Shown here one piece after another: positions 1 through 59,548 of a DNA stretch of 59,548 nt (its first letter is position 1; every line of letters starts with the position of its first letter). The notes under the pieces were generated by a model. The model had not been told where the DNA came from. It did no database searches and saw nothing but the letters and a program-made list of their open reading frames with translations. The stretch spans positions 62,001 to 121,548 of IMG/VR virus record IMGVR_UViG_3300022851_000011; one strand, 5' to 3'. A program made the position numbers and the translations under genes. This DNA is from an uncultured virus (IMG/VR IMGVR_UViG_3300022851_000011). Its lineage: Duplodnaviria; Heunggongvirae; Uroviricota; Caudoviricetes.

Positions 1-113
1 TCGGTGTTGTCAACATTGTTTCTAACAAACCGAACAGCAGCATCGTGGTCTAGTTGAAGTCCGAAGATAGCCTCGTCGGCAGCGTCGTGTAGTTCTTTTT
101 CAAAAGCATCCAT
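1..113 (-). CDS. hypothetical protein, N-terminal part (runs off window)
   Basis: ATG at 113 with AGGAG RBS; reads MDAFEKELHDAADEAIFGLQ... Confidence 0.5.
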   Translation of the reverse strand, partial: MDAFEKELHDAADEAIFGLQLDHDAAVRFVRNNVDNT

Positions 114-186
114 ACTATTTCTCCTATAAAGGTTGGTTTAACTCAATGAACTATTATACTACATTAGGAAGGGTTAGTCAACATTA

Positions 187-576
187 TTATGATTGTCTTA
201 GTGTAAGATTTACAGCAAAAAGGTCACGTTGTTTTTTCAATCGAATGATAAAACCTTGTCTGCCGCCATCAAGCATCGGATATTGCCATTTTCTAATACC
301 AATCTTATTCTTCTTACATTTTTCAAGGAGTTCTATAAACTTGTCACCTTGTCTGCCGCCAATCCTCGCATATTGCCAGTTTTTAATACCAATCTTATTC
401 TTCTTACAGTATTCAAGGATTTCTATAAACTCGTCATAATCTGCCGTTATGATGTTAGGCTCCCAGTCATTAACTATCGTTCGCTGATCCACCCCCAACC
501 ACCAGCTGGGAACATCACGCTTGTTTTGTTTATCGGGATCATACGAAGATTCCCACGCTTTTGATTTTTTACTCAC
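187..576 (-). CDS. hypothetical protein with two internal ~30-aa repeats
   Basis: likely GTG start overlapping upstream stop; repeat FIE.LE.CKKNKIGI..WQY...GGRQG occurs twice (DNA repeat ~253-340 / ~346-431). Confidence 0.55.
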   Translation of the reverse strand: MSKKSKAWESSYDPDKQNKRDVPSWWLGVDQRTIVNDWEPNIITADYDEFIEILEYCKKNKIGIKNWQYARIGGRQGDKFIELLEKCKKNKIGIRKWQYPMLDGGRQGFIIRLKKQRDLFAVNLTLRQS

Positions 577-940
577 GGACACATTCCTCTGTTCCATTAA
601 CCAAATCATAACAAATCTTTTCAGTGACACATACGCCACCATCACAAATGCTGTAGATGCGCTTGTTGCCTGTTCGTGCTGGTGGTGGCGGTGCCTCACG
701 TACGCTGCGGTCACCATGAATATCAAGTTCAAGGCATTCATAACTGTATGCCGTTTCGCAACGTTTACGGAATTGCCACATCTGAAAGTCCCTACCCTTT
801 TGACCAGTCTTGCCAGCCCACGATTTTGGTTGGTTTTCTTCCCACTGAAGTTGTCGCTCGTAACTTGATAACTCACGCACACAACCCGTTAAAACGATTG
901 CAGCCATTGTAATGGTTACAACAATAGTTTTCATTTCCAA
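569..940 (-). CDS. putative lipoprotein
   Basis: hydrophobic signal ending in lipobox LTGC; Cys-rich C-terminus. Confidence 0.55.
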   Translation of the reverse strand: MEMKTIVVTITMAAIVLTGCVRELSSYERQLQWEENQPKSWAGKTGQKGRDFQMWQFRKRCETAYSYECLELDIHGDRSVREAPPPPARTGNKRIYSICDGGVCVTEKICYDLVNGTEECVRE

Positions 941-1284
941 TACTCCACTTTTTTATAGTCAGCCGATAGGTCAAAGAACATTCGGGATTTTTCGTCATCT
1001 ATTACGAAATCAATATCATCGATTTGAACATCAGCACATTCTGTTAGATATGCAACCAGTATTTTTTCAAACCCGTCCATATTAGAAATCGTTACACGAC
1101 GATTATATACTTCGGCTTTGTCAACCCCAAACATTTCTATGTCTGCGGTCGATGCGTAGCGAAAAATGAACTCCAAATCTTCACGAACGTGCTGTATTCT
1201 TTCTTCACGATCCGATGCGACATACTCATAGTAATCCAACCGGAATATATTTGAGTCTGATAAATATCGTAGTTCGCCGTTCAT
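931..1284 (-). CDS. hypothetical protein
   Basis: ORF coupled to neighbours. Confidence 0.6.
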   Translation of the reverse strand: MNGELRYLSDSNIFRLDYYEYVASDREERIQHVREDLEFIFRYASTADIEMFGVDKAEVYNRRVTISNMDGFEKILVAYLTECADVQIDDIDFVIDDEKSRMFFDLSADYKKVEYWK

Positions 1285-2033
1285 ATCTCTACTGTCAAAT
1301 CCTCGTCAAAGTTAGGATTAAGTTCGCTCCCTTTGTAACCTCTCGGATTACATACCACACGTGTGTCGCCGACCATATAATCAAATGAATCGTGAACGTG
1401 ACCGTGGCAGAATAATGCCGGTTTCGTGTCCAATATAAGGTCAGACAAATCACTGGCATAACATCCAGACAACTTATCGCCTCGGAATCTTGCGTGAATA
1501 CTCTTATACGTTGGTGCGTGATGCGTTACAACCACGTCGCCTTCCTTAACGTTATCAGCAAGGAACATCTTTGACACGTTATGTCTGGTGTGAATACCCT
1601 GTGGTTTAATAATCGAATACTTCTCGTCACGGATTTGCCTGTAATCATTCATCGACGATTGTGCAGCGTGATACGTAAGTGGATCGCCTTTATTAAAATC
1701 AGACCACAATGTGCAGCCGTGGAAATTTACACCATCCAGCATCACTGAACTATCATCAAGGACATGCACATTACTTGGTAGACTTTCGACAGTATGACGT
1801 TTCACGCTATCAAAGTTACTCTTATAAAACTCATGATTGCCGTATACATAGACAACGTGCGGAAAATGTTTAGACATTTCCACAATCCATTGCACACGGC
1901 TTTTAGTAGTGATATCCCCCGCCAGAACAAGCACATCTGCCCCATTCCAGTTTGGGTTGTAAAGTGCGTCACAAAACTCCATTGGAGTATTGTCAAATTC
2001 GAGATGAACGTCACTGAGTAAGCGTATTTTCAT
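1281..2033 (-). CDS. calcineurin-like metallophosphoesterase
   Basis: SDVHLE, AGD, GNHE, THH, GHVH motifs. Confidence 0.9.
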   Translation of the reverse strand: MKIRLLSDVHLEFDNTPMEFCDALYNPNWNGADVLVLAGDITTKSRVQWIVEMSKHFPHVVYVYGNHEFYKSNFDSVKRHTVESLPSNVHVLDDSSVMLDGVNFHGCTLWSDFNKGDPLTYHAAQSSMNDYRQIRDEKYSIIKPQGIHTRHNVSKMFLADNVKEGDVVVTHHAPTYKSIHARFRGDKLSGCYASDLSDLILDTKPALFCHGHVHDSFDYMVGDTRVVCNPRGYKGSELNPNFDEDLTVEI

Positions 2034-2257
2034 TACATCGCTTCTGCGTTAAGGTCGTAGAACTCGGTGTCGCCGTAGTTTGAAATCACTGGAACATTGC
2101 GACCGTTGACAGTTGCTTCGGCGATAAGTGCACCGTCTTCATTGGTCACAACATTGCGAACAACTCGGGACAACTCAGCGAAACCTTCGCTGGTGTTCAA
2201 TGCATTGTCAAAGAACTTTGCGTTCTGTGCGGCGGTGATAAAAACGGTAACTTTCAT
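2033..2257 (-). CDS. hypothetical protein
   Basis: GGGAGA RBS, downstream of sigma70-like promoter. Confidence 0.6.
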   Translation of the reverse strand: MKVTVFITAAQNAKFFDNALNTSEGFAELSRVVRNVVTNEDGALIAEATVNGRNVPVISNYGDTEFYDLNAEAM

Positions 2258-2285
2258 TTGGGTTCTCCCTATTGATTACTTATAC

Positions 2286-2313
2286 ATAATAGCAGAATCG
2301 GTATGAATGTCAA
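2286..2313 (-). promoter_or_regulatory. sigma70-type early promoter
   Basis: TTGACA-N16-TATTAT on minus strand. Confidence 0.6.
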
Positions 2314-2445
2314 GAAGTTTTTTTGTGCCATACACAACTAACTCTTATGTCTCCCTTATCAAGTTTAATGGCAAATATTGTATCTGGATTAAATGCTGTC
2401 GTATTGAAAATCAATAGTCCTGCTACACAAGCTATTCCTAGCATA

Positions 2446-2766
2446 TTACACAGTCCTCACTTCTACTGTAATGGATTGGACTTCAACCACTTTCCATTCC
2501 TGTTCCCGATCTTTCCAATTTTTAACGCAATCGGCGTTGGATTGGTCGCCGTCACGAACATATAGCTCATACAACTTCTTTCCACTCGCCACATTTTTAT
2601 CGGCACGATCTTGGTGATATTTTCTAGCCTTTTCAGCACCTTTTTCATTTTCGTATCTTTTTGCTAATTCAATATTTTTTGGATCAGCCGTATTAGCGTT
2701 ACTTGTAATCAAGTATTTCCCGCTCATTATATCTTTAATTACAAACATTCTAAATCTCCATTTCAT
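2446..2766 (-). CDS. hypothetical protein
   Basis: ORF track. Confidence 0.55.
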   Translation of the reverse strand: MKWRFRMFVIKDIMSGKYLITSNANTADPKNIELAKRYENEKGAEKARKYHQDRADKNVASGKKLYELYVRDGDQSNADCVKNWKDREQEWKVVEVQSITVEVRTV

Positions 2767-2791
2767 TTATTATTATGGAGTATACGCAAAA

Positions 2792-2817
2792 AAATAGGGA
2801 CTGTCAAGCCCCTATTT
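2792..2817 (-). terminator. intrinsic terminator after pstS
   Basis: hairpin AAATAGGG...CCCTATTT followed by T-run on minus strand. Confidence 0.6.
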
Positions 2818-2834
2818 CCTTATATCGTATATGA

Positions 2835-3839
2835 TTATTTAACTTTTCGTTTTCGAACAGTTCCTTCTGGTGCCGGGATAAGACCCTTATCAGAAAGATA
2901 TCCGTATTCACCCGTTGCCTTTTCACTGATAAACTCACTAACATATTCTTCAATACCAGCTATACTGCCAACGTGCTGTTCTTTCACATAAAAGAACAAT
3001 GACCTAGACACTGGATAAGAACCATCAGAGATGTTTTCAAATGTTGGCAACACACCATTGATGTGTGAACCTTGAACCTTATCACTGTTATTCTCTAGAA
3101 AGCTAAATCCAAAGATACCAACAGCATTCTTATTAGCCGATAGCTTTTGAACAATCAAGTTGTCGTTCTCGCCAGCTTCTACATAAGCACCATCTTCACG
3201 TAGACCATGTGCTACTGCTTTGAACTTTTTCTTATCTGTCTTGCGAAGTTCTTTCAATGAAGGGAATGTCTTTGCGCCTTTTTCCATAACCAATTCAAGG
3301 AACGCATCTCGTGTACCTGACGTTGGTGGCGGTCCTAATATTTCAATCTTAATTTCTGGTAAGTTAATACCAATGTCATTCCATGTTTCATTTGGATTAG
3401 CGATTAACTCGCCATTTGCATCAGGAATAAACTTAGCTAAAGCCAAGAATAAATCACGAACGGTTAAGTCAAGATGTGTTGCTCCCTTTGCGTTAGCGAT
3501 AGCAATACCATCAAAGCCAACTAAAACCTCGGTTACATCAGTCACGCCGTTCTTTGCGCATAGTTTGATTTCAGAAGGTTTGATTTGTCTTGATGCGTTC
3601 GTAATGTCTGGGAATTGTGTTCCAACACCACTGCAAAATAGTTTCAAGCCGCCGCCTGATCCCGTAGATTCGACGACTGGTGTTTTGAAGGAGGTTGTAT
3701 TGCCGAATGATTCAGCAACGGTAGTTGAAAATGGGTAAACGGTAGAACTGCCTACGATGCGAATTTGGTCACGTGCTTCAGCAGTTGTTGCCACAAGCAA
3801 AAATGCCGTTGCGGCGACGGCTAGTAGATTTAGTTTCAT
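2835..3839 (-). CDS. pstS: phosphate ABC transporter substrate-binding protein
   Basis: signal peptide; IRIVGSSTVYPF, ESTGSGGG, GPPPTSGTRDAF, YPVSRSLFFYVK motifs. Confidence 0.93.
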   Translation of the reverse strand: MKLNLLAVAATAFLLVATTAEARDQIRIVGSSTVYPFSTTVAESFGNTTSFKTPVVESTGSGGGLKLFCSGVGTQFPDITNASRQIKPSEIKLCAKNGVTDVTEVLVGFDGIAIANAKGATHLDLTVRDLFLALAKFIPDANGELIANPNETWNDIGINLPEIKIEILGPPPTSGTRDAFLELVMEKGAKTFPSLKELRKTDKKKFKAVAHGLREDGAYVEAGENDNLIVQKLSANKNAVGIFGFSFLENNSDKVQGSHINGVLPTFENISDGSYPVSRSLFFYVKEQHVGSIAGIEEYVSEFISEKATGEYGYLSDKGLIPAPEGTVRKRKVK

Positions 3840-3898
3840 TTGTTGATTTCCTTTAAATGATTATTCCTTATTATATCACAAATATTTATATACTTGCA

Positions 3899-3932
3899 AT
3901 TTAAGGTTTTGTTACACATTTGTTAAGGTTTT
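3899..3932 (-). promoter_or_regulatory. possible Pho box upstream of pstS
   Basis: imperfect 11-bp periodic repeats CTTAACAAATG/TGTAACAAAAC resembling PhoB boxes. Confidence 0.35.
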
Positions 3933-3933
3933 A

Positions 3934-4170
3934 TTATGTCGATACCCCATCCCATTTCCAAAACGGGAAAGAGTTATTCGAGGCGGGTCTACCTAAAGAA
4001 CACCCCTCATCTTCGGTGCGAGTAGGATGAAAGCAGGGTCCATCTGGTTCAGAATACATATGATCTTTGTTATAGGTAGGATCGCCGTCATATATGCAGG
4101 TACTACAGTTCTTATTTTGTGGCATATGCAATGCTTCCCAAAACTTTTCTTTCTTAGTCTTGTTTTTCAA
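3934..4170 (-). CDS. KExFW/WEWDG small Cys-rich family member
   Basis: KEKFWEAL..P..NCSTC...WKWDG; TTG start assumed. Confidence 0.7.
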   Translation of the reverse strand: MKNKTKKEKFWEALHMPQNKNCSTCIYDGDPTYNKDHMYSEPDGPCFHPTRTEDEGCSLGRPASNNSFPFWKWDGVST

Positions 4171-4372
4171 TGGTAAAATCCTCCATAACTGGATTGACAA
4201 TGTGTTTAACAATCTCGTTAATATCATCATCTGTTTCAATGTAAAATACCTTACCGATGCGGGTGCTTTTTAGCATATCGAATCCCATACCGTGTAGGGC
4301 ATTGGTTACAGCCACGCCAGCATTGTCACGAATACCGTCACGTAATGTTGTCGTTATTTTATATCTCATCAA
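4154..4372 (-). CDS. purS: phosphoribosylformylglycinamidine synthase subunit PurS
   Basis: LRDGIRDNAG.AV..AL..MGF, RIGK, VNPVMEDF. Confidence 0.8.
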   Translation of the reverse strand: MMRYKITTTLRDGIRDNAGVAVTNALHGMGFDMLKSTRIGKVFYIETDDDINEIVKHIVNPVMEDFTIEKQD

Positions 4373-4427
4373 ATTCCCCTTTTAATGTTGCCCAAAAGAA
4401 CTTGTCACCTTCTATTTTTTTCATGTT

Positions 4428-4556
4428 CATTCCCTTATTCCATCCCATTCCCACATACATGGTTCGCATGTTGTAGTTATGCGTTGACCCATCTGTTTTT
4501 TACAATAAATCTGTGCGTTTGCATAAATCCTGCCAAAACTTTTCTTTATCGTCCAT
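4428..4556 (-). pseudogene. frameshifted KExFW/WEWDG family copy
   Basis: MDDKEKFWQDL...stop, with CEPCMWEWDGIRE in another frame. Confidence 0.6.
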
Positions 4557-4737
4557 AACAATGTTCGCCATTCCACTCCCAATACTCGTCACGCCCCCCA
4601 CTACATATTGTCATGCCCACTGGATTCATACAATCGCTTAGTAAACCCGATGAAGCGAAATGAATACAGTTGCGGCAACCTCGTCTATTCAACGGCGGCT
4701 TTGATAAATCCTGCCAAAACTTTTCCCTGTCGTTCAT
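4546..4737 (-). CDS. KExFW/WEWDG family member
   Basis: MNDREKFWQDL..PP...CRNC...YWEWNG. Confidence 0.75.
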   Translation of the reverse strand: MNDREKFWQDLSKPPLNRRGCRNCIHFASSGLLSDCMNPVGMTICSGGRDEYWEWNGEHCYGR

Positions 4738-5015
4738 TTCCCGTGGTATTGCCACATTACTGCATTGCATCTGGCATGAACCGCACCTTCGGTCATACCA
4801 GTATCATGATCATGCTGTAAGTGAACAGGATGCTTAAAGAAGTTCGGCGGGAATAACCGACGATTAACATCTGTATCCATAATCTCAGTGGTAGGATTAT
4901 CGGTAAGTGCGTTCTCACACCACCAACATTTTCCGTCTTGAATGCGAATGTATTCTTCACGGACTTCACGACGCTCGCGTGCACCGATTCTCGTATAGTT
5001 TATAGGTAGTTTCAT
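4734..5015 (-). CDS. HNH/endonuclease VII-like protein
   Basis: QDGKCWWC, HLQHDH.TG, VHARCN. Confidence 0.65.
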   Translation of the reverse strand: MKLPINYTRIGARERREVREEYIRIQDGKCWWCENALTDNPTTEIMDTDVNRRLFPPNFFKHPVHLQHDHDTGMTEGAVHARCNAVMWQYHGK

Positions 5016-5033
5016 TTAGTATTCTCCATAAAA

Positions 5034-5070
5034 AAAGCCCATACCAGTTTATATACTAGTATAGGGCTTT
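5034..5070 (-). terminator. intrinsic terminator
   Basis: AAAAGCCC...GGGCTTTT hairpin with T-run. Confidence 0.55.
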
Positions 5071-5090
5071 TGATGTGGTGTTGTCAAGAC

Positions 5091-5264
5091 TTATTTGCTT
5101 TGTGCAGATACCTTCTTGAATGCAATAAGACCTTCTTTTGCAGCTTTGCGCTGTGCTTCAAGACCTTGTTCAATCGCACTGAAATAGTTGCTCTGCATCT
5201 TTTCCATTGCTGTTACGAAACCTTCGGGTGTGAAAGCTTTTTGCATATCTTCTAATTTAAACAT
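5091..5264 (-). CDS. small helical protein (possibly phasin-like)
   Basis: 57-aa ORF MFKLEDMQKAFTPEGF... with AGGAGAG RBS; not in ORF track. Confidence 0.55.
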   Translation of the reverse strand: MFKLEDMQKAFTPEGFVTAMEKMQSNYFSAIEQGLEAQRKAAKEGLIAFKKVSAQSK

Positions 5265-5394
5265 TCTTAATTCTCTCCTGTTTGAGTTGTTCTAGTCGTT
5301 CTCTTGTAATACCCGCACGTGACAATGCTGTACGTGTACGGGCTTGAATGAATTCCTCACTAATGAAGTATCCACCAATTCTTTTAAATATATT

Positions 5395-5548
5395 CATAGT
5401 CTCTTGCCTCTTTTCCAAGCATTCTCACGATGCTCAAGATCATAAATGTCCTTGGCTCCTTTAAAGCGTTAGAGTAAGTCAAGATATAACTCGTATCTGT
5501 CATTTCTTTGCGCTTAAATAGCGAAATGATTCCATTAAATAAATTCAT
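5395..5548 (-). pseudogene. DUF3563-like small gene interrupted by an 18-nt insertion
   Basis: reads ...ELYLD[LL*RFK]GAKDIYDLEHRENAW; the insert matches the inverted leader of the neighbouring GIY-YIG gene. Confidence 0.45.
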
Positions 5549-5890
5549 AGTTATATCCCCTACCAGAAAAAACGCATACCATACAGATATGCCGGTGATG
5601 GCTTCTGGTGGTGCTTGTATTCTTCACGAAATTCTGTGCGAAGATACGTATCGTAATCCCGCTGTTGCGGATGCTTCTTCTTTAAACCAAACATTTTGTC
5701 TCTCCTACGTGTTGTTAAAGTGTTAATGTGTTTTCATTGTTCTTATTATAACATTATTTAGTAGGTAAGTCTATCAAATCACCATGTTGATGTTGCTATG
5801 CAGCATTGCGGCGGGAACATAGCTAAATAAAGATGTAAGTCACGATACTGAAATATCCACTTACTCTAACGCTTTAAAGGAGCATCAGCA

Positions 5891-6346
5891 ATGTCAAATA
5901 TTTATACTATATATAAAATCACCAATCAAATCAACAACAAATCTTATATAGGATTTACATCATATTCACCGCAGCATAGATGGTCATCACACAAAGTAGC
6001 CGCAAATCGTGGGGGGAAATCACTGTTCCAAGCAGCTATTGTGAAGCATGGTCCTGAAAACTTCATTGTTGAAACCATCTACCAAAGCCTCGACGAAGAT
6101 CATACTTTGAACACAATGGAACCTCACTTCATCAATGAATACAATACATTCCATGGTGATGGATATAACAGCACGGCGGGTGGCGGAAGTAAACGAAAGG
6201 GGAAAAAAGCTGACCCTGAATTTGTAAAATTACAGCAGCAACTAGGAAAACTAATATTTGCACATATGATACATAATGGTGCTATGCCTCATCCTGATGC
6301 GGAGTTATTAAACTTTTTACGAACCTACATATATATAGGCAAGTAG
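5891..6346 (+). CDS. GIY-YIG homing endonuclease-like protein
   Basis: TIYKITNQINNKSYIGFT, R..H, GYNST.GG; TAAATA motif and RBS-containing hairpin upstream. Confidence 0.85.
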   Translation: MSNIYTIYKITNQINNKSYIGFTSYSPQHRWSSHKVAANRGGKSLFQAAIVKHGPENFIVETIYQSLDEDHTLNTMEPHFINEYNTFHGDGYNSTAGGGSKRKGKKADPEFVKLQQQLGKLIFAHMIHNGAMPHPDAELLNFLRTYIYIGK

Positions 6347-6445
6347 AACAAAACGGTAGTAACCATAATTTATGAGCGTAACCGGATTGCTACATCTTAT
6401 TGTATCACTTTTCCTCACAGGGGTCAAAACTTTTATAAATACGGT

Positions 6446-7405
6446 ATGATAAAATCGTTTTTCTGCTCACCGCAATGGCGTCTATGGGCTTGGGGTGGTT
6501 TATTACTACTCTTCGTCTCATTATCTTTCCAAGTGTATCTTACAGTTCAAATAAATGAATGGTATGGTTCATTCTATAATATTTTACAAAAGGCAACTGA
6601 GCATGATATTCAAGAGTTTTGGGATAGCCTGATGACATTCTTTTATCTTGCGATGCCATATGTCGCTGTCGTTACGGTGACAAACTGGTTCACCAGAATG
6701 TATGCTATGCGATGGCGTGAGGCAATAACATTCAGTTACATCCCACGATGGCGGCTGGTTATGAGGGAGATAGAAGGTGCCAGTCAGCGTATTCAAGAAG
6801 ATACGTATCGCTTCGCCCGGATCGTTGAAACGCTCGGGCTACAAGTTGTTCGGGCATTTATGATGGTCATTGCTTTTATTCCAATCCTTTGGACACTTTC
6901 CGGAGGGGTGAGTATTGAGCCATTTGCCAGTATTCCCGGTAGTCTTGTATGGCTTGCCATTGCTGTTAGTTTTGGTGGCATTATTGTTTCATGGTTTGTT
7001 GGATGGTTCCTTCCCGGTCTTGAATACAATAACCAAAGGGTAGAAGCACGGTTCCGTAAAGAGTTGGTGTATGCAGAGGATGACAAACTACGATACGGCT
7101 ACGAAGAAACATTGATTGATCTATTCAGTGGCATTAAGGTAAACTATCAAAGACTATTTAATCATTATGGTTACTTTGATCTATGGACAAATATACTAGG
7201 GCAGTTTATGGTCATTGCACCTTACCTCGTTATGGGGCCTAGCCTGTTCACCGGTGCCATCTTATTGGGAACGCTGGTTCAAGTGTCCAATGCATTTCAG
7301 AAGGTGTATCAGGCGTTTAGTTTGCCCATAGAAAACTGGACACAGATAACAGAACTACGAAGTATATGGAAACGACTAAAAGAGTTTGAAGAAAACATTT
7401 CTTAA
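6446..7405 (+). CDS. sbmA: SbmA/BacA-like peptide transporter
   Basis: V.INEWYGSFYNILQ, RWREA, IEGASQRIQEDT, NNQRVEA.FRKELVYAED, ELRSIWKRL.EFE. Confidence 0.9.
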   Translation: MIKSFFCSPQWRLWAWGGLLLLFVSLSFQVYLTVQINEWYGSFYNILQKATEHDIQEFWDSLMTFFYLAMPYVAVVTVTNWFTRMYAMRWREAITFSYIPRWRLVMREIEGASQRIQEDTYRFARIVETLGLQVVRAFMMVIAFIPILWTLSGGVSIEPFASIPGSLVWLAIAVSFGGIIVSWFVGWFLPGLEYNNQRVEARFRKELVYAEDDKLRYGYEETLIDLFSGIKVNYQRLFNHYGYFDLWTNILGQFMVIAPYLVMGPSLFTGAILLGTLVQVSNAFQKVYQAFSLPIENWTQITELRSIWKRLKEFEENIS

Positions 7406-7408
7406 CGA

Positions 7409-7621
7409 TTATTCATTATAGGTTTTGCCATCCCATTCCCATTGGTTATAAGAGGTGGTAGAGGGATGCTTGTAGGATGTGCATCTGGACAGTAGGCTTG
7501 TCCCGGCAATGTCGGGATGGGAGCATCCAATCCCACTCTCATATTTACATGTATTGCATCCATATTCATTAAATACAGGCTCAGTCAATGTATTCCAGAA
7601 CTCTTCTTTTTCTTTATTCAT
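7409..7621 (-). CDS. KExFW/WEWDG family member
   Basis: MNKEKEEFWNTLTEP...CNTC...QWEWDG. Confidence 0.78.
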   Translation of the reverse strand: MNKEKEEFWNTLTEPVFNEYGCNTCKYESGIGCSHPDIAGTSLLSRCTSYKHPSTTSYNQWEWDGKTYNE

Positions 7622-7841
7622 ACTCATAATCGTGATAGGTTTCACCATCCCACGCCCATAGATTATTGTTAGTCATGGATGGATGAATCCATGAATTGCA
7701 AACATCATACCGTATATTATCGGGGTGCCGACACTCCCCCTTCTTCGTGACATTTTCTTTATATTTGCAGGTTCCACATCCATAAGCCTTAAATACAGGA
7801 TCGGTCAATGTATTCCAGAACTCTTCTTTTTCGCTATTCAT
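7614..7841 (-). CDS. KExFW/WEWDG family member (tandem paralog)
   Basis: MNSEKEEFWNTLTDP...CGTC...LWAWDG. Confidence 0.78.
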   Translation of the reverse strand: MNSEKEEFWNTLTDPVFKAYGCGTCKYKENVTKKGECRHPDNIRYDVCNSWIHPSMTNNNLWAWDGETYHDYEYE

Positions 7842-7842
7842 A

Positions 7843-8133
7843 TTAATACTCATCATCAGGCATAGTTTTACCATCCCATTCCCATGCATTGTCTTTATGC
7901 ATTAGATCGTTCGGGGGCGTGGTTTGGCACACCATACAGGGTTTGTAATCGTACGTCTGGTCATGGTCCGCCCCCCATCCTTTAGGATTACCATGCTCGG
8001 CGTATTTACAAGAGGCGCAAGTGTGCCTGTGAAATATAGGTTGACTCAATGCTTGCCAGAATTCTTCTTTATTCATTCGTTTGGCTTTTACAGTGGGTTC
8101 TGAGAGGGCCTTGAAAAATTGTTGTTTGTTCAT
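7843..8133 (-). CDS. KExFW/WEWDG family member with duplicated N-terminal motif
   Basis: MNKQQFFKALSEP...MNKEEFWQALSQP...CASC...AWEWDG. Confidence 0.78.
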   Translation of the reverse strand: MNKQQFFKALSEPTVKAKRMNKEEFWQALSQPIFHRHTCASCKYAEHGNPKGWGADHDQTYDYKPCMVCQTTPPNDLMHKDNAWEWDGKTMPDDEY

Positions 8134-8384
8134 TAGCCGATCAGTGCGGAAATGAAGTTGAAGACGACATAGGATATAAACACCATGCCAGTGACTACCA
8201 TTAGCGGCGCGAGGGTCATCGCCATCGCCATAATCTTATCAATATTGCTGCCATTTTCCCCATTCATCAAAACACGAATCATGCTGGTCACAATCATTAA
8301 CAATAATGCTAGAGTTATAGGGGTGGTAATCATTTGTATCTCCTTATCTTTACAGAGTATACGTAGAAATCTATCGGTTGTCAA
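8133..8384 (-). CDS. small membrane protein
   Basis: two hydrophobic segments. Confidence 0.55.
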   Translation of the reverse strand: MTTDRFLRILCKDKEIQMITTPITLALLLMIVTSMIRVLMNGENGSNIDKIMAMAMTLAPLMVVTGMVFISYVVFNFISALIG

Positions 8385-8652
8385 CCCATTTTAATGAGAA
8401 GTACATAATATCTTTAGGGCTTTTGAAATCAATAACCCATTCGGGTAGGCATCCTACTGTGTGGGTTTTTACGAAATCTGCTTCTTGTTGTTTGAGATAA
8501 ACTTCGATATCGGATTCGGTTTTAATCATTTCGGGGGTAAGATTGGTGTGGTCAACGTATGAACGACCATAATAATAGTGGGTTCCGGCATCTAGCCAGC
8601 ACTTGAACTTTTGTGCGTGATTTTTGACTTGACTTATGCGTACCTTCATCAA
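8371..8652 (-). CDS. hypothetical phage protein
   Basis: C-terminal F...D..YFSLKW motif common in small phage proteins. Confidence 0.6.
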   Translation of the reverse strand: MMKVRISQVKNHAQKFKCWLDAGTHYYYGRSYVDHTNLTPEMIKTESDIEVYLKQQEADFVKTHTVGCLPEWVIDFKSPKDIMYFSLKWVDNR

Positions 8653-8667
8653 TATATATTTATCCTA

Positions 8668-9357
8668 TTAAAACTCCGCCGTAACAATATGTTGAAATGT
8701 TTTACTATATACACCCTTATATAAGGGTTCTTTATGGACATTATATTTTTTTACACCGTTGTCAAATAAGAACTTGGCAAGCTGTTTGAAATACATCGTT
8801 CGTCTATTATATGGTCCATGCATTGTGGTTACATGATTTTCGTCAGTAATGTAAGTGTAATGTGTCCACGCCTGTCGATCATTATTATCCCATTTGCGAT
8901 GATGCAATACCACTCGTTCGTCATTACCAGTTTTGATATAAAATGGTTCTTCAAAAATCCTATTAGTGGTATTTTTATAATCCATCACTGTGGTCACAAA
9001 ATATTTTTTAGTGTAGCTGGCAAATAGTTTAACCTTGGCTTGTTGTTTATCGTTACTATCGCAATACGTGGTGGCTTGATCCATAGCCAATACCAAATCG
9101 TATTTCTGGGTAGGTTCTGTAATATACACAATATTTTTATGTAGAAATAATCGGTCATCAATTATATATACCTTATACCCAAGGTCAGCAAGACCATAGG
9201 CAACAAGGCTATTGCCAACACTCAGCACGGTAGTAAAATCCTGTTTGATAACGGACAATACCATATGCGTTTTGATAGCAGCAAGTTCACTTAACTTTGC
9301 AACATCAGTAATAGATGTAAAGTCTACAGCAATTGCCGTAAATTCGGTAGTGTTCAT
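8668..9357 (-). CDS. SAM-dependent methyltransferase-like protein
   Basis: TVLSVG motif-I-like segment, KYDLVLAMDQ. Confidence 0.55.
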   Translation of the reverse strand: MNTTEFTAIAVDFTSITDVAKLSELAAIKTHMVLSVIKQDFTTVLSVGNSLVAYGLADLGYKVYIIDDRLFLHKNIVYITEPTQKYDLVLAMDQATTYCDSNDKQQAKVKLFASYTKKYFVTTVMDYKNTTNRIFEEPFYIKTGNDERVVLHHRKWDNNDRQAWTHYTYITDENHVTTMHGPYNRRTMYFKQLAKFLFDNGVKKYNVHKEPLYKGVYSKTFQHIVTAEF

Positions 9358-9389
9358 TATTATTATTATTCCTTATACCGCTACTGTAT

Positions 9390-10415
9390 TTAGCTACGAT
9401 GTAAGTCAAGTGTGCAACAATGAATCCCTCCACCAAGTGTTCGTGCCATATCCATTGGCGTGTCAATAACCTCAATGCCGTGCGCTTCAAGTCGTTTTTT
9501 AATGTATGGTTGTCCTGATTCCATCAACACCAAACCCGGCTCAATAACCAATAAGTTCAATGCAATCCACTTAGACGCATACGGGTAGTCTTTGAAATAT
9601 TGTGCCACAACTTCTTCTTCGGTAATGTAAATCTTTTCCCAATCCTTAAAGACCTTCGGGCAGTTGCTTTCATTTACACGATTGGCATTAAGCATAACCA
9701 ATCCTTCTTTAAGCGGACAAATAGTGCTATCGATATGAGCATAACTATATAGGTTATCAAGAATATGAACGGTCTTATCAGGTAGCATTTGCTGTAACCA
9801 TTCGCCGCCACGATAGTTACCTGTCTCACTTACAAGGTATAGTAGATCATCATTCACCCTGCATACGTTTGCTGCGTCGAAGATAGGATAGTCTTCGGTA
9901 AGTATCATCTTGTTATTGTCGTGGTCAAGTTTGAAATCATCATCGAATAATGCTGGTTTAGGTGCACTGAACCATACTGCCCCATCCTTTATTGCATCTC
10001 GTTTAATGTGTTCGTATCCTTGGAACTCATACCAACGGCTTCTATACGCCATTGGTGTTTCAATGACACGGTTGCCGACTACTAGTAGAACGTCACGTGG
10101 ACAATAGCCATACATACCGTCGGTTTCCCAATAGTAGTTGTTATGTGTTTCACGGTAGTCAAGTTTCGCTGGGACTCGTGTTTTGATTCCATATTGCTCA
10201 AGACGAAGAACGATATCCATAAGGTTCTCGGTCGCCTTAGTTTTAACTTTCTTATCAAAGTTTCCTTGTGGCAACGATGTTTCTTTCCATTTAGTAGTGA
10301 TGGATTGCATACTGAATAAAGGGTCTTCGGTAGGGAAACGGGCAAAGTTGGATACACCAACCACCACATCATGTAACTTATCCCATTCGTTATTGCTATT
10401 TACTATCATCTTCAA
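9390..10415 (-). CDS. amidinotransferase (glycine/inosamine-phosphate amidinotransferase family)
   Basis: NEWD.L..VVVG, YCPRD, FDAAN, HIDST, GGGIHCCTLD. Confidence 0.92.
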   Translation of the reverse strand: MKMIVNSNNEWDKLHDVVVGVSNFARFPTEDPLFSMQSITTKWKETSLPQGNFDKKVKTKATENLMDIVLRLEQYGIKTRVPAKLDYRETHNNYYWETDGMYGYCPRDVLLVVGNRVIETPMAYRSRWYEFQGYEHIKRDAIKDGAVWFSAPKPALFDDDFKLDHDNNKMILTEDYPIFDAANVCRVNDDLLYLVSETGNYRGGEWLQQMLPDKTVHILDNLYSYAHIDSTICPLKEGLVMLNANRVNESNCPKVFKDWEKIYITEEEVVAQYFKDYPYASKWIALNLLVIEPGLVLMESGQPYIKKRLEAHGIEVIDTPMDMARTLGGGIHCCTLDLHRS

Positions 10416-10596
10416 TCTCGGTTACCAACAATCGCATCAGTTCTTCTTCTATATCTTTGCCCCACGCACTAATACTTCCATCCGAATATTCTACCTCTAC
10501 GTGATGTCCATCATCGTAATATGATACTATATATGGTTTTGGTTCTGGTGGGTCGGCGCAGAGTTCTTCCCAAAACAGTTCTTTATCTTTATTCAT
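10396..10596 (-). CDS. KExFW N-terminal motif protein lacking CxxC and WEW
   Basis: MNKDKELFWEEL..DPP. Confidence 0.6.
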   Translation of the reverse strand: MNKDKELFWEELCADPPEPKPYIVSYYDDGHHVEVEYSDGSISAWGKDIEEELMRLLVTEIEDDSK

Positions 10597-10828
10597 CTTT
10601 TCCATTCCATTCCCAATTATCTTTATATAATGCTCGGGTGGCTCCACTGATTGGGTGTGAAATGCTAGCACAATCAGGGTCTAGCATACGACCATTTTCA
10701 GATTTGGTGTCACACACAACAGAGTAATTTCCCATACCCATATTCGCAAAATGATCAAGATGTTTACAGTTACGGCAGTTATGGTGTGTTGGTTCACGCA
10801 ATGCTTTCCAAAACTTTTCTTTATTCAT
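10589..10828 (-). CDS. KExFW/WEWDG family member
   Basis: MNKEKFWKALREP...CRNC...NWEWNG. Confidence 0.8.
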   Translation of the reverse strand: MNKEKFWKALREPTHHNCRNCKHLDHFANMGMGNYSVVCDTKSENGRMLDPDCASISHPISGATRALYKDNWEWNGKDE

Positions 10829-10829
10829 T

Positions 10830-11336
10830 TTAAGTCGCTTTGGTCCATCCTGTCACCTGTAATGTATATCGGGGTTCAATCCCGATGTTTGCGGCAGAAT
10901 GCTTATTATCGTTCTGCCAAACGACATAATCACCAGCTTTCCAGTTAAGACATTCGCCATCAATCTCAAAGATGTGTCCCGGCTTTCGATCCTCTAAGAA
11001 GATCACTGCACGATTAATATTCTCGTTGTGCCATAACTCGTAAGCCTGTTTATATCGTGCGTACAGGTCTGCGTGTTCTGGTAGAATAACGCCTGTTTCC
11101 ATCACATAATAACTTGTTCCAACATCATTCCAATGACGGAAATGTTCTTTGACTAGGTTATTCCAAGACGGTTGTTCCTTGCGGAAATCAGCCATCTTGC
11201 CTACATAGTATTTGTGGGTATAACCGTCTTTCTTCCATTGATTCAACAACTCAGGGTCATTGAATGCTTCTCGTTGATAATCTAAAAACTTATATTCATC
11301 GTCCCAAAACGGTGTCATCTTTTCTATTTTATGCAT
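10830..11336 (-). CDS. cupin/2OG-Fe(II) aspartyl/asparaginyl beta-hydroxylase-like protein
   Basis: LPEHAD, RAVIFLED, HSAANIG..PRYTLQVTG. Confidence 0.7.
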   Translation of the reverse strand: MHKIEKMTPFWDDEYKFLDYQREAFNDPELLNQWKKDGYTHKYYVGKMADFRKEQPSWNNLVKEHFRHWNDVGTSYYVMETGVILPEHADLYARYKQAYELWHNENINRAVIFLEDRKPGHIFEIDGECLNWKAGDYVVWQNDNKHSAANIGIEPRYTLQVTGWTKAT

Positions 11337-11565
11337 TTTTTCTATCCCATTCCCATAATCTTTTTGCTTTATACGTGTTAAAAGGTCTGCTACTTGTGTT
11401 TGCAACCGATGAGTAAATATAATCATTATGAACATCGCACATTAATCCAGCCCGCAATGAACACGATGTGGTGCTAACCGTAGCTTCGTTAAAGAAACAG
11501 TTATCACACGTTCTTTTTGTTGGCTGGGTTAGCGCATTCCAAAACTCTTGTTTACTGTCATCCAT
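11329..11565 (-). CDS. KExFW/WEWDG family member
   Basis: KQEFWNALTQP...CDNC...LWEWD. Confidence 0.8.
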   Translation of the reverse strand: MDDSKQEFWNALTQPTKRTCDNCFFNEATVSTTSCSLRAGLMCDVHNDYIYSSVANTSSRPFNTYKAKRLWEWDRKNA

Positions 11566-12172
11566 TGATAGTTATATCTCGCAAATCAGGATAGTTGAAT
11601 GGCGGCGGGGATTTGATATCACCATCATCCAACATCCGCATACCTTTTATTGCCCATTCAGGACGCATATGATAATGATAACCAATATCAAATACATTTT
11701 GGTCAGCCCATTTATCATAGGTATGAATGTTACGACCATCATATGCCATACGTTTTAAGGTAGCGTAGTCGTCAGCGTTATCTAATAGTATAGCACCACC
11801 TGCGCCGATTTGCAATGGTTTTCCGTGCCCAAAACTAAGGCATTGCTTTTCACGTGGACGGAACATTCCTTCTTCAAATAATCTTGCCGAATCGTATACA
11901 CTTGGAATGACATCGTATTCGCCATCTTCTTCCCAATCAATATCCTTAAAGAAATAGTTCTTGTTAATCTTTTTTAACATCATCGGAATACTTAGATATG
12001 TTCGGGCTGGCAATGTGACATCCCACATTGTATATTCGTGCCGTAAGCACAGTTCCAATGCGTGTGTGCAACAATCTGTTAACACCACATAAGGTGCGCC
12101 AGTATATTCCGACAGCATATCCTCAAAATCTAATAATGCGTCAAACGGGTTTTCATAATCTTCTATAATCAT
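11558..12172 (-). CDS. DegT/DnrJ/StrS PLP-dependent aminotransferase (short phage form)
   Basis: DCCTHALELCL, YDSA, SFGHGKPL.IG.GGAIL. Confidence 0.85.
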   Translation of the reverse strand: MIIEDYENPFDALLDFEDMLSEYTGAPYVVLTDCCTHALELCLRHEYTMWDVTLPARTYLSIPMMLKKINKNYFFKDIDWEEDGEYDVIPSVYDSARLFEEGMFRPREKQCLSFGHGKPLQIGAGGAILLDNADDYATLKRMAYDGRNIHTYDKWADQNVFDIGYHYHMRPEWAIKGMRMLDDGDIKSPPPFNYPDLRDITING

Positions 12173-12393
12173 TCTCTTTCACCATCCCATTCCCATTGTT
12201 GTTTATAATGAATAAGTTCATATGTAGTGTGGTCCAATACATCTCTGTTATAGCATAGCCATTTGCCATTTCCCCAAAACGGGCTTTCATCAATACTGCA
12301 TTTAACAGTAACATAATCGCCTTTAAACTGACAGTTCATACAAGACTTTTCAGTTGGACCAGCCAATAACTTCCAGAACTTTTCCTTACTCAT
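12169..12393 (-). CDS. KExFW/WEWDG family member
   Basis: MSKEKFWKLL.GP...CMNC...QWEWDG. Confidence 0.8.
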   Translation of the reverse strand: MSKEKFWKLLAGPTEKSCMNCQFKGDYVTVKCSIDESPFWGNGKWLCYNRDVLDHTTYELIHYKQQWEWDGERE

Positions 12394-13132
12394 TTAGAAT
12401 CTCCATAAAATGTGGTTCCATAATGTCAGCAGCGGCAACATGTGCTTCTTCAAGAGGGTGTCCGTATTGCCCCTTTTCAAAGTTGTGTGCATTAGCCCAA
12501 TATACAAATCCTGTGTCGCCATAATCGTGCGGAAACCATTTAAACTTATTCCAGTCAATGCTGTCGTATAGACTTCTACAAATAGATGGACCATTATTCT
12601 TTAATGTATTCCAATGTTTGAAATCGTTCCATCGTTCAGCACAAGAAAACATATACGGGATGTTTCTATTATTCAAATATTCCTGTAGCAATAGGATTTG
12701 TGTAAGTGTGTTGTCAAGTTCATTCATACTATCAAGCATACGATATTCAACTTCTGCCCACTTGTCGGTGCCGAAGTTTTTGATGCGTTGAACATACTCA
12801 TCGCCAAAGCACGATGCTACCGTTTTATCAGACAAGTTTAGGTGTGCGGGTGTTAGGGTATACCAAGGACTATTCTGCTCTTTAGTATCAAATGAACAAA
12901 TGTAATCATAGCGTGAAAGATATGACCATTGAACTATTACCGCAACATTGTCGTCTATCGTTGATACCCTATCAATAATGCGTTTGGCGATATATCTGTT
13001 ACCTGCGCCGGGATAGCCTTCGTTGATATACTCAAATCCACGGCGTTCGGCAATATTTCCAGTCCACGTATTATCAGTATTTTGTAACTCTGCGCCTTGT
13101 ATCAGGCTACATCCACCAGCTATTAGTTTCAT
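12386..13132 (-). CDS. SGNH-hydrolase-like phage protein
   Basis: GGCSL..G, N.G.PGAGN..I, IVQWS..R, GHP.EEAH. Confidence 0.65.
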   Translation of the reverse strand: MKLIAGGCSLIQGAELQNTDNTWTGNIAERRGFEYINEGYPGAGNRYIAKRIIDRVSTIDDNVAVIVQWSYLSRYDYICSFDTKEQNSPWYTLTPAHLNLSDKTVASCFGDEYVQRIKNFGTDKWAEVEYRMLDSMNELDNTLTQILLLQEYLNNRNIPYMFSCAERWNDFKHWNTLKNNGPSICRSLYDSIDWNKFKWFPHDYGDTGFVYWANAHNFEKGQYGHPLEEAHVAAADIMEPHFMEILNE

Positions 13133-13326
13133 TCGCCATTCCATTCCCATTTATCAACGCTATTGTCAAGATGCAATCCACGTGAACAATACTTGTTTTC
13201 TGGCCAATGCGCCATGTCCAAATCTTGAATAAAGCATTCAAGACCATTCTTCTTAATACAGTTCGAACATGTTCGTTGATCATTTGGCGGGATTGTCAAT
13301 GCTCGCCAAAACTCATCCTTATTCAT
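13129..13326 (-). CDS. KExFW/WEWDG family member
   Basis: MNKDEFWRALT.PP...CSNC...KWEWNG. Confidence 0.8.
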   Translation of the reverse strand: MNKDEFWRALTIPPNDQRTCSNCIKKNGLECFIQDLDMAHWPENKYCSRGLHLDNSVDKWEWNGE

Positions 13327-13844
13327 CTAGTATTTCCATACCAATATGTCTTATGTTGTGAACGTACTTGACGCCAAGGGTCAACAACCACAGAATCTTC
13401 TGCGCCTTCGTTAAACGTATCTTGCGGATGTGCCATTAGATATACAGCAGGTTCGTCAAGGATTACATCATATTGCACATCATCAATATATGATCCAACA
13501 AGAATAGAACTTGACCCATCTTCGTAATCCACACCGGGCTTATAACTTTTGCCCATAATCACAACAGGTAGATTGTAACTAACTAGTTTGTCTGCCATAT
13601 TCTTGGCTTGTTGTTCACGGGCATTCATTACCGCATCAAACAAATCGTAGCCAAGATTTAGGTCTTTTGCCATCCAACGTAAAGCAATGTTGTCACGTGG
13701 GTGACAATTATGAATTACGATTCCAGTGTCAGCACACATATAAAATTGATCATCTTTATTTTCATGATTGGGTTCCACTTCTAAATTGTAAACATCACCA
13801 TTGTATTCAGTTATTTCAATATTTGTAATTCGTTCAGTTGTCAT
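13323..13844 (-). CDS. ugd: split intein C-half fused to UDP-glucose dehydrogenase C-terminal part
   Basis: 46-aa IntC (Y.G.VYNLEV...IVIHN) then CHPRDNIAL...GKSYKP. Confidence 0.9.
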   Translation of the reverse strand: MTTERITNIEITEYNGDVYNLEVEPNHENKDDQFYMCADTGIVIHNCHPRDNIALRWMAKDLNLGYDLFDAVMNAREQQAKNMADKLVSYNLPVVIMGKSYKPGVDYEDGSSSILVGSYIDDVQYDVILDEPAVYLMAHPQDTFNEGAEDSVVVDPWRQVRSQHKTYWYGNTR

Positions 13845-14656
13845 ATTTTAATTCCTAAGTTTTCTAAATCTCGTTTAAATAATAATTTAATTGGATTATT
13901 TGGGTGTTGTTCTTTTAGTAGATCAAACTTGGTTGGTTCTTTGCTGTGCCAGTAATCAGATTTAACATCTATATAGCACTTCCATTCATTCACATAAAAA
14001 TCAGGATAATAATTTCGTTCTTTACCATTTGCATCCACATAAGGGATACGTCCTATATGACAACTAAATGTCATATTGTTTCTATCTAACCATTTAATAA
14101 ATGCTAATTCCCATGTTCCTTGAACTTTGTACAATTCACCATTCGAATGGACGTAATCATGCCAAACACATTTTCCTGTTGTATTAGCGCCTATATATTT
14201 TCCGTCCTCCCATGCTTTTTTTGATCCTAATGAATATTTCTTTCTTTCTTCTTTTGTCATTCGTTCTGAACGGGTTTTTCCTACCTTTTTTTGTGTTTCT
14301 GGATTTTTCATTGGGTTATTATCTCCAATCATTCTTCCAGTTTTAGCACAAATATTTTTCATCATTATTGACATTTCCTGTCGTTTTTTTGGGTCACTCC
14401 ACACCTTTTTTAATGCGTCTGACATCTTTTTTATTTTCTCCGGACGGTTGTTTAATATCGACCGCCAACATTTATTACAATAATCCTTGTCAAACAGATC
14501 AACCTTTGTCATCTTGGTGTAATGTGATAAATCTCGTTCGTGTATTAGATCGCATTTGTCGCATTTCAATCGGATCATCTTTGTACTACAATAAACAGTC
14601 TTGTTTTTTTTCTTATCTATCCATGAATATTTTCGTCTAAATTCTTCTACTATCAT
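13841..14656 (-). CDS. free-standing homing endonuclease (PD-(D/E)XK type, NUMOD3-like repeats)
   Basis: QGTWE..FI.WLD, YYPDFYV...YIDVKS; lies between the two split-intein halves. Confidence 0.75.
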   Translation of the reverse strand: MIVEEFRRKYSWIDKKKNKTVYCSTKMIRLKCDKCDLIHERDLSHYTKMTKVDLFDKDYCNKCWRSILNNRPEKIKKMSDALKKVWSDPKKRQEMSIMMKNICAKTGRMIGDNNPMKNPETQKKVGKTRSERMTKEERKKYSLGSKKAWEDGKYIGANTTGKCVWHDYVHSNGELYKVQGTWELAFIKWLDRNNMTFSCHIGRIPYVDANGKERNYYPDFYVNEWKCYIDVKSDYWHSKEPTKFDLLKEQHPNNPIKLLFKRDLENLGIKI

Positions 14657-14711
14657 TATGTATCTCCTATACTTTATTTATACAAAAATACATAACAAGT
14701 ACCGTTATCAC

Positions 14712-15785
14712 CTATAAAATAAATAATTTATCTGTTTCTTTGATGTCTTCTGCCTTTATAATAATTCGTTTTCTTTTTCGTTCTACTGGAATTAAATGAT
14801 CTTTTGTAACTGATATTTTCTTTCCAGATTCGGTAGTAAAAGTATACAATGGGCCGCTATATTCTCGCATAGTAACATCGGCAATTTTCTTTTGGTCTTT
14901 CTTTGTTCCTGCCCAATTCATTGAATCTACGATATAATATTCAGTGTCGTTAAATGTGTTATATAACTCGCTGATTTCAATATGTGCGTCATTTACATTA
15001 ATTTTAAAGTCAGATTTAACACAAGCACCCCCATCGCCCATGCCAGCCTTCATATACATAGGTGACATAATACGGTGTGTTGAATGCGCAATGGCATCTG
15101 TAACTACATCAACATTGATATTGCCTTGCTTTTCAGCAACGTCTTGAATCATATTCACAAGACCGATTTTTGTAGAAATGAATGTATTGTAGAAAATCTT
15201 CACGCATTCCATTTCATCCCATGTTCCGACAACATAACGTGGGTCATTATCCATAACGGTTTCATAGAAATCAATCAACTCTCGTGCTTCAGTTGTTTCA
15301 TCGCCATCTTTAGTACCAATCATTACCATTTCTGGATTGACCATATCCCATCCAACTGTTCCCATAGCGATTAGGTATGGATTGTATACAAAGCGATTAC
15401 GTGGAATCACATCAATAAGCTCACGGCGAACTGTGCCGGGTAGCACGGTCGATACAAGGACCACCAGTGTCTGGCGATTACTATAACGATTAACTTCTTT
15501 CATCACATCTTTAACAATGGTGTAGTCAAAATCTTTTGGTGGCAAATGCGCAGTTGGGTATCGACCATCATAAGATTCTTCGTGGGGTGTTGGAACTGCG
15601 ATAAATAAAATATCAGGGCGGTTACTGTAGTCGTGGTGTATTAAATCTTTGATTGATTCCACACTAGTAACCAAATCTGACTTGAACCCTTGGATATCAT
15701 AACCGGTAACAGTATGACCTTTTTTAGCAATTTCTTCAGCGCACGGCAAACCAAGTTTACCAAGCCCTATAAACGATATTTTCAT
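14712..15785 (-). CDS. ugd: UDP-glucose dehydrogenase N-terminal part fused to split intein N-half
   Basis: GLGKLG Rossmann motif, AVPTP, STV.PGT, KIFYN, GMGDGGA then C-VKSDF (intein Cys1 at 15021-15023), VTKDH block B. Confidence 0.92.
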   Translation of the reverse strand: MKISFIGLGKLGLPCAEEIAKKGHTVTGYDIQGFKSDLVTSVESIKDLIHHDYSNRPDILFIAVPTPHEESYDGRYPTAHLPPKDFDYTIVKDVMKEVNRYSNRQTLVVLVSTVLPGTVRRELIDVIPRNRFVYNPYLIAMGTVGWDMVNPEMVMIGTKDGDETTEARELIDFYETVMDNDPRYVVGTWDEMECVKIFYNTFISTKIGLVNMIQDVAEKQGNINVDVVTDAIAHSTHRIMSPMYMKAGMGDGGACVKSDFKINVNDAHIEISELYNTFNDTEYYIVDSMNWAGTKKDQKKIADVTMREYSGPLYTFTTESGKKISVTKDHLIPVERKRKRIIIKAEDIKETDKLFIL

Positions 15786-15786
15786 A

Positions 15787-16863
15787 TTGGAGTGTCCTTT
15801 GTATGATGTTCTTAATTATAGCATTTCCATAGCTGAATTTCTATATAAAAATGGGTTTGGCATATATAAAAATGTATATTTTGAAGACCCCGGCACGGTT
15901 ACCGATTGTTATTTAGACATTCAGGTGAGTCATTCGGCGAATAGTGTAAAGTCATCCTTTATAAATATATTCGCCGCCAATGAACCAAACTTTTCATATG
16001 ATAAAATACCACAACTGAGAACTGCGAGAGGTTCCAAGAAGAAACTAATCCTTATTAGTGATTACAACAATGACTATAAGCAAACATTTGAAGGGTGCGG
16101 GTCGTTCGAAACAGTTTATTTTTTCTTTCAAGGATATTTAGCATTACGGTGGTATAGAAACTATAGACATTATAAACCATTCGACACCTTTGAATATAAG
16201 TATAACAGTTCAAGTCGTATCATAGAAGGTATGCGAGATTATCGTTTGTATCTATCAAGCATCCTGCCCGACCCACATACCAATCAAGTAAGCTGCTCAG
16301 ATATATGTCCATTCAGCAACAAAACCATTGACGAAATATTGGATAACCAATACTGCTTTTTAAACGAACATCAAAAGGCATCTGTGCGTAAAGCAAGCTT
16401 CCCATATCGGTATGATCACTTAGATAATCCTATCCCAAATACAAGTTTTGAGATTGATTGGGTCACGCAATCTAAATCATTCCTTCATGTAGTAAACGAA
16501 ACAGTTTTTTATGAGAAATTCAATCACTTAACGGAAAAGATATTCAAACCCATCGCACTACAACGTCCATTCGTATTAACATCAACACCCGGTTCATTAG
16601 CTTATTTGAAACGATATGGCTTCCAGTCATTTGACAAATGGTGGGATGAAAGTTATGACCTTGAACTTAACCCACGCCGCAGACTTGATATGATCGCAGA
16701 AGTTGTAAAGTATGTCAACTCATTATCTATGGATGATCTACACACAATGTATCATGATATGAAACCTATCCTAGAGCATAATAACAATCTATTTTACGGA
16801 GAGTTCGAAGATAGTATCCTCCAAGAACTAATAGTTAACTATCAACGGGCAGTCTATTCGTAA
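15787..16863 (+). CDS. conserved phage protein, glycosyltransferase-like C-terminus
   Basis: VVNET, LTEKIFKPI...PF, GF.SF..WWDESYD motifs. Confidence 0.6.
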   Translation: MECPLYDVLNYSISIAEFLYKNGFGIYKNVYFEDPGTVTDCYLDIQVSHSANSVKSSFINIFAANEPNFSYDKIPQLRTARGSKKKLILISDYNNDYKQTFEGCGSFETVYFFFQGYLALRWYRNYRHYKPFDTFEYKYNSSSRIIEGMRDYRLYLSSILPDPHTNQVSCSDICPFSNKTIDEILDNQYCFLNEHQKASVRKASFPYRYDHLDNPIPNTSFEIDWVTQSKSFLHVVNETVFYEKFNHLTEKIFKPIALQRPFVLTSTPGSLAYLKRYGFQSFDKWWDESYDLELNPRRRLDMIAEVVKYVNSLSMDDLHTMYHDMKPILEHNNNLFYGEFEDSILQELIVNYQRAVYS

Positions 16864-17138
16864 TGTTTATATATGTAATAGGTGGCGTGGATGGACCACA
16901 AAAAATAGGGTTCAGCAATGATGTTGATACAAGGTTAGCTGCACTACAGACAGGTAATCCCACTAAACTAAAAATACATTATTATGCGGAAGTGCCAGAG
17001 AAACAAGTTCGCCTTATAGAATCAGAAATACACAAAGCAAACCGTCACACTAGGGTATCAGGTGAATGGTTTGATATCACACCAGATGAAGCCATTGCCG
17101 AAGTGCAATACGGTGTTATACGTTGGTGTGATGATTAA
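16863..17138 (+). CDS. GIY-YIG T5orf172/MUG113 domain protein
   Basis: IYVIG, KIGFS, RL..LQTGNP, GEWF. Confidence 0.85.
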   Translation: MFIYVIGGVDGPQKIGFSNDVDTRLAALQTGNPTKLKIHYYAEVPEKQVRLIESEIHKANRHTRVSGEWFDITPDEAIAEVQYGVIRWCDD

Positions 17139-17172
17139 TCATCATTTTTCTTAGTATCAAATAAGTCTTTGT

Positions 17173-19690
17173 TTAGTAATTATGGTTATTATCGTAGTCG
17201 TGTAAATCATCTGGCAGGTCAACTTTACTTTCGCCATCGCCCCAGTTCATTGTATCATCATCTTCTGTAGGTGTATGATCTGTCCATCCATTGCCGTTGC
17301 TTTCATCAGATGCTTCAGCATTCACCCAATCGTTTTGAACATCACCATCACGTTCTAATCCAAATACGAAGTCGGCTTCTTCATCGTTCTTTTGCGAATC
17401 CTTCGCATCGCCTTCAGCAGACCCATCGTTCTTTTCCATTCCCGAATCTTTGCCTTCGCCGCTTCCTTTCCCAGAACCGCTTCCAGATTTTGAGCCACCT
17501 TTTCCGTGTCCTGAATCGTCGTTATCTTTGCCATCTTTATCCTTGCCTTTTCCAGAACCAGAATCCTTTCCATGACCCGAACCTGAACCAGTATCTTTAT
17601 CTTTTCCAGAGCCAGAATCCTTTCCATGTCCTGAACCAGACCCTGATCCACTTCCTGAACCTGAACCGTGTCCCGATCCACCGCCATTAGGGTCTTCGTA
17701 GTTTTCTTCACCTTCATCAGTTAAATCATCTTCAGTCGTTAGGTTCACTGTTGAACTTACTTCATCGTCACCGTCAGTGATTGTATATCCAAATGATGTC
17801 TCGCCATTCCAATTCTCGTCAGGCGTAAATGTAAACAGTTGTTCGTTAGCATCGTATGTCAATGTGCCGTTAGATGGCTGATCAAACGATACCAAATCCA
17901 ATACATCACCATCAAGATCATAATCATTTTCAAGAATATCATCAAGGTAAAACTGCGTAGCTTGATCTTCTACACCAGTAAAGGCATCTTCATCAGCGAA
18001 TGGTGTTGTGTCTTGGTCAATGATTTCATCACGTTCAATGAATGTTTCATCTGTTGTTGTTTCGGTAGTAATAATCGGATCACCAACCACCGTTTCAGTT
18101 GTTCCATCGGAATAGGTCAACGTGGTTGTTGGTGTCGTTGTATTTGTTACAGTCGTTGTAACCGATGTTGTGTCAGTGAACTCACGTGTGGTGACTTCAG
18201 TTGTCGTTCCATCTTCATTTTGAACAGTAACAGTCACATCTTCATACGTGGTCGTAACAGCAGGGTCAGTAACATCAGTTGACGTTACAGTATCATTTGT
18301 GGTAACAATCTCTGGATATTCGTAATCTGTATTGATTGCTTCAACATTTGTATCAACCGTCACGTTATCACTACTCACCACATCAGCGGCAGGATTGCCA
18401 TATTCTGTTTCCGTTGTTCCATCTGAATACGTCACAGTATACACAGGCGTAGTGGTTGTGGTCGTAGTGGTTGTTATCGTTGTGGTTGTAGTGGTATCTT
18501 CATATGTTGAAAGTTTTTCACGGTCATTGTCGTAATCAATCTCACGCTCAGTATATGTTTCTGATTGAACATCAACCACAGGATCACCGACAACCACGTT
18601 AACGTCTTGAACATATTCAACCGTTACCGCCGCATTCTCAAAGGTTGTGAAAGTATCAACGTGTTCTACTTCACGTGTTTATCAACAGAAGTTTCGTCCG
18701 TATAATTTCTAGTAACGGTTACATCTTCTTCATTGTTTTCTAAATCGTTGGTACGTGAAGTTACGTCTTCATACGTGGTTTCGGTAACAGGATCACTTAC
18801 AACCGTTACGGTTTCGACTTGCTGCGTTGTCTCGTATGTAGGTTCTTCGTATGATGTTTCACTGTTAACACTTGCATCACTCGTTTGGTCAACGGTAGAA
18901 TCTTGGCTAGTAACTGTCGGGTCAGATTCAGTCATGCTTACCACGTTACCATCTGCATCAGTAATAGTAGTTACTTCAACTTCGTATTGTGTTGTAGTTA
19001 CAGTGGTTTCGTATGTGTTAGTGGTAGTTGTATCGGTTGTAACAACTTCACGATTGTTTTCAAGGTCATTAGAACGTGACGAAACGGCGTCAGTGCTAGT
19101 ATCAACCAGCACTGGATCGCCTGTTTCTGTTTCACTATATGTGCGTGTGGTTACTGTTACAGTTAGACTGCCATTGCTGGTGCCAGAACCATCACCATCG
19201 CCAGAAGATGGATCGTCGCCCCCACCGTCACCGTTTCCAGTTGTGTCTCCATCTTCACCTTCATCTGTTCCAGTGTCGTCGTCGGTAGTGCTTCCTGTGC
19301 TTGTAGTATCGCCACCGTCATTAGTGGTGCCGCTAGTGCTAGGGTTTCCATTTACTTGTTCTCCATCTGTGATTGTTTCTCGTTTAACATTTCCAGTGTC
19401 GCCACTGAGTTCGGAACCATCTGTTCCCGTACTTCCACCAGTCTCTCGTATCGTCCCTCTGGCGGGTCCATCGCTACGGATTTCGTCTGGGTTGTCGCTG
19501 TTGATAATATCCCGAGGATTGTCATTGTCATCAATGCGACCATCATGGATACTACTAGTAATGTGTTGTCCGTTGCTTTCTCCACCATTTGATCAATGCG
19601 ACCATCATGGATACTACTAGTAATGTGTTGTCCGTTGCTTTCTCCACCATTTGATTCCCTGTACTGTACCACTAAATCATCTATCATTTT
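17173..19690 (-). pseudogene. fragmented large Thr/Gly-Ser-rich surface protein with cadherin-like (Ig-like) domain
   Basis: cadherin-like segment DILEND.D.DGD.L...PSNGTL...FTFTPDENWNGETSF.YTITDG; frame breaks near 18600-18670 and at a tandem duplication near 19530-19655. Confidence 0.6.
19531..19654. repeat. ~62-bp tandem duplication
   Basis: CAATGCGACCATCATGGATACTACTAGTAATGTGTTGTCCGTTGCTTTCTCCACCATTTGAT twice. Confidence 0.9.
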
Positions 19691-19948
19691 TTTAATACTC
19701 CACTACGTAAGATGTGTATGGACATTTCGGGTCAGGAAAATTACCAGTTCGCATCACAATCGGTGTAACTTTAATCACCTGCCGTAAGTTGTAATCGTCT
19801 AACTCAACAACTTCAGTTACAGGCGTAAAGGTTTGATGGACTGTGCCCACCGCCTTCCCAGTTTTTGAAGGGTTTGGTCGTTAGTTGGATTGTCGTGCCT
19901 TTGAAAATATCTCGTTGGTATAACATGGTATTTATTCCTTATGGTGTT

Positions 19949-20362
19949 TTAAGGGTGAAGTGGAAAGTTGCCCAGAACTGCTTTAACCATCGGGTTAGCA
20001 CGATCTGCGAAAACATAAGCACACGTATCAACTGGCAGGAAGTGTGTCGTGTCACCATCCCGTAGAGGGTAGGTTGGATCGTGAACAACACCAGAAACCA
20101 AACCCATAACTTCAGAAGTTTCTACAGCTTGGCGCATCTGCTTTTCGTTAACAGCTAGAACCAGAACAGTGCCGAAACCTTGTTCGGTTTCCAATTTCCA
20201 TTGCGGAAACAATTGACCAAGATTGAAGTCAGGCAACGCTTCGTTAGCATGTTTTACGAAAGCGTTACTTGCGTGACTAGCTTGCGCCATTGCTTTGCCA
20301 GCGTTCATGCTTTCCATGTCATTCCGCATCAGAATGTATAGCGTCGGTAGTGTTTCAGTCAT
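19949..20362 (-). CDS. peptidyl-tRNA hydrolase, Pth2 type
   Basis: YILMRND..MNAGKAMAQASHA, TVLVL, VHDP, L..FPL. Confidence 0.75.
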   Translation of the reverse strand: MTETLPTLYILMRNDMESMNAGKAMAQASHASNAFVKHANEALPDFNLGQLFPQWKLETEQGFGTVLVLAVNEKQMRQAVETSEVMGLVSGVVHDPTYPLRDGDTTHFLPVDTCAYVFADRANPMVKAVLGNFPLHP

Positions 20363-20363
20363 T

Positions 20364-20561
20364 TTATTTTCCTTTCTTTACCATCTCTATTAACGAAAAA
20401 CCCAGTCCAATAATAGTCGCCAGTGCAAATGACGGCAACATAAAGACCCAAACGTACCACGGATCGGGTCCGCCGCATTTACCTTTAGTCTCCCAAGACC
20501 AAAAGAAGAAAACGACAGATGCAACTGTCCAAGTCGTCAGACCTAAAATTAACCAGATCAT
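20364..20561 (-). CDS. small membrane protein
   Basis: two hydrophobic segments. Confidence 0.55.
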   Translation of the reverse strand: MIWLILGLTTWTVASVVFFFWSWETKGKCGGPDPWYVWVFMLPSFALATIIGLGFSLIEMVKKGK

Positions 20562-20776
20562 ATTGCTTGAACTTTAAGCTGTGCAAAATAGCTTTTTGTT
20601 GCTGCGAAGTGCGCAGTACGATTTGGGTTCATCGGGGTAGGGCAACTAATCGTCACCCAATCAATCATATTATGTGCTGCATTCTTGGCCTTGTTGAAAC
20701 TTTTGATGGTTCCAACCAACTGACCAGCTGCGCTTGACCAAGTAACTTTCTGACCTACTTCAAAACCGTTTACCAT
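20558..20776 (-). CDS. hypothetical SH3-like small protein
   Basis: FEVGQKVTW; RBS and upstream sigma70-like promoter. Confidence 0.6.
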   Translation of the reverse strand: MVNGFEVGQKVTWSSAAGQLVGTIKSFNKAKNAAHNMIDWVTISCPTPMNPNRTAHFAATKSYFAQLKVQAI

Positions 20777-20867
20777 GTGTGTATTCCTTTTCCTTATTGT
20801 TCATTAAAGTAACATGGACAATAAGTTAAGTCAAGTCTTTTTTAGACATAAGATAAATCCTTTTCAG

Positions 20868-21041
20868 TCATTTCATTTTCGTGTAAGTCTTTTTATTCCA
20901 TACCCATTCATTTAATCGGGTAGGTGAACAAGTTACGGGTTTTGGCATAAATCGTGATATACACGCACGTGAATAAAAGCAGTTATTACAACTCTTTTCA
21001 AATGATAGTCGCTTCCAAAACAGTTCTTTATCTTTATTCAT
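20868..21041 (-). CDS. KExFW/WEWDG family member
   Basis: MNKDKELFWKRL...CNNC...EWVWN. Confidence 0.75.
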   Translation of the reverse strand: MNKDKELFWKRLSFEKSCNNCFYSRACISRFMPKPVTCSPTRLNEWVWNKKTYTKMK

Positions 21042-21526
21042 TTGGTTACGATTTCCCATAGTTTTTGCCAGTCGCTGCTGTTATATCCCGGTTTATCATA
21101 CTGTTGGTTATAGCCACCCCAAAAGTTTAGTCTACCCTTCTCGTTAACCTTACTAAACGTTCCAGCAACAAACCCTCCACCAATCAGCGCAAGATATTGT
21201 GTACTATCTGTTTTGATATCAGGATGGCTATCTTTTCCACCAGCAAGCATATCTACTTCAACAAGTGTTACATTCTTTCTAGTCCACGTGTCATAATCAC
21301 GCCGCCGTTGTTCAGCCCGCTGTTCATTTTCAATATTAATACGATCAATGTATGACGGAAGGTTAGGAAACCGTTTTATAATACTGTTAAAAGTATGATG
21401 ATGTTCGGCTTCCCGTAGATTAGAATACCCAAACCATTTTTCAAGTTCAAGTCCGAACTCTTCGGTATTCCAATAATCACGGCGTATCGGTGCTTGCAAT
21501 GCTTCCCAAAACTTTTCTTTATTCAT
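21038..21526 (-). CDS. KExFW N-terminal motif fused to unrelated domain
   Basis: MNKEKFWEALQAP then ~150 aa without CxxC. Confidence 0.7.
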   Translation of the reverse strand: MNKEKFWEALQAPIRRDYWNTEEFGLELEKWFGYSNLREAEHHHTFNSIIKRFPNLPSYIDRINIENEQRAEQRRRDYDTWTRKNVTLVEVDMLAGGKDSHPDIKTDSTQYLALIGGGFVAGTFSKVNEKGRLNFWGGYNQQYDKPGYNSSDWQKLWEIVTK

Positions 21527-21693
21527 TTGTCGCCGTTCCATTCCCAGTTATCTTCTTGATAACTAAGGGTTGCCATAATTTCTGGATCGTGTTCGTGACA
21601 CGTCACACACCAATTCTCGTATTTGAACTTGCAATTAAAGCAACCTTTTTTAGTAGGCTCACTTAACGCATTGATAAACTCAGTCTTATTCAT
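21523..21693 (-). CDS. KExFW/WEWDG family member (not in ORF track)
   Basis: MNKTEFINALSEPTKKGCFNC...CHEHDPE...DNWEWNGDK, 56 aa. Confidence 0.75.
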   Translation of the reverse strand: MNKTEFINALSEPTKKGCFNCKFKYENWCVTCHEHDPEIMATLSYQEDNWEWNGDK

Positions 21694-22031
21694 TTATCAC
21701 GTCTTCCTTTATGTCTACCCATTTTCGCCTTTGCTTGACGGGCACGTTTGCCTTCAAGTTTGTTCGGAATGTGCTCTCGGGTGCTTAGAATCTCATACAC
21801 CGCATCGGATACACCTTCCCGACTATGATATTCATCATCATCACTATACTCATTCCTAAAATAACCATATCGCATATTGAGAAGCGCTTTGGTAGGTGTG
21901 TCTTTAAACTCTTTCAGCGCATTTCTCTTCGCCCTTTTATATTTTTTGGCATATTCACGACGCCGTTTCTCGAATTCAATGTCATTACTTGAAGCCGTTA
22001 ATCCAAATATAAAATCTTCTTTACATATCAT
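21690..22031 (-). CDS. hypothetical basic protein
   Basis: L..REHIPNK.E.K..RQ.KAK motif. Confidence 0.6.
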   Translation of the reverse strand: MICKEDFIFGLTASSNDIEFEKRRREYAKKYKRAKRNALKEFKDTPTKALLNMRYGYFRNEYSDDDEYHSREGVSDAVYEILSTREHIPNKLEGKRARQAKAKMGRHKGRRDK

Positions 22032-22255
22032 CGGTCATTGTCCTCTGTGTTAACTCCATCCCATTCCCAATGTGGGTATATACTCTTCGGGTGACTGTCA
22101 CTCACCATGCGGGATACAACAATGCATTCATCCTCGTCCTGTAGTAGCACCCTCCCACAACTTTCGGCACCATCTGGTTCTAAGTGCTTACATGTGCCGC
22201 ACCCGATTTCAGGCGATACCATTGATTCCCAAAACTGTTCTTTATCTTTATTCAT
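22028..22255 (-). CDS. KExFW/WEWDG family member
   Basis: MNKDKEQFWESM.SP..GCGTC...HWEWDG. Confidence 0.8.
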   Translation of the reverse strand: MNKDKEQFWESMVSPEIGCGTCKHLEPDGAESCGRVLLQDEDECIVVSRMVSDSHPKSIYPHWEWDGVNTEDNDR

Positions 22256-22455
22256 TTGTCGCCGTTCCATTCCCAGTTGTCTTCTGGATACAGGTCAGGT
22301 TTATTTATCATTTCTGGATCGTGTTCGTGACACTTCCCACACTTGTTATTATATCCATCCTCTGGCATTGTGCCAGACCGTCTGGCAAACTTACAGTTCA
22401 GACAACTTTTATCATACGGTTCAGATAAAGCCTTGATAAACTCATTCTTATTCAT
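22252..22455 (-). CDS. KExFW/WEWDG family member
   Basis: MNKNEFIKALSEP...CLNC...DNWEWNGDK. Confidence 0.8.
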   Translation of the reverse strand: MNKNEFIKALSEPYDKSCLNCKFARRSGTMPEDGYNNKCGKCHEHDPEMINKPDLYPEDNWEWNGDK

Positions 22456-22651
22456 CAAAAGTTCCATCCCATTCCCAAAAAGGATAAGTTTGGACCACAT
22501 TAATAAGAAATATAGCGCATTCTTCTTCGCCAGTTTCACGTAGACGATAGCATGTATCATTAAAATACTCTCGGTGTCTACAGTTAGAACAACGAGGTTC
22601 TGGTATCGGATTGGTTAAAATATTCCAAAACTGGTGTTCTTTTTTATTCAT
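22448..22651 (-). CDS. KExFW/WEWDG family member
   Basis: MNKKEHQFWNILTNP...CSNC...FWEWDG. Confidence 0.8.
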   Translation of the reverse strand: MNKKEHQFWNILTNPIPEPRCSNCRHREYFNDTCYRLRETGEEECAIFLINVVQTYPFWEWDGTFDE

Positions 22652-22693
22652 TGATAAAAGATAACAGAATAGATTGATTATGTCAAGGGGTTA

Positions 22694-23260
22694 TTATTGT
22701 GGGTTGACGGCACGGAAACAACTAAGGGAGCCTCGTCCAATCTGTCCCGTGATTACCCAAGTGCCGAACAATGCTTTGATAGTATCGTCCTGATAGCTAA
22801 ATGATAACCACGTGATGCCTGTTGCTTGGGTAGGTGTTTGAAAGATAAAGATTAGTTTCTTTGGCGTTACAATAACTTCTTCGGCTTGCCAAAACTTATT
22901 TGAATCTATGACTTGTCCAGTTAATGACAGCTTTCCGCCGCTATTCATATTAATGGATAGTGCGCTTTCAATGGTTGTGTTTACTTTATCTTCATTAAGG
23001 GAGTTTATTATTGTACCATTGCAAATCCAGTTACCTTCAAGATCGTGCCGAATAGGCTCTAATGGATCACTATACATATTATTGTATGATGTGAAAGCTA
23101 CGCCCAATAAAATAAAATAGGCGGCGATTGAGCCACCTAGTTTAATGCCTTGGCTAGTGTTTTTGAACGAGCTATTACTTTGCAACACCTTGTGGGTTAC
23201 ATAGGTCGGAATAAGGGGCACTAACGTAATGATTACCCAAATAATAAGTTTCTCGTACAT
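22694..23260 (-). CDS. two-TM membrane protein with beta-rich C-terminal domain
   Basis: two N-terminal hydrophobic helices; TAAATA motif upstream. Confidence 0.65.
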   Translation of the reverse strand: MYEKLIIWVIITLVPLIPTYVTHKVLQSNSSFKNTSQGIKLGGSIAAYFILLGVAFTSYNNMYSDPLEPIRHDLEGNWICNGTIINSLNEDKVNTTIESALSINMNSGGKLSLTGQVIDSNKFWQAEEVIVTPKKLIFIFQTPTQATGITWLSFSYQDDTIKALFGTWVITGQIGRGSLSCFRAVNPQ

Positions 23261-23281
23261 ACATATATTTAGGTATTTTCG

Positions 23282-23482
23282 TCATTTTCCATCCCGTTCC
23301 CATTGGCGTAACCATGGGTGTCCGTACTTACATGTCGTAGCGGAGTCTTTATCCATTAGTTCTGTGCAGATACACGAGTTATCACTGATGTAATATATAC
23401 ATATGATGTATTAAAATGCTTGCAGTTGCTATAACCACGGCGATGGCAGACTTAACGCTTCCCAAAATGCATCCTTATTCAT
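23282..23482 (-). pseudogene. frameshifted KExFW/WEWDG family copy
   Basis: MNKDAFWEAL..P then frame break; ends QWERDGK. Confidence 0.6.
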
Positions 23483-23685
23483 TCCAATAGCTCATATCTT
23501 CTTATCTTCCACATCTTACATTTCTCAGGAACATAGTGATTTTGAAATATTTGGCTTTTCTCGTGACAAAACACTTGAAAATGATCTGGATTGTTATCAT
23601 CAAGCGTTCGGTATATCTTTGCGAACCGACAGTCCTCGCAATCTTGATTACTTTTTAACGCTTCCCAGAACTCTTCTTTATCCAT
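23479..23685 (-). CDS. KExFW family member
   Basis: MDKEEFWEAL...CEDC...CKMW. Confidence 0.72.
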   Translation of the reverse strand: MDKEEFWEALKSNQDCEDCRFAKIYRTLDDNNPDHFQVFCHEKSQIFQNHYVPEKCKMWKIRRYELLE

Positions 23686-24034
23686 TGCGATGGATAACAG
23701 GCGTCCAATGGTCAGGAACACTTAACTGCAACTCTTTCACACGTTGTTCCATATGGTCATAAAATGAATCTATCTCTCCTCCCCATTTACCACGAAGATT
23801 AGATACACAATCCAATACAAAGTTCCATTGCTGTGTTTTGTAGCCATTAATCATCTTGGCGTGAAACTCTTTCCAATGGTCCATTTGTGGTAAATCACCA
23901 AGACTAATATTTTCTGCACTGATTACTGACCACGCCGGGAGTTCTTCGCCTTCTACCATAAACGTGTCAAGTTCAAGCACGATATACTTGTCGCCAAACA
24001 TTTCGCTTACATCTTCACCGTATACTACTTTCAT
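23678..24034 (-). CDS. conserved hypothetical phage protein
   Basis: YIVLELDT, L.GKWGGE.DSFY. Confidence 0.65.
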   Translation of the reverse strand: MKVVYGEDVSEMFGDKYIVLELDTFMVEGEELPAWSVISAENISLGDLPQMDHWKEFHAKMINGYKTQQWNFVLDCVSNLRGKWGGEIDSFYDHMEQRVKELQLSVPDHWTPVIHRNG

Positions 24035-24219
24035 TTATTCATTTCCTCATCAGCTAAATCCCTGATATGATATGAAAGCGCACCCATCAATAGCATCATC
24101 AATAAGATATGCACCGACATCATCGACATTGGAATTATTCCTAAAATAAGACAACTAACAATCGATGTGACCATCACCAATGCTGATGAAATAAGAGTAA
24201 AGTATAAACAGTAAATCAT
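24031..24219 (-). CDS. small membrane protein
   Basis: hydrophobic ORF coupled to neighbours. Confidence 0.5.
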   Translation of the reverse strand: MIYCLYFTLISSALVMVTSIVSCLILGIIPMSMMSVHILLMMLLMGALSYHIRDLADEEMNK

Positions 24220-24740
24220 GTGTATTTTCCTTGTGCTAAAACAGTTTCCAATATACGCTTCGGTGCCATTGCATCGCCATCAACTTCAACAAACGGAAGA
24301 TTATTGTCAATAAGAAGTTGTTTGATATCATCGTCAGCCTGACGTGCTTCTTGTTCGTTCTGATTACGACCGTTTGGATTATATTTTTTAGTTCGATTAA
24401 TCCAAATGTTTAGATTGTCATACGAATTAAAAAGTTCTAATGCAAATGTCGGAAATGTCAGTGGATGATAATTCGGCATATAATACAGCCCCAATAACAA
24501 TGGCGAGTCAGTAATACACCAGTTCACTTGATCCTGCAATACCATCATACGACTGTTCTGTTTGGCAGTCACATATAACTGATCTTTAAGAGTGTTATGT
24601 CGCTTTTGCCACACAAGTTTCTTAGCATATTCGGTGACAAGTTCAACTTCCATATCCCTTGTCTTCATTTCGAAGAAAAGACCCGAAGCAGTAGTGGACT
24701 TACCTGCGCCCGGACCCGCCCATAAATTTATACATTTCAT
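24216..24740 (-). CDS. P-loop NTPase/kinase (NadR/AAA_28-like)
   Basis: GPGAGKST Walker A, VTEYAK, ITDSPL, GRNQ. Confidence 0.8.
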   Translation of the reverse strand: MKCINLWAGPGAGKSTTASGLFFEMKTRDMEVELVTEYAKKLVWQKRHNTLKDQLYVTAKQNSRMMVLQDQVNWCITDSPLLLGLYYMPNYHPLTFPTFALELFNSYDNLNIWINRTKKYNPNGRNQNEQEARQADDDIKQLLIDNNLPFVEVDGDAMAPKRILETVLAQGKYT

Positions 24741-24934
24741 GCTTTCACCACCTTGTATCCATTTTCTTTCAAGGCTTCTGCAATATTCATCGCAAAGTAA
24801 TGTAAGTCACCCATTGCATCAACGTGCTTCTGAACCACCTCAACTTCTTTGTCTGGCATACCGCCAGATGAACACGTTTTTAGATAAGCCTTTGCTGCAT
24901 TCTTACAGGCTTCATCCATATAACTATCCATCAC
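24737..24934 (-). CDS. hypothetical protein
   Basis: ATGA-coupled ORF. Confidence 0.5.
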   Translation of the reverse strand: MMDSYMDEACKNAAKAYLKTCSSGGMPDKEVEVVQKHVDAMGDLHYFAMNIAEALKENGYKVVKA

Positions 24935-25233
24935 GATGGCTCTACTTTGACTTGAAGTGGAAAACCAAGCGCACGGGCTTCAAGTGTTACTTCGACGCCT
25001 TTCTGTTCGGCAATCTCGTATGGTAGCGTGGCGACAACCGCGGAATCTTCTTCGTGGATTTCAGCCATCTTAGTAATCGCACGTTCATCATCATAATCAA
25101 AATGACGCATAAGCGTATCGATAACGAACTGCATTGTTGTTGCATCGTCGTTTAAATAAATCACGTTGAACATAGAAGGTTCTTTAACTCTTACCTTCGT
25201 TTTTGTAGCAATCGCAATATCTGAATCAGTCAT
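24931..25233 (-). CDS. clpS: ATP-dependent Clp protease adaptor ClpS
   Basis: VIYLNDD.TTMQFV, IHEE..AVV, EIAEQK, GFPL.V.VE. Confidence 0.92.
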   Translation of the reverse strand: MTDSDIAIATKTKVRVKEPSMFNVIYLNDDATTMQFVIDTLMRHFDYDDERAITKMAEIHEEDSAVVATLPYEIAEQKGVEVTLEARALGFPLQVKVEPS

Positions 25234-25240
25234 TATTACC

Positions 25241-25729
25241 TCATTGGTTTTTAGGAATACGTTGTTGATGTGGAAAATCATATACTTTTAAAGAGTTTTC
25301 ACTGTCACGTGACATGCCTTGGTTCTTATTTCCTTTGGATTTGTTTGAACGTTCAAACTTACCCATCTGTCGCACACCTTTGTCAGCTTTCTTCTTAGCA
25401 GCATCAAGTGCCTTTTTCGCATTTTCATCATATGGGAAACGATACAGACGATCACCATCATCATTCCGAACCCATAACACAATAGTCTTTGTTTCGTCCA
25501 CACGATGTGACACGATTTGAAATTCACCTACTGGATAACCATCATAAGGATATCCGAATAGATTTATTGTATCACTTATAGTAACATACAGAAGTAGGAA
25601 TGTCAATGGTACAATCGTCATTTTTCTAGTTAATGTTAAGGTTGACTTAGCTACCAGCATTAAAAATACAATAGTTAATGCAACCCAAATACTAACCAAT
25701 GCGCCTGTCGTTGTTAAAAAGAATTCCAT
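25241..25729 (-). CDS. membrane protein, third gene of ExbB/MotA-like cluster
   Basis: two TM helices, GYP, RLYRFPY. Confidence 0.6.
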   Translation of the reverse strand: MEFFLTTTGALVSIWVALTIVFLMLVAKSTLTLTRKMTIVPLTFLLLYVTISDTINLFGYPYDGYPVGEFQIVSHRVDETKTIVLWVRNDDGDRLYRFPYDENAKKALDAAKKKADKGVRQMGKFERSNKSKGNKNQGMSRDSENSLKVYDFPHQQRIPKNQ

Positions 25730-26386
25730 TTAATTTCCTGTGTCGGGTGTCTCGTGTACGATGGCATCACTGCGAAACTTCGCTACCTGCTCAGTAACCC
25801 ATTCCTCTTGTTCAGTAGTAAATGCCTTTGCCAATCCCATGCCACTCATTGTAAACTTAAACGCCGTTTGTTCTTGACCTACTATTGTCATTATAACAGT
25901 TCTCTTAGCCATAAGTCTATATGGATTTATACGTATCACTTCAATCTCGACAGGCACAACGTCTAGGCTATCATCTTTCGTTGAATACCAATGAATGCTA
26001 ATAGTATACTCGCCTTCTATTGTTTGGCGAATAGCAATAGCCTCAGTATTCATAGGATTTACAACTTCGACACCATCCAATACAAGCTTGTCATTCGTTT
26101 GTCCGAGATCATCACGGTCAAGATGCATCGTTTCATTATCACGTGCACGAAAGCTAACAGCGCCATGGGTATTTTTTGCCCATAGGTCAATGTCATTCGT
26201 GTCACCATCTGGCCACGTCATAGTAATCATATACTCAGCCTTTGGATCAATCGATTTCTTTTTAGTAGGGGGATTCATCATGATGAATGCAATAATAAAC
26301 AAACAAACAAAACTGATTAATAGATTGAATAGTAAGTCATTGAAGCCAACGACTGTTCCTGATCGCTTATTTCTCTGATACTTCAT
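25730..26386 (-). CDS. ExbD/MotB-like single-TM partner protein
   Basis: FNDLLFN TM helix with conserved Asp; DIDLW, LDRDDLG. Confidence 0.6.
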   Translation of the reverse strand: MKYQRNKRSGTVVGFNDLLFNLLISFVCLFIIAFIMMNPPTKKKSIDPKAEYMITMTWPDGDTNDIDLWAKNTHGAVSFRARDNETMHLDRDDLGQTNDKLVLDGVEVVNPMNTEAIAIRQTIEGEYTISIHWYSTKDDSLDVVPVEIEVIRINPYRLMAKRTVIMTIVGQEQTAFKFTMSGMGLAKAFTTEQEEWVTEQVAKFRSDAIVHETPDTGN

Positions 26387-26846
26387 CGTCTTCCCAACTG
26401 CTTTCAATAACCTGTATTTGAAGCTTGGTTAACAAGTATCCAATAAGACCCATAAGCGTAGTGGTTAATGCTGTGCCGATACCCACTGCCATATCAACAA
26501 TAACAGCCTGTAAGTTCTCGGTATTTTCTACATCAATGTTAGTAAATGCATCGCCAAATAACATAATAAAACCAGCAACCGTTCCGATCATTCCAAGCGT
26601 TAGCATTGCATCACATGAAAACCATACATACTCGCCTTGTCTATCCAGAAACTTAGTATCTTTTCTTTTAGCAATGATGCCACACGATATGGTCGCAAAT
26701 AGATATACAGCAATGATTACCATTGAAATCTTGGTTTGGTCAGCATACCATAAGGCTTCCCACCATCCAAGATGTGATGCCATAACGGCACCGAACATAA
26801 CCACTACGGTTTGAATCCACCATTTCAATAGAATATTGTTTTGCAT
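26367..26846 (-). CDS. MotA/TolQ/ExbB proton-channel family protein
   Basis: LGMIGTVAGFI, GIGTALTTTLMGL. Confidence 0.85.
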   Translation of the reverse strand: MQNNILLKWWIQTVVVMFGAVMASHLGWWEALWYADQTKISMVIIAVYLFATISCGIIAKRKDTKFLDRQGEYVWFSCDAMLTLGMIGTVAGFIMLFGDAFTNIDVENTENLQAVIVDMAVGIGTALTTTLMGLIGYLLTKLQIQVIESSWEDDEVSEK

Positions 26847-26892
26847 AACTAGTCCTTAATGTACATATATAATGTATTTATACAAAAGGAAA

Positions 26893-26918
26893 AGGGACAG
26901 GCTTTTACACCTGTCCCT
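26893..26918 (-). terminator. intrinsic terminator after hsp20
   Basis: AGGGACAGG...CCTGTCCCT followed by T-run. Confidence 0.65.
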
Positions 26919-26937
26919 CATTATTTTCGCTAACGGA

Positions 26938-27375
26938 TTATCCTTTGTATTCAATCTTAATGGTACGTGGTTGTAGTTCTTCGGGAACCTCACGAACCAA
27001 CTTAATCGTTAACATACCATTTTCTACAACTGCGCCAGCCACTTGAACGTGTTCAGCCAGTCTAAAGATGCGTTCAAACTTACGGTTTGAAATACCTTTG
27101 TGTAGATAGTTACGTTGTTCATCCGATTCTGATTCATTCTGAAGGACACCACGGATAATAAGTTCACCATTGTGTTCTTCAAGCGTTACCTCATCTTTCC
27201 CGAAACCAGCTACTGCGACTTCAACCGTGTAGGCATTTTCGTTTTCGCTGATTACGTTATATGGCGGATAACCCGCCGTTGATTGAACAGTTCCCGATGC
27301 ACGTTCCAGTTCATTAAAAATACTGTCGAATCCAAGAAAGTTAGGTAAGTTTCTGCGTGATAGTGTAGTTTTCAT
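26938..27375 (-). CDS. small heat-shock protein (IbpA/Hsp20)
   Basis: GYPPYNV, EVAVAGF, YLHKGIS.R.F.R.F.LA, NGML.I. Confidence 0.93.
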   Translation of the reverse strand: MKTTLSRRNLPNFLGFDSIFNELERASGTVQSTAGYPPYNVISENENAYTVEVAVAGFGKDEVTLEEHNGELIIRGVLQNESESDEQRNYLHKGISNRKFERIFRLAEHVQVAGAVVENGMLTIKLVREVPEELQPRTIKIEYKG

Positions 27376-27513
27376 TTTGCTATACTCCTTTGTTATAAGC
27401 AAGTAATGTGTGTAAGCCCAAACCATTTGGCACCTACTAAAATGGAACTTGATTTGCTACGCTGGCACAATGTTCCAAAGCCTCGATTGCAACGCCCGTA
27501 ATGGCACGTTGTC
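27376..27513 (-). promoter_or_regulatory. structured hsp20 leader with ROSE-like RBS-occluding hairpin
   Basis: ACTTGCT...AGGAGT pairing over the RBS; two upstream GTGCC...GGGC hairpins. Confidence 0.5.
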
Positions 27514-27718
27514 ATCATTATTTATCTTAGCCAGTTGTGAACACAATATTCAATTACCAAATATTAACCAATGAACACAATATCCGACTAGAAATCCGAT
27601 TACGAATGTCATTTGTAACTCTCCCATTTAACATATATATGGTCACACACAGGACATCCAGTTGGTCCCGCTGGACCAGTATATTGATGATTGCATTGCA
27701 AACATCTATATTGTTCGA

Positions 27719-27970
27719 TTAGCATTTTTCCAAGTTTGTATCGGCTACCGTGCCATCAGCACTCTTCTGCTTAAAGAATACACGATTGCCTACATAACGT
27801 GGATGAACACCAAGTGGTCCAAACTGATAGACACCTTCGGTAGATGGCGTATCAACCTTATGACAACCAATATATTCATACTCTGTCGTTCCGCCTACGT
27901 TAGTAAACGGAAAGTTATTAGCACAACCCGAAAGGGCTACTAATGCCACTACTGCGATTAATGTTTTCAT
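27719..27970 (-). CDS. lipoprotein
   Basis: MKTLIAVVALVALSGC lipobox. Confidence 0.65.
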   Translation of the reverse strand: MKTLIAVVALVALSGCANNFPFTNVGGTTEYEYIGCHKVDTPSTEGVYQFGPLGVHPRYVGNRVFFKQKSADGTVADTNLEKC

Positions 27971-28221
27971 CACCAGCCTCTTTCCAATGTTGCTTCTTGT
28001 GCAGCTTTCTGACAACGGCGAATGGCTGCTGCCTTTCTACGACGACGCTTATCTGTTGGCTTTTCGTAAAACTGTGCTTCACGATAATCTTGAATGATAT
28101 TCTCATTCTGTACCATCTTCTTGAACTTGCGCATCGCATTTGTAATAGCACGACCACGCTGTTCTTCCGTATCGCCGTGACGACTACGAACGTCGATTCT
28201 TGTTCCTTTAAACTCTCTCAT
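27970..28221 (-). CDS. rpsU: ribosomal protein bS21
   Basis: AMRKFKK.VQ.E.II..YRE.QFYEKPT.KRRR.KAAA.RR. Confidence 0.88.
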   Translation of the reverse strand: MREFKGTRIDVRSRHGDTEEQRGRAITNAMRKFKKMVQNENIIQDYREAQFYEKPTDKRRRRKAAAIRRCQKAAQEATLERGW

Positions 28222-28236
28222 TTTTTTCCTATCCGG

Positions 28237-29493
28237 TTATTCGTTTGCTTCTTTATCAGCATAAACAAACTTTACTCTATCATTATACATGATTGTGTCA
28301 TCAGTTACAATAAGTTTTTTCACACCTTCTTCAGCATATGTATATAGATTATACTGATGATGTAATAGAACATCTTCGATAATCTTCTTCAAGCCACGTG
28401 CACCCGTATCCAATGTAACCGCCTTTTCAGCAATAGCCATTAATGCGGATTCAGTGAACTCAAGCGACACACCTTGTAAATCAAAGTAATATTGATACTG
28501 CTCAACAATACTGTTCTTTGTATCGGTCATAATATGAACAAGTTGCTCACTTGTTAAACGCTGGACATTTGTGAATACAGGAAATCTACCTGTGAACTCA
28601 GGGATAAGCCCAAAGTCTACAAAATCGTGTGGCTCAACTTGGTCCAATAGATGCGTATTATCTTCATCCATCTTGTTTACTGACGCACCAAAGCCGATTG
28701 ATGTAGGCTTCTGACGTTTAGCAATAAGTTTATCCAAGCCAACAAATGCTCCACTAACAATGAATAAAATGTTATGTGTATCCACGCTCACCATATCCTG
28801 ACCGGGATGCTTGCGTCCACCTTGCGGGGCAATGCGACACTCAGTGCCTTCTACAAGCTTCAATAATGCTTGCTGAACGCCTTCTCCACTAACATCACGT
28901 GTAATACTGGCATTTTCACCTTTACGTGCAATCTTATCAATCTCATCGATAAAGATAATACCATTCTGTGCCTTTTCTATGTCACCACCAGCAACATGTA
29001 ACAATCGTGACACGATACTTTCTACATCATCACCGACATAACCCGCCTCGGTTAAGGTTGTCGCATCGGTGATAACGAATGGAACTTCAAGATACTCTGC
29101 AATAGCACGTGCCAGCATCGTCTTACCATTGCCAGTCGGACCTGCAATCATAATGTTTGATTTTTCGATTTTCAAGTCTTTTGGTGGGTGATTGATACGT
29201 TTAAAATGATTGGCTACGGCTACACTTAATGCGATTTTAGCATTGTCTTGTGACACTACGTATTGGTCAAGGTGTGCTTTAATCATGATGGGATTAAGAT
29301 GATCCTTGCTGATAAGAGATTTCTTTATCTTAGCATAACGATCATCTTCTAATATGTCGTGACAAAGATCAACACATTCGTTACAAATGCTTGTTTCATT
29401 ACCGACAATGAGTTTATCTACTTCATTTCGATTCTTGCCGCAGAAATCACATTCTAAGTTTTTAGTCTTATCACTGTCTTTGTCTTTGCTCAT
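28237..29493 (-). CDS. clpX: ATP-dependent Clp protease ATP-binding subunit ClpX
   Basis: CDFC zinc finger, [47 protein letters not shown] loop. Confidence 0.96.
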
Positions 29494-29854
29494 TTACAAA
29501 CCTCATTATATAATCTAGGGGATCGGTTAACTCGTTGGTGTTCAATGACGTAATATCATTATCACTATTATAGTACGAAACGTTCTTATGATTCAATATA
29601 AATCCTTTGATTAGGGTATGATTTTCTAAATTAACTATCACACGGTCGCATTGCCTTGCGGTATTTAGTAACCATTCCCTATCGGATTTACCATTATAAC
29701 ATAAATGAAGGCTCATTACAAGATTAGCTTCCATTATAAGTTCGATTATAAGTTTAATATCAGCGCCCGATACATCGAATAGCATCAGACTAGGCTGGTC
29801 GCCGTAAAAATAGTTAGGTGAAGTTACAATCGTAATATTATCTTCCAAGAACAT
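29471..29854 (-). CDS. hypothetical protein
   Basis: coupled ORF. Confidence 0.6.
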   Translation of the reverse strand: MFLEDNITIVTSPNYFYGDQPSLMLFDVSGADIKLIIELIMEANLVMSLHLCYNGKSDREWLLNTARQCDRVIVNLENHTLIKGFILNHKNVSYYNSDNDITSLNTNELTDPLDYIMRFVNEQRQRQ

Positions 29855-31397
29855 CCTCTTTACTCAATAAGCTCTGAATCTCAGATTGTTCCTTATGACT
29901 TAAATCGTCAAGTGCGACTTTGCCATCACCAAGTTCACTGATAAGGTGCTGTAGATACTTTTCATCATACAAAACACTTTCGTCTTTGATAACTTCCAAC
30001 CAACGTGAACCATCATAACGATATAGTTTACTTGGCATTTCATCAACACGTAAAAATGTCTGGTCTAATGTTGGGGATGCTGGAAACTCGGTGCCGAATG
30101 ACGGTGTGTTTTTAGCTACGCTGTCAGGACGGGCAAGCATACCGGGGATTTTTTCAACAAGATTATACTTCTTGTTTAGGTTAAGCACAGCACCATCACG
30201 TGCATCAATCTCTTTACGAAGCGTATTATTTTCTTGCTGAATCATATTAAGTTGATTGCGGATTTCTCCTAACGCTTGTTGTAGTTCTGTCGTAACTTGT
30301 TCTTTCGTTAGCAAACTGGAACGCAGGGTATCAAGCTCTTGTTCCATAGAATGCTTTAAACTAGTTAAACCATTGATATCAGCATTCATTTCTTCAATCT
30401 TTGCTGTATCTTCAATCTCAATAATCTTTTCAACCTCGGTTGGTTTCTCGTCAATGATGCGTCCCAATTCTTCTAGGACTGCCATATATTCTTTAAGTTC
30501 CATTTCTTTTTCCTCCAATTCATTATAAACATCAACAAGTGCGGTTTCAAGTTCCGTTACATCGCCAACAAGTTTATATTCAATTTCCTTTATTTCTTTT
30601 ATTTCTTCATCATTAAATGCATCACGTTCTTTACGGTGGCGCATAAATGCCCAATCCGCCGCCATAACAAGCCAAATAGCCAATGGGTCAAATGCCAGCA
30701 TAAACATAACAATAACAATACGAACAGCCTTGCCCTTACCATCAGGATCAGTAACCAAGTCATAGCCAAACAACTCAGCTACGTATTTGATAGGTCCAAG
30801 CTTGGCTTCAATACTACTTACCTCTGATTGCAATGGTAATCTTTTTTCTTGTAGGGTATTAATGCGTTCGTATGCTTCATCGACGCTTGTTTGAATCACT
30901 TTACGTTCTGGCTGTTGCTTTTCAAGTGTGGCATCTGCGCCATCTGCTCCACGTATGCGGTCATACTTAATAAGCGCATCGACAATGCCTTGTAATCGCA
31001 ATAAACGTTCCTCTTGGCGTGAAATGGTATCCTTCTCACGATTGATTTGTTGGTCAATTCGTTCAATCTGTAACCCACCTATTTCAGCTGGTGCTTCTTG
31101 TTCTAGGTGACCTTTTGATAAGAAACCAAAGATACCCATACTGGTAATAACCATAAGAATAACGACCATTATCGTAAGGGGGTATTTTAACTGACCGGGC
31201 AAATCATCCCAGAATCGGTGTAGAAAGAAGGTTGCGCTTACTTTACCAAACTCAAGAACTGTTGCCATAATAATAACAGGCACAAGCGCAGCCGCAAATA
31301 GTGCCGCCAATCCGGTGATACTAAAATAGGCGGCACAACCCGCAATCAATAAGGACATTGCAAGGGACATCCAACCCATAACTAGTGTACTACGCAT
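29838..31397 (-). CDS. membrane-anchored coiled-coil phage protein
   Basis: N-terminal TMs (AAYFSITGL, ITSMGIFGFLSKGH), GPIKYVA, FDPLA, long coiled coil. Confidence 0.75.
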   Translation of the reverse strand: MRSTLVMGWMSLAMSLLIAGCAAYFSITGLAALFAAALVPVIIMATVLEFGKVSATFFLHRFWDDLPGQLKYPLTIMVVILMVITSMGIFGFLSKGHLEQEAPAEIGGLQIERIDQQINREKDTISRQEERLLRLQGIVDALIKYDRIRGADGADATLEKQQPERKVIQTSVDEAYERINTLQEKRLPLQSEVSSIEAKLGPIKYVAELFGYDLVTDPDGKGKAVRIVIVMFMLAFDPLAIWLVMAADWAFMRHRKERDAFNDEEIKEIKEIEYKLVGDVTELETALVDVYNELEEKEMELKEYMAVLEELGRIIDEKPTEVEKIIEIEDTAKIEEMNADINGLTSLKHSMEQELDTLRSSLLTKEQVTTELQQALGEIRNQLNMIQQENNTLRKEIDARDGAVLNLNKKYNLVEKIPGMLARPDSVAKNTPSFGTEFPASPTLDQTFLRVDEMPSKLYRYDGSRWLEVIKDESVLYDEKYLQHLISELGDGKVALDDLSHKEQSEIQSLLSKEDVLGR

Positions 31398-31432
31398 ATG
31401 ATATTTATCGTTTTACACTTGATATGGTTTTA

Positions 31433-31774
31433 TTAATCATCATCGCCATTCCATTCCCAATAGTTTTCAAATGGTATTGTGCCGGGTGGCTTCTTGCTTG
31501 GGAATGTTTTCACCGTTTCTTCCCATGCAGCTAACTGATATTCAATATATTCCTCTACACTAGATATTATATTATTTTTATCGTTGGTTAACACAGTTTC
31601 TGTTGGATGCAATACGCATCGGTGTGGCGCTGTGCAGGATTCAGATATCACGCATCCATAATAACCCGTGCTTATGCCATTCTCGGCAAGTGGCGGGACG
31701 GCACAGTTCACACAATGCCTATCCAAATCATGTGGCATTCGCAACGCATTCCAAAAATTATCTTTTTCACTCAA
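31433..31774 (-). CDS. KExFW/WEWDG family member (long)
   Basis: KDNFWNALRMP...CVNC...YWEWNG. Confidence 0.75.
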   Translation of the reverse strand: MSEKDNFWNALRMPHDLDRHCVNCAVPPLAENGISTGYYGCVISESCTAPHRCVLHPTETVLTNDKNNIISSVEEYIEYQLAAWEETVKTFPSKKPPGTIPFENYWEWNGDDD

Positions 31775-32018
31775 AGGTATTTGCCATTTTTTTAAGGGAT
31801 TTTATAAAGGCGTCAGCAGCTTCACTATCAATGTGAACGATGTAATGAAACTTACCGGGCATAATCTTATTACCATCAACAAGCGGCCCAGAACGAACTA
31901 CCCTTGCGATTTTGTCGTCCATAATGATATCCGAAATCATATCATGAATGATTTCTTTTTCATCACGGTCACACACAAAGTCAATGATACGAACCGAATA
32001 GTGTTCACGGATTTTCAT
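31767..32018 (-). CDS. hypothetical protein
   Basis: coupled ORF. Confidence 0.55.
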   Translation of the reverse strand: MKIREHYSVRIIDFVCDRDEKEIIHDMISDIIMDDKIARVVRSGPLVDGNKIMPGKFHYIVHIDSEAADAFIKSLKKMANTFE

Positions 32019-32227
32019 TAATACTCCAGACCTAACTCGCCCTCAGTCCATCTCGTTGGTTGGTTAACCCTTTTCAAGTCTTGAATGATACGATTCAACA
32101 TCTCTTTTTCAGAGTATGCGGCAGCTAGTTCTTCTGCATCTTCGTCATCATATAAAGTCTTGATATAGTTTTTATTATCAACCAACTCTTTTTCGTATAA
32201 CTCAATTAGTTTTTCAATCGTCATCAT
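32018..32227 (-). CDS. hypothetical protein
   Basis: RBS AGGAG, coupled ORF. Confidence 0.55.
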   Translation of the reverse strand: MMTIEKLIELYEKELVDNKNYIKTLYDDEDAEELAAAYSEKEMLNRIIQDLKRVNQPTRWTEGELGLEY

Positions 32228-32236
32228 TTCTATCTC

Positions 32237-32713
32237 CTACCAGACAATTTTGCCATCGTTTTCTTCAATGAAATCATCAAGCGCACGAATAGCTGCGCCA
32301 TCTAATCCTAATATTTCATCACCTAATGCGACTACTAAAGTATTTGGCCACATTTGTGGACGGTTGCGTTCAACACGCTTCAATGCTTCTTTGGGCGTAA
32401 ACCCTGCTTGAATGTGAAACAGCATAGCCATCGCAGTAGAACGACAAATCCCACCATGACAATGAACCAATACATTATCACCATCTTCAAACTTTAAACC
32501 AAAATCCAATGCGGCGGCAACGTCATTTAAAACAGGTGCATTGCTGTCATTAGCATCTTCGTGATCTTCAAAGAAACCGACATGATGCCGACAATCAAAC
32601 TCAGGGACACTATGTCCGGGATCAACTAAAGATACAGCATGATTCGCCCAGTCCTCTGCTTCGGACTTAGCGAATAGTTTTGAAGTAACTTTAATTGATA
32701 ATAGCTTTTTCAT
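32237..32713 (-). CDS. protein tyrosine/dual-specificity phosphatase-like protein
   Basis: VLVHCHGGICRSTA CX5R motif; RP..WPN. Confidence 0.85.
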   Translation of the reverse strand: MKKLLSIKVTSKLFAKSEAEDWANHAVSLVDPGHSVPEFDCRHHVGFFEDHEDANDSNAPVLNDVAAALDFGLKFEDGDNVLVHCHGGICRSTAMAMLFHIQAGFTPKEALKRVERNRPQMWPNTLVVALGDEILGLDGAAIRALDDFIEENDGKIVW

Positions 32714-32871
32714 AAATTCCGTTCACTTACCTTCACAAACTTCATCAGTTTAGTGCCACGACTTGCTGCTTCGAACGCCATGCTACGTTTTGCTTCCGTA
32801 ATCTTTGCGCCTGTCTCCATGGTCATTTTCTTACCATCGGAAAAATCTGCATTATATGTGTAAAACTTCAT
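32710..32871 (-). CDS. hypothetical protein
   Basis: small ORF in operon. Confidence 0.45.
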   Translation of the reverse strand: MKFYTYNADFSDGKKMTMETGAKITEAKRSMAFEAASRGTKLMKFVKVSERNL

Positions 32872-32921
32872 GTCATCTCGCCTTTCATTGATTATGATTA
32901 TATATAACACACATATAGTAT

Positions 32922-33110
32922 TCAGTCAACTAGTAATGTTCTATATTTTCGCAGAATGCGGATATGTGTCTCATGATCTGCAAAAAATCCGTGTCCGACT
33001 GTGGTTAATTCCCGTTCCATCGCCAACATTGCGTATCTTAGAGCAGTAAGCTCTTGCTCTGTTGTCTTACAGGATTTGCGGATTTGACACGCTCGAATAA
33101 AAAGGGTCAT
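32922..33110 (-). CDS. hypothetical protein
   Basis: ATGA-coupled ORF. Confidence 0.45.
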   Translation of the reverse strand: MTLFIRACQIRKSCKTTEQELTALRYAMLAMERELTTVGHGFFADHETHIRILRKYRTLLVD

Positions 33111-33328
33111 CGTACTTTCACCGTAAAGGGAAAGGATGATTCAAGGTGACGAATCAACTCGGCTTTTGGCATAGGCTCTGAAAAGAATGGAACGCCATCG
33201 TTAATAAATGCTTTCCAGCCCAGCTTGCCGAACTCAACAATCGTGATAGCGGCATTGGCACAGTTTGTGCTAACTTCACGTGGCTGTGACCAGTTGAATG
33301 ATGTGTCAGGTGCAAATGTCATACCCAT
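33107..33328 (-). CDS. hypothetical protein
   Basis: AGGAGAG RBS and upstream sigma70-like promoter. Confidence 0.6.
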   Translation of the reverse strand: MGMTFAPDTSFNWSQPREVSTNCANAAITIVEFGKLGWKAFINDGVPFFSEPMPKAELIRHLESSFPFTVKVR

Positions 33329-33389
33329 AATATCTCTCCTTGATTAATCTGATACATACACAATACCACATCCAACGTAGATGTCAAGT

Positions 33390-33698
33390 CTAAAATTTAC
33401 AACAAGATAATAGTTTCATTTCATTCATCGCGGATCGCATATCATCAACCGCACGTTTCTTTGAACCATGATGCCGTGATTGTGCCATCGGTGTCGAATC
33501 ATTGCGACCTTCACCAAAGTTCTGAATACGCACACCGCTACTCAACTTAATATCAATGCGCCACGTCCAATACGTCTTGCGTGATGTGCCTTCCATCGTT
33601 TCAGTATGACCTTTCCACTTGGCTACATACCCACGGATATATCCGCCTCTCGGTGTTGGCGTATCATGTATTTTGATTTCGTTACTATTCGACCACAT
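33390..33698 (-). CDS. hypothetical protein
   Basis: AAAGGA RBS. Confidence 0.55.
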   Translation of the reverse strand: MWSNSNEIKIHDTPTPRGGYIRGYVAKWKGHTETMEGTSRKTYWTWRIDIKLSSGVRIQNFGEGRNDSTPMAQSRHHGSKKRAVDDMRSAMNEMKLLSCCKF

Positions 33699-33711
33699 TT
33701 GTTATATCCTT

Positions 33712-33975
33712 TCAGTCACTTTTCATTCTCCACCAAAATCGTTCTTTTGGATCGGTTATAACATCTTCCATAGTAACTTCATGTCCATGAAGATACCAAA
33801 ACTTGTTGCCATTTGGATATTCAACAGCAGGTCCATCTTCTCTGTGAAGTTTATCATCAAGATACCAAAACTTGTTGCCATTTGGATATTCAACAGCAGG
33901 TCCATCTTCTCTGTGAAGTTTATCATCCATCCACCAAAACTTGTTACCAAATATATCTGCGTCGAGTTCACTCAT
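33712..33975 (-). CDS. HRxDGPA-repeat (MORN-like) protein
   Basis: two near-identical 22-aa repeats; C-terminus VTMEDVITDPKERFWW. Confidence 0.8.
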   Translation of the reverse strand: MSELDADIFGNKFWWMDDKLHREDGPAVEYPNGNKFWYLDDKLHREDGPAVEYPNGNKFWYLHGHEVTMEDVITDPKERFWWRMKSD

Positions 33976-34652
33976 TATGCATACTCGAAATAACGTGCAG
34001 CATACCCTAACAACCGCTGCAATGGTTTTGCATTTGGTGGGAAAATCGCACGATGCTTATCATACGTTGGTAAATCATTACGAAAACTCTCTGGATTACG
34101 TAACGCTTCCTGTGGATTATCTAAACGCTGTAACTCACGATATATATCGTGTCCGTGCGCCATCAACTCCTGTGGATCACGAAAATACATACGCTTCATA
34201 TCATTTTGATTACCAGTTTCGGCTGCTTTCAAAACACCCTTCATATAACCGCTCGGAATGCTGTTATACTTATTAACACCCATGCGATCCCGCTGGCGCA
34301 TATGAATGTCTTCGTGTTCAAGCGTCTTTAAGACAACATCTTTAAAAGTTGCTGGACCCCAATAACCGTTAATTGACGATGGGTCTAGCATAATCGTTAT
34401 CTCTCCATCACCATCAACAACAGCATTCTGGATATACCAATCAACCGCAGTTACACACGTCGCTGAACCAACGTCTACGTAGATATGATCCATATCATAC
34501 ACTTCAAACATACTGTTCATAATATCAGCAAGTTCAGTCGGGTCATCAACATTGTTATTGTCAGACAAAAAAGCAACATACTGTTCGTTTACCGAATCAA
34601 GTAATAATGAAAGTTCCGTAATAAAGTTTGCGTCGGGGTGTAAATTTGCCAT
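33975..34652 (-). CDS. hypothetical protein with HExxH motif
   Basis: TLEHEDIH..Q, YF.DPQE..AH (zincin-like). Confidence 0.6.
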   Translation of the reverse strand: MANLHPDANFITELSLLLDSVNEQYVAFLSDNNNVDDPTELADIMNSMFEVYDMDHIYVDVGSATCVTAVDWYIQNAVVDGDGEITIMLDPSSINGYWGPATFKDVVLKTLEHEDIHMRQRDRMGVNKYNSIPSGYMKGVLKAAETGNQNDMKRMYFRDPQELMAHGHDIYRELQRLDNPQEALRNPESFRNDLPTYDKHRAIFPPNAKPLQRLLGYAARYFEYA

Positions 34653-34677
34653 ACTTGTAGTATAGCTATTTTTGAAA

Positions 34678-35304
34678 TTATGTCAAGCGGTTTTTCATAA
34701 TATTATGGATTTGTCCGTCATATACACCATACATATCTGTTACCATCACCGTCTGTGCAGCATTATCCGCCTTCGCAAACATGCTACGGAATTCACTGGC
34801 AGAACGCATCAACTGTCCATTTACAGTAAAATCAATCGTAGGCACAACACGTATGTATCCCTGATTATTAAAAGTATCAAGCGTATCATCATTTACCCAA
34901 GGCTGGAAATAACTAGGCTTACCAGACTTAGTGGGTTTAAATTGAAAACGTGGATCAGATGCCATATCCTTCTCACCGATGAAAAATACAACAGAATCAT
35001 ATTGCGGATTAAAGTTCTGTAATATTTCAATAGGCATATAAGGCTGACGACATACCGCAATCTTATCAATAGGAATACCAGAACGCATCATCATTATTCG
35101 CTTGTGTTCCGATGTAAATGGCGATTTTATATCTAAACTACCAGACGTAGCAATATAACATTCACCGTATTTCTCTTTCGCAATATTATATACTGCTGCG
35201 TGTCCCAAATGAAATGGCTGAAAACGTCCCGGATAAATCGCAACAATACGCTTCGGCTTATCAACCGAACTCATTAGTTTGCGTAAATGCGAAACGTCAC
35301 TCAC
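34678..35304 (-). CDS. HIGH-family nucleotidyltransferase (cytidyltransferase-like)
   Basis: YPGRFQPFHLGH, SASEFR. Confidence 0.85.
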   Translation of the reverse strand: MSDVSHLRKLMSSVDKPKRIVAIYPGRFQPFHLGHAAVYNIAKEKYGECYIATSGSLDIKSPFTSEHKRIMMMRSGIPIDKIAVCRQPYMPIEILQNFNPQYDSVVFFIGEKDMASDPRFQFKPTKSGKPSYFQPWVNDDTLDTFNNQGYIRVVPTIDFTVNGQLMRSASEFRSMFAKADNAAQTVMVTDMYGVYDGQIHNIMKNRLT

Positions 35305-36530
35305 GTCTTTTTCCAGTCTTTTGCTGCATCAAAATTCATTTTAGAAAAGCTCATACGATCAACTAATTTAATCGCCCCACCAGCGGCACCAATAGCAACA
35401 AACCCCTCGGGATTAACTACCTTGTAACCATCATCCGTCTTTACTAAACTTTTCATCGTATCAATCTTATTCAGTTTGTTTAATAACTGATTCTTTAAAA
35501 CAATCAAATCCTTGTAAACCATTAACCCAGCAATAATACCCTTAAAATTACGCTTCATGTATTCCTTCTGTTCTTCAATCTTCTTCATACGATTCTGAAC
35601 AGGCTTCGCATCAGGGTCTTGATTCTTTAATTTGCTAATCTCATGCATCAATCGTGCCGCATACCATTTAGTGAAACCTTCTGCAAAATCATGCGGATGT
35701 GCAACCTGATCATCACCCTTACGAATACGACTATTAACAAACGTCATAAGCAATGGACTATATTGACTCTTCAATGCATCAAACTTCGCAATCTTAATAG
35801 CACGTTTGGTAGCCGCTATATCACTGATAAGTTTATCGTTCTCCGCCTTGGTTAATGATGCAATGCCAGTCAAATCCTTGTAAGATGCATCATCATACCA
35901 TACATCCGATACACTATTCAATCCCGAAATACTAGCACCAAATTCCGCCGTCATTTCACCAATGCTGTCGCCACTGTAACGTGTGTGAAATACAATACCA
36001 ATCTTCGATCTACGCATAGTCTTCGCAACGTCGCTATTAATAGGAACAGCATACGTAATCGTATTAGGCTGAAACATAAGGTATTCTTCACCACCAAATG
36101 TCTTTGTCTCAAGATCATCTCGGGTATACATCATATCACCCTGTAACACACCAGTGATGCCTAACTTGGATAAATGCGTCAATGCTAACATAAGTTTGTT
36201 TGCTAACTCACCCTCGTAACCATACTTCTTTAAATCAGAACGTGACTTAATCAACTTGCCACCAGTCTTATTGAATACACTCTTCGTGCCAACAAAAAAC
36301 TCACCGTCAGCAGGATCAATGCCACATATAATAGCTGGCGCACCATCCCACTTAACCGATATGCTTTCGTGCCTGTTACCACCCTGTGCTAATAGTTGAC
36401 GAACGCTATCAATATAGTTTAATGCAATACGTGCACCAGCATTACCCTCGTGAAATACAATGTCTTCAACGTGATGAAGGTGCTGGTTCTTGCCTTCTTT
36501 ATATTCTAATAGTAAATCATTTAATAACAT
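35301..36530 (-). CDS. conserved phage protein (DUF6267-like; ligase-like KWDG motif)
   Basis: H.HHVED, SVKWDGAPA, QGDMMY, FQPNTITY, EGFV, KLVDR..FS. Confidence 0.75.
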   Translation of the reverse strand: MLLNDLLLEYKEGKNQHLHHVEDIVFHEGNAGARIALNYIDSVRQLLAQGGNRHESISVKWDGAPAIICGIDPADGEFFVGTKSVFNKTGGKLIKSRSDLKKYGYEGELANKLMLALTHLSKLGITGVLQGDMMYTRDDLETKTFGGEEYLMFQPNTITYAVPINSDVAKTMRRSKIGIVFHTRYSGDSIGEMTAEFGASISGLNSVSDVWYDDASYKDLTGIASLTKAENDKLISDIAATKRAIKIAKFDALKSQYSPLLMTFVNSRIRKGDDQVAHPHDFAEGFTKWYAARLMHEISKLKNQDPDAKPVQNRMKKIEEQKEYMKRNFKGIIAGLMVYKDLIVLKNQLLNKLNKIDTMKSLVKTDDGYKVVNPEGFVAIGAAGGAIKLVDRMSFSKMNFDAAKDWKKT

Positions 36531-36549
36531 TATAATGTATTTATCTTAC

Positions 36550-36730
36550 CCATAGTTCTTACCATCCCATTCCCATTGCGATTTTTTTCCATAAAATCCA
36601 ACACAGGCGTAGACTTGGTTTGGTCGCTTACATACTGAGTAAATCCCCCCATTTATTCTTTTATTATACTTACAGTTATCACAACCCCTTTGTGTTGGTT
36701 GTGTGCATCCCAAAATTCCTGCTTACTCAT
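36550..36730 (-). pseudogene. frameshifted KExFW/WEWDG family copy
   Basis: MSKQEFWDA then QPTQRGCDNC...SQWEWDGK in another frame. Confidence 0.62.
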
Positions 36731-36915
36731 TTTGGTTTCCAATAACTACCAGACGAAGCACCAACAGGCTTTTTACTATCTTTAGCATCTTGGACACAAT
36801 ATATACAATTAAGCCAACTCTGCGTGGTATTACGTGTGTAATATAAACAGTTATTACAATCACGGTCAGATAATGGCACCGACCGCAAATCATTCCAAAA
36901 TTCCTGCTTACTCAT
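36727..36915 (-). CDS. KExFW family member
   Basis: MSKQEFWNDL..VP...CNNC...YW. Confidence 0.72.
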   Translation of the reverse strand: MSKQEFWNDLRSVPLSDRDCNNCLYYTRNTTQSWLNCIYCVQDAKDSKKPVGASSGSYWKPK

Positions 36916-37117
36916 CACGTGCCTTCCACATAGGTAAACTACGTCCTTCATAGTTAACATACGCCGGATCAAATATTCCTTCATCGTCCTGACCAATAGC
37001 TTTAAGTATAGGACGAAATATAGTTTCATCGTCAGTGTCGTCATAATCAATTAACCAAATATTAGCACCATGCGCTATTAACCATTCAGGGGCTTCAGCC
37101 TTGTGCTTCAGAACCAT
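36908..37117 (-). CDS. hypothetical protein
   Basis: ORF track. Confidence 0.5.
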   Translation of the reverse strand: MVLKHKAEAPEWLIAHGANIWLIDYDDTDDETIFRPILKAIGQDDEGIFDPAYVNYEGRSLPMWKARDE

Positions 37118-37138
37118 TACCGCATCCGATATTCTTTA

Positions 37139-37303
37139 TTATTCATCAGATATCCACTTACTGAAATTATCGCATGAGATACAATACTCACGACAATACT
37201 TGTTAGTTAATGTAGACATACCATACGAATGTATAACAGCACAGTTTTTACACTCACGTATAGGTGACTTCAATGCTTTCCAAAATTCTTCTTTGTCATT
37301 CAT
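37139..37303 (-). CDS. KExFW family member (not in ORF track)
   Basis: MNDKEEFWKALKSP..ECKNC...CISC...KW, 54 aa. Confidence 0.68.
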   Translation of the reverse strand: MNDKEEFWKALKSPIRECKNCAVIHSYGMSTLTNKYCREYCISCDNFSKWISDE

Positions 37304-37378
37304 AACATAACCATATCATAACAATTACTATATGTCAAGGATTAGGATCAAAGTCCTACCGTTGCAACGATACGTTCT

Positions 37379-37576
37379 TCACTCACTTCGAATATAAGAT
37401 AACATCTCATGTACCGTGAACATCTTAACAGGATCGCCGCAATCAGGGTAGGTTTGAAAAGTAACTTGGTTTCCATCAACCTCGGTAATCACACCATCCG
37501 TAATACACGCATCGCCGTCAATAAAGACTCGTGAAATACAGTGTCGAAATTTTCTTGGTTTCATATCAGACATCAT
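37379..37576 (-). CDS. hypothetical protein
   Basis: AAGGA RBS. Confidence 0.5.
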   Translation of the reverse strand: MMSDMKPRKFRHCISRVFIDGDACITDGVITEVDGNQVTFQTYPDCGDPVKMFTVHEMLSYIRSE

Positions 37577-37900
37577 TATTTTCCTTTTGATAATTTCTTC
37601 ATATCCAGTATCTACAGGTTGGATTATATCTCCGGTTCAACAACCCACCCGCCTTCATACACACCATCCATTTCATTTTGTAGATATGTTTTATACCTGC
37701 CAATTCTTACTCTTTCTCCAACCTTGAACTTAGACATTACACTTGCCTTCCCAAATGTGATACACAACAGGAAAGCGGGGAACGCCATATGTTGTTCTGA
37801 AAACGAACAGTCGCTTCGCTACCGGGCACCACTTCTCTATGACGCTTCACACCCACATGCCACGACTTGTTGCCAAACCGGTCTATAGATTCTTTTTCAA

Positions 37901-38230
37901 TCATGATTTCATCTTCCACCAAAACTGTTCTCTCGGATCAGTCAATACATCATACACAGTAACTTCTTTACCATGTAAATACCAAGACTTGTTGCCATTA
38001 GCAAACTCAATAGCTGGTCCATCTTCCCTATGTCGATTGTCATGATTATACCAAAACTTGTCGCCATTAGCAAACTCAATAGCAGGACCATCTTCCCTAT
38101 GACGTTCGCCATTAATATACCATACCGTGTCGCCATTAGCAAACTCAATAGCTGGTCCGTCTTCCCTATGATATTCACCATTCAAAAACCAAAACTTGTT
38201 GCCAGCATCATCAGTCTTACATTCAATCAT
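37901..38230 (-). CDS. HRxDGPA-repeat (MORN-like) protein
   Basis: three HREDGPAIEFANG repeats; ends DVLTDPREQFWW. Confidence 0.8.
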   Translation of the reverse strand: MIECKTDDAGNKFWFLNGEYHREDGPAIEFANGDTVWYINGERHREDGPAIEFANGDKFWYNHDNRHREDGPAIEFANGNKSWYLHGKEVTVYDVLTDPREQFWWKMKS

Positions 38231-38453
38231 TCTCCCGACGCTCCCATTTAGGTAAACTGTAACCAGTATAACTAACATACGCAGAATCATAATCAACATC
38301 GCTATAAACATACATACAAGTCGTAATGTCATTGCGGAGAGATATAGGCTCAATACAAAACTTACCATTAAACCAACGACAGTTATCACAGGAACGCTCA
38401 ATAACAGGCATAGTAGTCAATGACTTCCAAAACTCTTCCTTATCATCAGTCAT
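38223..38453 (-). CDS. KExFW/WEWDG family member
   Basis: KEEFWKSL..MP...CDNC...KWE. Confidence 0.75.
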   Translation of the reverse strand: MTDDKEEFWKSLTTMPVIERSCDNCRWFNGKFCIEPISLRNDITTCMYVYSDVDYDSAYVSYTGYSLPKWERREND

Positions 38454-38955
38454 ACGTCAATACCCAATTGCTTCCTTCCCAGATAATACATCATATTCTT
38501 TATCATGTAAATACCAGTCATTGATGCCATTAACAATCAATAGCATAAGCCATTCAAATACCAAGCCTTATTGCCATATGAATCTGTCACACATACAACA
38601 TCATCATTCATGATTCCATCTTCCATAGTAACACGTTCAATAGATGGCCCGTCAGTTCTATGACCATTGTAATTAGTATAACGTCCGTTTAGTTCTCTAA
38701 ATAATTTAAAAAAGGCTTTCATTACGTCACGCCATTCCATTCCTAATACGCAAAACGATCAATTCAACGTGCATCAACCACGCCAACTGTACGATTAGTA
38801 GGACATTTCAGATTATGCCAAACCATCCCATTCCCAGTTGTCTGGATACAGAAATGATGAATAACCCTGATTGTTCGCATTTACGACAATATAAGTAGTC
38901 CGAACCGACAGTTAAAGCAACCTTTTTTATTAGGTTCACTTAATCTTTATTCCAT
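38450..38955 (-). pseudogene. decayed HRxDGPA-repeat and KExFW/WEW fragments
   Basis: HRTDGP/VTMED fragments, SEPNKKGCFNC and YPDNWEWDG in broken frames. Confidence 0.5.
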
Positions 38956-38962
38956 GGTGTTG

Positions 38963-39208
38963 TCAATGTTTATTATTCCATTGCCATTTAGGCAGGATAA
39001 CATTCGATGTGTCATTATTACTCCTGATGTGCCTATTCATTGTACACGCTTCACAAATATCACCAATATGGTCGTAATCCTCTGAAGTGCATTCCGAACC
39101 ATCTTCATTCAGTTTAACTGATTTTATATCATATCGCCATTTACAGTTTTTACATGATTTCTCAGACGGTTCACGTAACGTTTTCCAAAACTTTTCTTTA
39201 TCCGTCAT
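38963..39208 (-). CDS. KExFW/WEWDG family member
   Basis: MTDKEKFWKTLREP..SCKNC...KWQWN. Confidence 0.78.
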   Translation of the reverse strand: MTDKEKFWKTLREPSEKSCKNCKWRYDIKSVKLNEDGSECTSEDYDHIGDICEACTMNRHIRSNNDTSNVILPKWQWNNKH

Positions 39209-39359
39209 TTCCATCCCATTCCCAAAACACTTCACCATACTCCCTCATACTTGCCGACGAAGTGCACGATTTGATTTTGCAATACACTGATTGATTGTAT
39301 CCTCGACTGTTATTAGCACAGTTATGACTTAATGACTTCCAAAACTTTTCTTTATTCAT
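39205..39359 (-). pseudogene. deleted/frameshifted KExFW/WEWDG copy
   Basis: MNKEKFWKSL... and FWEWDGN end. Confidence 0.55.
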
Positions 39360-39457
39360 TAATGTATACTAGCAGTTATTACTAATGTTGTCAATGTTTA
39401 TTCCATTCCCAGTATACGTGTCGGGCGTTCATGACATTTACCACACGTAATACTATA

Positions 39458-39517
39458 TCATTTGCCATTCCATTCCCAGTTGTCAACTGGTTCACGTAAC
39501 TTATTCCAAAATACCAT
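39458..39517 (-). other. 'empty' KExFW/WEW unit (ends only)
   Basis: reads MVFWNKLREPVDNWEWNGK*; both ends identical to the adjacent copy at 39523-39684. Confidence 0.7.
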
Positions 39518-39522
39518 CTTCT

Positions 39523-39700
39523 TTATTCACATTTGCCATTCCATTCCCAGTTATCATCTGGATAAACAGGGTTATTCATCATTTTAGAATCTTTTTCATA
39601 CATACTTTTTTGTATGGTTCTCTCATACCGACAATTGAAACACCCTTTTTTGATAGGTTCACGTAACTTATTCCAAAATACCATGTTCTTTGTCAGTCAT
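39523..39700 (-). pseudogene. KExFW/WEWDG copy with 5' frameshift
   Basis: MTDKEH then +1 frame FWNKLREPIKKGCFNC...DDNWEWNGK. Confidence 0.6.
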
Positions 39701-39787
39701 TTTATTCCATTCCCAGTTATCATATGGATAAGCGGCTGGACCATCTTCTCTATGAAGTTGACCATTTTCTTTCCGCCAAGTTTTGTA

Positions 39788-40390
39788 TCAGTTTCGTGTG
39801 ACATAGAAGATATGATCCCCAATGATAGTAGAAACATTGAAACGTTTATTCCATCGTGGATTAACTGCTTTGGTATGATACCATAGTGCACCTTCTGTAA
39901 AGTCTGTATATTTATTGGCTAATATATCCCCTGCGATTTCCCAAGCTGTTCGCCACGCTTGTTGTTCATATACCCTATCGTGTTTACCATCTAGTGCCCA
40001 AGAGAACTGTGCCACTTTACGTTTTGTTTTAGCTGAACGTCTGATATCCCATACCACTTCTTCATATGTATTGGGGTATTTCTTTGAAAGGACACGATTA
40101 CGTGTTACTAATGCCACTGCTACTTGTCCACGTAGGCTTTCGGAACGTGCTTCATGGTATATGTTACAAGCCAATGCGATACGTTCGCTACGTTCTTTAC
40201 TACAGTCTAGTAGTGTTCCGTTTGCATCTTCCCATGGATATAGTTCGGGGAGGATTTCTACGTATACGGGTGATATGGGTGCGGGCACGAGGACCATTGG
40301 TTTTTCGGGGTATATGTGCAATAGTGTGCTACCTACGGCATATGCTGTTAGTAATGCTATTACACTGATTGTGTGTTTTTTCATCATCAT
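39788..40390 (-). CDS. cell wall hydrolase (SleB/Hydrolase_2)
   Basis: LACNIYHEARSE, AVA.VT.NR, QFSW, GALWYH..AV.P.W, IGDHIFY. Confidence 0.92.
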   Translation of the reverse strand: MMMKKHTISVIALLTAYAVGSTLLHIYPEKPMVLVPAPISPVYVEILPELYPWEDANGTLLDCSKERSERIALACNIYHEARSESLRGQVAVALVTRNRVLSKKYPNTYEEVVWDIRRSAKTKRKVAQFSWALDGKHDRVYEQQAWRTAWEIAGDILANKYTDFTEGALWYHTKAVNPRWNKRFNVSTIIGDHIFYVTRN

Positions 40391-40419
40391 GATTTAATAT
40401 ATCATATAATGTAGTAATG

Positions 40420-40683
40420 TCAAGATATTAGTTTCCACCAGAACTGTTCTTTTGGATCGGTGATTACGTCTTCCATAGTAACACGTTCGCCATACAACCG
40501 CCATTCGGTGTCATTTGCACGTACAACAGCTGGTCCATCTGTTCTATGTAGTTTATCATTCAAGTACCAACGTTTGGTGCCATTTGCATATTCGACGGCA
40601 GGGCCATCTGTTCTATGTAGTTTATCATTCAAATACCAAGATTTGGTGCCATCTTCATAAGTATGACATATCGGTTCAGTCAT
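40420..40683 (-). CDS. HRxDGPA-repeat (MORN-like) protein
   Basis: MTEPICHTY start; 2 repeats; ends DPKEQFWW. Confidence 0.8.
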   Translation of the reverse strand: MTEPICHTYEDGTKSWYLNDKLHRTDGPAVEYANGTKRWYLNDKLHRTDGPAVVRANDTEWRLYGERVTMEDVITDPKEQFWWKLIS

Positions 40684-41015
40684 GTTTTCATCTTCCACCA
40701 GAACAGTTCTTTTGGATCGGTGATTACGTCTTCCATAGTAACACGTTCGCCATTCAAATACCAATACTTGTTGCCATTAGCAAACTCAATGGCAGGTCCA
40801 TCTGTTCTATGACGTTTGCCATTCTTGAACCATTGTTTGTCGCCATTTGTAAATTCAATAGCAGGGCCATCTGTTCGATGATATTCACCATTCAAGTACC
40901 AAGCTTTGGTGCCATTTGATTCTTCAATAGCAGGTCCATCTGTTCTATGAAGTTTATCATTAAAGTACCAAGCTTTGGTGCCATTTGCATCGGTATGCAT
41001 TCCATTTTTATTCAT
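40680..41015 (-). CDS. HRxDGPA-repeat (MORN-like) protein
   Basis: 3 repeats; ends DPKELFWWKMKT. Confidence 0.8.
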   Translation of the reverse strand: MNKNGMHTDANGTKAWYFNDKLHRTDGPAIEESNGTKAWYLNGEYHRTDGPAIEFTNGDKQWFKNGKRHRTDGPAIEFANGNKYWYLNGERVTMEDVITDPKELFWWKMKT

Positions 41016-41410
41016 GATCTTAACTTCCACCAGAACAGTTCTTTTGGATCGGTGATTACGTCTTCCATAGTAACACGTTCGCCATTCAACCGCCATTCGG
41101 TGTTGTACGTGCAAATGACAGCAGGTCCATCTGTTCTATGACGTTTGCCATATTGATACCAATACATGTTGCCATTTACATTTTCGACAGCAGGTCCATC
41201 TTCTCTATGACGTTTGCCATGTAGATACCAATACATGTTGCCATATGATTCGATTGCTGGTCCATCTGTTCTATGACGTAAGCCATGTAGATACCAAGAT
41301 TTGCTACCATTTGCATATTCAACAGCAGGTCCATCTTCTCTGTGAAGTTTATCATTCGTATACCAACGTTTGGTGCCATCTTCATAAGTATGACATATCG
41401 GTTCAGTCAT
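41012..41410 (-). CDS. HRxDGPA-repeat (MORN-like) protein
   Basis: 4 repeats; ends DPKELFWW. Confidence 0.8.
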   Translation of the reverse strand: MTEPICHTYEDGTKRWYTNDKLHREDGPAVEYANGSKSWYLHGLRHRTDGPAIESYGNMYWYLHGKRHREDGPAVENVNGNMYWYQYGKRHRTDGPAVICTYNTEWRLNGERVTMEDVITDPKELFWWKLRS

Positions 41411-41808
41411 GTTTTCATCTTCCACCAGAACAGTTCTTTTGGATCGGTGATTACGTCTTCCATAGTAACACGTTCGCCATTCAACCGCCATTCGGTGTCA
41501 TTTGCACGTACAACGGCAGGTCCATCTGTTCTATGTAGTTTATCATTCAAATACCATTCTTTGGTGCCATTTGTATATTCAATGGCGGGTCCGTCATCCC
41601 TATGAACTTCGCCATTCTTAAACCACCACTTGCTACCATTTGATTCTTCAATGGCTGGTCCGTCTTCCCTATGCGATTCACCATTGAATAACCAATACTT
41701 GTCGCCATTTGCATATTCAACAGCTGGTCCATCTGTTCTATGTAGTTTGCCATGTAGATACCAATACTTGTCGCCATTTGCATAAGTATGACATATCGGT
41801 TCAGTCAT
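41407..41808 (-). CDS. HRxDGPA-repeat (MORN-like) protein
   Basis: 4 repeats; ends DPKELFWWKMKT. Confidence 0.8.
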   Translation of the reverse strand: MTEPICHTYANGDKYWYLHGKLHRTDGPAVEYANGDKYWLFNGESHREDGPAIEESNGSKWWFKNGEVHRDDGPAIEYTNGTKEWYLNDKLHRTDGPAVVRANDTEWRLNGERVTMEDVITDPKELFWWKMKT

Positions 41809-41859
41809 GTTTTCATCTTCCACCAGAACAGTGCATTTTTACACTCAATATTATTGTAC

Positions 41860-42345
41860 GTTCATTATGCTATATGGTATACATTGTGTCAAGCAATCTT
41901 TTTACTTGACTATGGATGAAAACGTGTTATACTGGTAGTGATACGTTTGATTTGAAAACGATTCTGTAGGCATCAGTCCATTCTAACACATATATGTTTT
42001 ATGTCAAGGTAAAAGATTGCTTGACAGTATATGAAAACGTGTTATACTGGTAGTGATACGCCGTTTTTTTATTATTACTACGCAGGCATCAGTCCATTGT
42101 AACACACATAGAAACTTTGTCAAGCGTTTATTTCACGGTGATAGAATGATTATACGTCAGGCATCAAGCCCATTGTATCACATATATGGCAAGGGTTGAC
42201 AGCATTGAGTATATGTGTTATAATACCACTGTTTTTATTATTGGTGGGTCGGGTATCACCACCATTATAACATGTTTTTATGCGTTATTATTACTATTAA
42301 TCCATACGAAAGTCATTGTAACACATATACGCTTTATGTCAAGTG
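41860..42345. promoter_or_regulatory. array of repeated sigma70-like promoters on both strands
   Basis: TTGAC[TA]-N16-TATACT twice on + (41906, 42021); several TTGACA...TA[CG]AAT units on minus followed by GG[AG]CT(T)GATGCCT. Confidence 0.65.
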
Positions 42346-43364
42346 TTAATCAATGCGCTAGACGCAAGATTTTTATGTTTGGCTTCGATCATGATGTCAG
42401 CATATGGCAAGAATGATTCAGCCCATTGATTACACGCTGTATTCCACATCATATCACTGTGTGCACGTAGTTTATGTTTCTTGTATCCATCCTCAAGCAA
42501 CGTAGGCATATCGGGCATAACATCGGTAGGATGGTCAATAAGGATATCCTCACGTGATAAGCTATAGTGGATGGTAGGACGCACACCACGCCAACTGTCA
42601 ATGACACGTTTGAATCGGTCGTCGGTAGGCTGTATGTATTCGCCTTCACGGCACCAGTGATGATGTATGTCAAGGACAAGTGCTAGGTCATTAGCAAGGT
42701 CAAGTGAACTGTCAATACCCCACGCATTCTCATCATTCTCGATAGTGATACAGTTACGTGCTTCTGTAGACAAGCGTGGTAGAATGGCATCGATGCCATC
42801 GGGACCGTTGCGACCAGAGATATGCACGTTAATTTTGAAGTCCATGAAGTTTTCGCCATAACCCATCATACGTGCAATGTCAGCATGATATTCAAACTCA
42901 CGAATAGAGTTTTCTACAATATCGGGGTTGTCACTGGCAAGCACGGTAAACTGACCGGGATGCATTGATAGTCGCACATCATTATCACGTGCAAGGTCGC
43001 CAGCCTGTTTGAGTCGTGATGAAACGTGATGTTTTACATCATTATTATAGAAGTATTTCCAATCAGGATGGGTATACATTGGTAGAACGTCACTGCCGAT
43101 GCGCAACATACGCTGATTAGGCGGCAAGCTGGCTACATATTTGATAAGATTGATAACTGATTCACAGTTAAACTTGGCAAGTTCATATAATCGCTGTTCG
43201 GCTATATCAATGCATGATTGTGAAGCAAGCCAACGAGCAGTAGTGGTCTTGCCATTGAACGGTCGCTGAACGTCTTCCAGCAACTTCTTGGTGAGCGATT
43301 GGTCGGGATGCATATACTTACATGCAAAGCCGACACGCTGTATTGATTGGTCAAAATAATTCAT
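42339..43364 (-). CDS. uvsE: UV damage endonuclease UvsE/UvdE
   Basis: GFACK, LRIGS, RLSMHPGQF.VL.S, INVH, IENDE, LD.HHH, AHSD, MIEAK.KNLA. Confidence 0.93.
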   Translation of the reverse strand: MNYFDQSIQRVGFACKYMHPDQSLTKKLLEDVQRPFNGKTTTARWLASQSCIDIAEQRLYELAKFNCESVINLIKYVASLPPNQRMLRIGSDVLPMYTHPDWKYFYNNDVKHHVSSRLKQAGDLARDNDVRLSMHPGQFTVLASDNPDIVENSIREFEYHADIARMMGYGENFMDFKINVHISGRNGPDGIDAILPRLSTEARNCITIENDENAWGIDSSLDLANDLALVLDIHHHWCREGEYIQPTDDRFKRVIDSWRGVRPTIHYSLSREDILIDHPTDVMPDMPTLLEDGYKKHKLRAHSDMMWNTACNQWAESFLPYADIMIEAKHKNLASSALINT

Positions 43365-43401
43365 AATAAGATTATACGCAAAACAACAATATTGTCAAGT
43401 G

Positions 43402-43632
43402 TTATTCTACGAATCGTTTATATCTCCAAAGGCGTTTTTCATCACTGTCTGCTGCCCAGCACCGCCGTTTCTTTCGAACTCCTGCTGTCGGGTGGTTACA
43501 GTTATCCCTAGCATTTGTATAGCGTATATTGGGATTATTATGAAATGCGAAATGCTTACAGTTAAGACAGTTTTTTCTTATGTCGGGTGGCATACGTAAA
43601 CTATCCCAAAACGATTGTTTATCGTCATTCAT
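43402..43632 (-). CDS. KExFW family member
   Basis: KQSFWDSLRMPP...CLNC...LW. Confidence 0.72.
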   Translation of the reverse strand: MNDDKQSFWDSLRMPPDIRKNCLNCKHFAFHNNPNIRYTNARDNCNHPTAGVRKKRRCWAADSDEKRLWRYKRFVE

Positions 43633-43876
43633 GTTTCATTCTCCACCAAAATGCTTCCTGTTCAGTCAATACGTCTTCCATAGTAACTTGTATGCCATTC
43701 AAACACCAGCCATTGGTGCCATCTACACGTACAACGGCAGGTCCATCTGTTCTATGTAGTTTGCCATTAATATACCAATGTTTGCTACCAGTTGGATATT
43801 CGATTGCTGGTCCATCTGTTCTATGACGTTTGCCATTAATATACCAAAACTTGGCACCAGTTGGATATTCAGTCAT
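43625..43876 (-). CDS. HRxDGPA-repeat (MORN-like) protein
   Basis: 2 repeats; ends EQEAFWW. Confidence 0.8.
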   Translation of the reverse strand: MTEYPTGAKFWYINGKRHRTDGPAIEYPTGSKHWYINGKLHRTDGPAVVRVDGTNGWCLNGIQVTMEDVLTEQEAFWWRMKHE

Positions 43877-44474
43877 GTTTCAATGTCCACCAGAACTGTT
43901 CTTTTGGATCAGTGATTACGTCTTCCATATGAACGGAGAAACCATTCAAATACCAATACTTGTCGCCATTTGCCGCTTCGACGGCAGGTCCGTCTGTTCT
44001 ATGACGTTCACCATTCAAATACCAATACATGTTGCCATATTCTTCAATGGCTGGTCCATCTTCTCTATGTCGTTCGTCATTCAAATACCAAGCTTTGGTG
44101 CCATTTGCATCTTCAACAGCAGGACCATCTACTCGATGTCGTTCGCCATTCAAGTACCAATATTTGTCGCCATGTGCAAATTCAATGGCAGGTCCATCTT
44201 CTCTATGTAGTTTACCATTAAAGTACCAAAACTTGTCGCCATTTGAATTTACAATGGCAGGGCCATCAGTTCTATGACGTAAGCCATTAATATACCAATA
44301 CTTGTCGCCATTTGCATATTCAATAGCTGGTCCGTCTGTTCTATGACGTTCACCATTCAAATACCAATACTTGTCGCCATTTGCATATTCAATAGCTGGT
44401 CCGTCTGTTCTATGACGTTCACCATTCAAATACCAATATTTGCTACCATTTGCATCAAATCTTGGTTCAGTCAT
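43869..44474 (-). CDS. HRxDGPA-repeat (MORN-like) protein
   Basis: 7 repeats; ends DPKEQFWW. Confidence 0.85.
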   Translation of the reverse strand: MTEPRFDANGSKYWYLNGERHRTDGPAIEYANGDKYWYLNGERHRTDGPAIEYANGDKYWYINGLRHRTDGPAIVNSNGDKFWYFNGKLHREDGPAIEFAHGDKYWYLNGERHRVDGPAVEDANGTKAWYLNDERHREDGPAIEEYGNMYWYLNGERHRTDGPAVEAANGDKYWYLNGFSVHMEDVITDPKEQFWWTLKHD

Positions 44475-44579
44475 GTTTCAATGTCCACCAAAATGCTTCC
44501 ATCGGTTCTATGCAGTTTACCGTCCATAGTCCAACGTGCCGTGCCCAATCATTAATTTCCATTTCGCATGTCATATAGT

Positions 44580-44770
44580 TACTCTACACCATAATGCATC
44601 GTATGTCAATAGGCTACTATATCACACACTATTACGTCAGGCATCAAGCCCATTGTATCATATATATGGAATCTGTCAAGGGGTTATTATTACTATTAAT
44701 CGATACGAAAGGCATCAGGCCCATTGTATCATATATATGGACGCTGTCAAGGAATATTACTATTAAATGA
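44580..44770 (-). promoter_or_regulatory. second block of repeated sigma70-like promoters
   Basis: GGCATCA[AG]GCCCATTGTATCATATATATGG...TGTCAAG twice; shares sequence with 42153-42180 and 42286-42312. Confidence 0.6.
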
Positions 44771-44953
44771 TTAATAAATGGTGGGAGGGGTGTGTGTGGT
44801 AGCAACCATATGAGATGGCTACTCCACGGCGCTTAAAATCCATTCTAGACTATATTTAATGCTTGACATATGGTGTGTATATGATATACTGGTATGATGC
44901 TTGAATTATGGATTTCAGAAGTTGGGTATCACTACCAGTATAACACGTTTTCA

Positions 44954-45150
44954 AGTACCCGAATGCCGTGTCTGCTGGGATAAAGAACAGCATGGCATAG
45001 AAAGTCTTAGACACATCTACAACCAACAATTTCTTAATGATAAAATAATTCCGGATAGATTGGTTAAGAAGGCTGCTGTAATGAATAAGATTGTTCATGC
45101 TGATATTAAAATTGGCAATACATGCAAAGTTGCATGTGCAATGTGCCATC
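44954..45150 (+). pseudogene. radical SAM (twitch-type) gene fragment
   Basis: ECRVCW.KE..G..SLR..YNQ, HADIKIGNTCKVACAMCHP; resembles 56339..57562 but truncated. Confidence 0.6.
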
Positions 45151-45660
45151 CATGGCCACTACTAATAACATTACTTCTTTTAAGTTTTTAAAAATATCCA
45201 TGGTGTCAATACAGACAAATCCCAGTTGCTCTGCTCGATCCCACTGCTCTTTCATTTGTGGAATCCACCACTCAAGCAATTGTAAACTAATGGCTTCTCG
45301 TTTTTCCCATTTTTCAAGTGCATCTATATTATTGTTCCAAGCAGCTAAGTCCAACCCCTCTATTGCTCGGGTAGAATATTTTGGAATTTTTTGCTGAGTA
45401 ATCTTTGCAAACTCAGCTGAGTCATCAGTCTTGGGACCTAAATAAAATTTTATACCATGTTCTTTATTAATATATTCAATTACCTCTATGCCTTTCATGT
45501 CCGGCATTGGAACAATAGGAGTAAAAATATTATCATCTGATTCAATATATTTCTTTTTAATTAACGCTTCCTTAGTTACTGGATGCCATTGTTTCTTAAA
45601 ACCATGTGATGTAACTATGTCGTTGCCGGGTACAAAACTTAACCAAATATTCATTGACAT
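45150..45660 (-). CDS. hypothetical phage protein (possibly truncated)
   Basis: WEKREAISL motif; C-terminus runs into the opposite-strand fragment. Confidence 0.4.
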
Positions 45661-45964
45661 TTCCCACAATTAAATAAGCAATAGTCTGGTTTACTAGTCT
45701 GTATTGTAGCATAAAAATTATTAAAATAAGATATCTGATTACTTAGTTTACTAGTTTTAATATTATGGTCCTCTTTATTTTTACGCCATTGACTCTTATA
45801 ATGAAAGTTATAGTGTTTGCTATAACAGCATGGTGAATAGTAGCCGTCACTGCTAATAAAATGCATCATGTCATCTTTACATTTAGGATCGATCTATAAC
45901 AAAATCTCTATTAGGAGTAGTTTCAAATTTTCTTTGTACAATATCCCTTGGGTGTCATTGCATC

Positions 45965-46395
45965 TATTGGTAAGTGTAGCAACACCACCAATAGTTAAGG
46001 CGTCAATAATACCCTCACATACTATACTAAACTTTCCTCCTTGGGATTTGCCTGTCTATTCCGTAAACGTAGTTGCTCTCGTAATTATTAAAGTATTTAG
46101 GCTTAGTCTCGTTATCTGCGGCTCTTGCTGTTGATCCTATAACACGGCCCTGCCAAGTACAGGGAATAATAATACGCTTATACATTCTAGCAGGTTTAGT
46201 GTCGCTCCACAATAACTCATTTACTGGCATCTTACGCTGTTGTGCATATTCCAGTAACTCTGCTGGGCCTTGTGTTAATGGCACACAATCTTGAGGTAGT
46301 TCACGCTCTGGAAACTCAATAGTAAACTCAGGTTCATCTATCTCCTCTTCAAGCACCACAGTATCTTTAATGCGCAGCGCTTCAACTACTACACG
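45965..46395 (-). pseudogene. DNA primase (TOPRIM) fragment
   Basis: RIIIP..WQGRVIG.TAR, KPKY, then frameshifted IVCEGIIDALTIGGVA. Confidence 0.7.
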
Positions 46396-46475
46396 TTTTC
46401 ATTTTAAGTCAAGCATAAACGATACGAAGAAGTTTCAAAGAAGGTATGTGACGACATCACGTGGGTTAAAACGCT

Positions 46476-46757
46476 TTATATCCAATAATCGGGGCGCGCT
46501 GCACGGTTAATATCTTCGGGCGAAACCCATTGTAAACAAAATATACCGGCATCTTCTTCTTTTTCGAAATAGAATGAAAACGCCGTACCGCTAGAGTGTT
46601 TAGCAATCACGTCGCCTTTACAGTTATGATGAATCCATAACCGAAGCTGGTGCGCTGACCGTCCTGACTCATGTGTTATTCCACCGACCATAGTGTATCC
46701 ATCGGTATTATAGAACATTTGAAATATAGTGTCATTTGAAATATAGTTGAATGTCAT
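46476..46757 (-). CDS. hypothetical phage protein
   Basis: W...NC.G...FYFEKEEDA..F.LQW motif. Confidence 0.6.
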   Translation of the reverse strand: MTFNYISNDTIFQMFYNTDGYTMVGGITHESGRSAHQLRLWIHHNCKGDVIAKHSSGTAFSFYFEKEEDAGIFCLQWVSPEDINRAARPDYWI

Positions 46758-47053
46758 TTTATTACTCGAACGATTTCCATATCGATGTTATAATCATCAC
46801 TGGCAAAGTCCAAGTAGTCTTGGTATGATTTACCTACCCATGCAGGAAGTTCATCTTCCATCTTATGCCAGCGTGGACCTTTCCATTCATCGCATTTGTA
46901 TGTGGTATCCCATCCGCCGTCTTGTGAATACATGGGTGATTCTTGCACGTCACGGACATAATCATCACTATTCAAAATAACATCGGCTGTTAATACTAAT
47001 AGTGTACAGCCGGTAAGGGTATAGTTTATACCATCTTTTGAATGCGGTGTCAT
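46754..47053 (-). CDS. hypothetical protein
   Basis: ATGA-coupled ORF. Confidence 0.55.
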   Translation of the reverse strand: MTPHSKDGINYTLTGCTLLVLTADVILNSDDYVRDVQESPMYSQDGGWDTTYKCDEWKGPRWHKMEDELPAWVGKSYQDYLDFASDDYNIDMEIVRVIK

Positions 47054-47302
47054 TGTATTGCCTATTTGAAATGCGTTAAAAACTGTGATTTTGGGGATTT
47101 GGTAGAATCAGGGGTGAACGATACTGTTACCGGGTCACCCCTGTTTCTAAATTATTCGATTTTTATCTACTATGTGAGTAGTTTATCTAGCCAGCACCTC
47201 TTTGAGTAGAACGCAATGTCTAAACTATTGACTGTAGGGATCAGCCACTATACTATATTTATCATGTAATACTATACACGTTTATACTCTAGTATTTATA
47301 TC

Positions 47303-48205
47303 AAGTCTGAGATTACGACTTGTAGTAGGTGTCTTTGGGCCGTACCGAACGATATCCCTATCGTTGTTAATCCTTTATCCACTAAGTGCCTTGCGGCTTA
47401 CCTAGTATCACCTAATGCTGCCTTGATTAAAGTGGTGGCGTTTCCACTGTCGCATTACACTACTCGTCCATCTATCTTCCGCCTGTCTTGCGAACAGTTC
47501 AACTTTGCTAAAAGTTTACGTCTTCTTTTCGAACAATCACTCGCAGCCTTGGGAGCTTTGAGCAAACTACATTCACTTACGTGTGTAGTATTAAGCACCT
47601 TTAGTGCAATACCGGGACAGACTTTCCATTTGACAATGTTGGAATTGAACCAACGTTCGTCTGCTATGAAGGCAGATGTCTAACCATTCGACATATTGTA
47701 AATCACCATGATGTGCTGTCCCTGTTGCGTCATAACCTTTTGGGTTACAATATACAACACACCACCTGTTTTTCGGCTTGCGACCTAATAAACGTTTCTT
47801 CTGGTTTATGTCCCTCTTCAAAGAACGAGGTCCATCCACCGTTGAAATACCAACCGCCCTTCTACGCTAATAGTCGGACTACTTTGATTACCTGTTAGTC
47901 AATCTTCGCTGAATAGGTTTGCATGTTATGGCGATGTTGCTGCATCTTTTGTCCTCATCGTTGACCAAGACCATTTTATCCTTTCGGACCATACCCCTAT
48001 CTTACCGTGTAACCCCTACCTTTCGATAGAAGTCCCGTCGCCGGGAGACTCAGGCTTGTTTAGATGGACCATTACTGGCGATGCTATGTGATATATACAT
48101 CTTTGGGTACGTTACCGCACTTATCCTTAATGGACGCTAAACCGCCCATTAACTCTATTCTATTTTCAATCAGCGTTGCTACACTGTCTGTAGCGGCTTA
48201 CTTAT
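47303..48205 (-). ncRNA. large structured RNA, GOLLD-like
   Basis: ~900 nt without credible ORF, GC-richer; many GNRA-capped hairpins on minus strand (GCC-GCAA-GGC, GGTC-GCAA-GCC, GGTCC-GAAA-GGAT, CTATC-GAAA-GGTAG); 3' end GTCGTAATCTCAGAC recalls GOLLD; upstream TTGACA...TATAAT promoter. Confidence 0.65.
47631..47701 (-). tRNA. tRNA-like domain embedded in the large RNA, anticodon UCA
   Basis: D arm GTCGAATGGTTAGAC, anticodon arm TCTGC-CTTCATA-GCAGA, T arm GTTGG-TTCAATT-CCAAC, acceptor ACAAT/ATTGT; no CCA; U at position 37. Confidence 0.6.
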
Positions 48206-48216
48206 TCAATATAACC

Positions 48217-48245
48217 ATTATACTATAACTAAATGGCTTTGTCAA
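48217..48245 (-). promoter_or_regulatory. sigma70 promoter for the large ncRNA
   Basis: TTGACA...TATAAT consensus. Confidence 0.7.
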
Positions 48246-49037
48246 TAACTATTTTCAAAAAACTTATTATATAAGTGCTTTGAAAATGGACCGATGGCTG
48301 CGCCTTACATACGCTATCGGTCCCTAGCACATGGGTCTTAAAGTAGACCACACCGTTGATTCTTATCGACCCTCAACGAACCCGTCCAAAATTAAAGTAT
48401 TTGAAAAACTGCATCAGCTTTGTTTTGCCTCGGAATATCAGGGGTTCTTTATTTGATTTAACCATTATACTATATTGTTATGGCATTGTCAATCTAAAAT
48501 TTTAAAGAATGTTTTAGGTGGAAAAAAACTGTGCTACTTCACAGGAAAGCGAGCTGGTCTAAAACTATGGAACAACTAAACATAGGAGAGACTTACGCTC
48601 GCGCCTAAAACATTCTTTAAACTTTCAGTCTGTCAACAACTATCATCATTTGATTTCTTCCTTAAATACGCACAAAGCAACGACACTAGATTCATTTTCA
48701 TTGCCAGAGCCGACTTCAATGCGCATTTCCTTAATTGATTGCGAACATACTTCATAGCTGGGCATCGTCGCATGCGGATTCGAACCGCTTCAAGGGGTTA
48801 ACCTCTTATCTCCACGCCCTTCCCGGAAAGGGTCAGTCAATTCTTTATCCAAAAAACATAAAAAAGAATGCAGCACCAACACCACTACAAACAGCAATCA
48901 TCAGTACGACGGTCTTAATATCTTCTCGGTCAATTTTCATCTAAGCTTCTCCAATACATTCACAGCTAATGTCTTTTAGCCAATAATAATCAGCGTCCAT
49001 TGCCTGATTGGTTGCATCATGTTCATCTTCTGCGATG

Positions 49038-49346
49038 TTATGATTCGGATATTGCTTTGAACGCCATTTTTGTTAACTCGGTATACAGGTTTAGATTTTC
49101 TTTAATCATGTATTCCTGTGTTGGGGATTTGGCGTGTTGAAGTTGGTGTTCATATAGTTTGGCTTCATGGCGTAGGTATTTCCATAATGATACCATAGCA
49201 TCCATTGACGGTTCTTTATTCATTGACTTAATGTATGCGTAGTATGTTGGATTACGATTAAGATAAGTCTTACTGAATTGCTTATCGGATAGTCCAATGT
49301 TTTCTATACGCAGACGATGTAATATTTCGTTAAGGATATCGATCAT
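49038..49346 (-). CDS. hypothetical HTH-like protein
   Basis: FS..YLNR...YYAY.K....PS motif; own sigma70-like promoter. Confidence 0.6.
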   Translation of the reverse strand: MIDILNEILHRLRIENIGLSDKQFSKTYLNRNPTYYAYIKSMNKEPSMDAMVSLWKYLRHEAKLYEHQLQHAKSPTQEYMIKENLNLYTELTKMAFKAISES

Positions 49347-49514
49347 ATTGTATTATACTATATGTGATAGGTTAAGTCAAGATATTAATATGTTATTATC
49401 AACTATAAATTATTCGATAAAGTAACTTTGAAAGACTTTGTTACATAAGAGGTATACAAGAATATCAAACGATAATCTACTAGATAATGGAAGATTTATT
49501 TAATACCTTTTAAA

Positions 49515-49800
49515 GTGCTAGGTGATTCTGTTTCCAAGTTCACCTAGCGAAACTCATTTCCTACGAAGCAGGGCGAAAACCGTTAGGTTCAGGCTGCTAC
49601 CGCCATAGGAACAAAATTGTCGTTAGACGCTTTTGCAATTGTTGTGTCGTTACGTTAACCCAGTTTCCACGGGACAATCTCGGTATCGTTTTTACTGCAT
49701 CAGTCGAACCTGTTTCACTCCCATCATAAGGACACCATATAATATCCTTATGGTGGAAGTGGTGGGTACTGCCCCCACGTATCTGAACTGCCTATTATAC
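49515..49800 (-). ncRNA. ssrA: circularly permuted two-piece tmRNA
   Basis: T arm + CACTTCC-A-CCA (ends 49751) precedes an intervening hairpin and then GGGAGTG-AAACAGGTTCGAC (starts 49722); G3:U70 pair; tag frame AKASNDNFVPMAVAA* at 49636-49589; outer ends approximate. Confidence 0.92.
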
Positions 49801-49921
49801 TAGCCTCAAACGATTGTATTCTTATTTAGTGTGTCATCTTATTGTTACCATGTGTATTATACCACTATATAACAGGAAAGTCAATTGTTTTATAATAAAT
49901 AAGTATCTATTGATAAATGCG

Positions 49922-50434
49922 TCAATAGTTATTATGGATTTCTTCTAATACTACAATATTGACGGCGATGGGTGGAACTTTCACAGTGATATCGGGCAGG
50001 ATATAACGGTGGTAGCGCACTTCGGAAGTATACCAGCATGATCCTGATGGGACGTTATTCGGGATTTTAACGAATAGGTCGGCGTGTTGTGCAACCCCTG
50101 CTGGCCACACGGTGTTTGGACTTGGGCGTGTCACTAGGTTAGAATATAAGTTTCCATCGCTACACATAAGGCTTTGGTCTATTACAGTAAGACGGGGTGT
50201 TGTATATGCGGTATAAGTGAAATCTAGTTTGGCATATTCACCGGGGCGTGTTGGTCCATCGATATGTGTTGCACTAACATCACGTATGGGTGCTTTAATA
50301 TCCATCCAGAATAGTGTTCCCAAAATAGAACAGGATGTCAATACGAATAGCAAGAATCCTACTGCAAAAATATGTGATGGGTCTTTGATATCTACGTCAT
50401 TGCACTCATTTTTGATATGTGCCACTAAGTTCAT
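49922..50434 (-). CDS. single-TM hypothetical protein
   Basis: hydrophobic segment then beta-rich domain. Confidence 0.6.
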   Translation of the reverse strand: MNLVAHIKNECNDVDIKDPSHIFAVGFLLFVLTSCSILGTLFWMDIKAPIRDVSATHIDGPTRPGEYAKLDFTYTAYTTPRLTVIDQSLMCSDGNLYSNLVTRPSPNTVWPAGVAQHADLFVKIPNNVPSGSCWYTSEVRYHRYILPDITVKVPPIAVNIVVLEEIHNNY

Positions 50435-50446
50435 TGTATTTTCCTT

Positions 50447-50698
50447 TTATGATATATTTACGATAACTGAGGCTACGATGGCTGTTACTACGGATATGAG
50501 AATGATACCAGCAAATCCATACGCAAGGATTTTGACTGGTGTGTGTTCATGTTTAGTGATGAAGTCATGGCTCATACTTTTTTCGATGCTGGTTAAACGG
50601 CGTTCTAATTCAATAGTGCGTTCATCGATACGACCAAGCAACTCACGTATGTCGTTGTTTTCTCGTCTGTCAAAGCTCTGTCGTTCTTCTGTTTTCAT
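50447..50698 (-). CDS. small coiled-coil + C-terminal TM protein (possibly lysis-related)
   Basis: DRR motif, LGRIDERT, C-terminal TM. Confidence 0.55.
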   Translation of the reverse strand: MKTEERQSFDRRENNDIRELLGRIDERTIELERRLTSIEKSMSHDFITKHEHTPVKILAYGFAGIILISVVTAIVASVIVNIS

Positions 50699-50763
50699 AA
50701 TCTTTGCCCAATGCCTGTATACGTTTATTTACTATATATTAGTAAAGATTATGGATGTATATA

Positions 50764-52584
50764 TTATGTAAGAAAGTCTTCGTCGGTAAATCCAGCAACA
50801 TTTTGTGTATCATTAAATTCGTTGATAGGTTCAAGATCATCATTTAGTTGACCTGCATAACCTATACCGTATTCGGCGAACTGCGCAAGATTTTGTCCTT
50901 CACGCAAACCAAGTTTAAGGAAGTCGCCTGTTTGTGTAGGTGCGGCGGATTTTGCTAGGAATTCTGCACGGTTGCTACCATCTTGTCCATACGTTGGTAG
51001 TTGCCTTGCGAAGCTTAACATGGTTGCTTTATTGCCGGGTGACACCAGCGAGGTATCGATATCGGATATAGCAATGTTTTCTAGTTCGGTATTCAATTTA
51101 TCTGCGGTGCCTATCCAGTTATTGCGTGAGGTGTCTATTAAATTTTGAACCGTTGGTGAACTATTGTTACCTATGATTGTGAATTCGTCTGTGATTTGAG
51201 TTTGTTTGGCGCTTGCCCAATCGTCCAATGTAGCGAAGATACCGATCAGTGGATCATTGATTGTTCCTGCGGATACATCTGTATATGCTCCACCAAGACC
51301 TGCGCTTAGTTGACCATATAATGATTGAACGTCTGCGGTTACGCCAAGGTCTGATAGTTGGTCGATTGCCTGTTTATATGACGGTATGTAATCTTCGATG
51401 CCATATCCTGCGGCGATACCCATAACGTCACGCATTAACACTGATCCGTCTGGACCAGTGCCGTTACCAAAGACGCCTGAAATATTACTAAAGTATTCAG
51501 GTGATAGTAGGTCGGTTTGTCCGAGAATATTGGTTAAGTCGCTTCCGCCTGCCATGCCGCCCATCATATCCCCTAGATCACCAAGACTGGCCAATGAGCC
51601 TGTATCAATGCTACCTAGTTTTGTTCCGAGGTCAGCGAAGCTACTGAATGATTTACCAATATTGTTATCGAGAACTTTTGTTACATCGGTCAGCTGACCT
51701 AGATTATTAAGATTGATTCCTGATCCCATCACTTCTTGGATGTCGGCAAGGTCGGTGATATTAGTAATACCGTTCATTACTTCTTGTATTTTTCCTTGGT
51801 ATAGTGGGTTAGAAAGATCATCTAGTGGAATCCCCAACCCTTCAAGTTTGGTTGCTATGTTACCGATATCACCCAGTCCTTCACTTAATAGTTGCGATGC
51901 GATTTGTCCGGGCTGCATTAGATTGGCGAAGTTCGATACGTCACCAAATTTACCGAGACTTGCGAAACCTGCACCAAGATCGGGGAAGGATGCTCCGAGT
52001 CCATCTGTAAGGCTACCGATACCATTTGTTAATAGTTCATCGAAGTTACCAATGGAATCTCCTAGAAACCCACCATCGGTAAAGTCTTTAGTAAGTCCTG
52101 TAATACCACCGAAGTCTGTGTTTAAGGCACGAGTAATTGTTGGCATAATATCTATACTTGATCCACTGAATGATTGAACTTGATTAAAAATCTGAAGCCC
52201 AGCGCTAATATCCACTGGCATGAATTCGGATGCATGGGCGGTGATTGAAGTAATCAGACTTGAAGAATCGGTTACTTTGGATGCTAGATCACCCAGACCA
52301 CTGGGTACGGCTGCGGTTAATGCTGCTGCGATACCAGACCCACCAGCTGCACTAGTTATGGCACCCAATGTTCCACTTGATATGGCTGTTAATGGGTCTA
52401 ATCCTGTATCGCCTACTGCACCACTTGCGGCACTCATTGCCGCCTGTGCAACGATGGCGGTTGGTCCATTTGCTGCTACTGCCATAATAGTAGGGGCAAC
52501 ACTAGCAATACCGGGGATTCCCCCAAGCATTCCGCCGAACATACCAAATCCGCCAGATGTCATTCCTGCAATTTTACATGCCAT
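50764..52584 (-). CDS. Gly/Ala-rich putative baseplate/tail-associated protein
   Basis: adjacent to PAAR gene; Gly-rich composition; G.GTGP.G...M.DV.G.AAG. Confidence 0.55.
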   Translation of the reverse strand: MACKIAGMTSGGFGMFGGMLGGIPGIASVAPTIMAVAANGPTAIVAQAAMSAASGAVGDTGLDPLTAISSGTLGAITSAAGGSGIAAALTAAVPSGLGDLASKVTDSSSLITSITAHASEFMPVDISAGLQIFNQVQSFSGSSIDIMPTITRALNTDFGGITGLTKDFTDGGFLGDSIGNFDELLTNGIGSLTDGLGASFPDLGAGFASLGKFGDVSNFANLMQPGQIASQLLSEGLGDIGNIATKLEGLGIPLDDLSNPLYQGKIQEVMNGITNITDLADIQEVMGSGINLNNLGQLTDVTKVLDNNIGKSFSSFADLGTKLGSIDTGSLASLGDLGDMMGGMAGGSDLTNILGQTDLLSPEYFSNISGVFGNGTGPDGSVLMRDVMGIAAGYGIEDYIPSYKQAIDQLSDLGVTADVQSLYGQLSAGLGGAYTDVSAGTINDPLIGIFATLDDWASAKQTQITDEFTIIGNNSSPTVQNLIDTSRNNWIGTADKLNTELENIAISDIDTSLVSPGNKATMLSFARQLPTYGQDGSNRAEFLAKSAAPTQTGDFLKLGLREGQNLAQFAEYGIGYAGQLNDDLEPINEFNDTQNVAGFTDEDFLT

Positions 52585-52588
52585 AATC

Positions 52589-52870
52589 TTATCCTATAAT
52601 AACGTTCGAACTACCAGTAGCTCTAGAATGACCACAGGTATCTACATCACCTACACGTATTACGGGAATACCTTCAACTAACACTTTGGTACTACCTTTG
52701 CCTGTACGTGCACTACAATGAATAGGCACATCAGGACAAGGGGCGTGTGGGGATACCGGAACACCGGTATAGCACAACGGGCGACCATTCACGGTCACCT
52801 TTGTTGAACCTTGCATTGTTGCTCCGCCGCCACCATTAATATCGCCTAGTCTAACTGCCTGTGATGCCAT
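52589..52870 (-). CDS. PAAR-domain spike tip protein (gp5.4-like)
   Basis: AVRLGD, GS.KV.VNG.P, PH.PCP...H, RVGD..TCGH...GSSNV. Confidence 0.9.
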   Translation of the reverse strand: MASQAVRLGDINGGGGATMQGSTKVTVNGRPLCYTGVPVSPHAPCPDVPIHCSARTGKGSTKVLVEGIPVIRVGDVDTCGHSRATGSSNVIIG

Positions 52871-53186
52871 GTAGTTCGTTCACTCCTGCTACTTGAATAC
52901 CGGATGTGCTTTTGATGTAACTATTCTTAATATCGTCACGTGGAGTAGTTAGCATAGCGACAGCGGTTTTCATAATCTCTACACTCTTATTTATGTCCAT
53001 ACAAAACACACTTGGTTGCATATCCAAGATAGGTTCGCCTTTATCATTTTGAACTAGACCGATTGTGGCTGGTTTTTTTACGACATATTTTGTATCGCCT
53101 TCTACTTCTAGTTTGCCGATAATTTCTTCGCCGTTAGTCATTCTAAAGACGAAGATATCGCCTTCTTTTTTACTTTGAACTAACAT
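52851..53186 (-). CDS. conserved Sm-like phage protein
   Basis: FRMTNGEEIIG, SYIKSTSGI. Confidence 0.65.
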   Translation of the reverse strand: MLVQSKKEGDIFVFRMTNGEEIIGKLEVEGDTKYVVKKPATIGLVQNDKGEPILDMQPSVFCMDINKSVEIMKTAVAMLTTPRDDIKNSYIKSTSGIQVAGVNELHGITGS

Positions 53187-53269
53187 TGATATATTCCTTT
53201 TTGATGATGTTTCTACTGTTATTTATAGATAAATAAATATGATTAAATATTTTGGATAAATACTAAGGT

Positions 53270-54370
53270 ATGAGTACAATAAAAGATTTTGGGGATAAGC
53301 ATGTTGCCGTTAGTTCTCTTGAGACAAAACTTCACGCAACAAGAAAAGACCCCCGTATAGTTTCAGTGAACTGGTTTTTAGGCAAGAGATGCAACTACGA
53401 TTGCTCTTACTGTGCATCGTTCTTTCACGACAACTATAGTCCGCATATTAAGTTAGAAGATGCCAAGTCTTTCATCGAAAGTCTGCGCGATGAAGTAAAA
53501 ACCCAAAACAAAATGATAAAGTTTGCAATCACCGGAGGCGAACCATTCATTCATCCACACTTCTATGAAATAGCAGAGTTCATAAAGTTACAGGGTAACT
53601 GTATACAACTTAGCGTCACTACAAACGGATCACTACCCTTAGAATATTACCTACGATGTATTGAACACATTGACACCATCACCGTTAGTTTACATATGGA
53701 AAAATCAAACACTATTATAGATAACACAATAGCCAAAATCATAGCATTATCGAACAACGATATATTCCTCAATGTAAACCTTATGGCATTGCCGGGAAAG
53801 TTTGATAAAATAAAAGAAATCATTGATGTGTTTCATAAGCACAATATAAAGTTCGTGTTACGGAAAATAATCCCACCATATGAAGACAAGGACGCCATCG
53901 TAACCAAGAAGACTCTGACCGTTCCTATAGCAGAGTTGGAAAAAGACTTTGATAAAGTGAAGTTCGACAAGAAGCAATATGCCATTGAAACGACCAGTGA
54001 TAGATATCTTGAATATTACTCAAAGGATGAGTTGGCATTTCTAGATGCATTTGTTCATAACAGTTGGTGCAACATCAAGTTACATACCGAAGATGATACA
54101 TTAGAATGCAATACAGATGACCTCATATTACAAGATGCAAACAACTGGCAAAACTGGAAGTGTTATATCGGGATTGACTCATTGTATATTCAACACAACG
54201 GGTCAGTTTTTAGAGGAACTTGTATGCAGGGTGGATCAATAGGAAAAATAGGTTCTCCTATTGATTGGCCAAGAGAACCTATTGTTTGTCCTATTTCAAA
54301 ATGCGGATGCAATGCCGACATGGTAATCAGGAAAGTAAAAGACGACAGATATACTGGGTTGATTAACTAA
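53270..54370 (+). CDS. radical SAM protein
   Basis: RCNYDCSYC, TGGEP, TTNGS, C-terminal Cys cluster. Confidence 0.9.
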   Translation: MSTIKDFGDKHVAVSSLETKLHATRKDPRIVSVNWFLGKRCNYDCSYCASFFHDNYSPHIKLEDAKSFIESLRDEVKTQNKMIKFAITGGEPFIHPHFYEIAEFIKLQGNCIQLSVTTNGSLPLEYYLRCIEHIDTITVSLHMEKSNTIIDNTIAKIIALSNNDIFLNVNLMALPGKFDKIKEIIDVFHKHNIKFVLRKIIPPYEDKDAIVTKKTLTVPIAELEKDFDKVKFDKKQYAIETTSDRYLEYYSKDELAFLDAFVHNSWCNIKLHTEDDTLECNTDDLILQDANNWQNWKCYIGIDSLYIQHNGSVFRGTCMQGGSIGKIGSPIDWPREPIVCPISKCGCNADMVIRKVKDDRYTGLIN

Positions 54371-54483
54371 AGGTAACACCCAAAAAGATAATACCACATA
54401 GAATAACGAATATAGCCAAGGCAGACTTCCACCCACATGCATGAGCAAATACATGAATTCCTTCAATGAATAATACTATCATC

Positions 54484-54723
54484 TCACCCATAGTCTTTTA
54501 TTTCCTGTTCAGTCATTTTCTGTAGACCATTATTACCACCGTGTACAGCCTTGCCATTAATATAAATCTGCGGAACTGTGCGATGACCTTCTTCTTTTAG
54601 AAACTCGCGAGTTCCCGGCGTCATCTCAATGTCAATCTCCAAAAATGGCAGATTGATTTCCGTTAGTTTTTTCTTTGCCTGAATACAGTGCGGACAATCG
54701 TTTTTTGTATATAGTTTAATCAT
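54484..54723 (-). CDS. glutaredoxin
   Basis: CPHC, RTVPQIYING. Confidence 0.92.
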   Translation of the reverse strand: MIKLYTKNDCPHCIQAKKKLTEINLPFLEIDIEMTPGTREFLKEEGHRTVPQIYINGKAVHGGNNGLQKMTEQEIKDYG

Positions 54724-54745
54724 TATGTTCTCCTGCTATGTAGAT

Positions 54746-55837
54746 TTATAAATCAAAGTCCTTGAATGTATCGCCGTCTACGTCTTGAACAGTTCCGCCC
54801 AAAATATATGATGACACCTGTACTTCTTGAGGAGCCACTTGAACTTCGCTTCCGCTAATCCATTTTTGCGTCCAAGGTAATGGATTGGCTTGTGGAACTT
54901 TATACGGGCTTGGTAGTTTAATTGACTGCAATCGTTTATGTGCAACCCATTCTACGTATTGGTTTAGTAGTTCTTCGTTCAATCCAATCATTGAGCCATC
55001 CTTAAACAGATATTTGGCCCATGCTTTTTCCTGATCAACAACGTCAGTAAATAGGTTAAGACATTCTTCTTGTGTCTCTTCTGCAATCTTTGCGAAATCG
55101 GGGTCGTCGGTGGGTAGATATTTGATCAAGTTCTGCGTAGCTGCCAAATGAACATTCTCGTCGCGGCAAATAAGTTTGATTATTTTAGCGTTGCCTTCCA
55201 TCTTTTTTAGTTCAGCGAATGCCCATGCACATGCAAAACTCACATAGAAACGAACACCTTCCAATGCATTGACGCTATTGATAGCCATCCAAATATGCTT
55301 CTTTAGTTGATAGTCCGACATCGTACGTTTATCATTGCGCCATTTATGTGTAGCATCAATCAACTCGTCGTAATATTTTGCGATTGACTTGGCACATTCC
55401 ATGACTTCGGTGTTGTCATTGACGGCATCGAATACTTTACTCGGGTTTGCATACACATTGCGGATGATATAGGTATATGATCGTGAATGGATAGTTTCGT
55501 TGAATGACCATGTTTCAATGAATGCTTCCAACTCCGGTAAGGTAGCCAATGGCAAGAACGCAAGATTAGGTGATCGCCCCTGAACACTATCGAGGATGAT
55601 TTGACGTTTCAGGTTGCTGGTGAAAATATGCTGTTCATATTCGCTCAACTCTTTGAAGTCTTTTGCATCGCGCATAATGTCAACTTCTTGTGGCGTCCAG
55701 AAGAATCCAATCATCTTCTCGGTAAGTTTTTCAAAGGCGGGATACTTTACTGTCTCGTATCTCTGCATCCCCATTGCCTCGTCTAAGAATAACTTCTTGT
55801 TTGTGTGGTCTGTGTGTTTCGTATTAAATACTGTCAT
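54746..55837 (-). CDS. nrdB: ribonucleotide reductase class Ia beta subunit
   Basis: FFW.P.EV, LDSVQGR, ETIHSRSY, LEGVRFYVSFAC, DENVH, QVAPQE. Confidence 0.96.
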   Translation of the reverse strand: MTVFNTKHTDHTNKKLFLDEAMGMQRYETVKYPAFEKLTEKMIGFFWTPQEVDIMRDAKDFKELSEYEQHIFTSNLKRQIILDSVQGRSPNLAFLPLATLPELEAFIETWSFNETIHSRSYTYIIRNVYANPSKVFDAVNDNTEVMECAKSIAKYYDELIDATHKWRNDKRTMSDYQLKKHIWMAINSVNALEGVRFYVSFACAWAFAELKKMEGNAKIIKLICRDENVHLAATQNLIKYLPTDDPDFAKIAEETQEECLNLFTDVVDQEKAWAKYLFKDGSMIGLNEELLNQYVEWVAHKRLQSIKLPSPYKVPQANPLPWTQKWISGSEVQVAPQEVQVSSYILGGTVQDVDGDTFKDFDL

Positions 55838-55868
55838 TGTTTTCTCCAAATATCGATTTCGGGTTGCA

Positions 55869-56342
55869 TCATAGGTCTAACTCATCAATGCGTAAATTAT
55901 AGCAATCAGATTTTACAGTGAAGTTATTTGAGGGATCAACCTCTCCCCGCGTAAGCATCGTTGCTTCTTCAAAATATTTCATCTTATCTTTAAATCCAAG
56001 TATCCAAGCCGTTGACAAATCCTTACTGACACGAGTGAATGCATAAACGTCACATTTCTGCGTAGTATTTAACTTAGCCACACTACATTCATAATATGGT
56101 TTAGGTGCCACGGTTGTTCTTTTTGTCTTTACATCAATTGTAATATCCTCGAAAACAATATCATAATCATAAGTATTACGTATCGCTGCCCCCTCGCCCA
56201 AAAAGTCAGCGACAATACGCTCACCAATGAATCCGGCAATGTTACCTGCGCCACCAGTTATACTGTTGTTGAGCCTTCCCATTTCTGCCGATTTTTCGGT
56301 AGCTTCGTGTACGATATCACTCGTCAGTTTAACCTCGATCAT
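55869..56342 (-). CDS. hypothetical PD-(D/E)XK-like phage protein
   Basis: G.IGE, YDYD, IDVKTK. Confidence 0.6.
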   Translation of the reverse strand: MIEVKLTSDIVHEATEKSAEMGRLNNSITGGAGNIAGFIGERIVADFLGEGAAIRNTYDYDIVFEDITIDVKTKRTTVAPKPYYECSVAKLNTTQKCDVYAFTRVSKDLSTAWILGFKDKMKYFEEATMLTRGEVDPSNNFTVKSDCYNLRIDELDL

Positions 56343-57562
56343 TTCGTTACTTCCTCGTATAGTTTCGGCATTACATCTTTCATCTTTAATGACGAATCTT
56401 GCTCATACCATTCTATGTATCTAGTGAACTTCGCTTTGAGTTCGGGTTTGTATTTATGCGTTAGGTATTCATCAATTCGTTTATCAGATTCATTTTCGAT
56501 ATAGCCAGCTGAATTGTTAAAATCAAGTTCTTTTATATTATCTCGTATAGTATTGACATAATCGATACCAAGCGCATCTAGCGTTAAATATGACGGATGA
56601 TCAGTTAATGAAAATCCAACTGTCAACTTGTTACTGTGTGTCCATTTGATAAACTTATCCATATGTTCCAATGATAATGCCTGTATAGTATTGACAATGC
56701 CCACATGATGTTTTTCTATGTTATGCTGGCAGTAATCCCTGAACATCAATATATTATTTTCTACTTCTGGCCAGTGACTACCCTTTCTAATATAATCCTG
56801 CGCATCACCTATTCCTTCGAGGCTTACGCTAACACTTATATACTTGAACTTATCAAGCCGCTTCATTATGGGGATGAAATCAACACTCCCATTACTGACA
56901 AAATGTAATCGCACTTTAGATGCCTTGTCTGCCGGAACATTATCTAAAATAGTAAGTAACTTGGTATCAATAAACGGTTCACCACCCAATAGTTTTATGC
57001 TTTTTATTTCTTTACTCAATGCATATAACAGAGTGCGATATTCATTGACCATAAATGTATTCTTAGTTCTTTCGAAGTAGTCAGGCTCATCAGCCAGCAC
57101 CTCTTGAACAAATTCATTACTCTTATCTTTGGCCCATCGGTTATAAATCTGGGTGCTGTCGGCTGGGTTGCACATCGCACAACTGAAATTACAAAGATTA
57201 TTGGTTTTTATATCGGCATGCATCAACACATTGTCGTGCTTTAATGCATTTTTGACCCACGAGTTATTGATGTCATCCTCTTTGATAAATGTTTGATGAT
57301 AGATATTTCGTAGGCTTAGTAACCCTGCTTCTTCTTTCTTCCAACAGTTATTACATTCAGATATTTTATTTCCTGCCTCAAGGTTGTCATTCATGTACTT
57401 GAAGTATTCGCTGTTTTGCCAATCTGCGATAGCATAATAATCTTTCTCGCCAGTGAAGTCAGATGCTTTCTTGTCGACATGACAACATGGCACAATATCA
57501 TTTTGCATTCCTGAACGTATAGCAAATCGTGACGCAAAACAAAATGTCTTATTATTAGCCAT
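56339..57562 (-). CDS. radical SAM protein with N-terminal twitch/SPASM-like Cys motifs
   Basis: PCC, CNNCW..E, LCNFSCAMC, LGGEP. Confidence 0.88.
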   Translation of the reverse strand: MANNKTFCFASRFAIRSGMQNDIVPCCHVDKKASDFTGEKDYYAIADWQNSEYFKYMNDNLEAGNKISECNNCWKKEEAGLLSLRNIYHQTFIKEDDINNSWVKNALKHDNVLMHADIKTNNLCNFSCAMCNPADSTQIYNRWAKDKSNEFVQEVLADEPDYFERTKNTFMVNEYRTLLYALSKEIKSIKLLGGEPFIDTKLLTILDNVPADKASKVRLHFVSNGSVDFIPIMKRLDKFKYISVSVSLEGIGDAQDYIRKGSHWPEVENNILMFRDYCQHNIEKHHVGIVNTIQALSLEHMDKFIKWTHSNKLTVGFSLTDHPSYLTLDALGIDYVNTIRDNIKELDFNNSAGYIENESDKRIDEYLTHKYKPELKAKFTRYIEWYEQDSSLKMKDVMPKLYEEVTK

Positions 57563-57568
57563 TTTTGC

Positions 57569-58660
57569 TCATAGCATACATGCATCGCAATCTTCTGGGT
57601 CTTCTAACTCAGATAATGTATCAACTTCATCTTTTTTATCAAATGCATTTTCATCATATTCGCCTTGGCCATCATTGGTATTGAAGTAATAAAGCGTCTT
57701 AATTCCCCACTTGTATGCCATAAGCAAATGTTTCAATAACTCACTCATCGGAATCTTTTCATCTTCATAGTGTGATGGGTTGTAGCTGGTGTTTGTTGAA
57801 ATAGATTGGTCAATGTATTTCTGTAGCACTGCCATAATCTTTAGATAGCCTTCTGGTGATTTTTGATCCCATAATAGTTCATACTTATTCTTTAGGCGTG
57901 GATACCCCGGCACAACTTGTTTCAACACACCATCCTTAGATTGTTTGACTGATACATACGAGCGCGGCGGTTCAATGCCGTTTGTGCTGTTGCTGATTTG
58001 CGATGAAGTCTCCGATGGCATAAGGGCCATTAATGTGGCATTACGAATGCCAGTATCTTTTAGTTGCTCGCGAAGTGCTTGCCACGGCATACGTTCAACA
58101 TGCGGGACCAACTCATCAACCGTCTTCTTGTATGTGTCAATGGGCAGGATACCATCACTGTATCGGGTGTTTGCATTTAGTTTACATGCACCTTTTTCGG
58201 CAGCAAGGTCTGCGCTTGCTTTGATAAGATAGTAACTCCACGCTTCGGCATACTCGTCAATCAACTCCAAGTTTGGTTCAGAATATGATGAGTCGTGCTT
58301 GGCAAGGAAGTATGCTAGGTTGATGATCCCTACACCTAATGGTCTATAACCTTTTGAATGTAGTTCAGCAGCAAGCACTGGATACTTCTGGTAATCAAGT
58401 AATGCGTCTAGTCCACGCACCGCAAGTTCACAAGGACGCTTGAAGTCTGATGGTTCTTTAACATTTCCCCAATTCATAGCCGACAATGTACATAAAGCAA
58501 TCAATCCATCCTCGTCTTTTAAATCTATAAGTGGCTTAGTTGGTAGGGCAATCTCTTGACAGTTATGAACCAACACATCGTTAGCAAAAAAGTTTTCTGT
58601 GTCTTTTACTGTTATGTCGTATACGGCTTCTCGTTTTGCTAATTTAGTTACTTTTGCCAT
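57569..58660 (-). CDS. nrdA: split intein C-half + NrdA C-terminal part
   Basis: 33-aa IntC (VYDITV..TENFFAN.VLVHN) then CQEIALP, LCTLSA, MPSETSSQ, DQSISTN, KTLYY, C-terminal CDAC. Confidence 0.93.
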   Translation of the reverse strand: MAKVTKLAKREAVYDITVKDTENFFANDVLVHNCQEIALPTKPLIDLKDEDGLIALCTLSAMNWGNVKEPSDFKRPCELAVRGLDALLDYQKYPVLAAELHSKGYRPLGVGIINLAYFLAKHDSSYSEPNLELIDEYAEAWSYYLIKASADLAAEKGACKLNANTRYSDGILPIDTYKKTVDELVPHVERMPWQALREQLKDTGIRNATLMALMPSETSSQISNSTNGIEPPRSYVSVKQSKDGVLKQVVPGYPRLKNKYELLWDQKSPEGYLKIMAVLQKYIDQSISTNTSYNPSHYEDEKIPMSELLKHLLMAYKWGIKTLYYFNTNDGQGEYDENAFDKKDEVDTLSELEDPEDCDACML

Positions 58661-59548
58661 TTATCATTCTTCCTTGTTTCCATCCAGTTTCTAAATGTTT
58701 ATTCAACTTATCTTTATGAATTCTCTTGTTCTCATCGTCTTTAGTAACCCACGTATATTGCTTATTAGTATCCGAGGCATATTTATCCTTTATGTCTAGA
58801 AATGACAATAGAACATCAGTTTCCGTTAATTCCCTAGCAGCAACATACCCTCTGTTTTCTGTCCAAAACAAATGATCGCCCGTGCAGACAACTGACTGCA
58901 TACCATCATCTGTTTCAACCTTATAAAGCTCCGCGTCTGGATTCGTCATACCAAACGCAGTTATAGATTGAAACTCAACGGTATTTGTCTTGGTATTATA
59001 TGACTTAACCAAAACTGTTTCATATTTCTTAATGAATTTATCTACTTCGTGAATTTCGATTGAAAAGATTTCATTATCACATTTTACCGTTATCTTAGTA
59101 TCTGCTACCAGACAAAGATTACTCATACGCACTGCGGCTACATCTGGTTTGAATGATGAATGGTCGTTGACGTTATCTACATTCATAAGATATATACGAC
59201 CAGTATTCTTTCGTTCTTCCATAAATGCAGAGAACAGTTCTGATGCTTTTACACGTTTCTTGCGAATGTAGTTATTCTTTTCAGCACGTTCGTATAGTTC
59301 TTTGAACTTATCTTGATCATTAAAGAAGGATTCGTATAGGCCCGGAACATCGCTTGGGCTGAATAATGTAATATCGGCATTTTGGATAAGGCGCTCATAA
59401 AACAACTTACTGAACTGCACTGAGTAATCAATGTGGCGCACACGATTATCGTCGGTGCCTTTGTTGTTCTTTAGCACGAGTAGGTCTTCTACTTCATAAT
59501 GCCAGATGGGATAATGAAGTGTTGCACTATTATGAACAACCATCATCT
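58644..59548 (-). CDS. nrdA: NrdA middle part + split intein N-half (5' end off window)
   Basis: LLVLKNNKG, ERKNTGRIY, MSNL then CLVADT (intein Cys1 at 59112-59114), CTGDH, RGYV.A..L...D. Confidence 0.92.
   Translation of the reverse strand, partial: MMVVHNSATLHYPIWHYEVEDLLVLKNNKGTDDNRVRHIDYSVQFSKLFYERLIQNADITLFSPSDVPGLYESFFNDQDKFKELYERAEKNNYIRKKRVKASELFSAFMEERKNTGRIYLMNVDNVNDHSSFKPDVAAVRMSNLCLVADTKITVKCDNEIFSIEIHEVDKFIKKYETVLVKSYNTKTNTVEFQSITAFGMTNPDAELYKVETDDGMQSVVCTGDHLFWTENRGYVAARELTETDVLLSFLDIKDKYASDTNKQYTWVTKDDENKRIHKDKLNKHLETGWKQGRMINGKSN

What the first reader, a model, noticed from the sequence alone, without database searches (positions are those of the whole stretch)
3934..43632. 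About 30-copy family of small cassette-like genes with conserved ends (KExFW...CxxC...WEW[DN]G) and hypervariable middles
Seen: about 20 intact ORFs, mostly 54-113 aa, plus roughly 8 decayed copies, all on the minus strand. They begin M-x(1-4)-K-E-[EKQ]-F-W-x-x-L-x-x-P, usually carry CxxC plus two more Cys, have unrelated middles and mostly end W-E-W-[DN]-G (DNA TGGGAATGG[GA]ATGG). Nearly all overlap the flanking start or stop codons (ATGA or 8-nt overlaps). Two members keep only the N-terminal motif in front of unrelated sequence (10396, 21038). I do not recognise the family. Inference: either a self-spreading mini-gene that inserts at gene junctions without polar effects, or a diversified repertoire of small zinc-binding effectors (e.g. 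anti-defence or receptor variation) shuffled by recombination at the conserved ends.
Basis: partly seen in the sequence, partly recalled or inferred. Interest (0 to 1): 0.88.

Follow-up and report, generated by a model that had tools for sequence, protein, structure and literature searches.

The report
Expanded small cysteine-rich phage protein family
A large uncultured T4-like phage carries more than forty diverged copies of an undescribed small four-cysteine protein, whose conserved ends probably form the core of a metal-bound scaffold and also serve as recombination points that add and remove copies.

Summary
The 3' DNA motif occurs 21 times against 0.06 expected, and 26 of 1,703 reading frames match a family profile at E<=1e-3. 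All of these lie on the minus strand.

It is a real protein family, because synonymous sites vary inside the motifs and orthologues in a related phage give dN/dS 0.10-0.34. Conserved positions are K, F, W, L, P, C-x-N-C, C, C and W-x-W; the rest is near maximal entropy. Of 135 full-length representatives, 105 have exactly four Cys.

No match was found in Pfam, NCBIfam, PHROGs, PDB sequences, GenBank phages or prokaryote genomes. An exhaustive search found 207 metagenomic clusters.

The same phage's 230-kb record has 42 copies. A collinear relative has one copy where the window has about 19-20. Near-identical strains differ by exactly one copy, with the junction inside identical 5' ends. No paralogue pair exceeds 57% identity, so there is no sign of recent self-spread.

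Best reading: a metal-bound mini-scaffold repertoire that grows and shrinks by recombination at its conserved ends. The function is inferred, not shown: binding host proteins. A link to radical SAM enzymes (RiPP precursors) and a capsid-targeting role are weak rivals.

The parts
3934..4170 (-). Full copy, 78 aa, TTG start, ends W-K-W-D-G. Same slot as L091:14381-14614 (44% identity).
   Evidence: (P0004)
4427..4582 (-). Decayed copy. The 3' motif lies at 4440-4453 and a 23-aa N-motif fragment at 4500-4571. L091 has an intact copy at this slot.
4546..4737 (-). Full copy, 63 aa. Orthologue in L091 at 83% identity, dN/dS 0.11.
7409..7618 (-). Full copy, 70 aa, last of a three-copy tandem array.
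   Evidence: (P0003)
7614..7841 (-). Full copy, 75 aa (W-A-W-D-G). 51% identical to the copy at 7409, one of the two closest paralogue pairs.
7843..8133 (-). Full copy (77 aa from 8076), preceded in frame by a second, degenerate N-motif.
10396..10671 (-). Chimera with the N-motif only, followed by unrelated sequence. Has an orthologue in L091 (46% identity).
10589..10828 (-). Full copy, 79 aa. Orthologue in L091 at 74% identity, dN/dS 0.10. A sigma-70-like site (10 of 12) lies just upstream.
11329..11565 (-). Full copy, 78 aa (W-E-W-D-R). Orthologue in L095 at 49% identity.
12169..12393 (-). Full copy, 74 aa. Orthologue in L091 at 55% identity, dN/dS 0.34.
13129..13326 (-). Full copy, 65 aa, with ATGA overlaps on both sides. 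The L091 copy at this slot shares only the motifs.
20868..21059 (-). Copy of 63 aa with a degenerate C-terminus (W-V-W-N-K).
21038..21541 (-). Chimera of about 162-167 aa with the N-motif only. Its 5' 31 nt are 97% identical to those of the copy at 10828.
21523..21693 (-). Full copy, 56 aa. 57% identical to the copy at 22252.
22028..22270 (-). Full copy, 75-80 aa.
22252..22467 (-). Full copy, 68-71 aa.
22448..22651 (-). Full copy, 67 aa, first of the array. A sigma-70-like site (10 of 12, with TG) lies at 22686-22658.
   Evidence: (P0005)
23289..23482 (-). Remnants: an isolated 3' motif at 23289-23302 and a 17-aa N-motif fragment at 23429-23482.
23479..23685 (-). Copy of 68 aa with the N-motif and CxxC; the C-terminal motif is lost.
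31433..31774 (-). Long copy, 113 aa, TTG start. A copy also occupies this region in relative L191 (6062-6361).
36546..36713 (-). Copy of 55 aa that lacks the N-motif.
36727..36984 (-). Copy with the N-motif and CxxC; the C-terminal motif is lost.
37139..37303 (-). Copy of 54 aa; the C-terminal motif is lost.
38223..38453 (-). Copy of 76 aa with a degenerate C-terminus.
38732..38946 (-). Fragments: a 3' motif interrupted by a stop (38732-38745), a C-terminal piece (38813-38911) and a CxxC piece (38881-38946).
38963..39214 (-). Full copy, 81-83 aa (W-Q-W-N-N). Its start lies inside the W-E-W-D-G codons of the upstream copy.
39198..39359 (-). Copy of 53 aa with both end motifs; CxxC is lost.
39458..39684 (-). 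A 53-aa copy with an internal deletion (39523-39684) and a 19-aa remnant of N-motif fused to C-motif (39458-39517).
43402..43632 (-). Copy of 76 aa with the N-motif and CxxC and a degenerate C-terminus. Outermost member.

Best explanation
These are genes for a previously undescribed, virus-restricted family of small (55-115 aa) stand-alone proteins.

Structure (inferred). Only about a dozen positions are conserved, and I read them as the fold-determining core:
- an N-terminal helix (K-E-x-F-W-x-x-L-x-x-P)
- a C-x-N-C knuckle 10-14 residues after it
- two further Cys
- a C-terminal W-E-W-[DN]-G strand that pairs with the knuckle

The four Cys most likely hold one metal ion, probably Zn2+. The loops between them are free to vary and give each paralogue its own surface.

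Evolution (shown). The phage, an uncultured T4-like myovirus of roughly 350 kb from salt-lake metagenomes, has expanded the family to more than 40 diverged copies. They are co-oriented and tightly packed with neighbouring genes in its accessory, hyperplastic regions. In tandem arrays the start codon of one copy can lie inside the W-E-W-D-G codons of the previous one. Each junction is then a conserved block of about 45 nt. Homologous or unequal recombination between these short conserved ends:
- adds and deletes whole copies
- makes N-motif chimeras
- together with internal deletions and frameshifts, produces a birth-and-death repertoire

Function (inferred, not shown). The copies form a set of specific binders or inhibitors of host proteins, for host takeover or counter-defence.
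For: Real and protein-coding.
- The motif count is 21 against 0.06 expected.
- 26 frames match at E<=1e-3, all on one strand.
- Gly, Phe, Lys and Glu codons vary synonymously inside the motifs.
- Orthologous copies in L091/L095 have dN/dS 0.10-0.34 and dN 0.09-0.41, in the range of backbone genes (dN 0.08-0.34); dS is saturated.

Scaffold.
- Of 135 full-length representatives, 105 have exactly 4 Cys (the other 30 have 5-8) and 134 have CxxC.
- The gap from N-motif to Cys1 is fixed at 10-14 residues, while the loops range from 2 to 54.
- Column entropy is below 1 bit at K4, F7, W8, L11, P14, C19, N21, C22, C34, C44, W61 and W63, and about 4 bits elsewhere, in 159 non-redundant sequences.
- Two AlphaFold2 models give pLDDT 86-90 for residues 1-20 and 79-84 for the C-terminus, with helix 3-11.
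- In model 1 the only two bridge residues are 23 (second Cys of CxxC) and 62 (second Trp). Model 2 has isolated bridges at the equivalent residues 21 and 74.

Expansion and turnover.
- The 230-kb record of the same phage has 42 frames matching the profile (41).
- L191 is collinear with window 40390-19949. It has 1 copy where the window has about 19-20, and three array-bearing junctions hold no copy there.
- L091 is collinear with 15785-2835. It shares orthologous single copies, but its arrays differ: 5 against 3 copies, and 6 against 0.
- L085 differs from L084 and L097 (about 99% identical) by a 197-nt indel of exactly one copy. The junction lies in an identical 29-30-nt 5' end.
- 16 of 80 copies have the previous copy's W-E-W-D-G readable in their +1 frame just upstream.
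- N-motif-only chimeras share 27-31-nt near-identical 5' patches with true members.

Breadth.
- 207 clusters match at E<=1e-3 among 1.84 billion representative proteins.
- 114 of the 146 small proteins listed are not in any locus I hold.
Against: Metal binding is inferred from the Cys pattern only. The predicted models are of middling quality (mean pLDDT 66-70, middles 49-60), and I could not inspect coordinates.

No structural neighbour was found: 0 of 48,161 chains at Z>=2 for either model, and no Foldseek match at E<=0.001 (PDB for model 1, BFVD for model 2).

Nothing addresses function, expression time or targets, and no RNA run was listed.

Only one clean whole-copy indel at the conserved ends was seen. 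The other strain differences are internal deletions of 47 and 176 nt and frameshifts.

Many decayed copies, and 8 nonsynonymous against 2 synonymous strain-level differences in 1,554 nt (a small sample), could also mean that individual copies are nearly dispensable.

Ten copies sit among five radical SAM genes, which this reading treats as coincidence.
Confidence: 0.55

Rival explanations
1. RiPP precursor library. The N-motif is a leader recognised by the phage's N-terminal-twitch radical SAM enzymes. These enzymes crosslink the Cys and/or the C-terminal Trp motif to give dozens of modified peptides.
For: - Ten of the 16 copies outside the window part of G001 lie at 138.7-152.1 kb. They are interleaved with, or just upstream of, five tandem NF033640 radical SAM genes scoring 261-392 bits against a cut-off of 170. 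A sixth such gene is in the window at 56339-57562.
- The layout of a conserved end plus a variable body in many copies resembles multi-precursor RiPP systems (recalled).
- Cys and Trp are typical radical SAM targets (recalled).
Against: - There were 0 family hits in 76 other viral loci (1,303,403 bp) around NF033640 homologues, although these enzymes form arrays there too: 1-8 matching frames per locus, and 66 of 76 loci with two or more.
- Small ORFs next to those enzymes are not enriched in Cys. Nine of 85 have at least 4 Cys (1 with CxxC), against 112 of 972 (45 with CxxC) further away.
- 26 of 42 copies lie about 100 kb from the enzyme array.
- The whole length, not only a leader, is conserved between orthologues.
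- CxxC plus two Cys with variable spacing is a typical structural metal site.
Confidence: 0.08
2. Capsid-targeted (injected) internal proteins. The N-motif acts like the T-even capsid-targeting sequence, which loads diverse defence-countering proteins into the prohead.
For: - The phage is T4-like: Gp23, portal Gp20, prohead protease S77 and a T4 baseplate protein are all present.
- The N-motif also occurs alone in front of unrelated bodies, and one such chimera is conserved between phages.
Against: - The residue before the invariant Pro is Glu in only 52 of 128 sequences. As I recall, T4 protease sites need Glu at that position, and a following Pro is unfavourable.
- The C-terminal motif and the Cys are just as conserved as the N-motif, which a pure targeting tag does not explain.
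- The copies lie among accessory genes rather than head genes. TATAAATA (the T4 late-promoter consensus, recalled) is not enriched (8 against 6.95 expected), and none lies directly upstream of a copy.
Confidence: 0.07
3. Selfish mobile mini-gene, or a DNA-level repeat (a recombination or regulatory cassette) whose translation is incidental.
For: - Copies occupy many different gene junctions, several of which hold no copy in relative L191.
- The ends are conserved in DNA over 17-50 nt.
- One exact single-copy indel was seen.
Against: - No near-identical copies exist; the closest pairs are 51% and 57% identical in protein.
- No mobility enzyme and no terminal inverted repeats were noticed.
- Synonymous variation inside the motifs and dN/dS of 0.10-0.34 show selection on the protein.
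- Single copies keep their syntenic slots between phages.
- Promoter-like sites are not clearly enriched (82 against 68.7, sd 8.8).
Confidence: 0.04
4. Small Fe-S (HiPIP-like) or other redox carriers that serve the phage's many radical SAM enzymes.
For: - The proteins have four Cys beginning with C-x2-C, a small size and many aromatic residues.
- One of 104 members gave a weak Pfam HPIP_like hit (E=0.026).
- The Atlas model's structure list includes a HiPIP cluster at TM 0.42, below that tool's bar.
- The phage has at least 7 radical SAM genes.
Against: - The hits are at chance level, and 0 of 104 members reach any Pfam cut-off.
- Forty different electron carriers with hypervariable surfaces and pI from 4.2 to 9.7 make little sense.
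- Other phages with arrays of the same enzymes lack the family.
Confidence: 0.05

Closest known systems
T-even phage internal proteins (IPI, IPII, IPIII and the variable IP locus) with a capsid-targeting sequence
   Same: Both occur in T4-type phages. Both are sets of small, highly diverse proteins that share a short conserved N-terminal segment (PMC3012670, passages read). In both, the N-segment is found in front of unrelated bodies.
   Different: Here the C-terminus and four Cys are also conserved. The copy number is more than 40 rather than a few. The Glu expected at a protease site is present in only 52 of 128 sequences. There is no sequence similarity and no evidence of packaging.
Multi-precursor RiPP systems (for example prochlorosin-type lanthipeptides or radical SAM sactipeptides; recalled)
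   Same: Both have dozens of small Cys-containing ORFs per genome with a conserved end and variable remainder, some next to radical SAM genes.
   Different: No co-occurrence with the enzyme was found elsewhere (0 of 76 loci). Both ends are conserved. The proteins are longer and orthologues are conserved over the whole length. No protease or exporter was noted.
Zinc-ribbon and zinc-knuckle mini-proteins of phages (for example Lar/Ral-type restriction alleviation proteins; recalled)
   Same: They are similar in size (50-110 aa), have a CxxC-containing Cys4 pattern, and sit in accessory regions.
   Different: No profile match was found: 0 of 104 members reach a Pfam cut-off, and the Atlas score to a Ral cluster was only 0.79. 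There is one CxxC plus two single Cys rather than two knuckles. The Trp-rich termini have no counterpart I know of.
Modular shuffling of small early genes in T4-type hyperplastic regions (promoter/stem-loop cassettes; recalled, not read here)
   Same: Small genes are gained, lost and exchanged between related T4-type genomes by recombination at short conserved flanks.
   Different: Here the recombining flanks are the coding ends of one protein family, not intergenic regulatory elements. Promoter- and terminator-like sites are not clearly enriched.
Expanded host-interaction gene families of large viruses (ankyrin, F-box and BTB families of poxviruses and giant viruses; recalled)
   Same: Both show lineage-specific expansion to tens of diverged paralogues, tandem arrays, pseudogenes and rapid copy-number change.
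   Different: This is a bacteriophage. The protein is tiny, Cys4-based and of no known fold, and there is no link to a known host pathway.

Membership tests
Any curated protein family (Pfam-A, NCBIfam, PHROGs) | A profile match at or above the curated cut-off, or a consistent sub-threshold match across members | tested here: not met
   Pfam: 0 of 12 window proteins and 0 of 104 members reach a cut-off, and the 19 weak families were each hit by a single member. NCBIfam: 0 of 18. PHROGs: among 16 window proteins, none of the 13 true copies or 2 chimeras reached E<=0.001 (only the MORN-like control matched), and among 104 members 3 families were each hit once at E about 0.007.
T4-type internal proteins with a capsid-targeting sequence | A short conserved N-terminal targeting segment shared by otherwise unrelated proteins | tested here: met
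   The N-motif columns have low entropy. N-motif-only chimeras occur at 10396 and 21038, and also in G001 and L091.
T4-type internal proteins with a capsid-targeting sequence | A prohead-protease cleavage site (Glu at P1; recalled) at the end of the targeting segment | tested here: not met
   Glu precedes the invariant Pro in only 52 of 128 sequences. Met, Gln, Gly, Thr and others fill the rest.
T4-type internal proteins with a capsid-targeting sequence | Presence in the virion and injection with the DNA | not testable with these tools
   The phage is uncultured and no proteome is available.
Radical SAM-dependent RiPP precursors | Consistent genomic co-occurrence of precursor and maturase | tested here: not met
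   The two are adjacent in G001 (10 copies among five NF033640 genes). But there were 0 family hits in 76 other loci with NF033640 homologues, and no Cys-rich ORF enrichment beside them.
Radical SAM-dependent RiPP precursors | Enzyme-precursor recognition and post-translational modification | not testable with these tools
Structural Cys4 metal-binding mini-domain (generic zinc finger or ribbon class) | Four invariant ligand residues including a CxxC knuckle, with few other conserved positions | tested here: met
   105 of 135 sequences have exactly 4 Cys and 134 of 135 have CxxC. All four Cys columns have entropy of 0.5 bit or less.
Structural Cys4 metal-binding mini-domain (generic zinc finger or ribbon class) | Ligands converge on one site in the fold, and the metal is present | tested here: inconclusive
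   The AlphaFold2 models have mean pLDDT 66-70. Only secondary structure was returned, so Cys geometry could not be inspected.
Autonomous or non-autonomous mobile element | Near-identical dispersed copies, an encoded or borrowed mobility function, and defined termini or target duplications | tested here: not met
   The closest paralogues are 51-57% identical in protein, and DNA matches between copies are 17-91 nt only. The units hold a single 55-115-aa ORF.
HiPIP / small Fe-S proteins | A match to HiPIP profiles or fold | tested here: not met
   One of 104 members hit PF18524 at E=0.026. The Atlas structure row had TM 0.42, below its bar. No PDB fold match was found.

The most novel reading that the evidence does not exclude
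The conserved N-terminal helix is a shared docking tag for one phage machine, and the family is a library of adaptors. The candidate machine is the phage's own ClpX/ClpP protease set, which sits in the same genome together with a phage tmRNA.

On this reading each variable, metal-bound body captures a different host protein and delivers it for destruction or sequestration. That would be a phage counterpart of the expanded F-box and ankyrin adaptor families of large eukaryotic viruses. Copies would be gained and lost by recombination as hosts change.

Nothing here tests this. It rests on three observations:
- the N-motif works as a separable module on unrelated bodies
- ClpX, ClpP, a ClpA/ClpB-type (Clp/Hsp100) ATPase and a tmRNA are present
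- the surfaces are hypervariable
Probability: 0.08. Interest if true: 0.9.

Novelty: new variant of a known kind. Interest (0 to 1): 0.6.

Why it matters
With 42 matching frames in 230 kb, this would be among the largest paralogous families I know of in a bacteriophage (a comparison from recall, not tested). It has no entry in Pfam, NCBIfam or PHROGs and no solved or confidently predicted fold.

If the copies are specific binders on a minimal metal-bound scaffold, they form a natural library of host-directed inhibitors or adaptors. They would also be a compact scaffold of possible use in protein engineering.

The locus shows, at single-copy resolution, how short conserved coding ends let a phage expand, prune and recombine a gene repertoire. 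That bears on how hyperplastic regions of T4-type genomes evolve.

If instead the radical SAM link is real, this would be a phage-borne peptide natural-product library.

Tried and rejected
Searches that found nothing
- megablast of window 20000-32000 against 50,697 GenBank phage records: no match.
- tblastn of three members against the same collection: no match at E<=0.05 or 0.001.
- Scan of one genome for each of 185,579 prokaryote species with the N-motif pattern: 92 pattern hits, none confirmed.
- IMG/VR and JGI metagenome scans with the N-motif pattern returned few loci: 9 and 12, half of them the same phage.
- The search for homologous proteins with A1 gave only 8 proteins. The search among longer proteins gave none, so no fused forms were found; the tool itself calls this weak evidence.
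- PDB sequence search: best E=0.05.
- The 79 loci around homologues of the neighbouring DUF6267 gene: only the 3 loci of the same phage have copies. The relatives at 52-58% identity share almost no gene order, so they say nothing about junctions.
- Literature: 'WEWDG' found only an unrelated paper. Searches on cyanophage plus cysteine-rich small proteins, and on radical SAM plus cyanophage plus twitch, found nothing relevant; only the listings were seen.
- The search of earlier findings: nothing on record.
- The listing of cluster members: 10 clusters, none carrying an informative name.

Structure and complex prediction
- Fold searches of model 1 (PDB by Foldseek; VIA-align wide) and model 2 (VIA-align wide; BFVD) found no usable match.
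- ESM Atlas: the nearest clusters are unnamed viral ones. Its own model has pLDDT 0.43. The Tad8, HiPIP and Ral rows are below the tool's bar.
- Mutual-information contact analysis on 159 sequences gave only noise among gap-rich columns.
- Complex prediction (radical SAM enzyme plus a member) was not available.

Sequencing runs
- 16 salt-lake DNA runs hold the stretch; no RNA holder was listed.
- Contigs of four runs were laid on 3900-23800. The joints fall at the family's end motifs but have sides of only 21-38 letters, one reaching 73. I read them as cross-matches of conserved ends from other copies or phages, not as evidence of rearrangement.

Regulatory signals
- TATAAATA is not enriched.
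- Sigma-70-like and terminator-like sites are not clearly above shuffles.

Strain-level differences
- 8 nonsynonymous against 2 synonymous in the copies. The sample is too small, and the control frames were not curated.

Full report

Yes. The 3' DNA motif TGGGAATGGRATGG, allowing one mismatch, occurs 21 times. All hits are on the minus strand between 3947 and 39549. Dinucleotide-preserving shuffles give 0.06 on average and never more than 1.

I built a profile from 11 ORFs that carry both end motifs and searched all 1,703 stop-to-stop frames of at least 20 aa.
- 26 frames match at E<=1e-3 and 30 at E<0.1, every one on the minus strand.
- The best plus-strand frame has E=3.2.
- The genome search with my 18-sequence alignment A1 gave 29 matches in the 121,548-bp record, 27 of them inside the window.

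My catalogue is given under 'parts'.

The claim that copies overlap their neighbours is largely right. Of 26 copies, 15 overlap the upstream gene by 4-22 nt and 3 abut it; 14 overlap the downstream gene.

**2. Protein or DNA repeat?**

It is a protein.
- Inside the conserved motifs, the third positions of the Gly, Phe, Lys and Glu codons vary freely.
- Copies that have orthologues in a related phage (loci L091 and L095) give Nei-Gojobori dN/dS of 0.10, 0.11, 0.15 and 0.34.
- Their dN of 0.09-0.41 is in the range of the flanking backbone genes (0.08-0.34). dS is saturated, so the ratios are rough.
- Two orthologue pairs are 74% and 83% identical over the whole length, middles included.

So the middles are hypervariable between paralogues, not between orthologues. 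Each copy keeps its own sequence.

**3. What kind of protein?**

An exhaustive HMMER search of 1.84 billion representative proteins found 207 at E<=1e-3. Of the 150 listed:
- 146 are 130 aa or shorter. All 146 matched the A1 profile again, 135 of them over its full length.
- 4 are long repeat proteins that match only through a short C-terminal-like stretch. I regard these as spurious.

Among the 135 full-length matches:
- 105 have exactly four Cys (25 have five, 4 have six, 1 has eight), and 134 have CxxC.
- The distance from the N-motif Trp to the first Cys is 10-14 residues.
- The three following loops range over 2-31, 2-32 and 2-54 residues.
- pI runs from 4.2 to 9.7.

In 159 non-redundant sequences, column entropy is below 1 bit only at K4, F7, W8, L11, P14, C19, N21, C22, C34, C44, W61 and W63. 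It is about 4 bits through the middle.

This is the signature of a very small fold held together by a metal site and an aromatic cluster, with free loops.

AlphaFold2 with 104- and 116-sequence alignments gave mean pLDDT 69.8 and 66.5.
- The first 20 residues are confident (86-90; helix 3-11), as is the C-terminus (79-84). The middles are poor (49-60).
These are the second Cys of CxxC and the second Trp of W-E-W.
- The second model has isolated bridge residues at the equivalent positions, 21 and 74.

I take this as support, at moderate confidence, that the two conserved ends form one structural core. I could not inspect coordinates, so the Cys4 geometry and the metal remain inference.

**4. 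Comparison with known families**

Nothing matches.
- Pfam: 0 of 104 members reach a cut-off, and each of 19 weak families is hit by a single member.
- NCBIfam: 0 of 18.
- PHROGs: none of the 15 window copies and chimeras tested reached E<=0.001, and no family recurred among 104 members.
- PDB sequences: best E=0.05.
- Fold searches: no chain of 48,161 at Z>=2 for either model; no Foldseek hit at E<=0.001 against PDB for model 1 or against BFVD for model 2.
- ESM Atlas neighbours are unnamed, mostly viral clusters.
- tblastn of three members against 50,697 GenBank phage records found nothing.
- A pattern scan of 185,579 prokaryote genomes found nothing.
- No longer fused forms were found.

Of the 146 small representatives, 114 are not encoded in any locus I hold, so the family is wider than the few phages seen here.

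**5. The genome**

The window is the last 59.5 kb of an IMG/VR record that CheckV rates 34% complete.

The same phage is present as a 230,059-bp record, G001, rated 65% complete. That implies roughly 350 kb in all.

G001 encodes T4-type Gp23, portal, prohead protease and a baseplate protein, so the phage is a T4-like myovirus. Its DUF6267 gene is 38-40% identical to genes of cyanophages, Pelagibacter phage HTVC008M and Methylophilales phages.

Runs holding the sequence are labelled salt-lake metagenomes.

The window itself carries accessory genes typical of such phages: PstS, Hsp20, ClpX, ribonucleotide reductase with inteins, UvdE and radical SAM enzymes.

With a profile built from the 135 sequences, G001 has 42 matching frames:
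- 26 in the part that equals the window
- 10 at 138.7-152.1 kb
- 6 scattered

**6. Turnover and the role of the conserved ends**

Three comparisons bear on this.

(i) L091 (16.8 kb) is collinear with window 15785-2835, with backbone genes 57-86% identical.
- Single copies at 10589, 4546, 12169 and 11329 have orthologues at the same slots.
- The copies at 3934 and 13129 face much more divergent copies (44%, and motifs only).
- The three-copy array at 7409-8133 faces five non-orthologous copies.
- L091 has six further copies where the window has none.

(ii) L191 is collinear with window 40390-19949, with backbone genes mostly 46-77% identical.
- It holds one copy, whereas the window has about 19-20 copies in that span.
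- The three junctions that carry arrays in the window are 716, 286 and 892 nt long in L191. They contain unrelated small ORFs and no remnant, even at E<=50.
- The whole 90.6-kb record of that relative has 2 matches.

(iii) Loci L083-L085 and L096-L100 are about 99% identical strains of a third phage.
- L085 has two adjacent copies that begin with the same 29-30 nt.
- L084 and L097 lack exactly one 197-nt unit. The junction lies inside that repeat, with the upstream flank of the first copy joined to the body of the second.
- Other differences among these strains are internal deletions (47 and 176 nt) and frameshifts.

Within the window, no paralogue pair exceeds 57% protein identity. DNA similarity between copies is confined to patches of 17-91 nt, most of them 17-50 nt and lying at the ends. 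Some of these patches are 97-100% identical, including patches shared by the N-motif-only chimeras and true members.

In 16 of 80 copies, the W-E-W-D-G of the preceding copy can be read in the +1 frame just upstream of the start. The ATG inside GAT-GG can itself serve as the next start, so tandem junctions are one composite conserved block.

Together this shows a birth-and-death family. Its coding ends act as recombination substrates, and it shows no sign of recent autonomous spread.

**7. The radical SAM question**

Five tandem genes at G001 140,011-148,142, and one in the window (56339-57562), match NCBIfam NF033640, a twitch-domain radical SAM protein. Scores are 222-392 bits against a cut-off of 170. 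Ten family copies are interleaved with or adjacent to the tandem five. This looks like a peptide-maturation cluster, so I tested it.
- In 76 other viral loci (1.30 Mb) centred on homologues of this enzyme, there is no family member. The enzyme forms arrays in those loci too.
- Small ORFs within 300 nt of those enzymes are not Cys-rich more often than distant ones: 9 of 85 against 112 of 972.

The association therefore does not generalise. I keep it as a rival at low probability. A direct enzyme-peptide prediction could not be run.

**8. The capsid-targeting analogy**

T-even internal proteins are described as highly diverse defence proteins that share only a capsid-targeting sequence (PMC3012670, passages read).

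In favour of the analogy:
- The N-motif here also heads unrelated bodies, and one such chimera is conserved between phages.

Against it:
- The Glu that I recall as required at the T4 protease site is present in only 52 of 128 sequences.
- It would be followed by Pro.
- The C-terminal motif and the Cys are equally conserved.
- No T4-late-type promoter lies directly upstream of a copy.

**9. Verdict**

- The 'self-spreading mini-gene' reading is not supported.
- The 'diversified small zinc-binding repertoire shuffled at the conserved ends' reading fits the evidence on structure and evolution.
- Metal binding and any function remain inference.

I commit to the scaffold-repertoire model at about 0.55 overall. 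Broken down:
- a real new protein family: about 0.95
- the ends as structural core around a Cys4 metal site: about 0.7
- recombination at the ends as the main driver of copy-number change: about 0.75
- host-protein binders or inhibitors: about 0.4

This is a new variant of a known kind: an expanded accessory gene family in a hyperplastic phage region. It is unusual for its copy number, its minimal conserved core and its overlapping-motif junctions.

Noticed in passing
window 47304-47765 (-): A GOLLD RNA (Rfam RF02032, 202 bits against a gathering score of 150). It contains a 74-nt tRNA with anticodon TCA at 47629-47702, which ARAGORN labels SeC. This is a possible UGA-reading tRNA inside the large RNA.
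   Followed up: partly
window 49517-49888 (-): A phage-encoded two-piece (permuted, alpha-type) tmRNA (RF04321 at 80 bits; RF01849 at 80 bits). It lies in the same genome as phage ClpX and ClpP.
   Followed up: no
window 6446-7405 (+): An SbmA/BacA-family peptide-uptake transporter gene (Pfam E=1e-110), on the opposite strand in the middle of the cysteine-rich gene cluster. It is absent from the syntenic site in L091. Homologues occur in only 3 of 50,697 GenBank phage records.
   Followed up: partly
window 56339-57562 (-); G001 140,011-148,142 (-): Six paralogues of the NF033640 twitch-domain radical SAM protein in one phage, five of them in tandem. Homologues in 76 other viral loci also form arrays, with 1-8 matching frames per locus. 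Their substrate is unknown.
   Followed up: partly
window 33712-33975, 40420-41838, 43869-44474 (-): A second multi-copy family: six proteins built of about 23-aa repeats (Y-W-Y-L-N-G...H-R-x-D-G-P-A, MORN-like to the eye; no Pfam MORN match). All end in D-P-K-E-x-F-W-W, which resembles the N-motif of the cysteine-rich family.
   Followed up: no
window 14712-15785, 57569-59546; G001 pieces L106 and L112: Intein splicing domains in UDP-glucose dehydrogenase and the ribonucleotide reductase large subunit, and also in the DNA polymerase B and portal protein of G001.
   Followed up: no
window 13841-14656 (-): An endonuclease-like gene (weak Phage_endo_I and DUF7487 matches) between two backbone genes that are adjacent in L091. 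It may be a homing endonuclease insertion.
   Followed up: no
window 28237-29493 (-); G001 80,466-84,320 and 55,532-56,590: The phage carries its own proteolysis set: ClpX with its zinc finger, a two-AAA-domain Clp/Hsp100-type ATPase (ClpA/ClpB-like), ClpP and an HtrA-like trypsin-PDZ protease. It also has a Tad6 (Thoeris inhibitor) homologue at G001 115,646-116,278.
   Followed up: no
window 53270-54370 (+): A radical SAM protein whose best (sub-threshold) NCBIfam match is prokaryotic viperin: 63 bits against a cut-off of 180.
   Followed up: no
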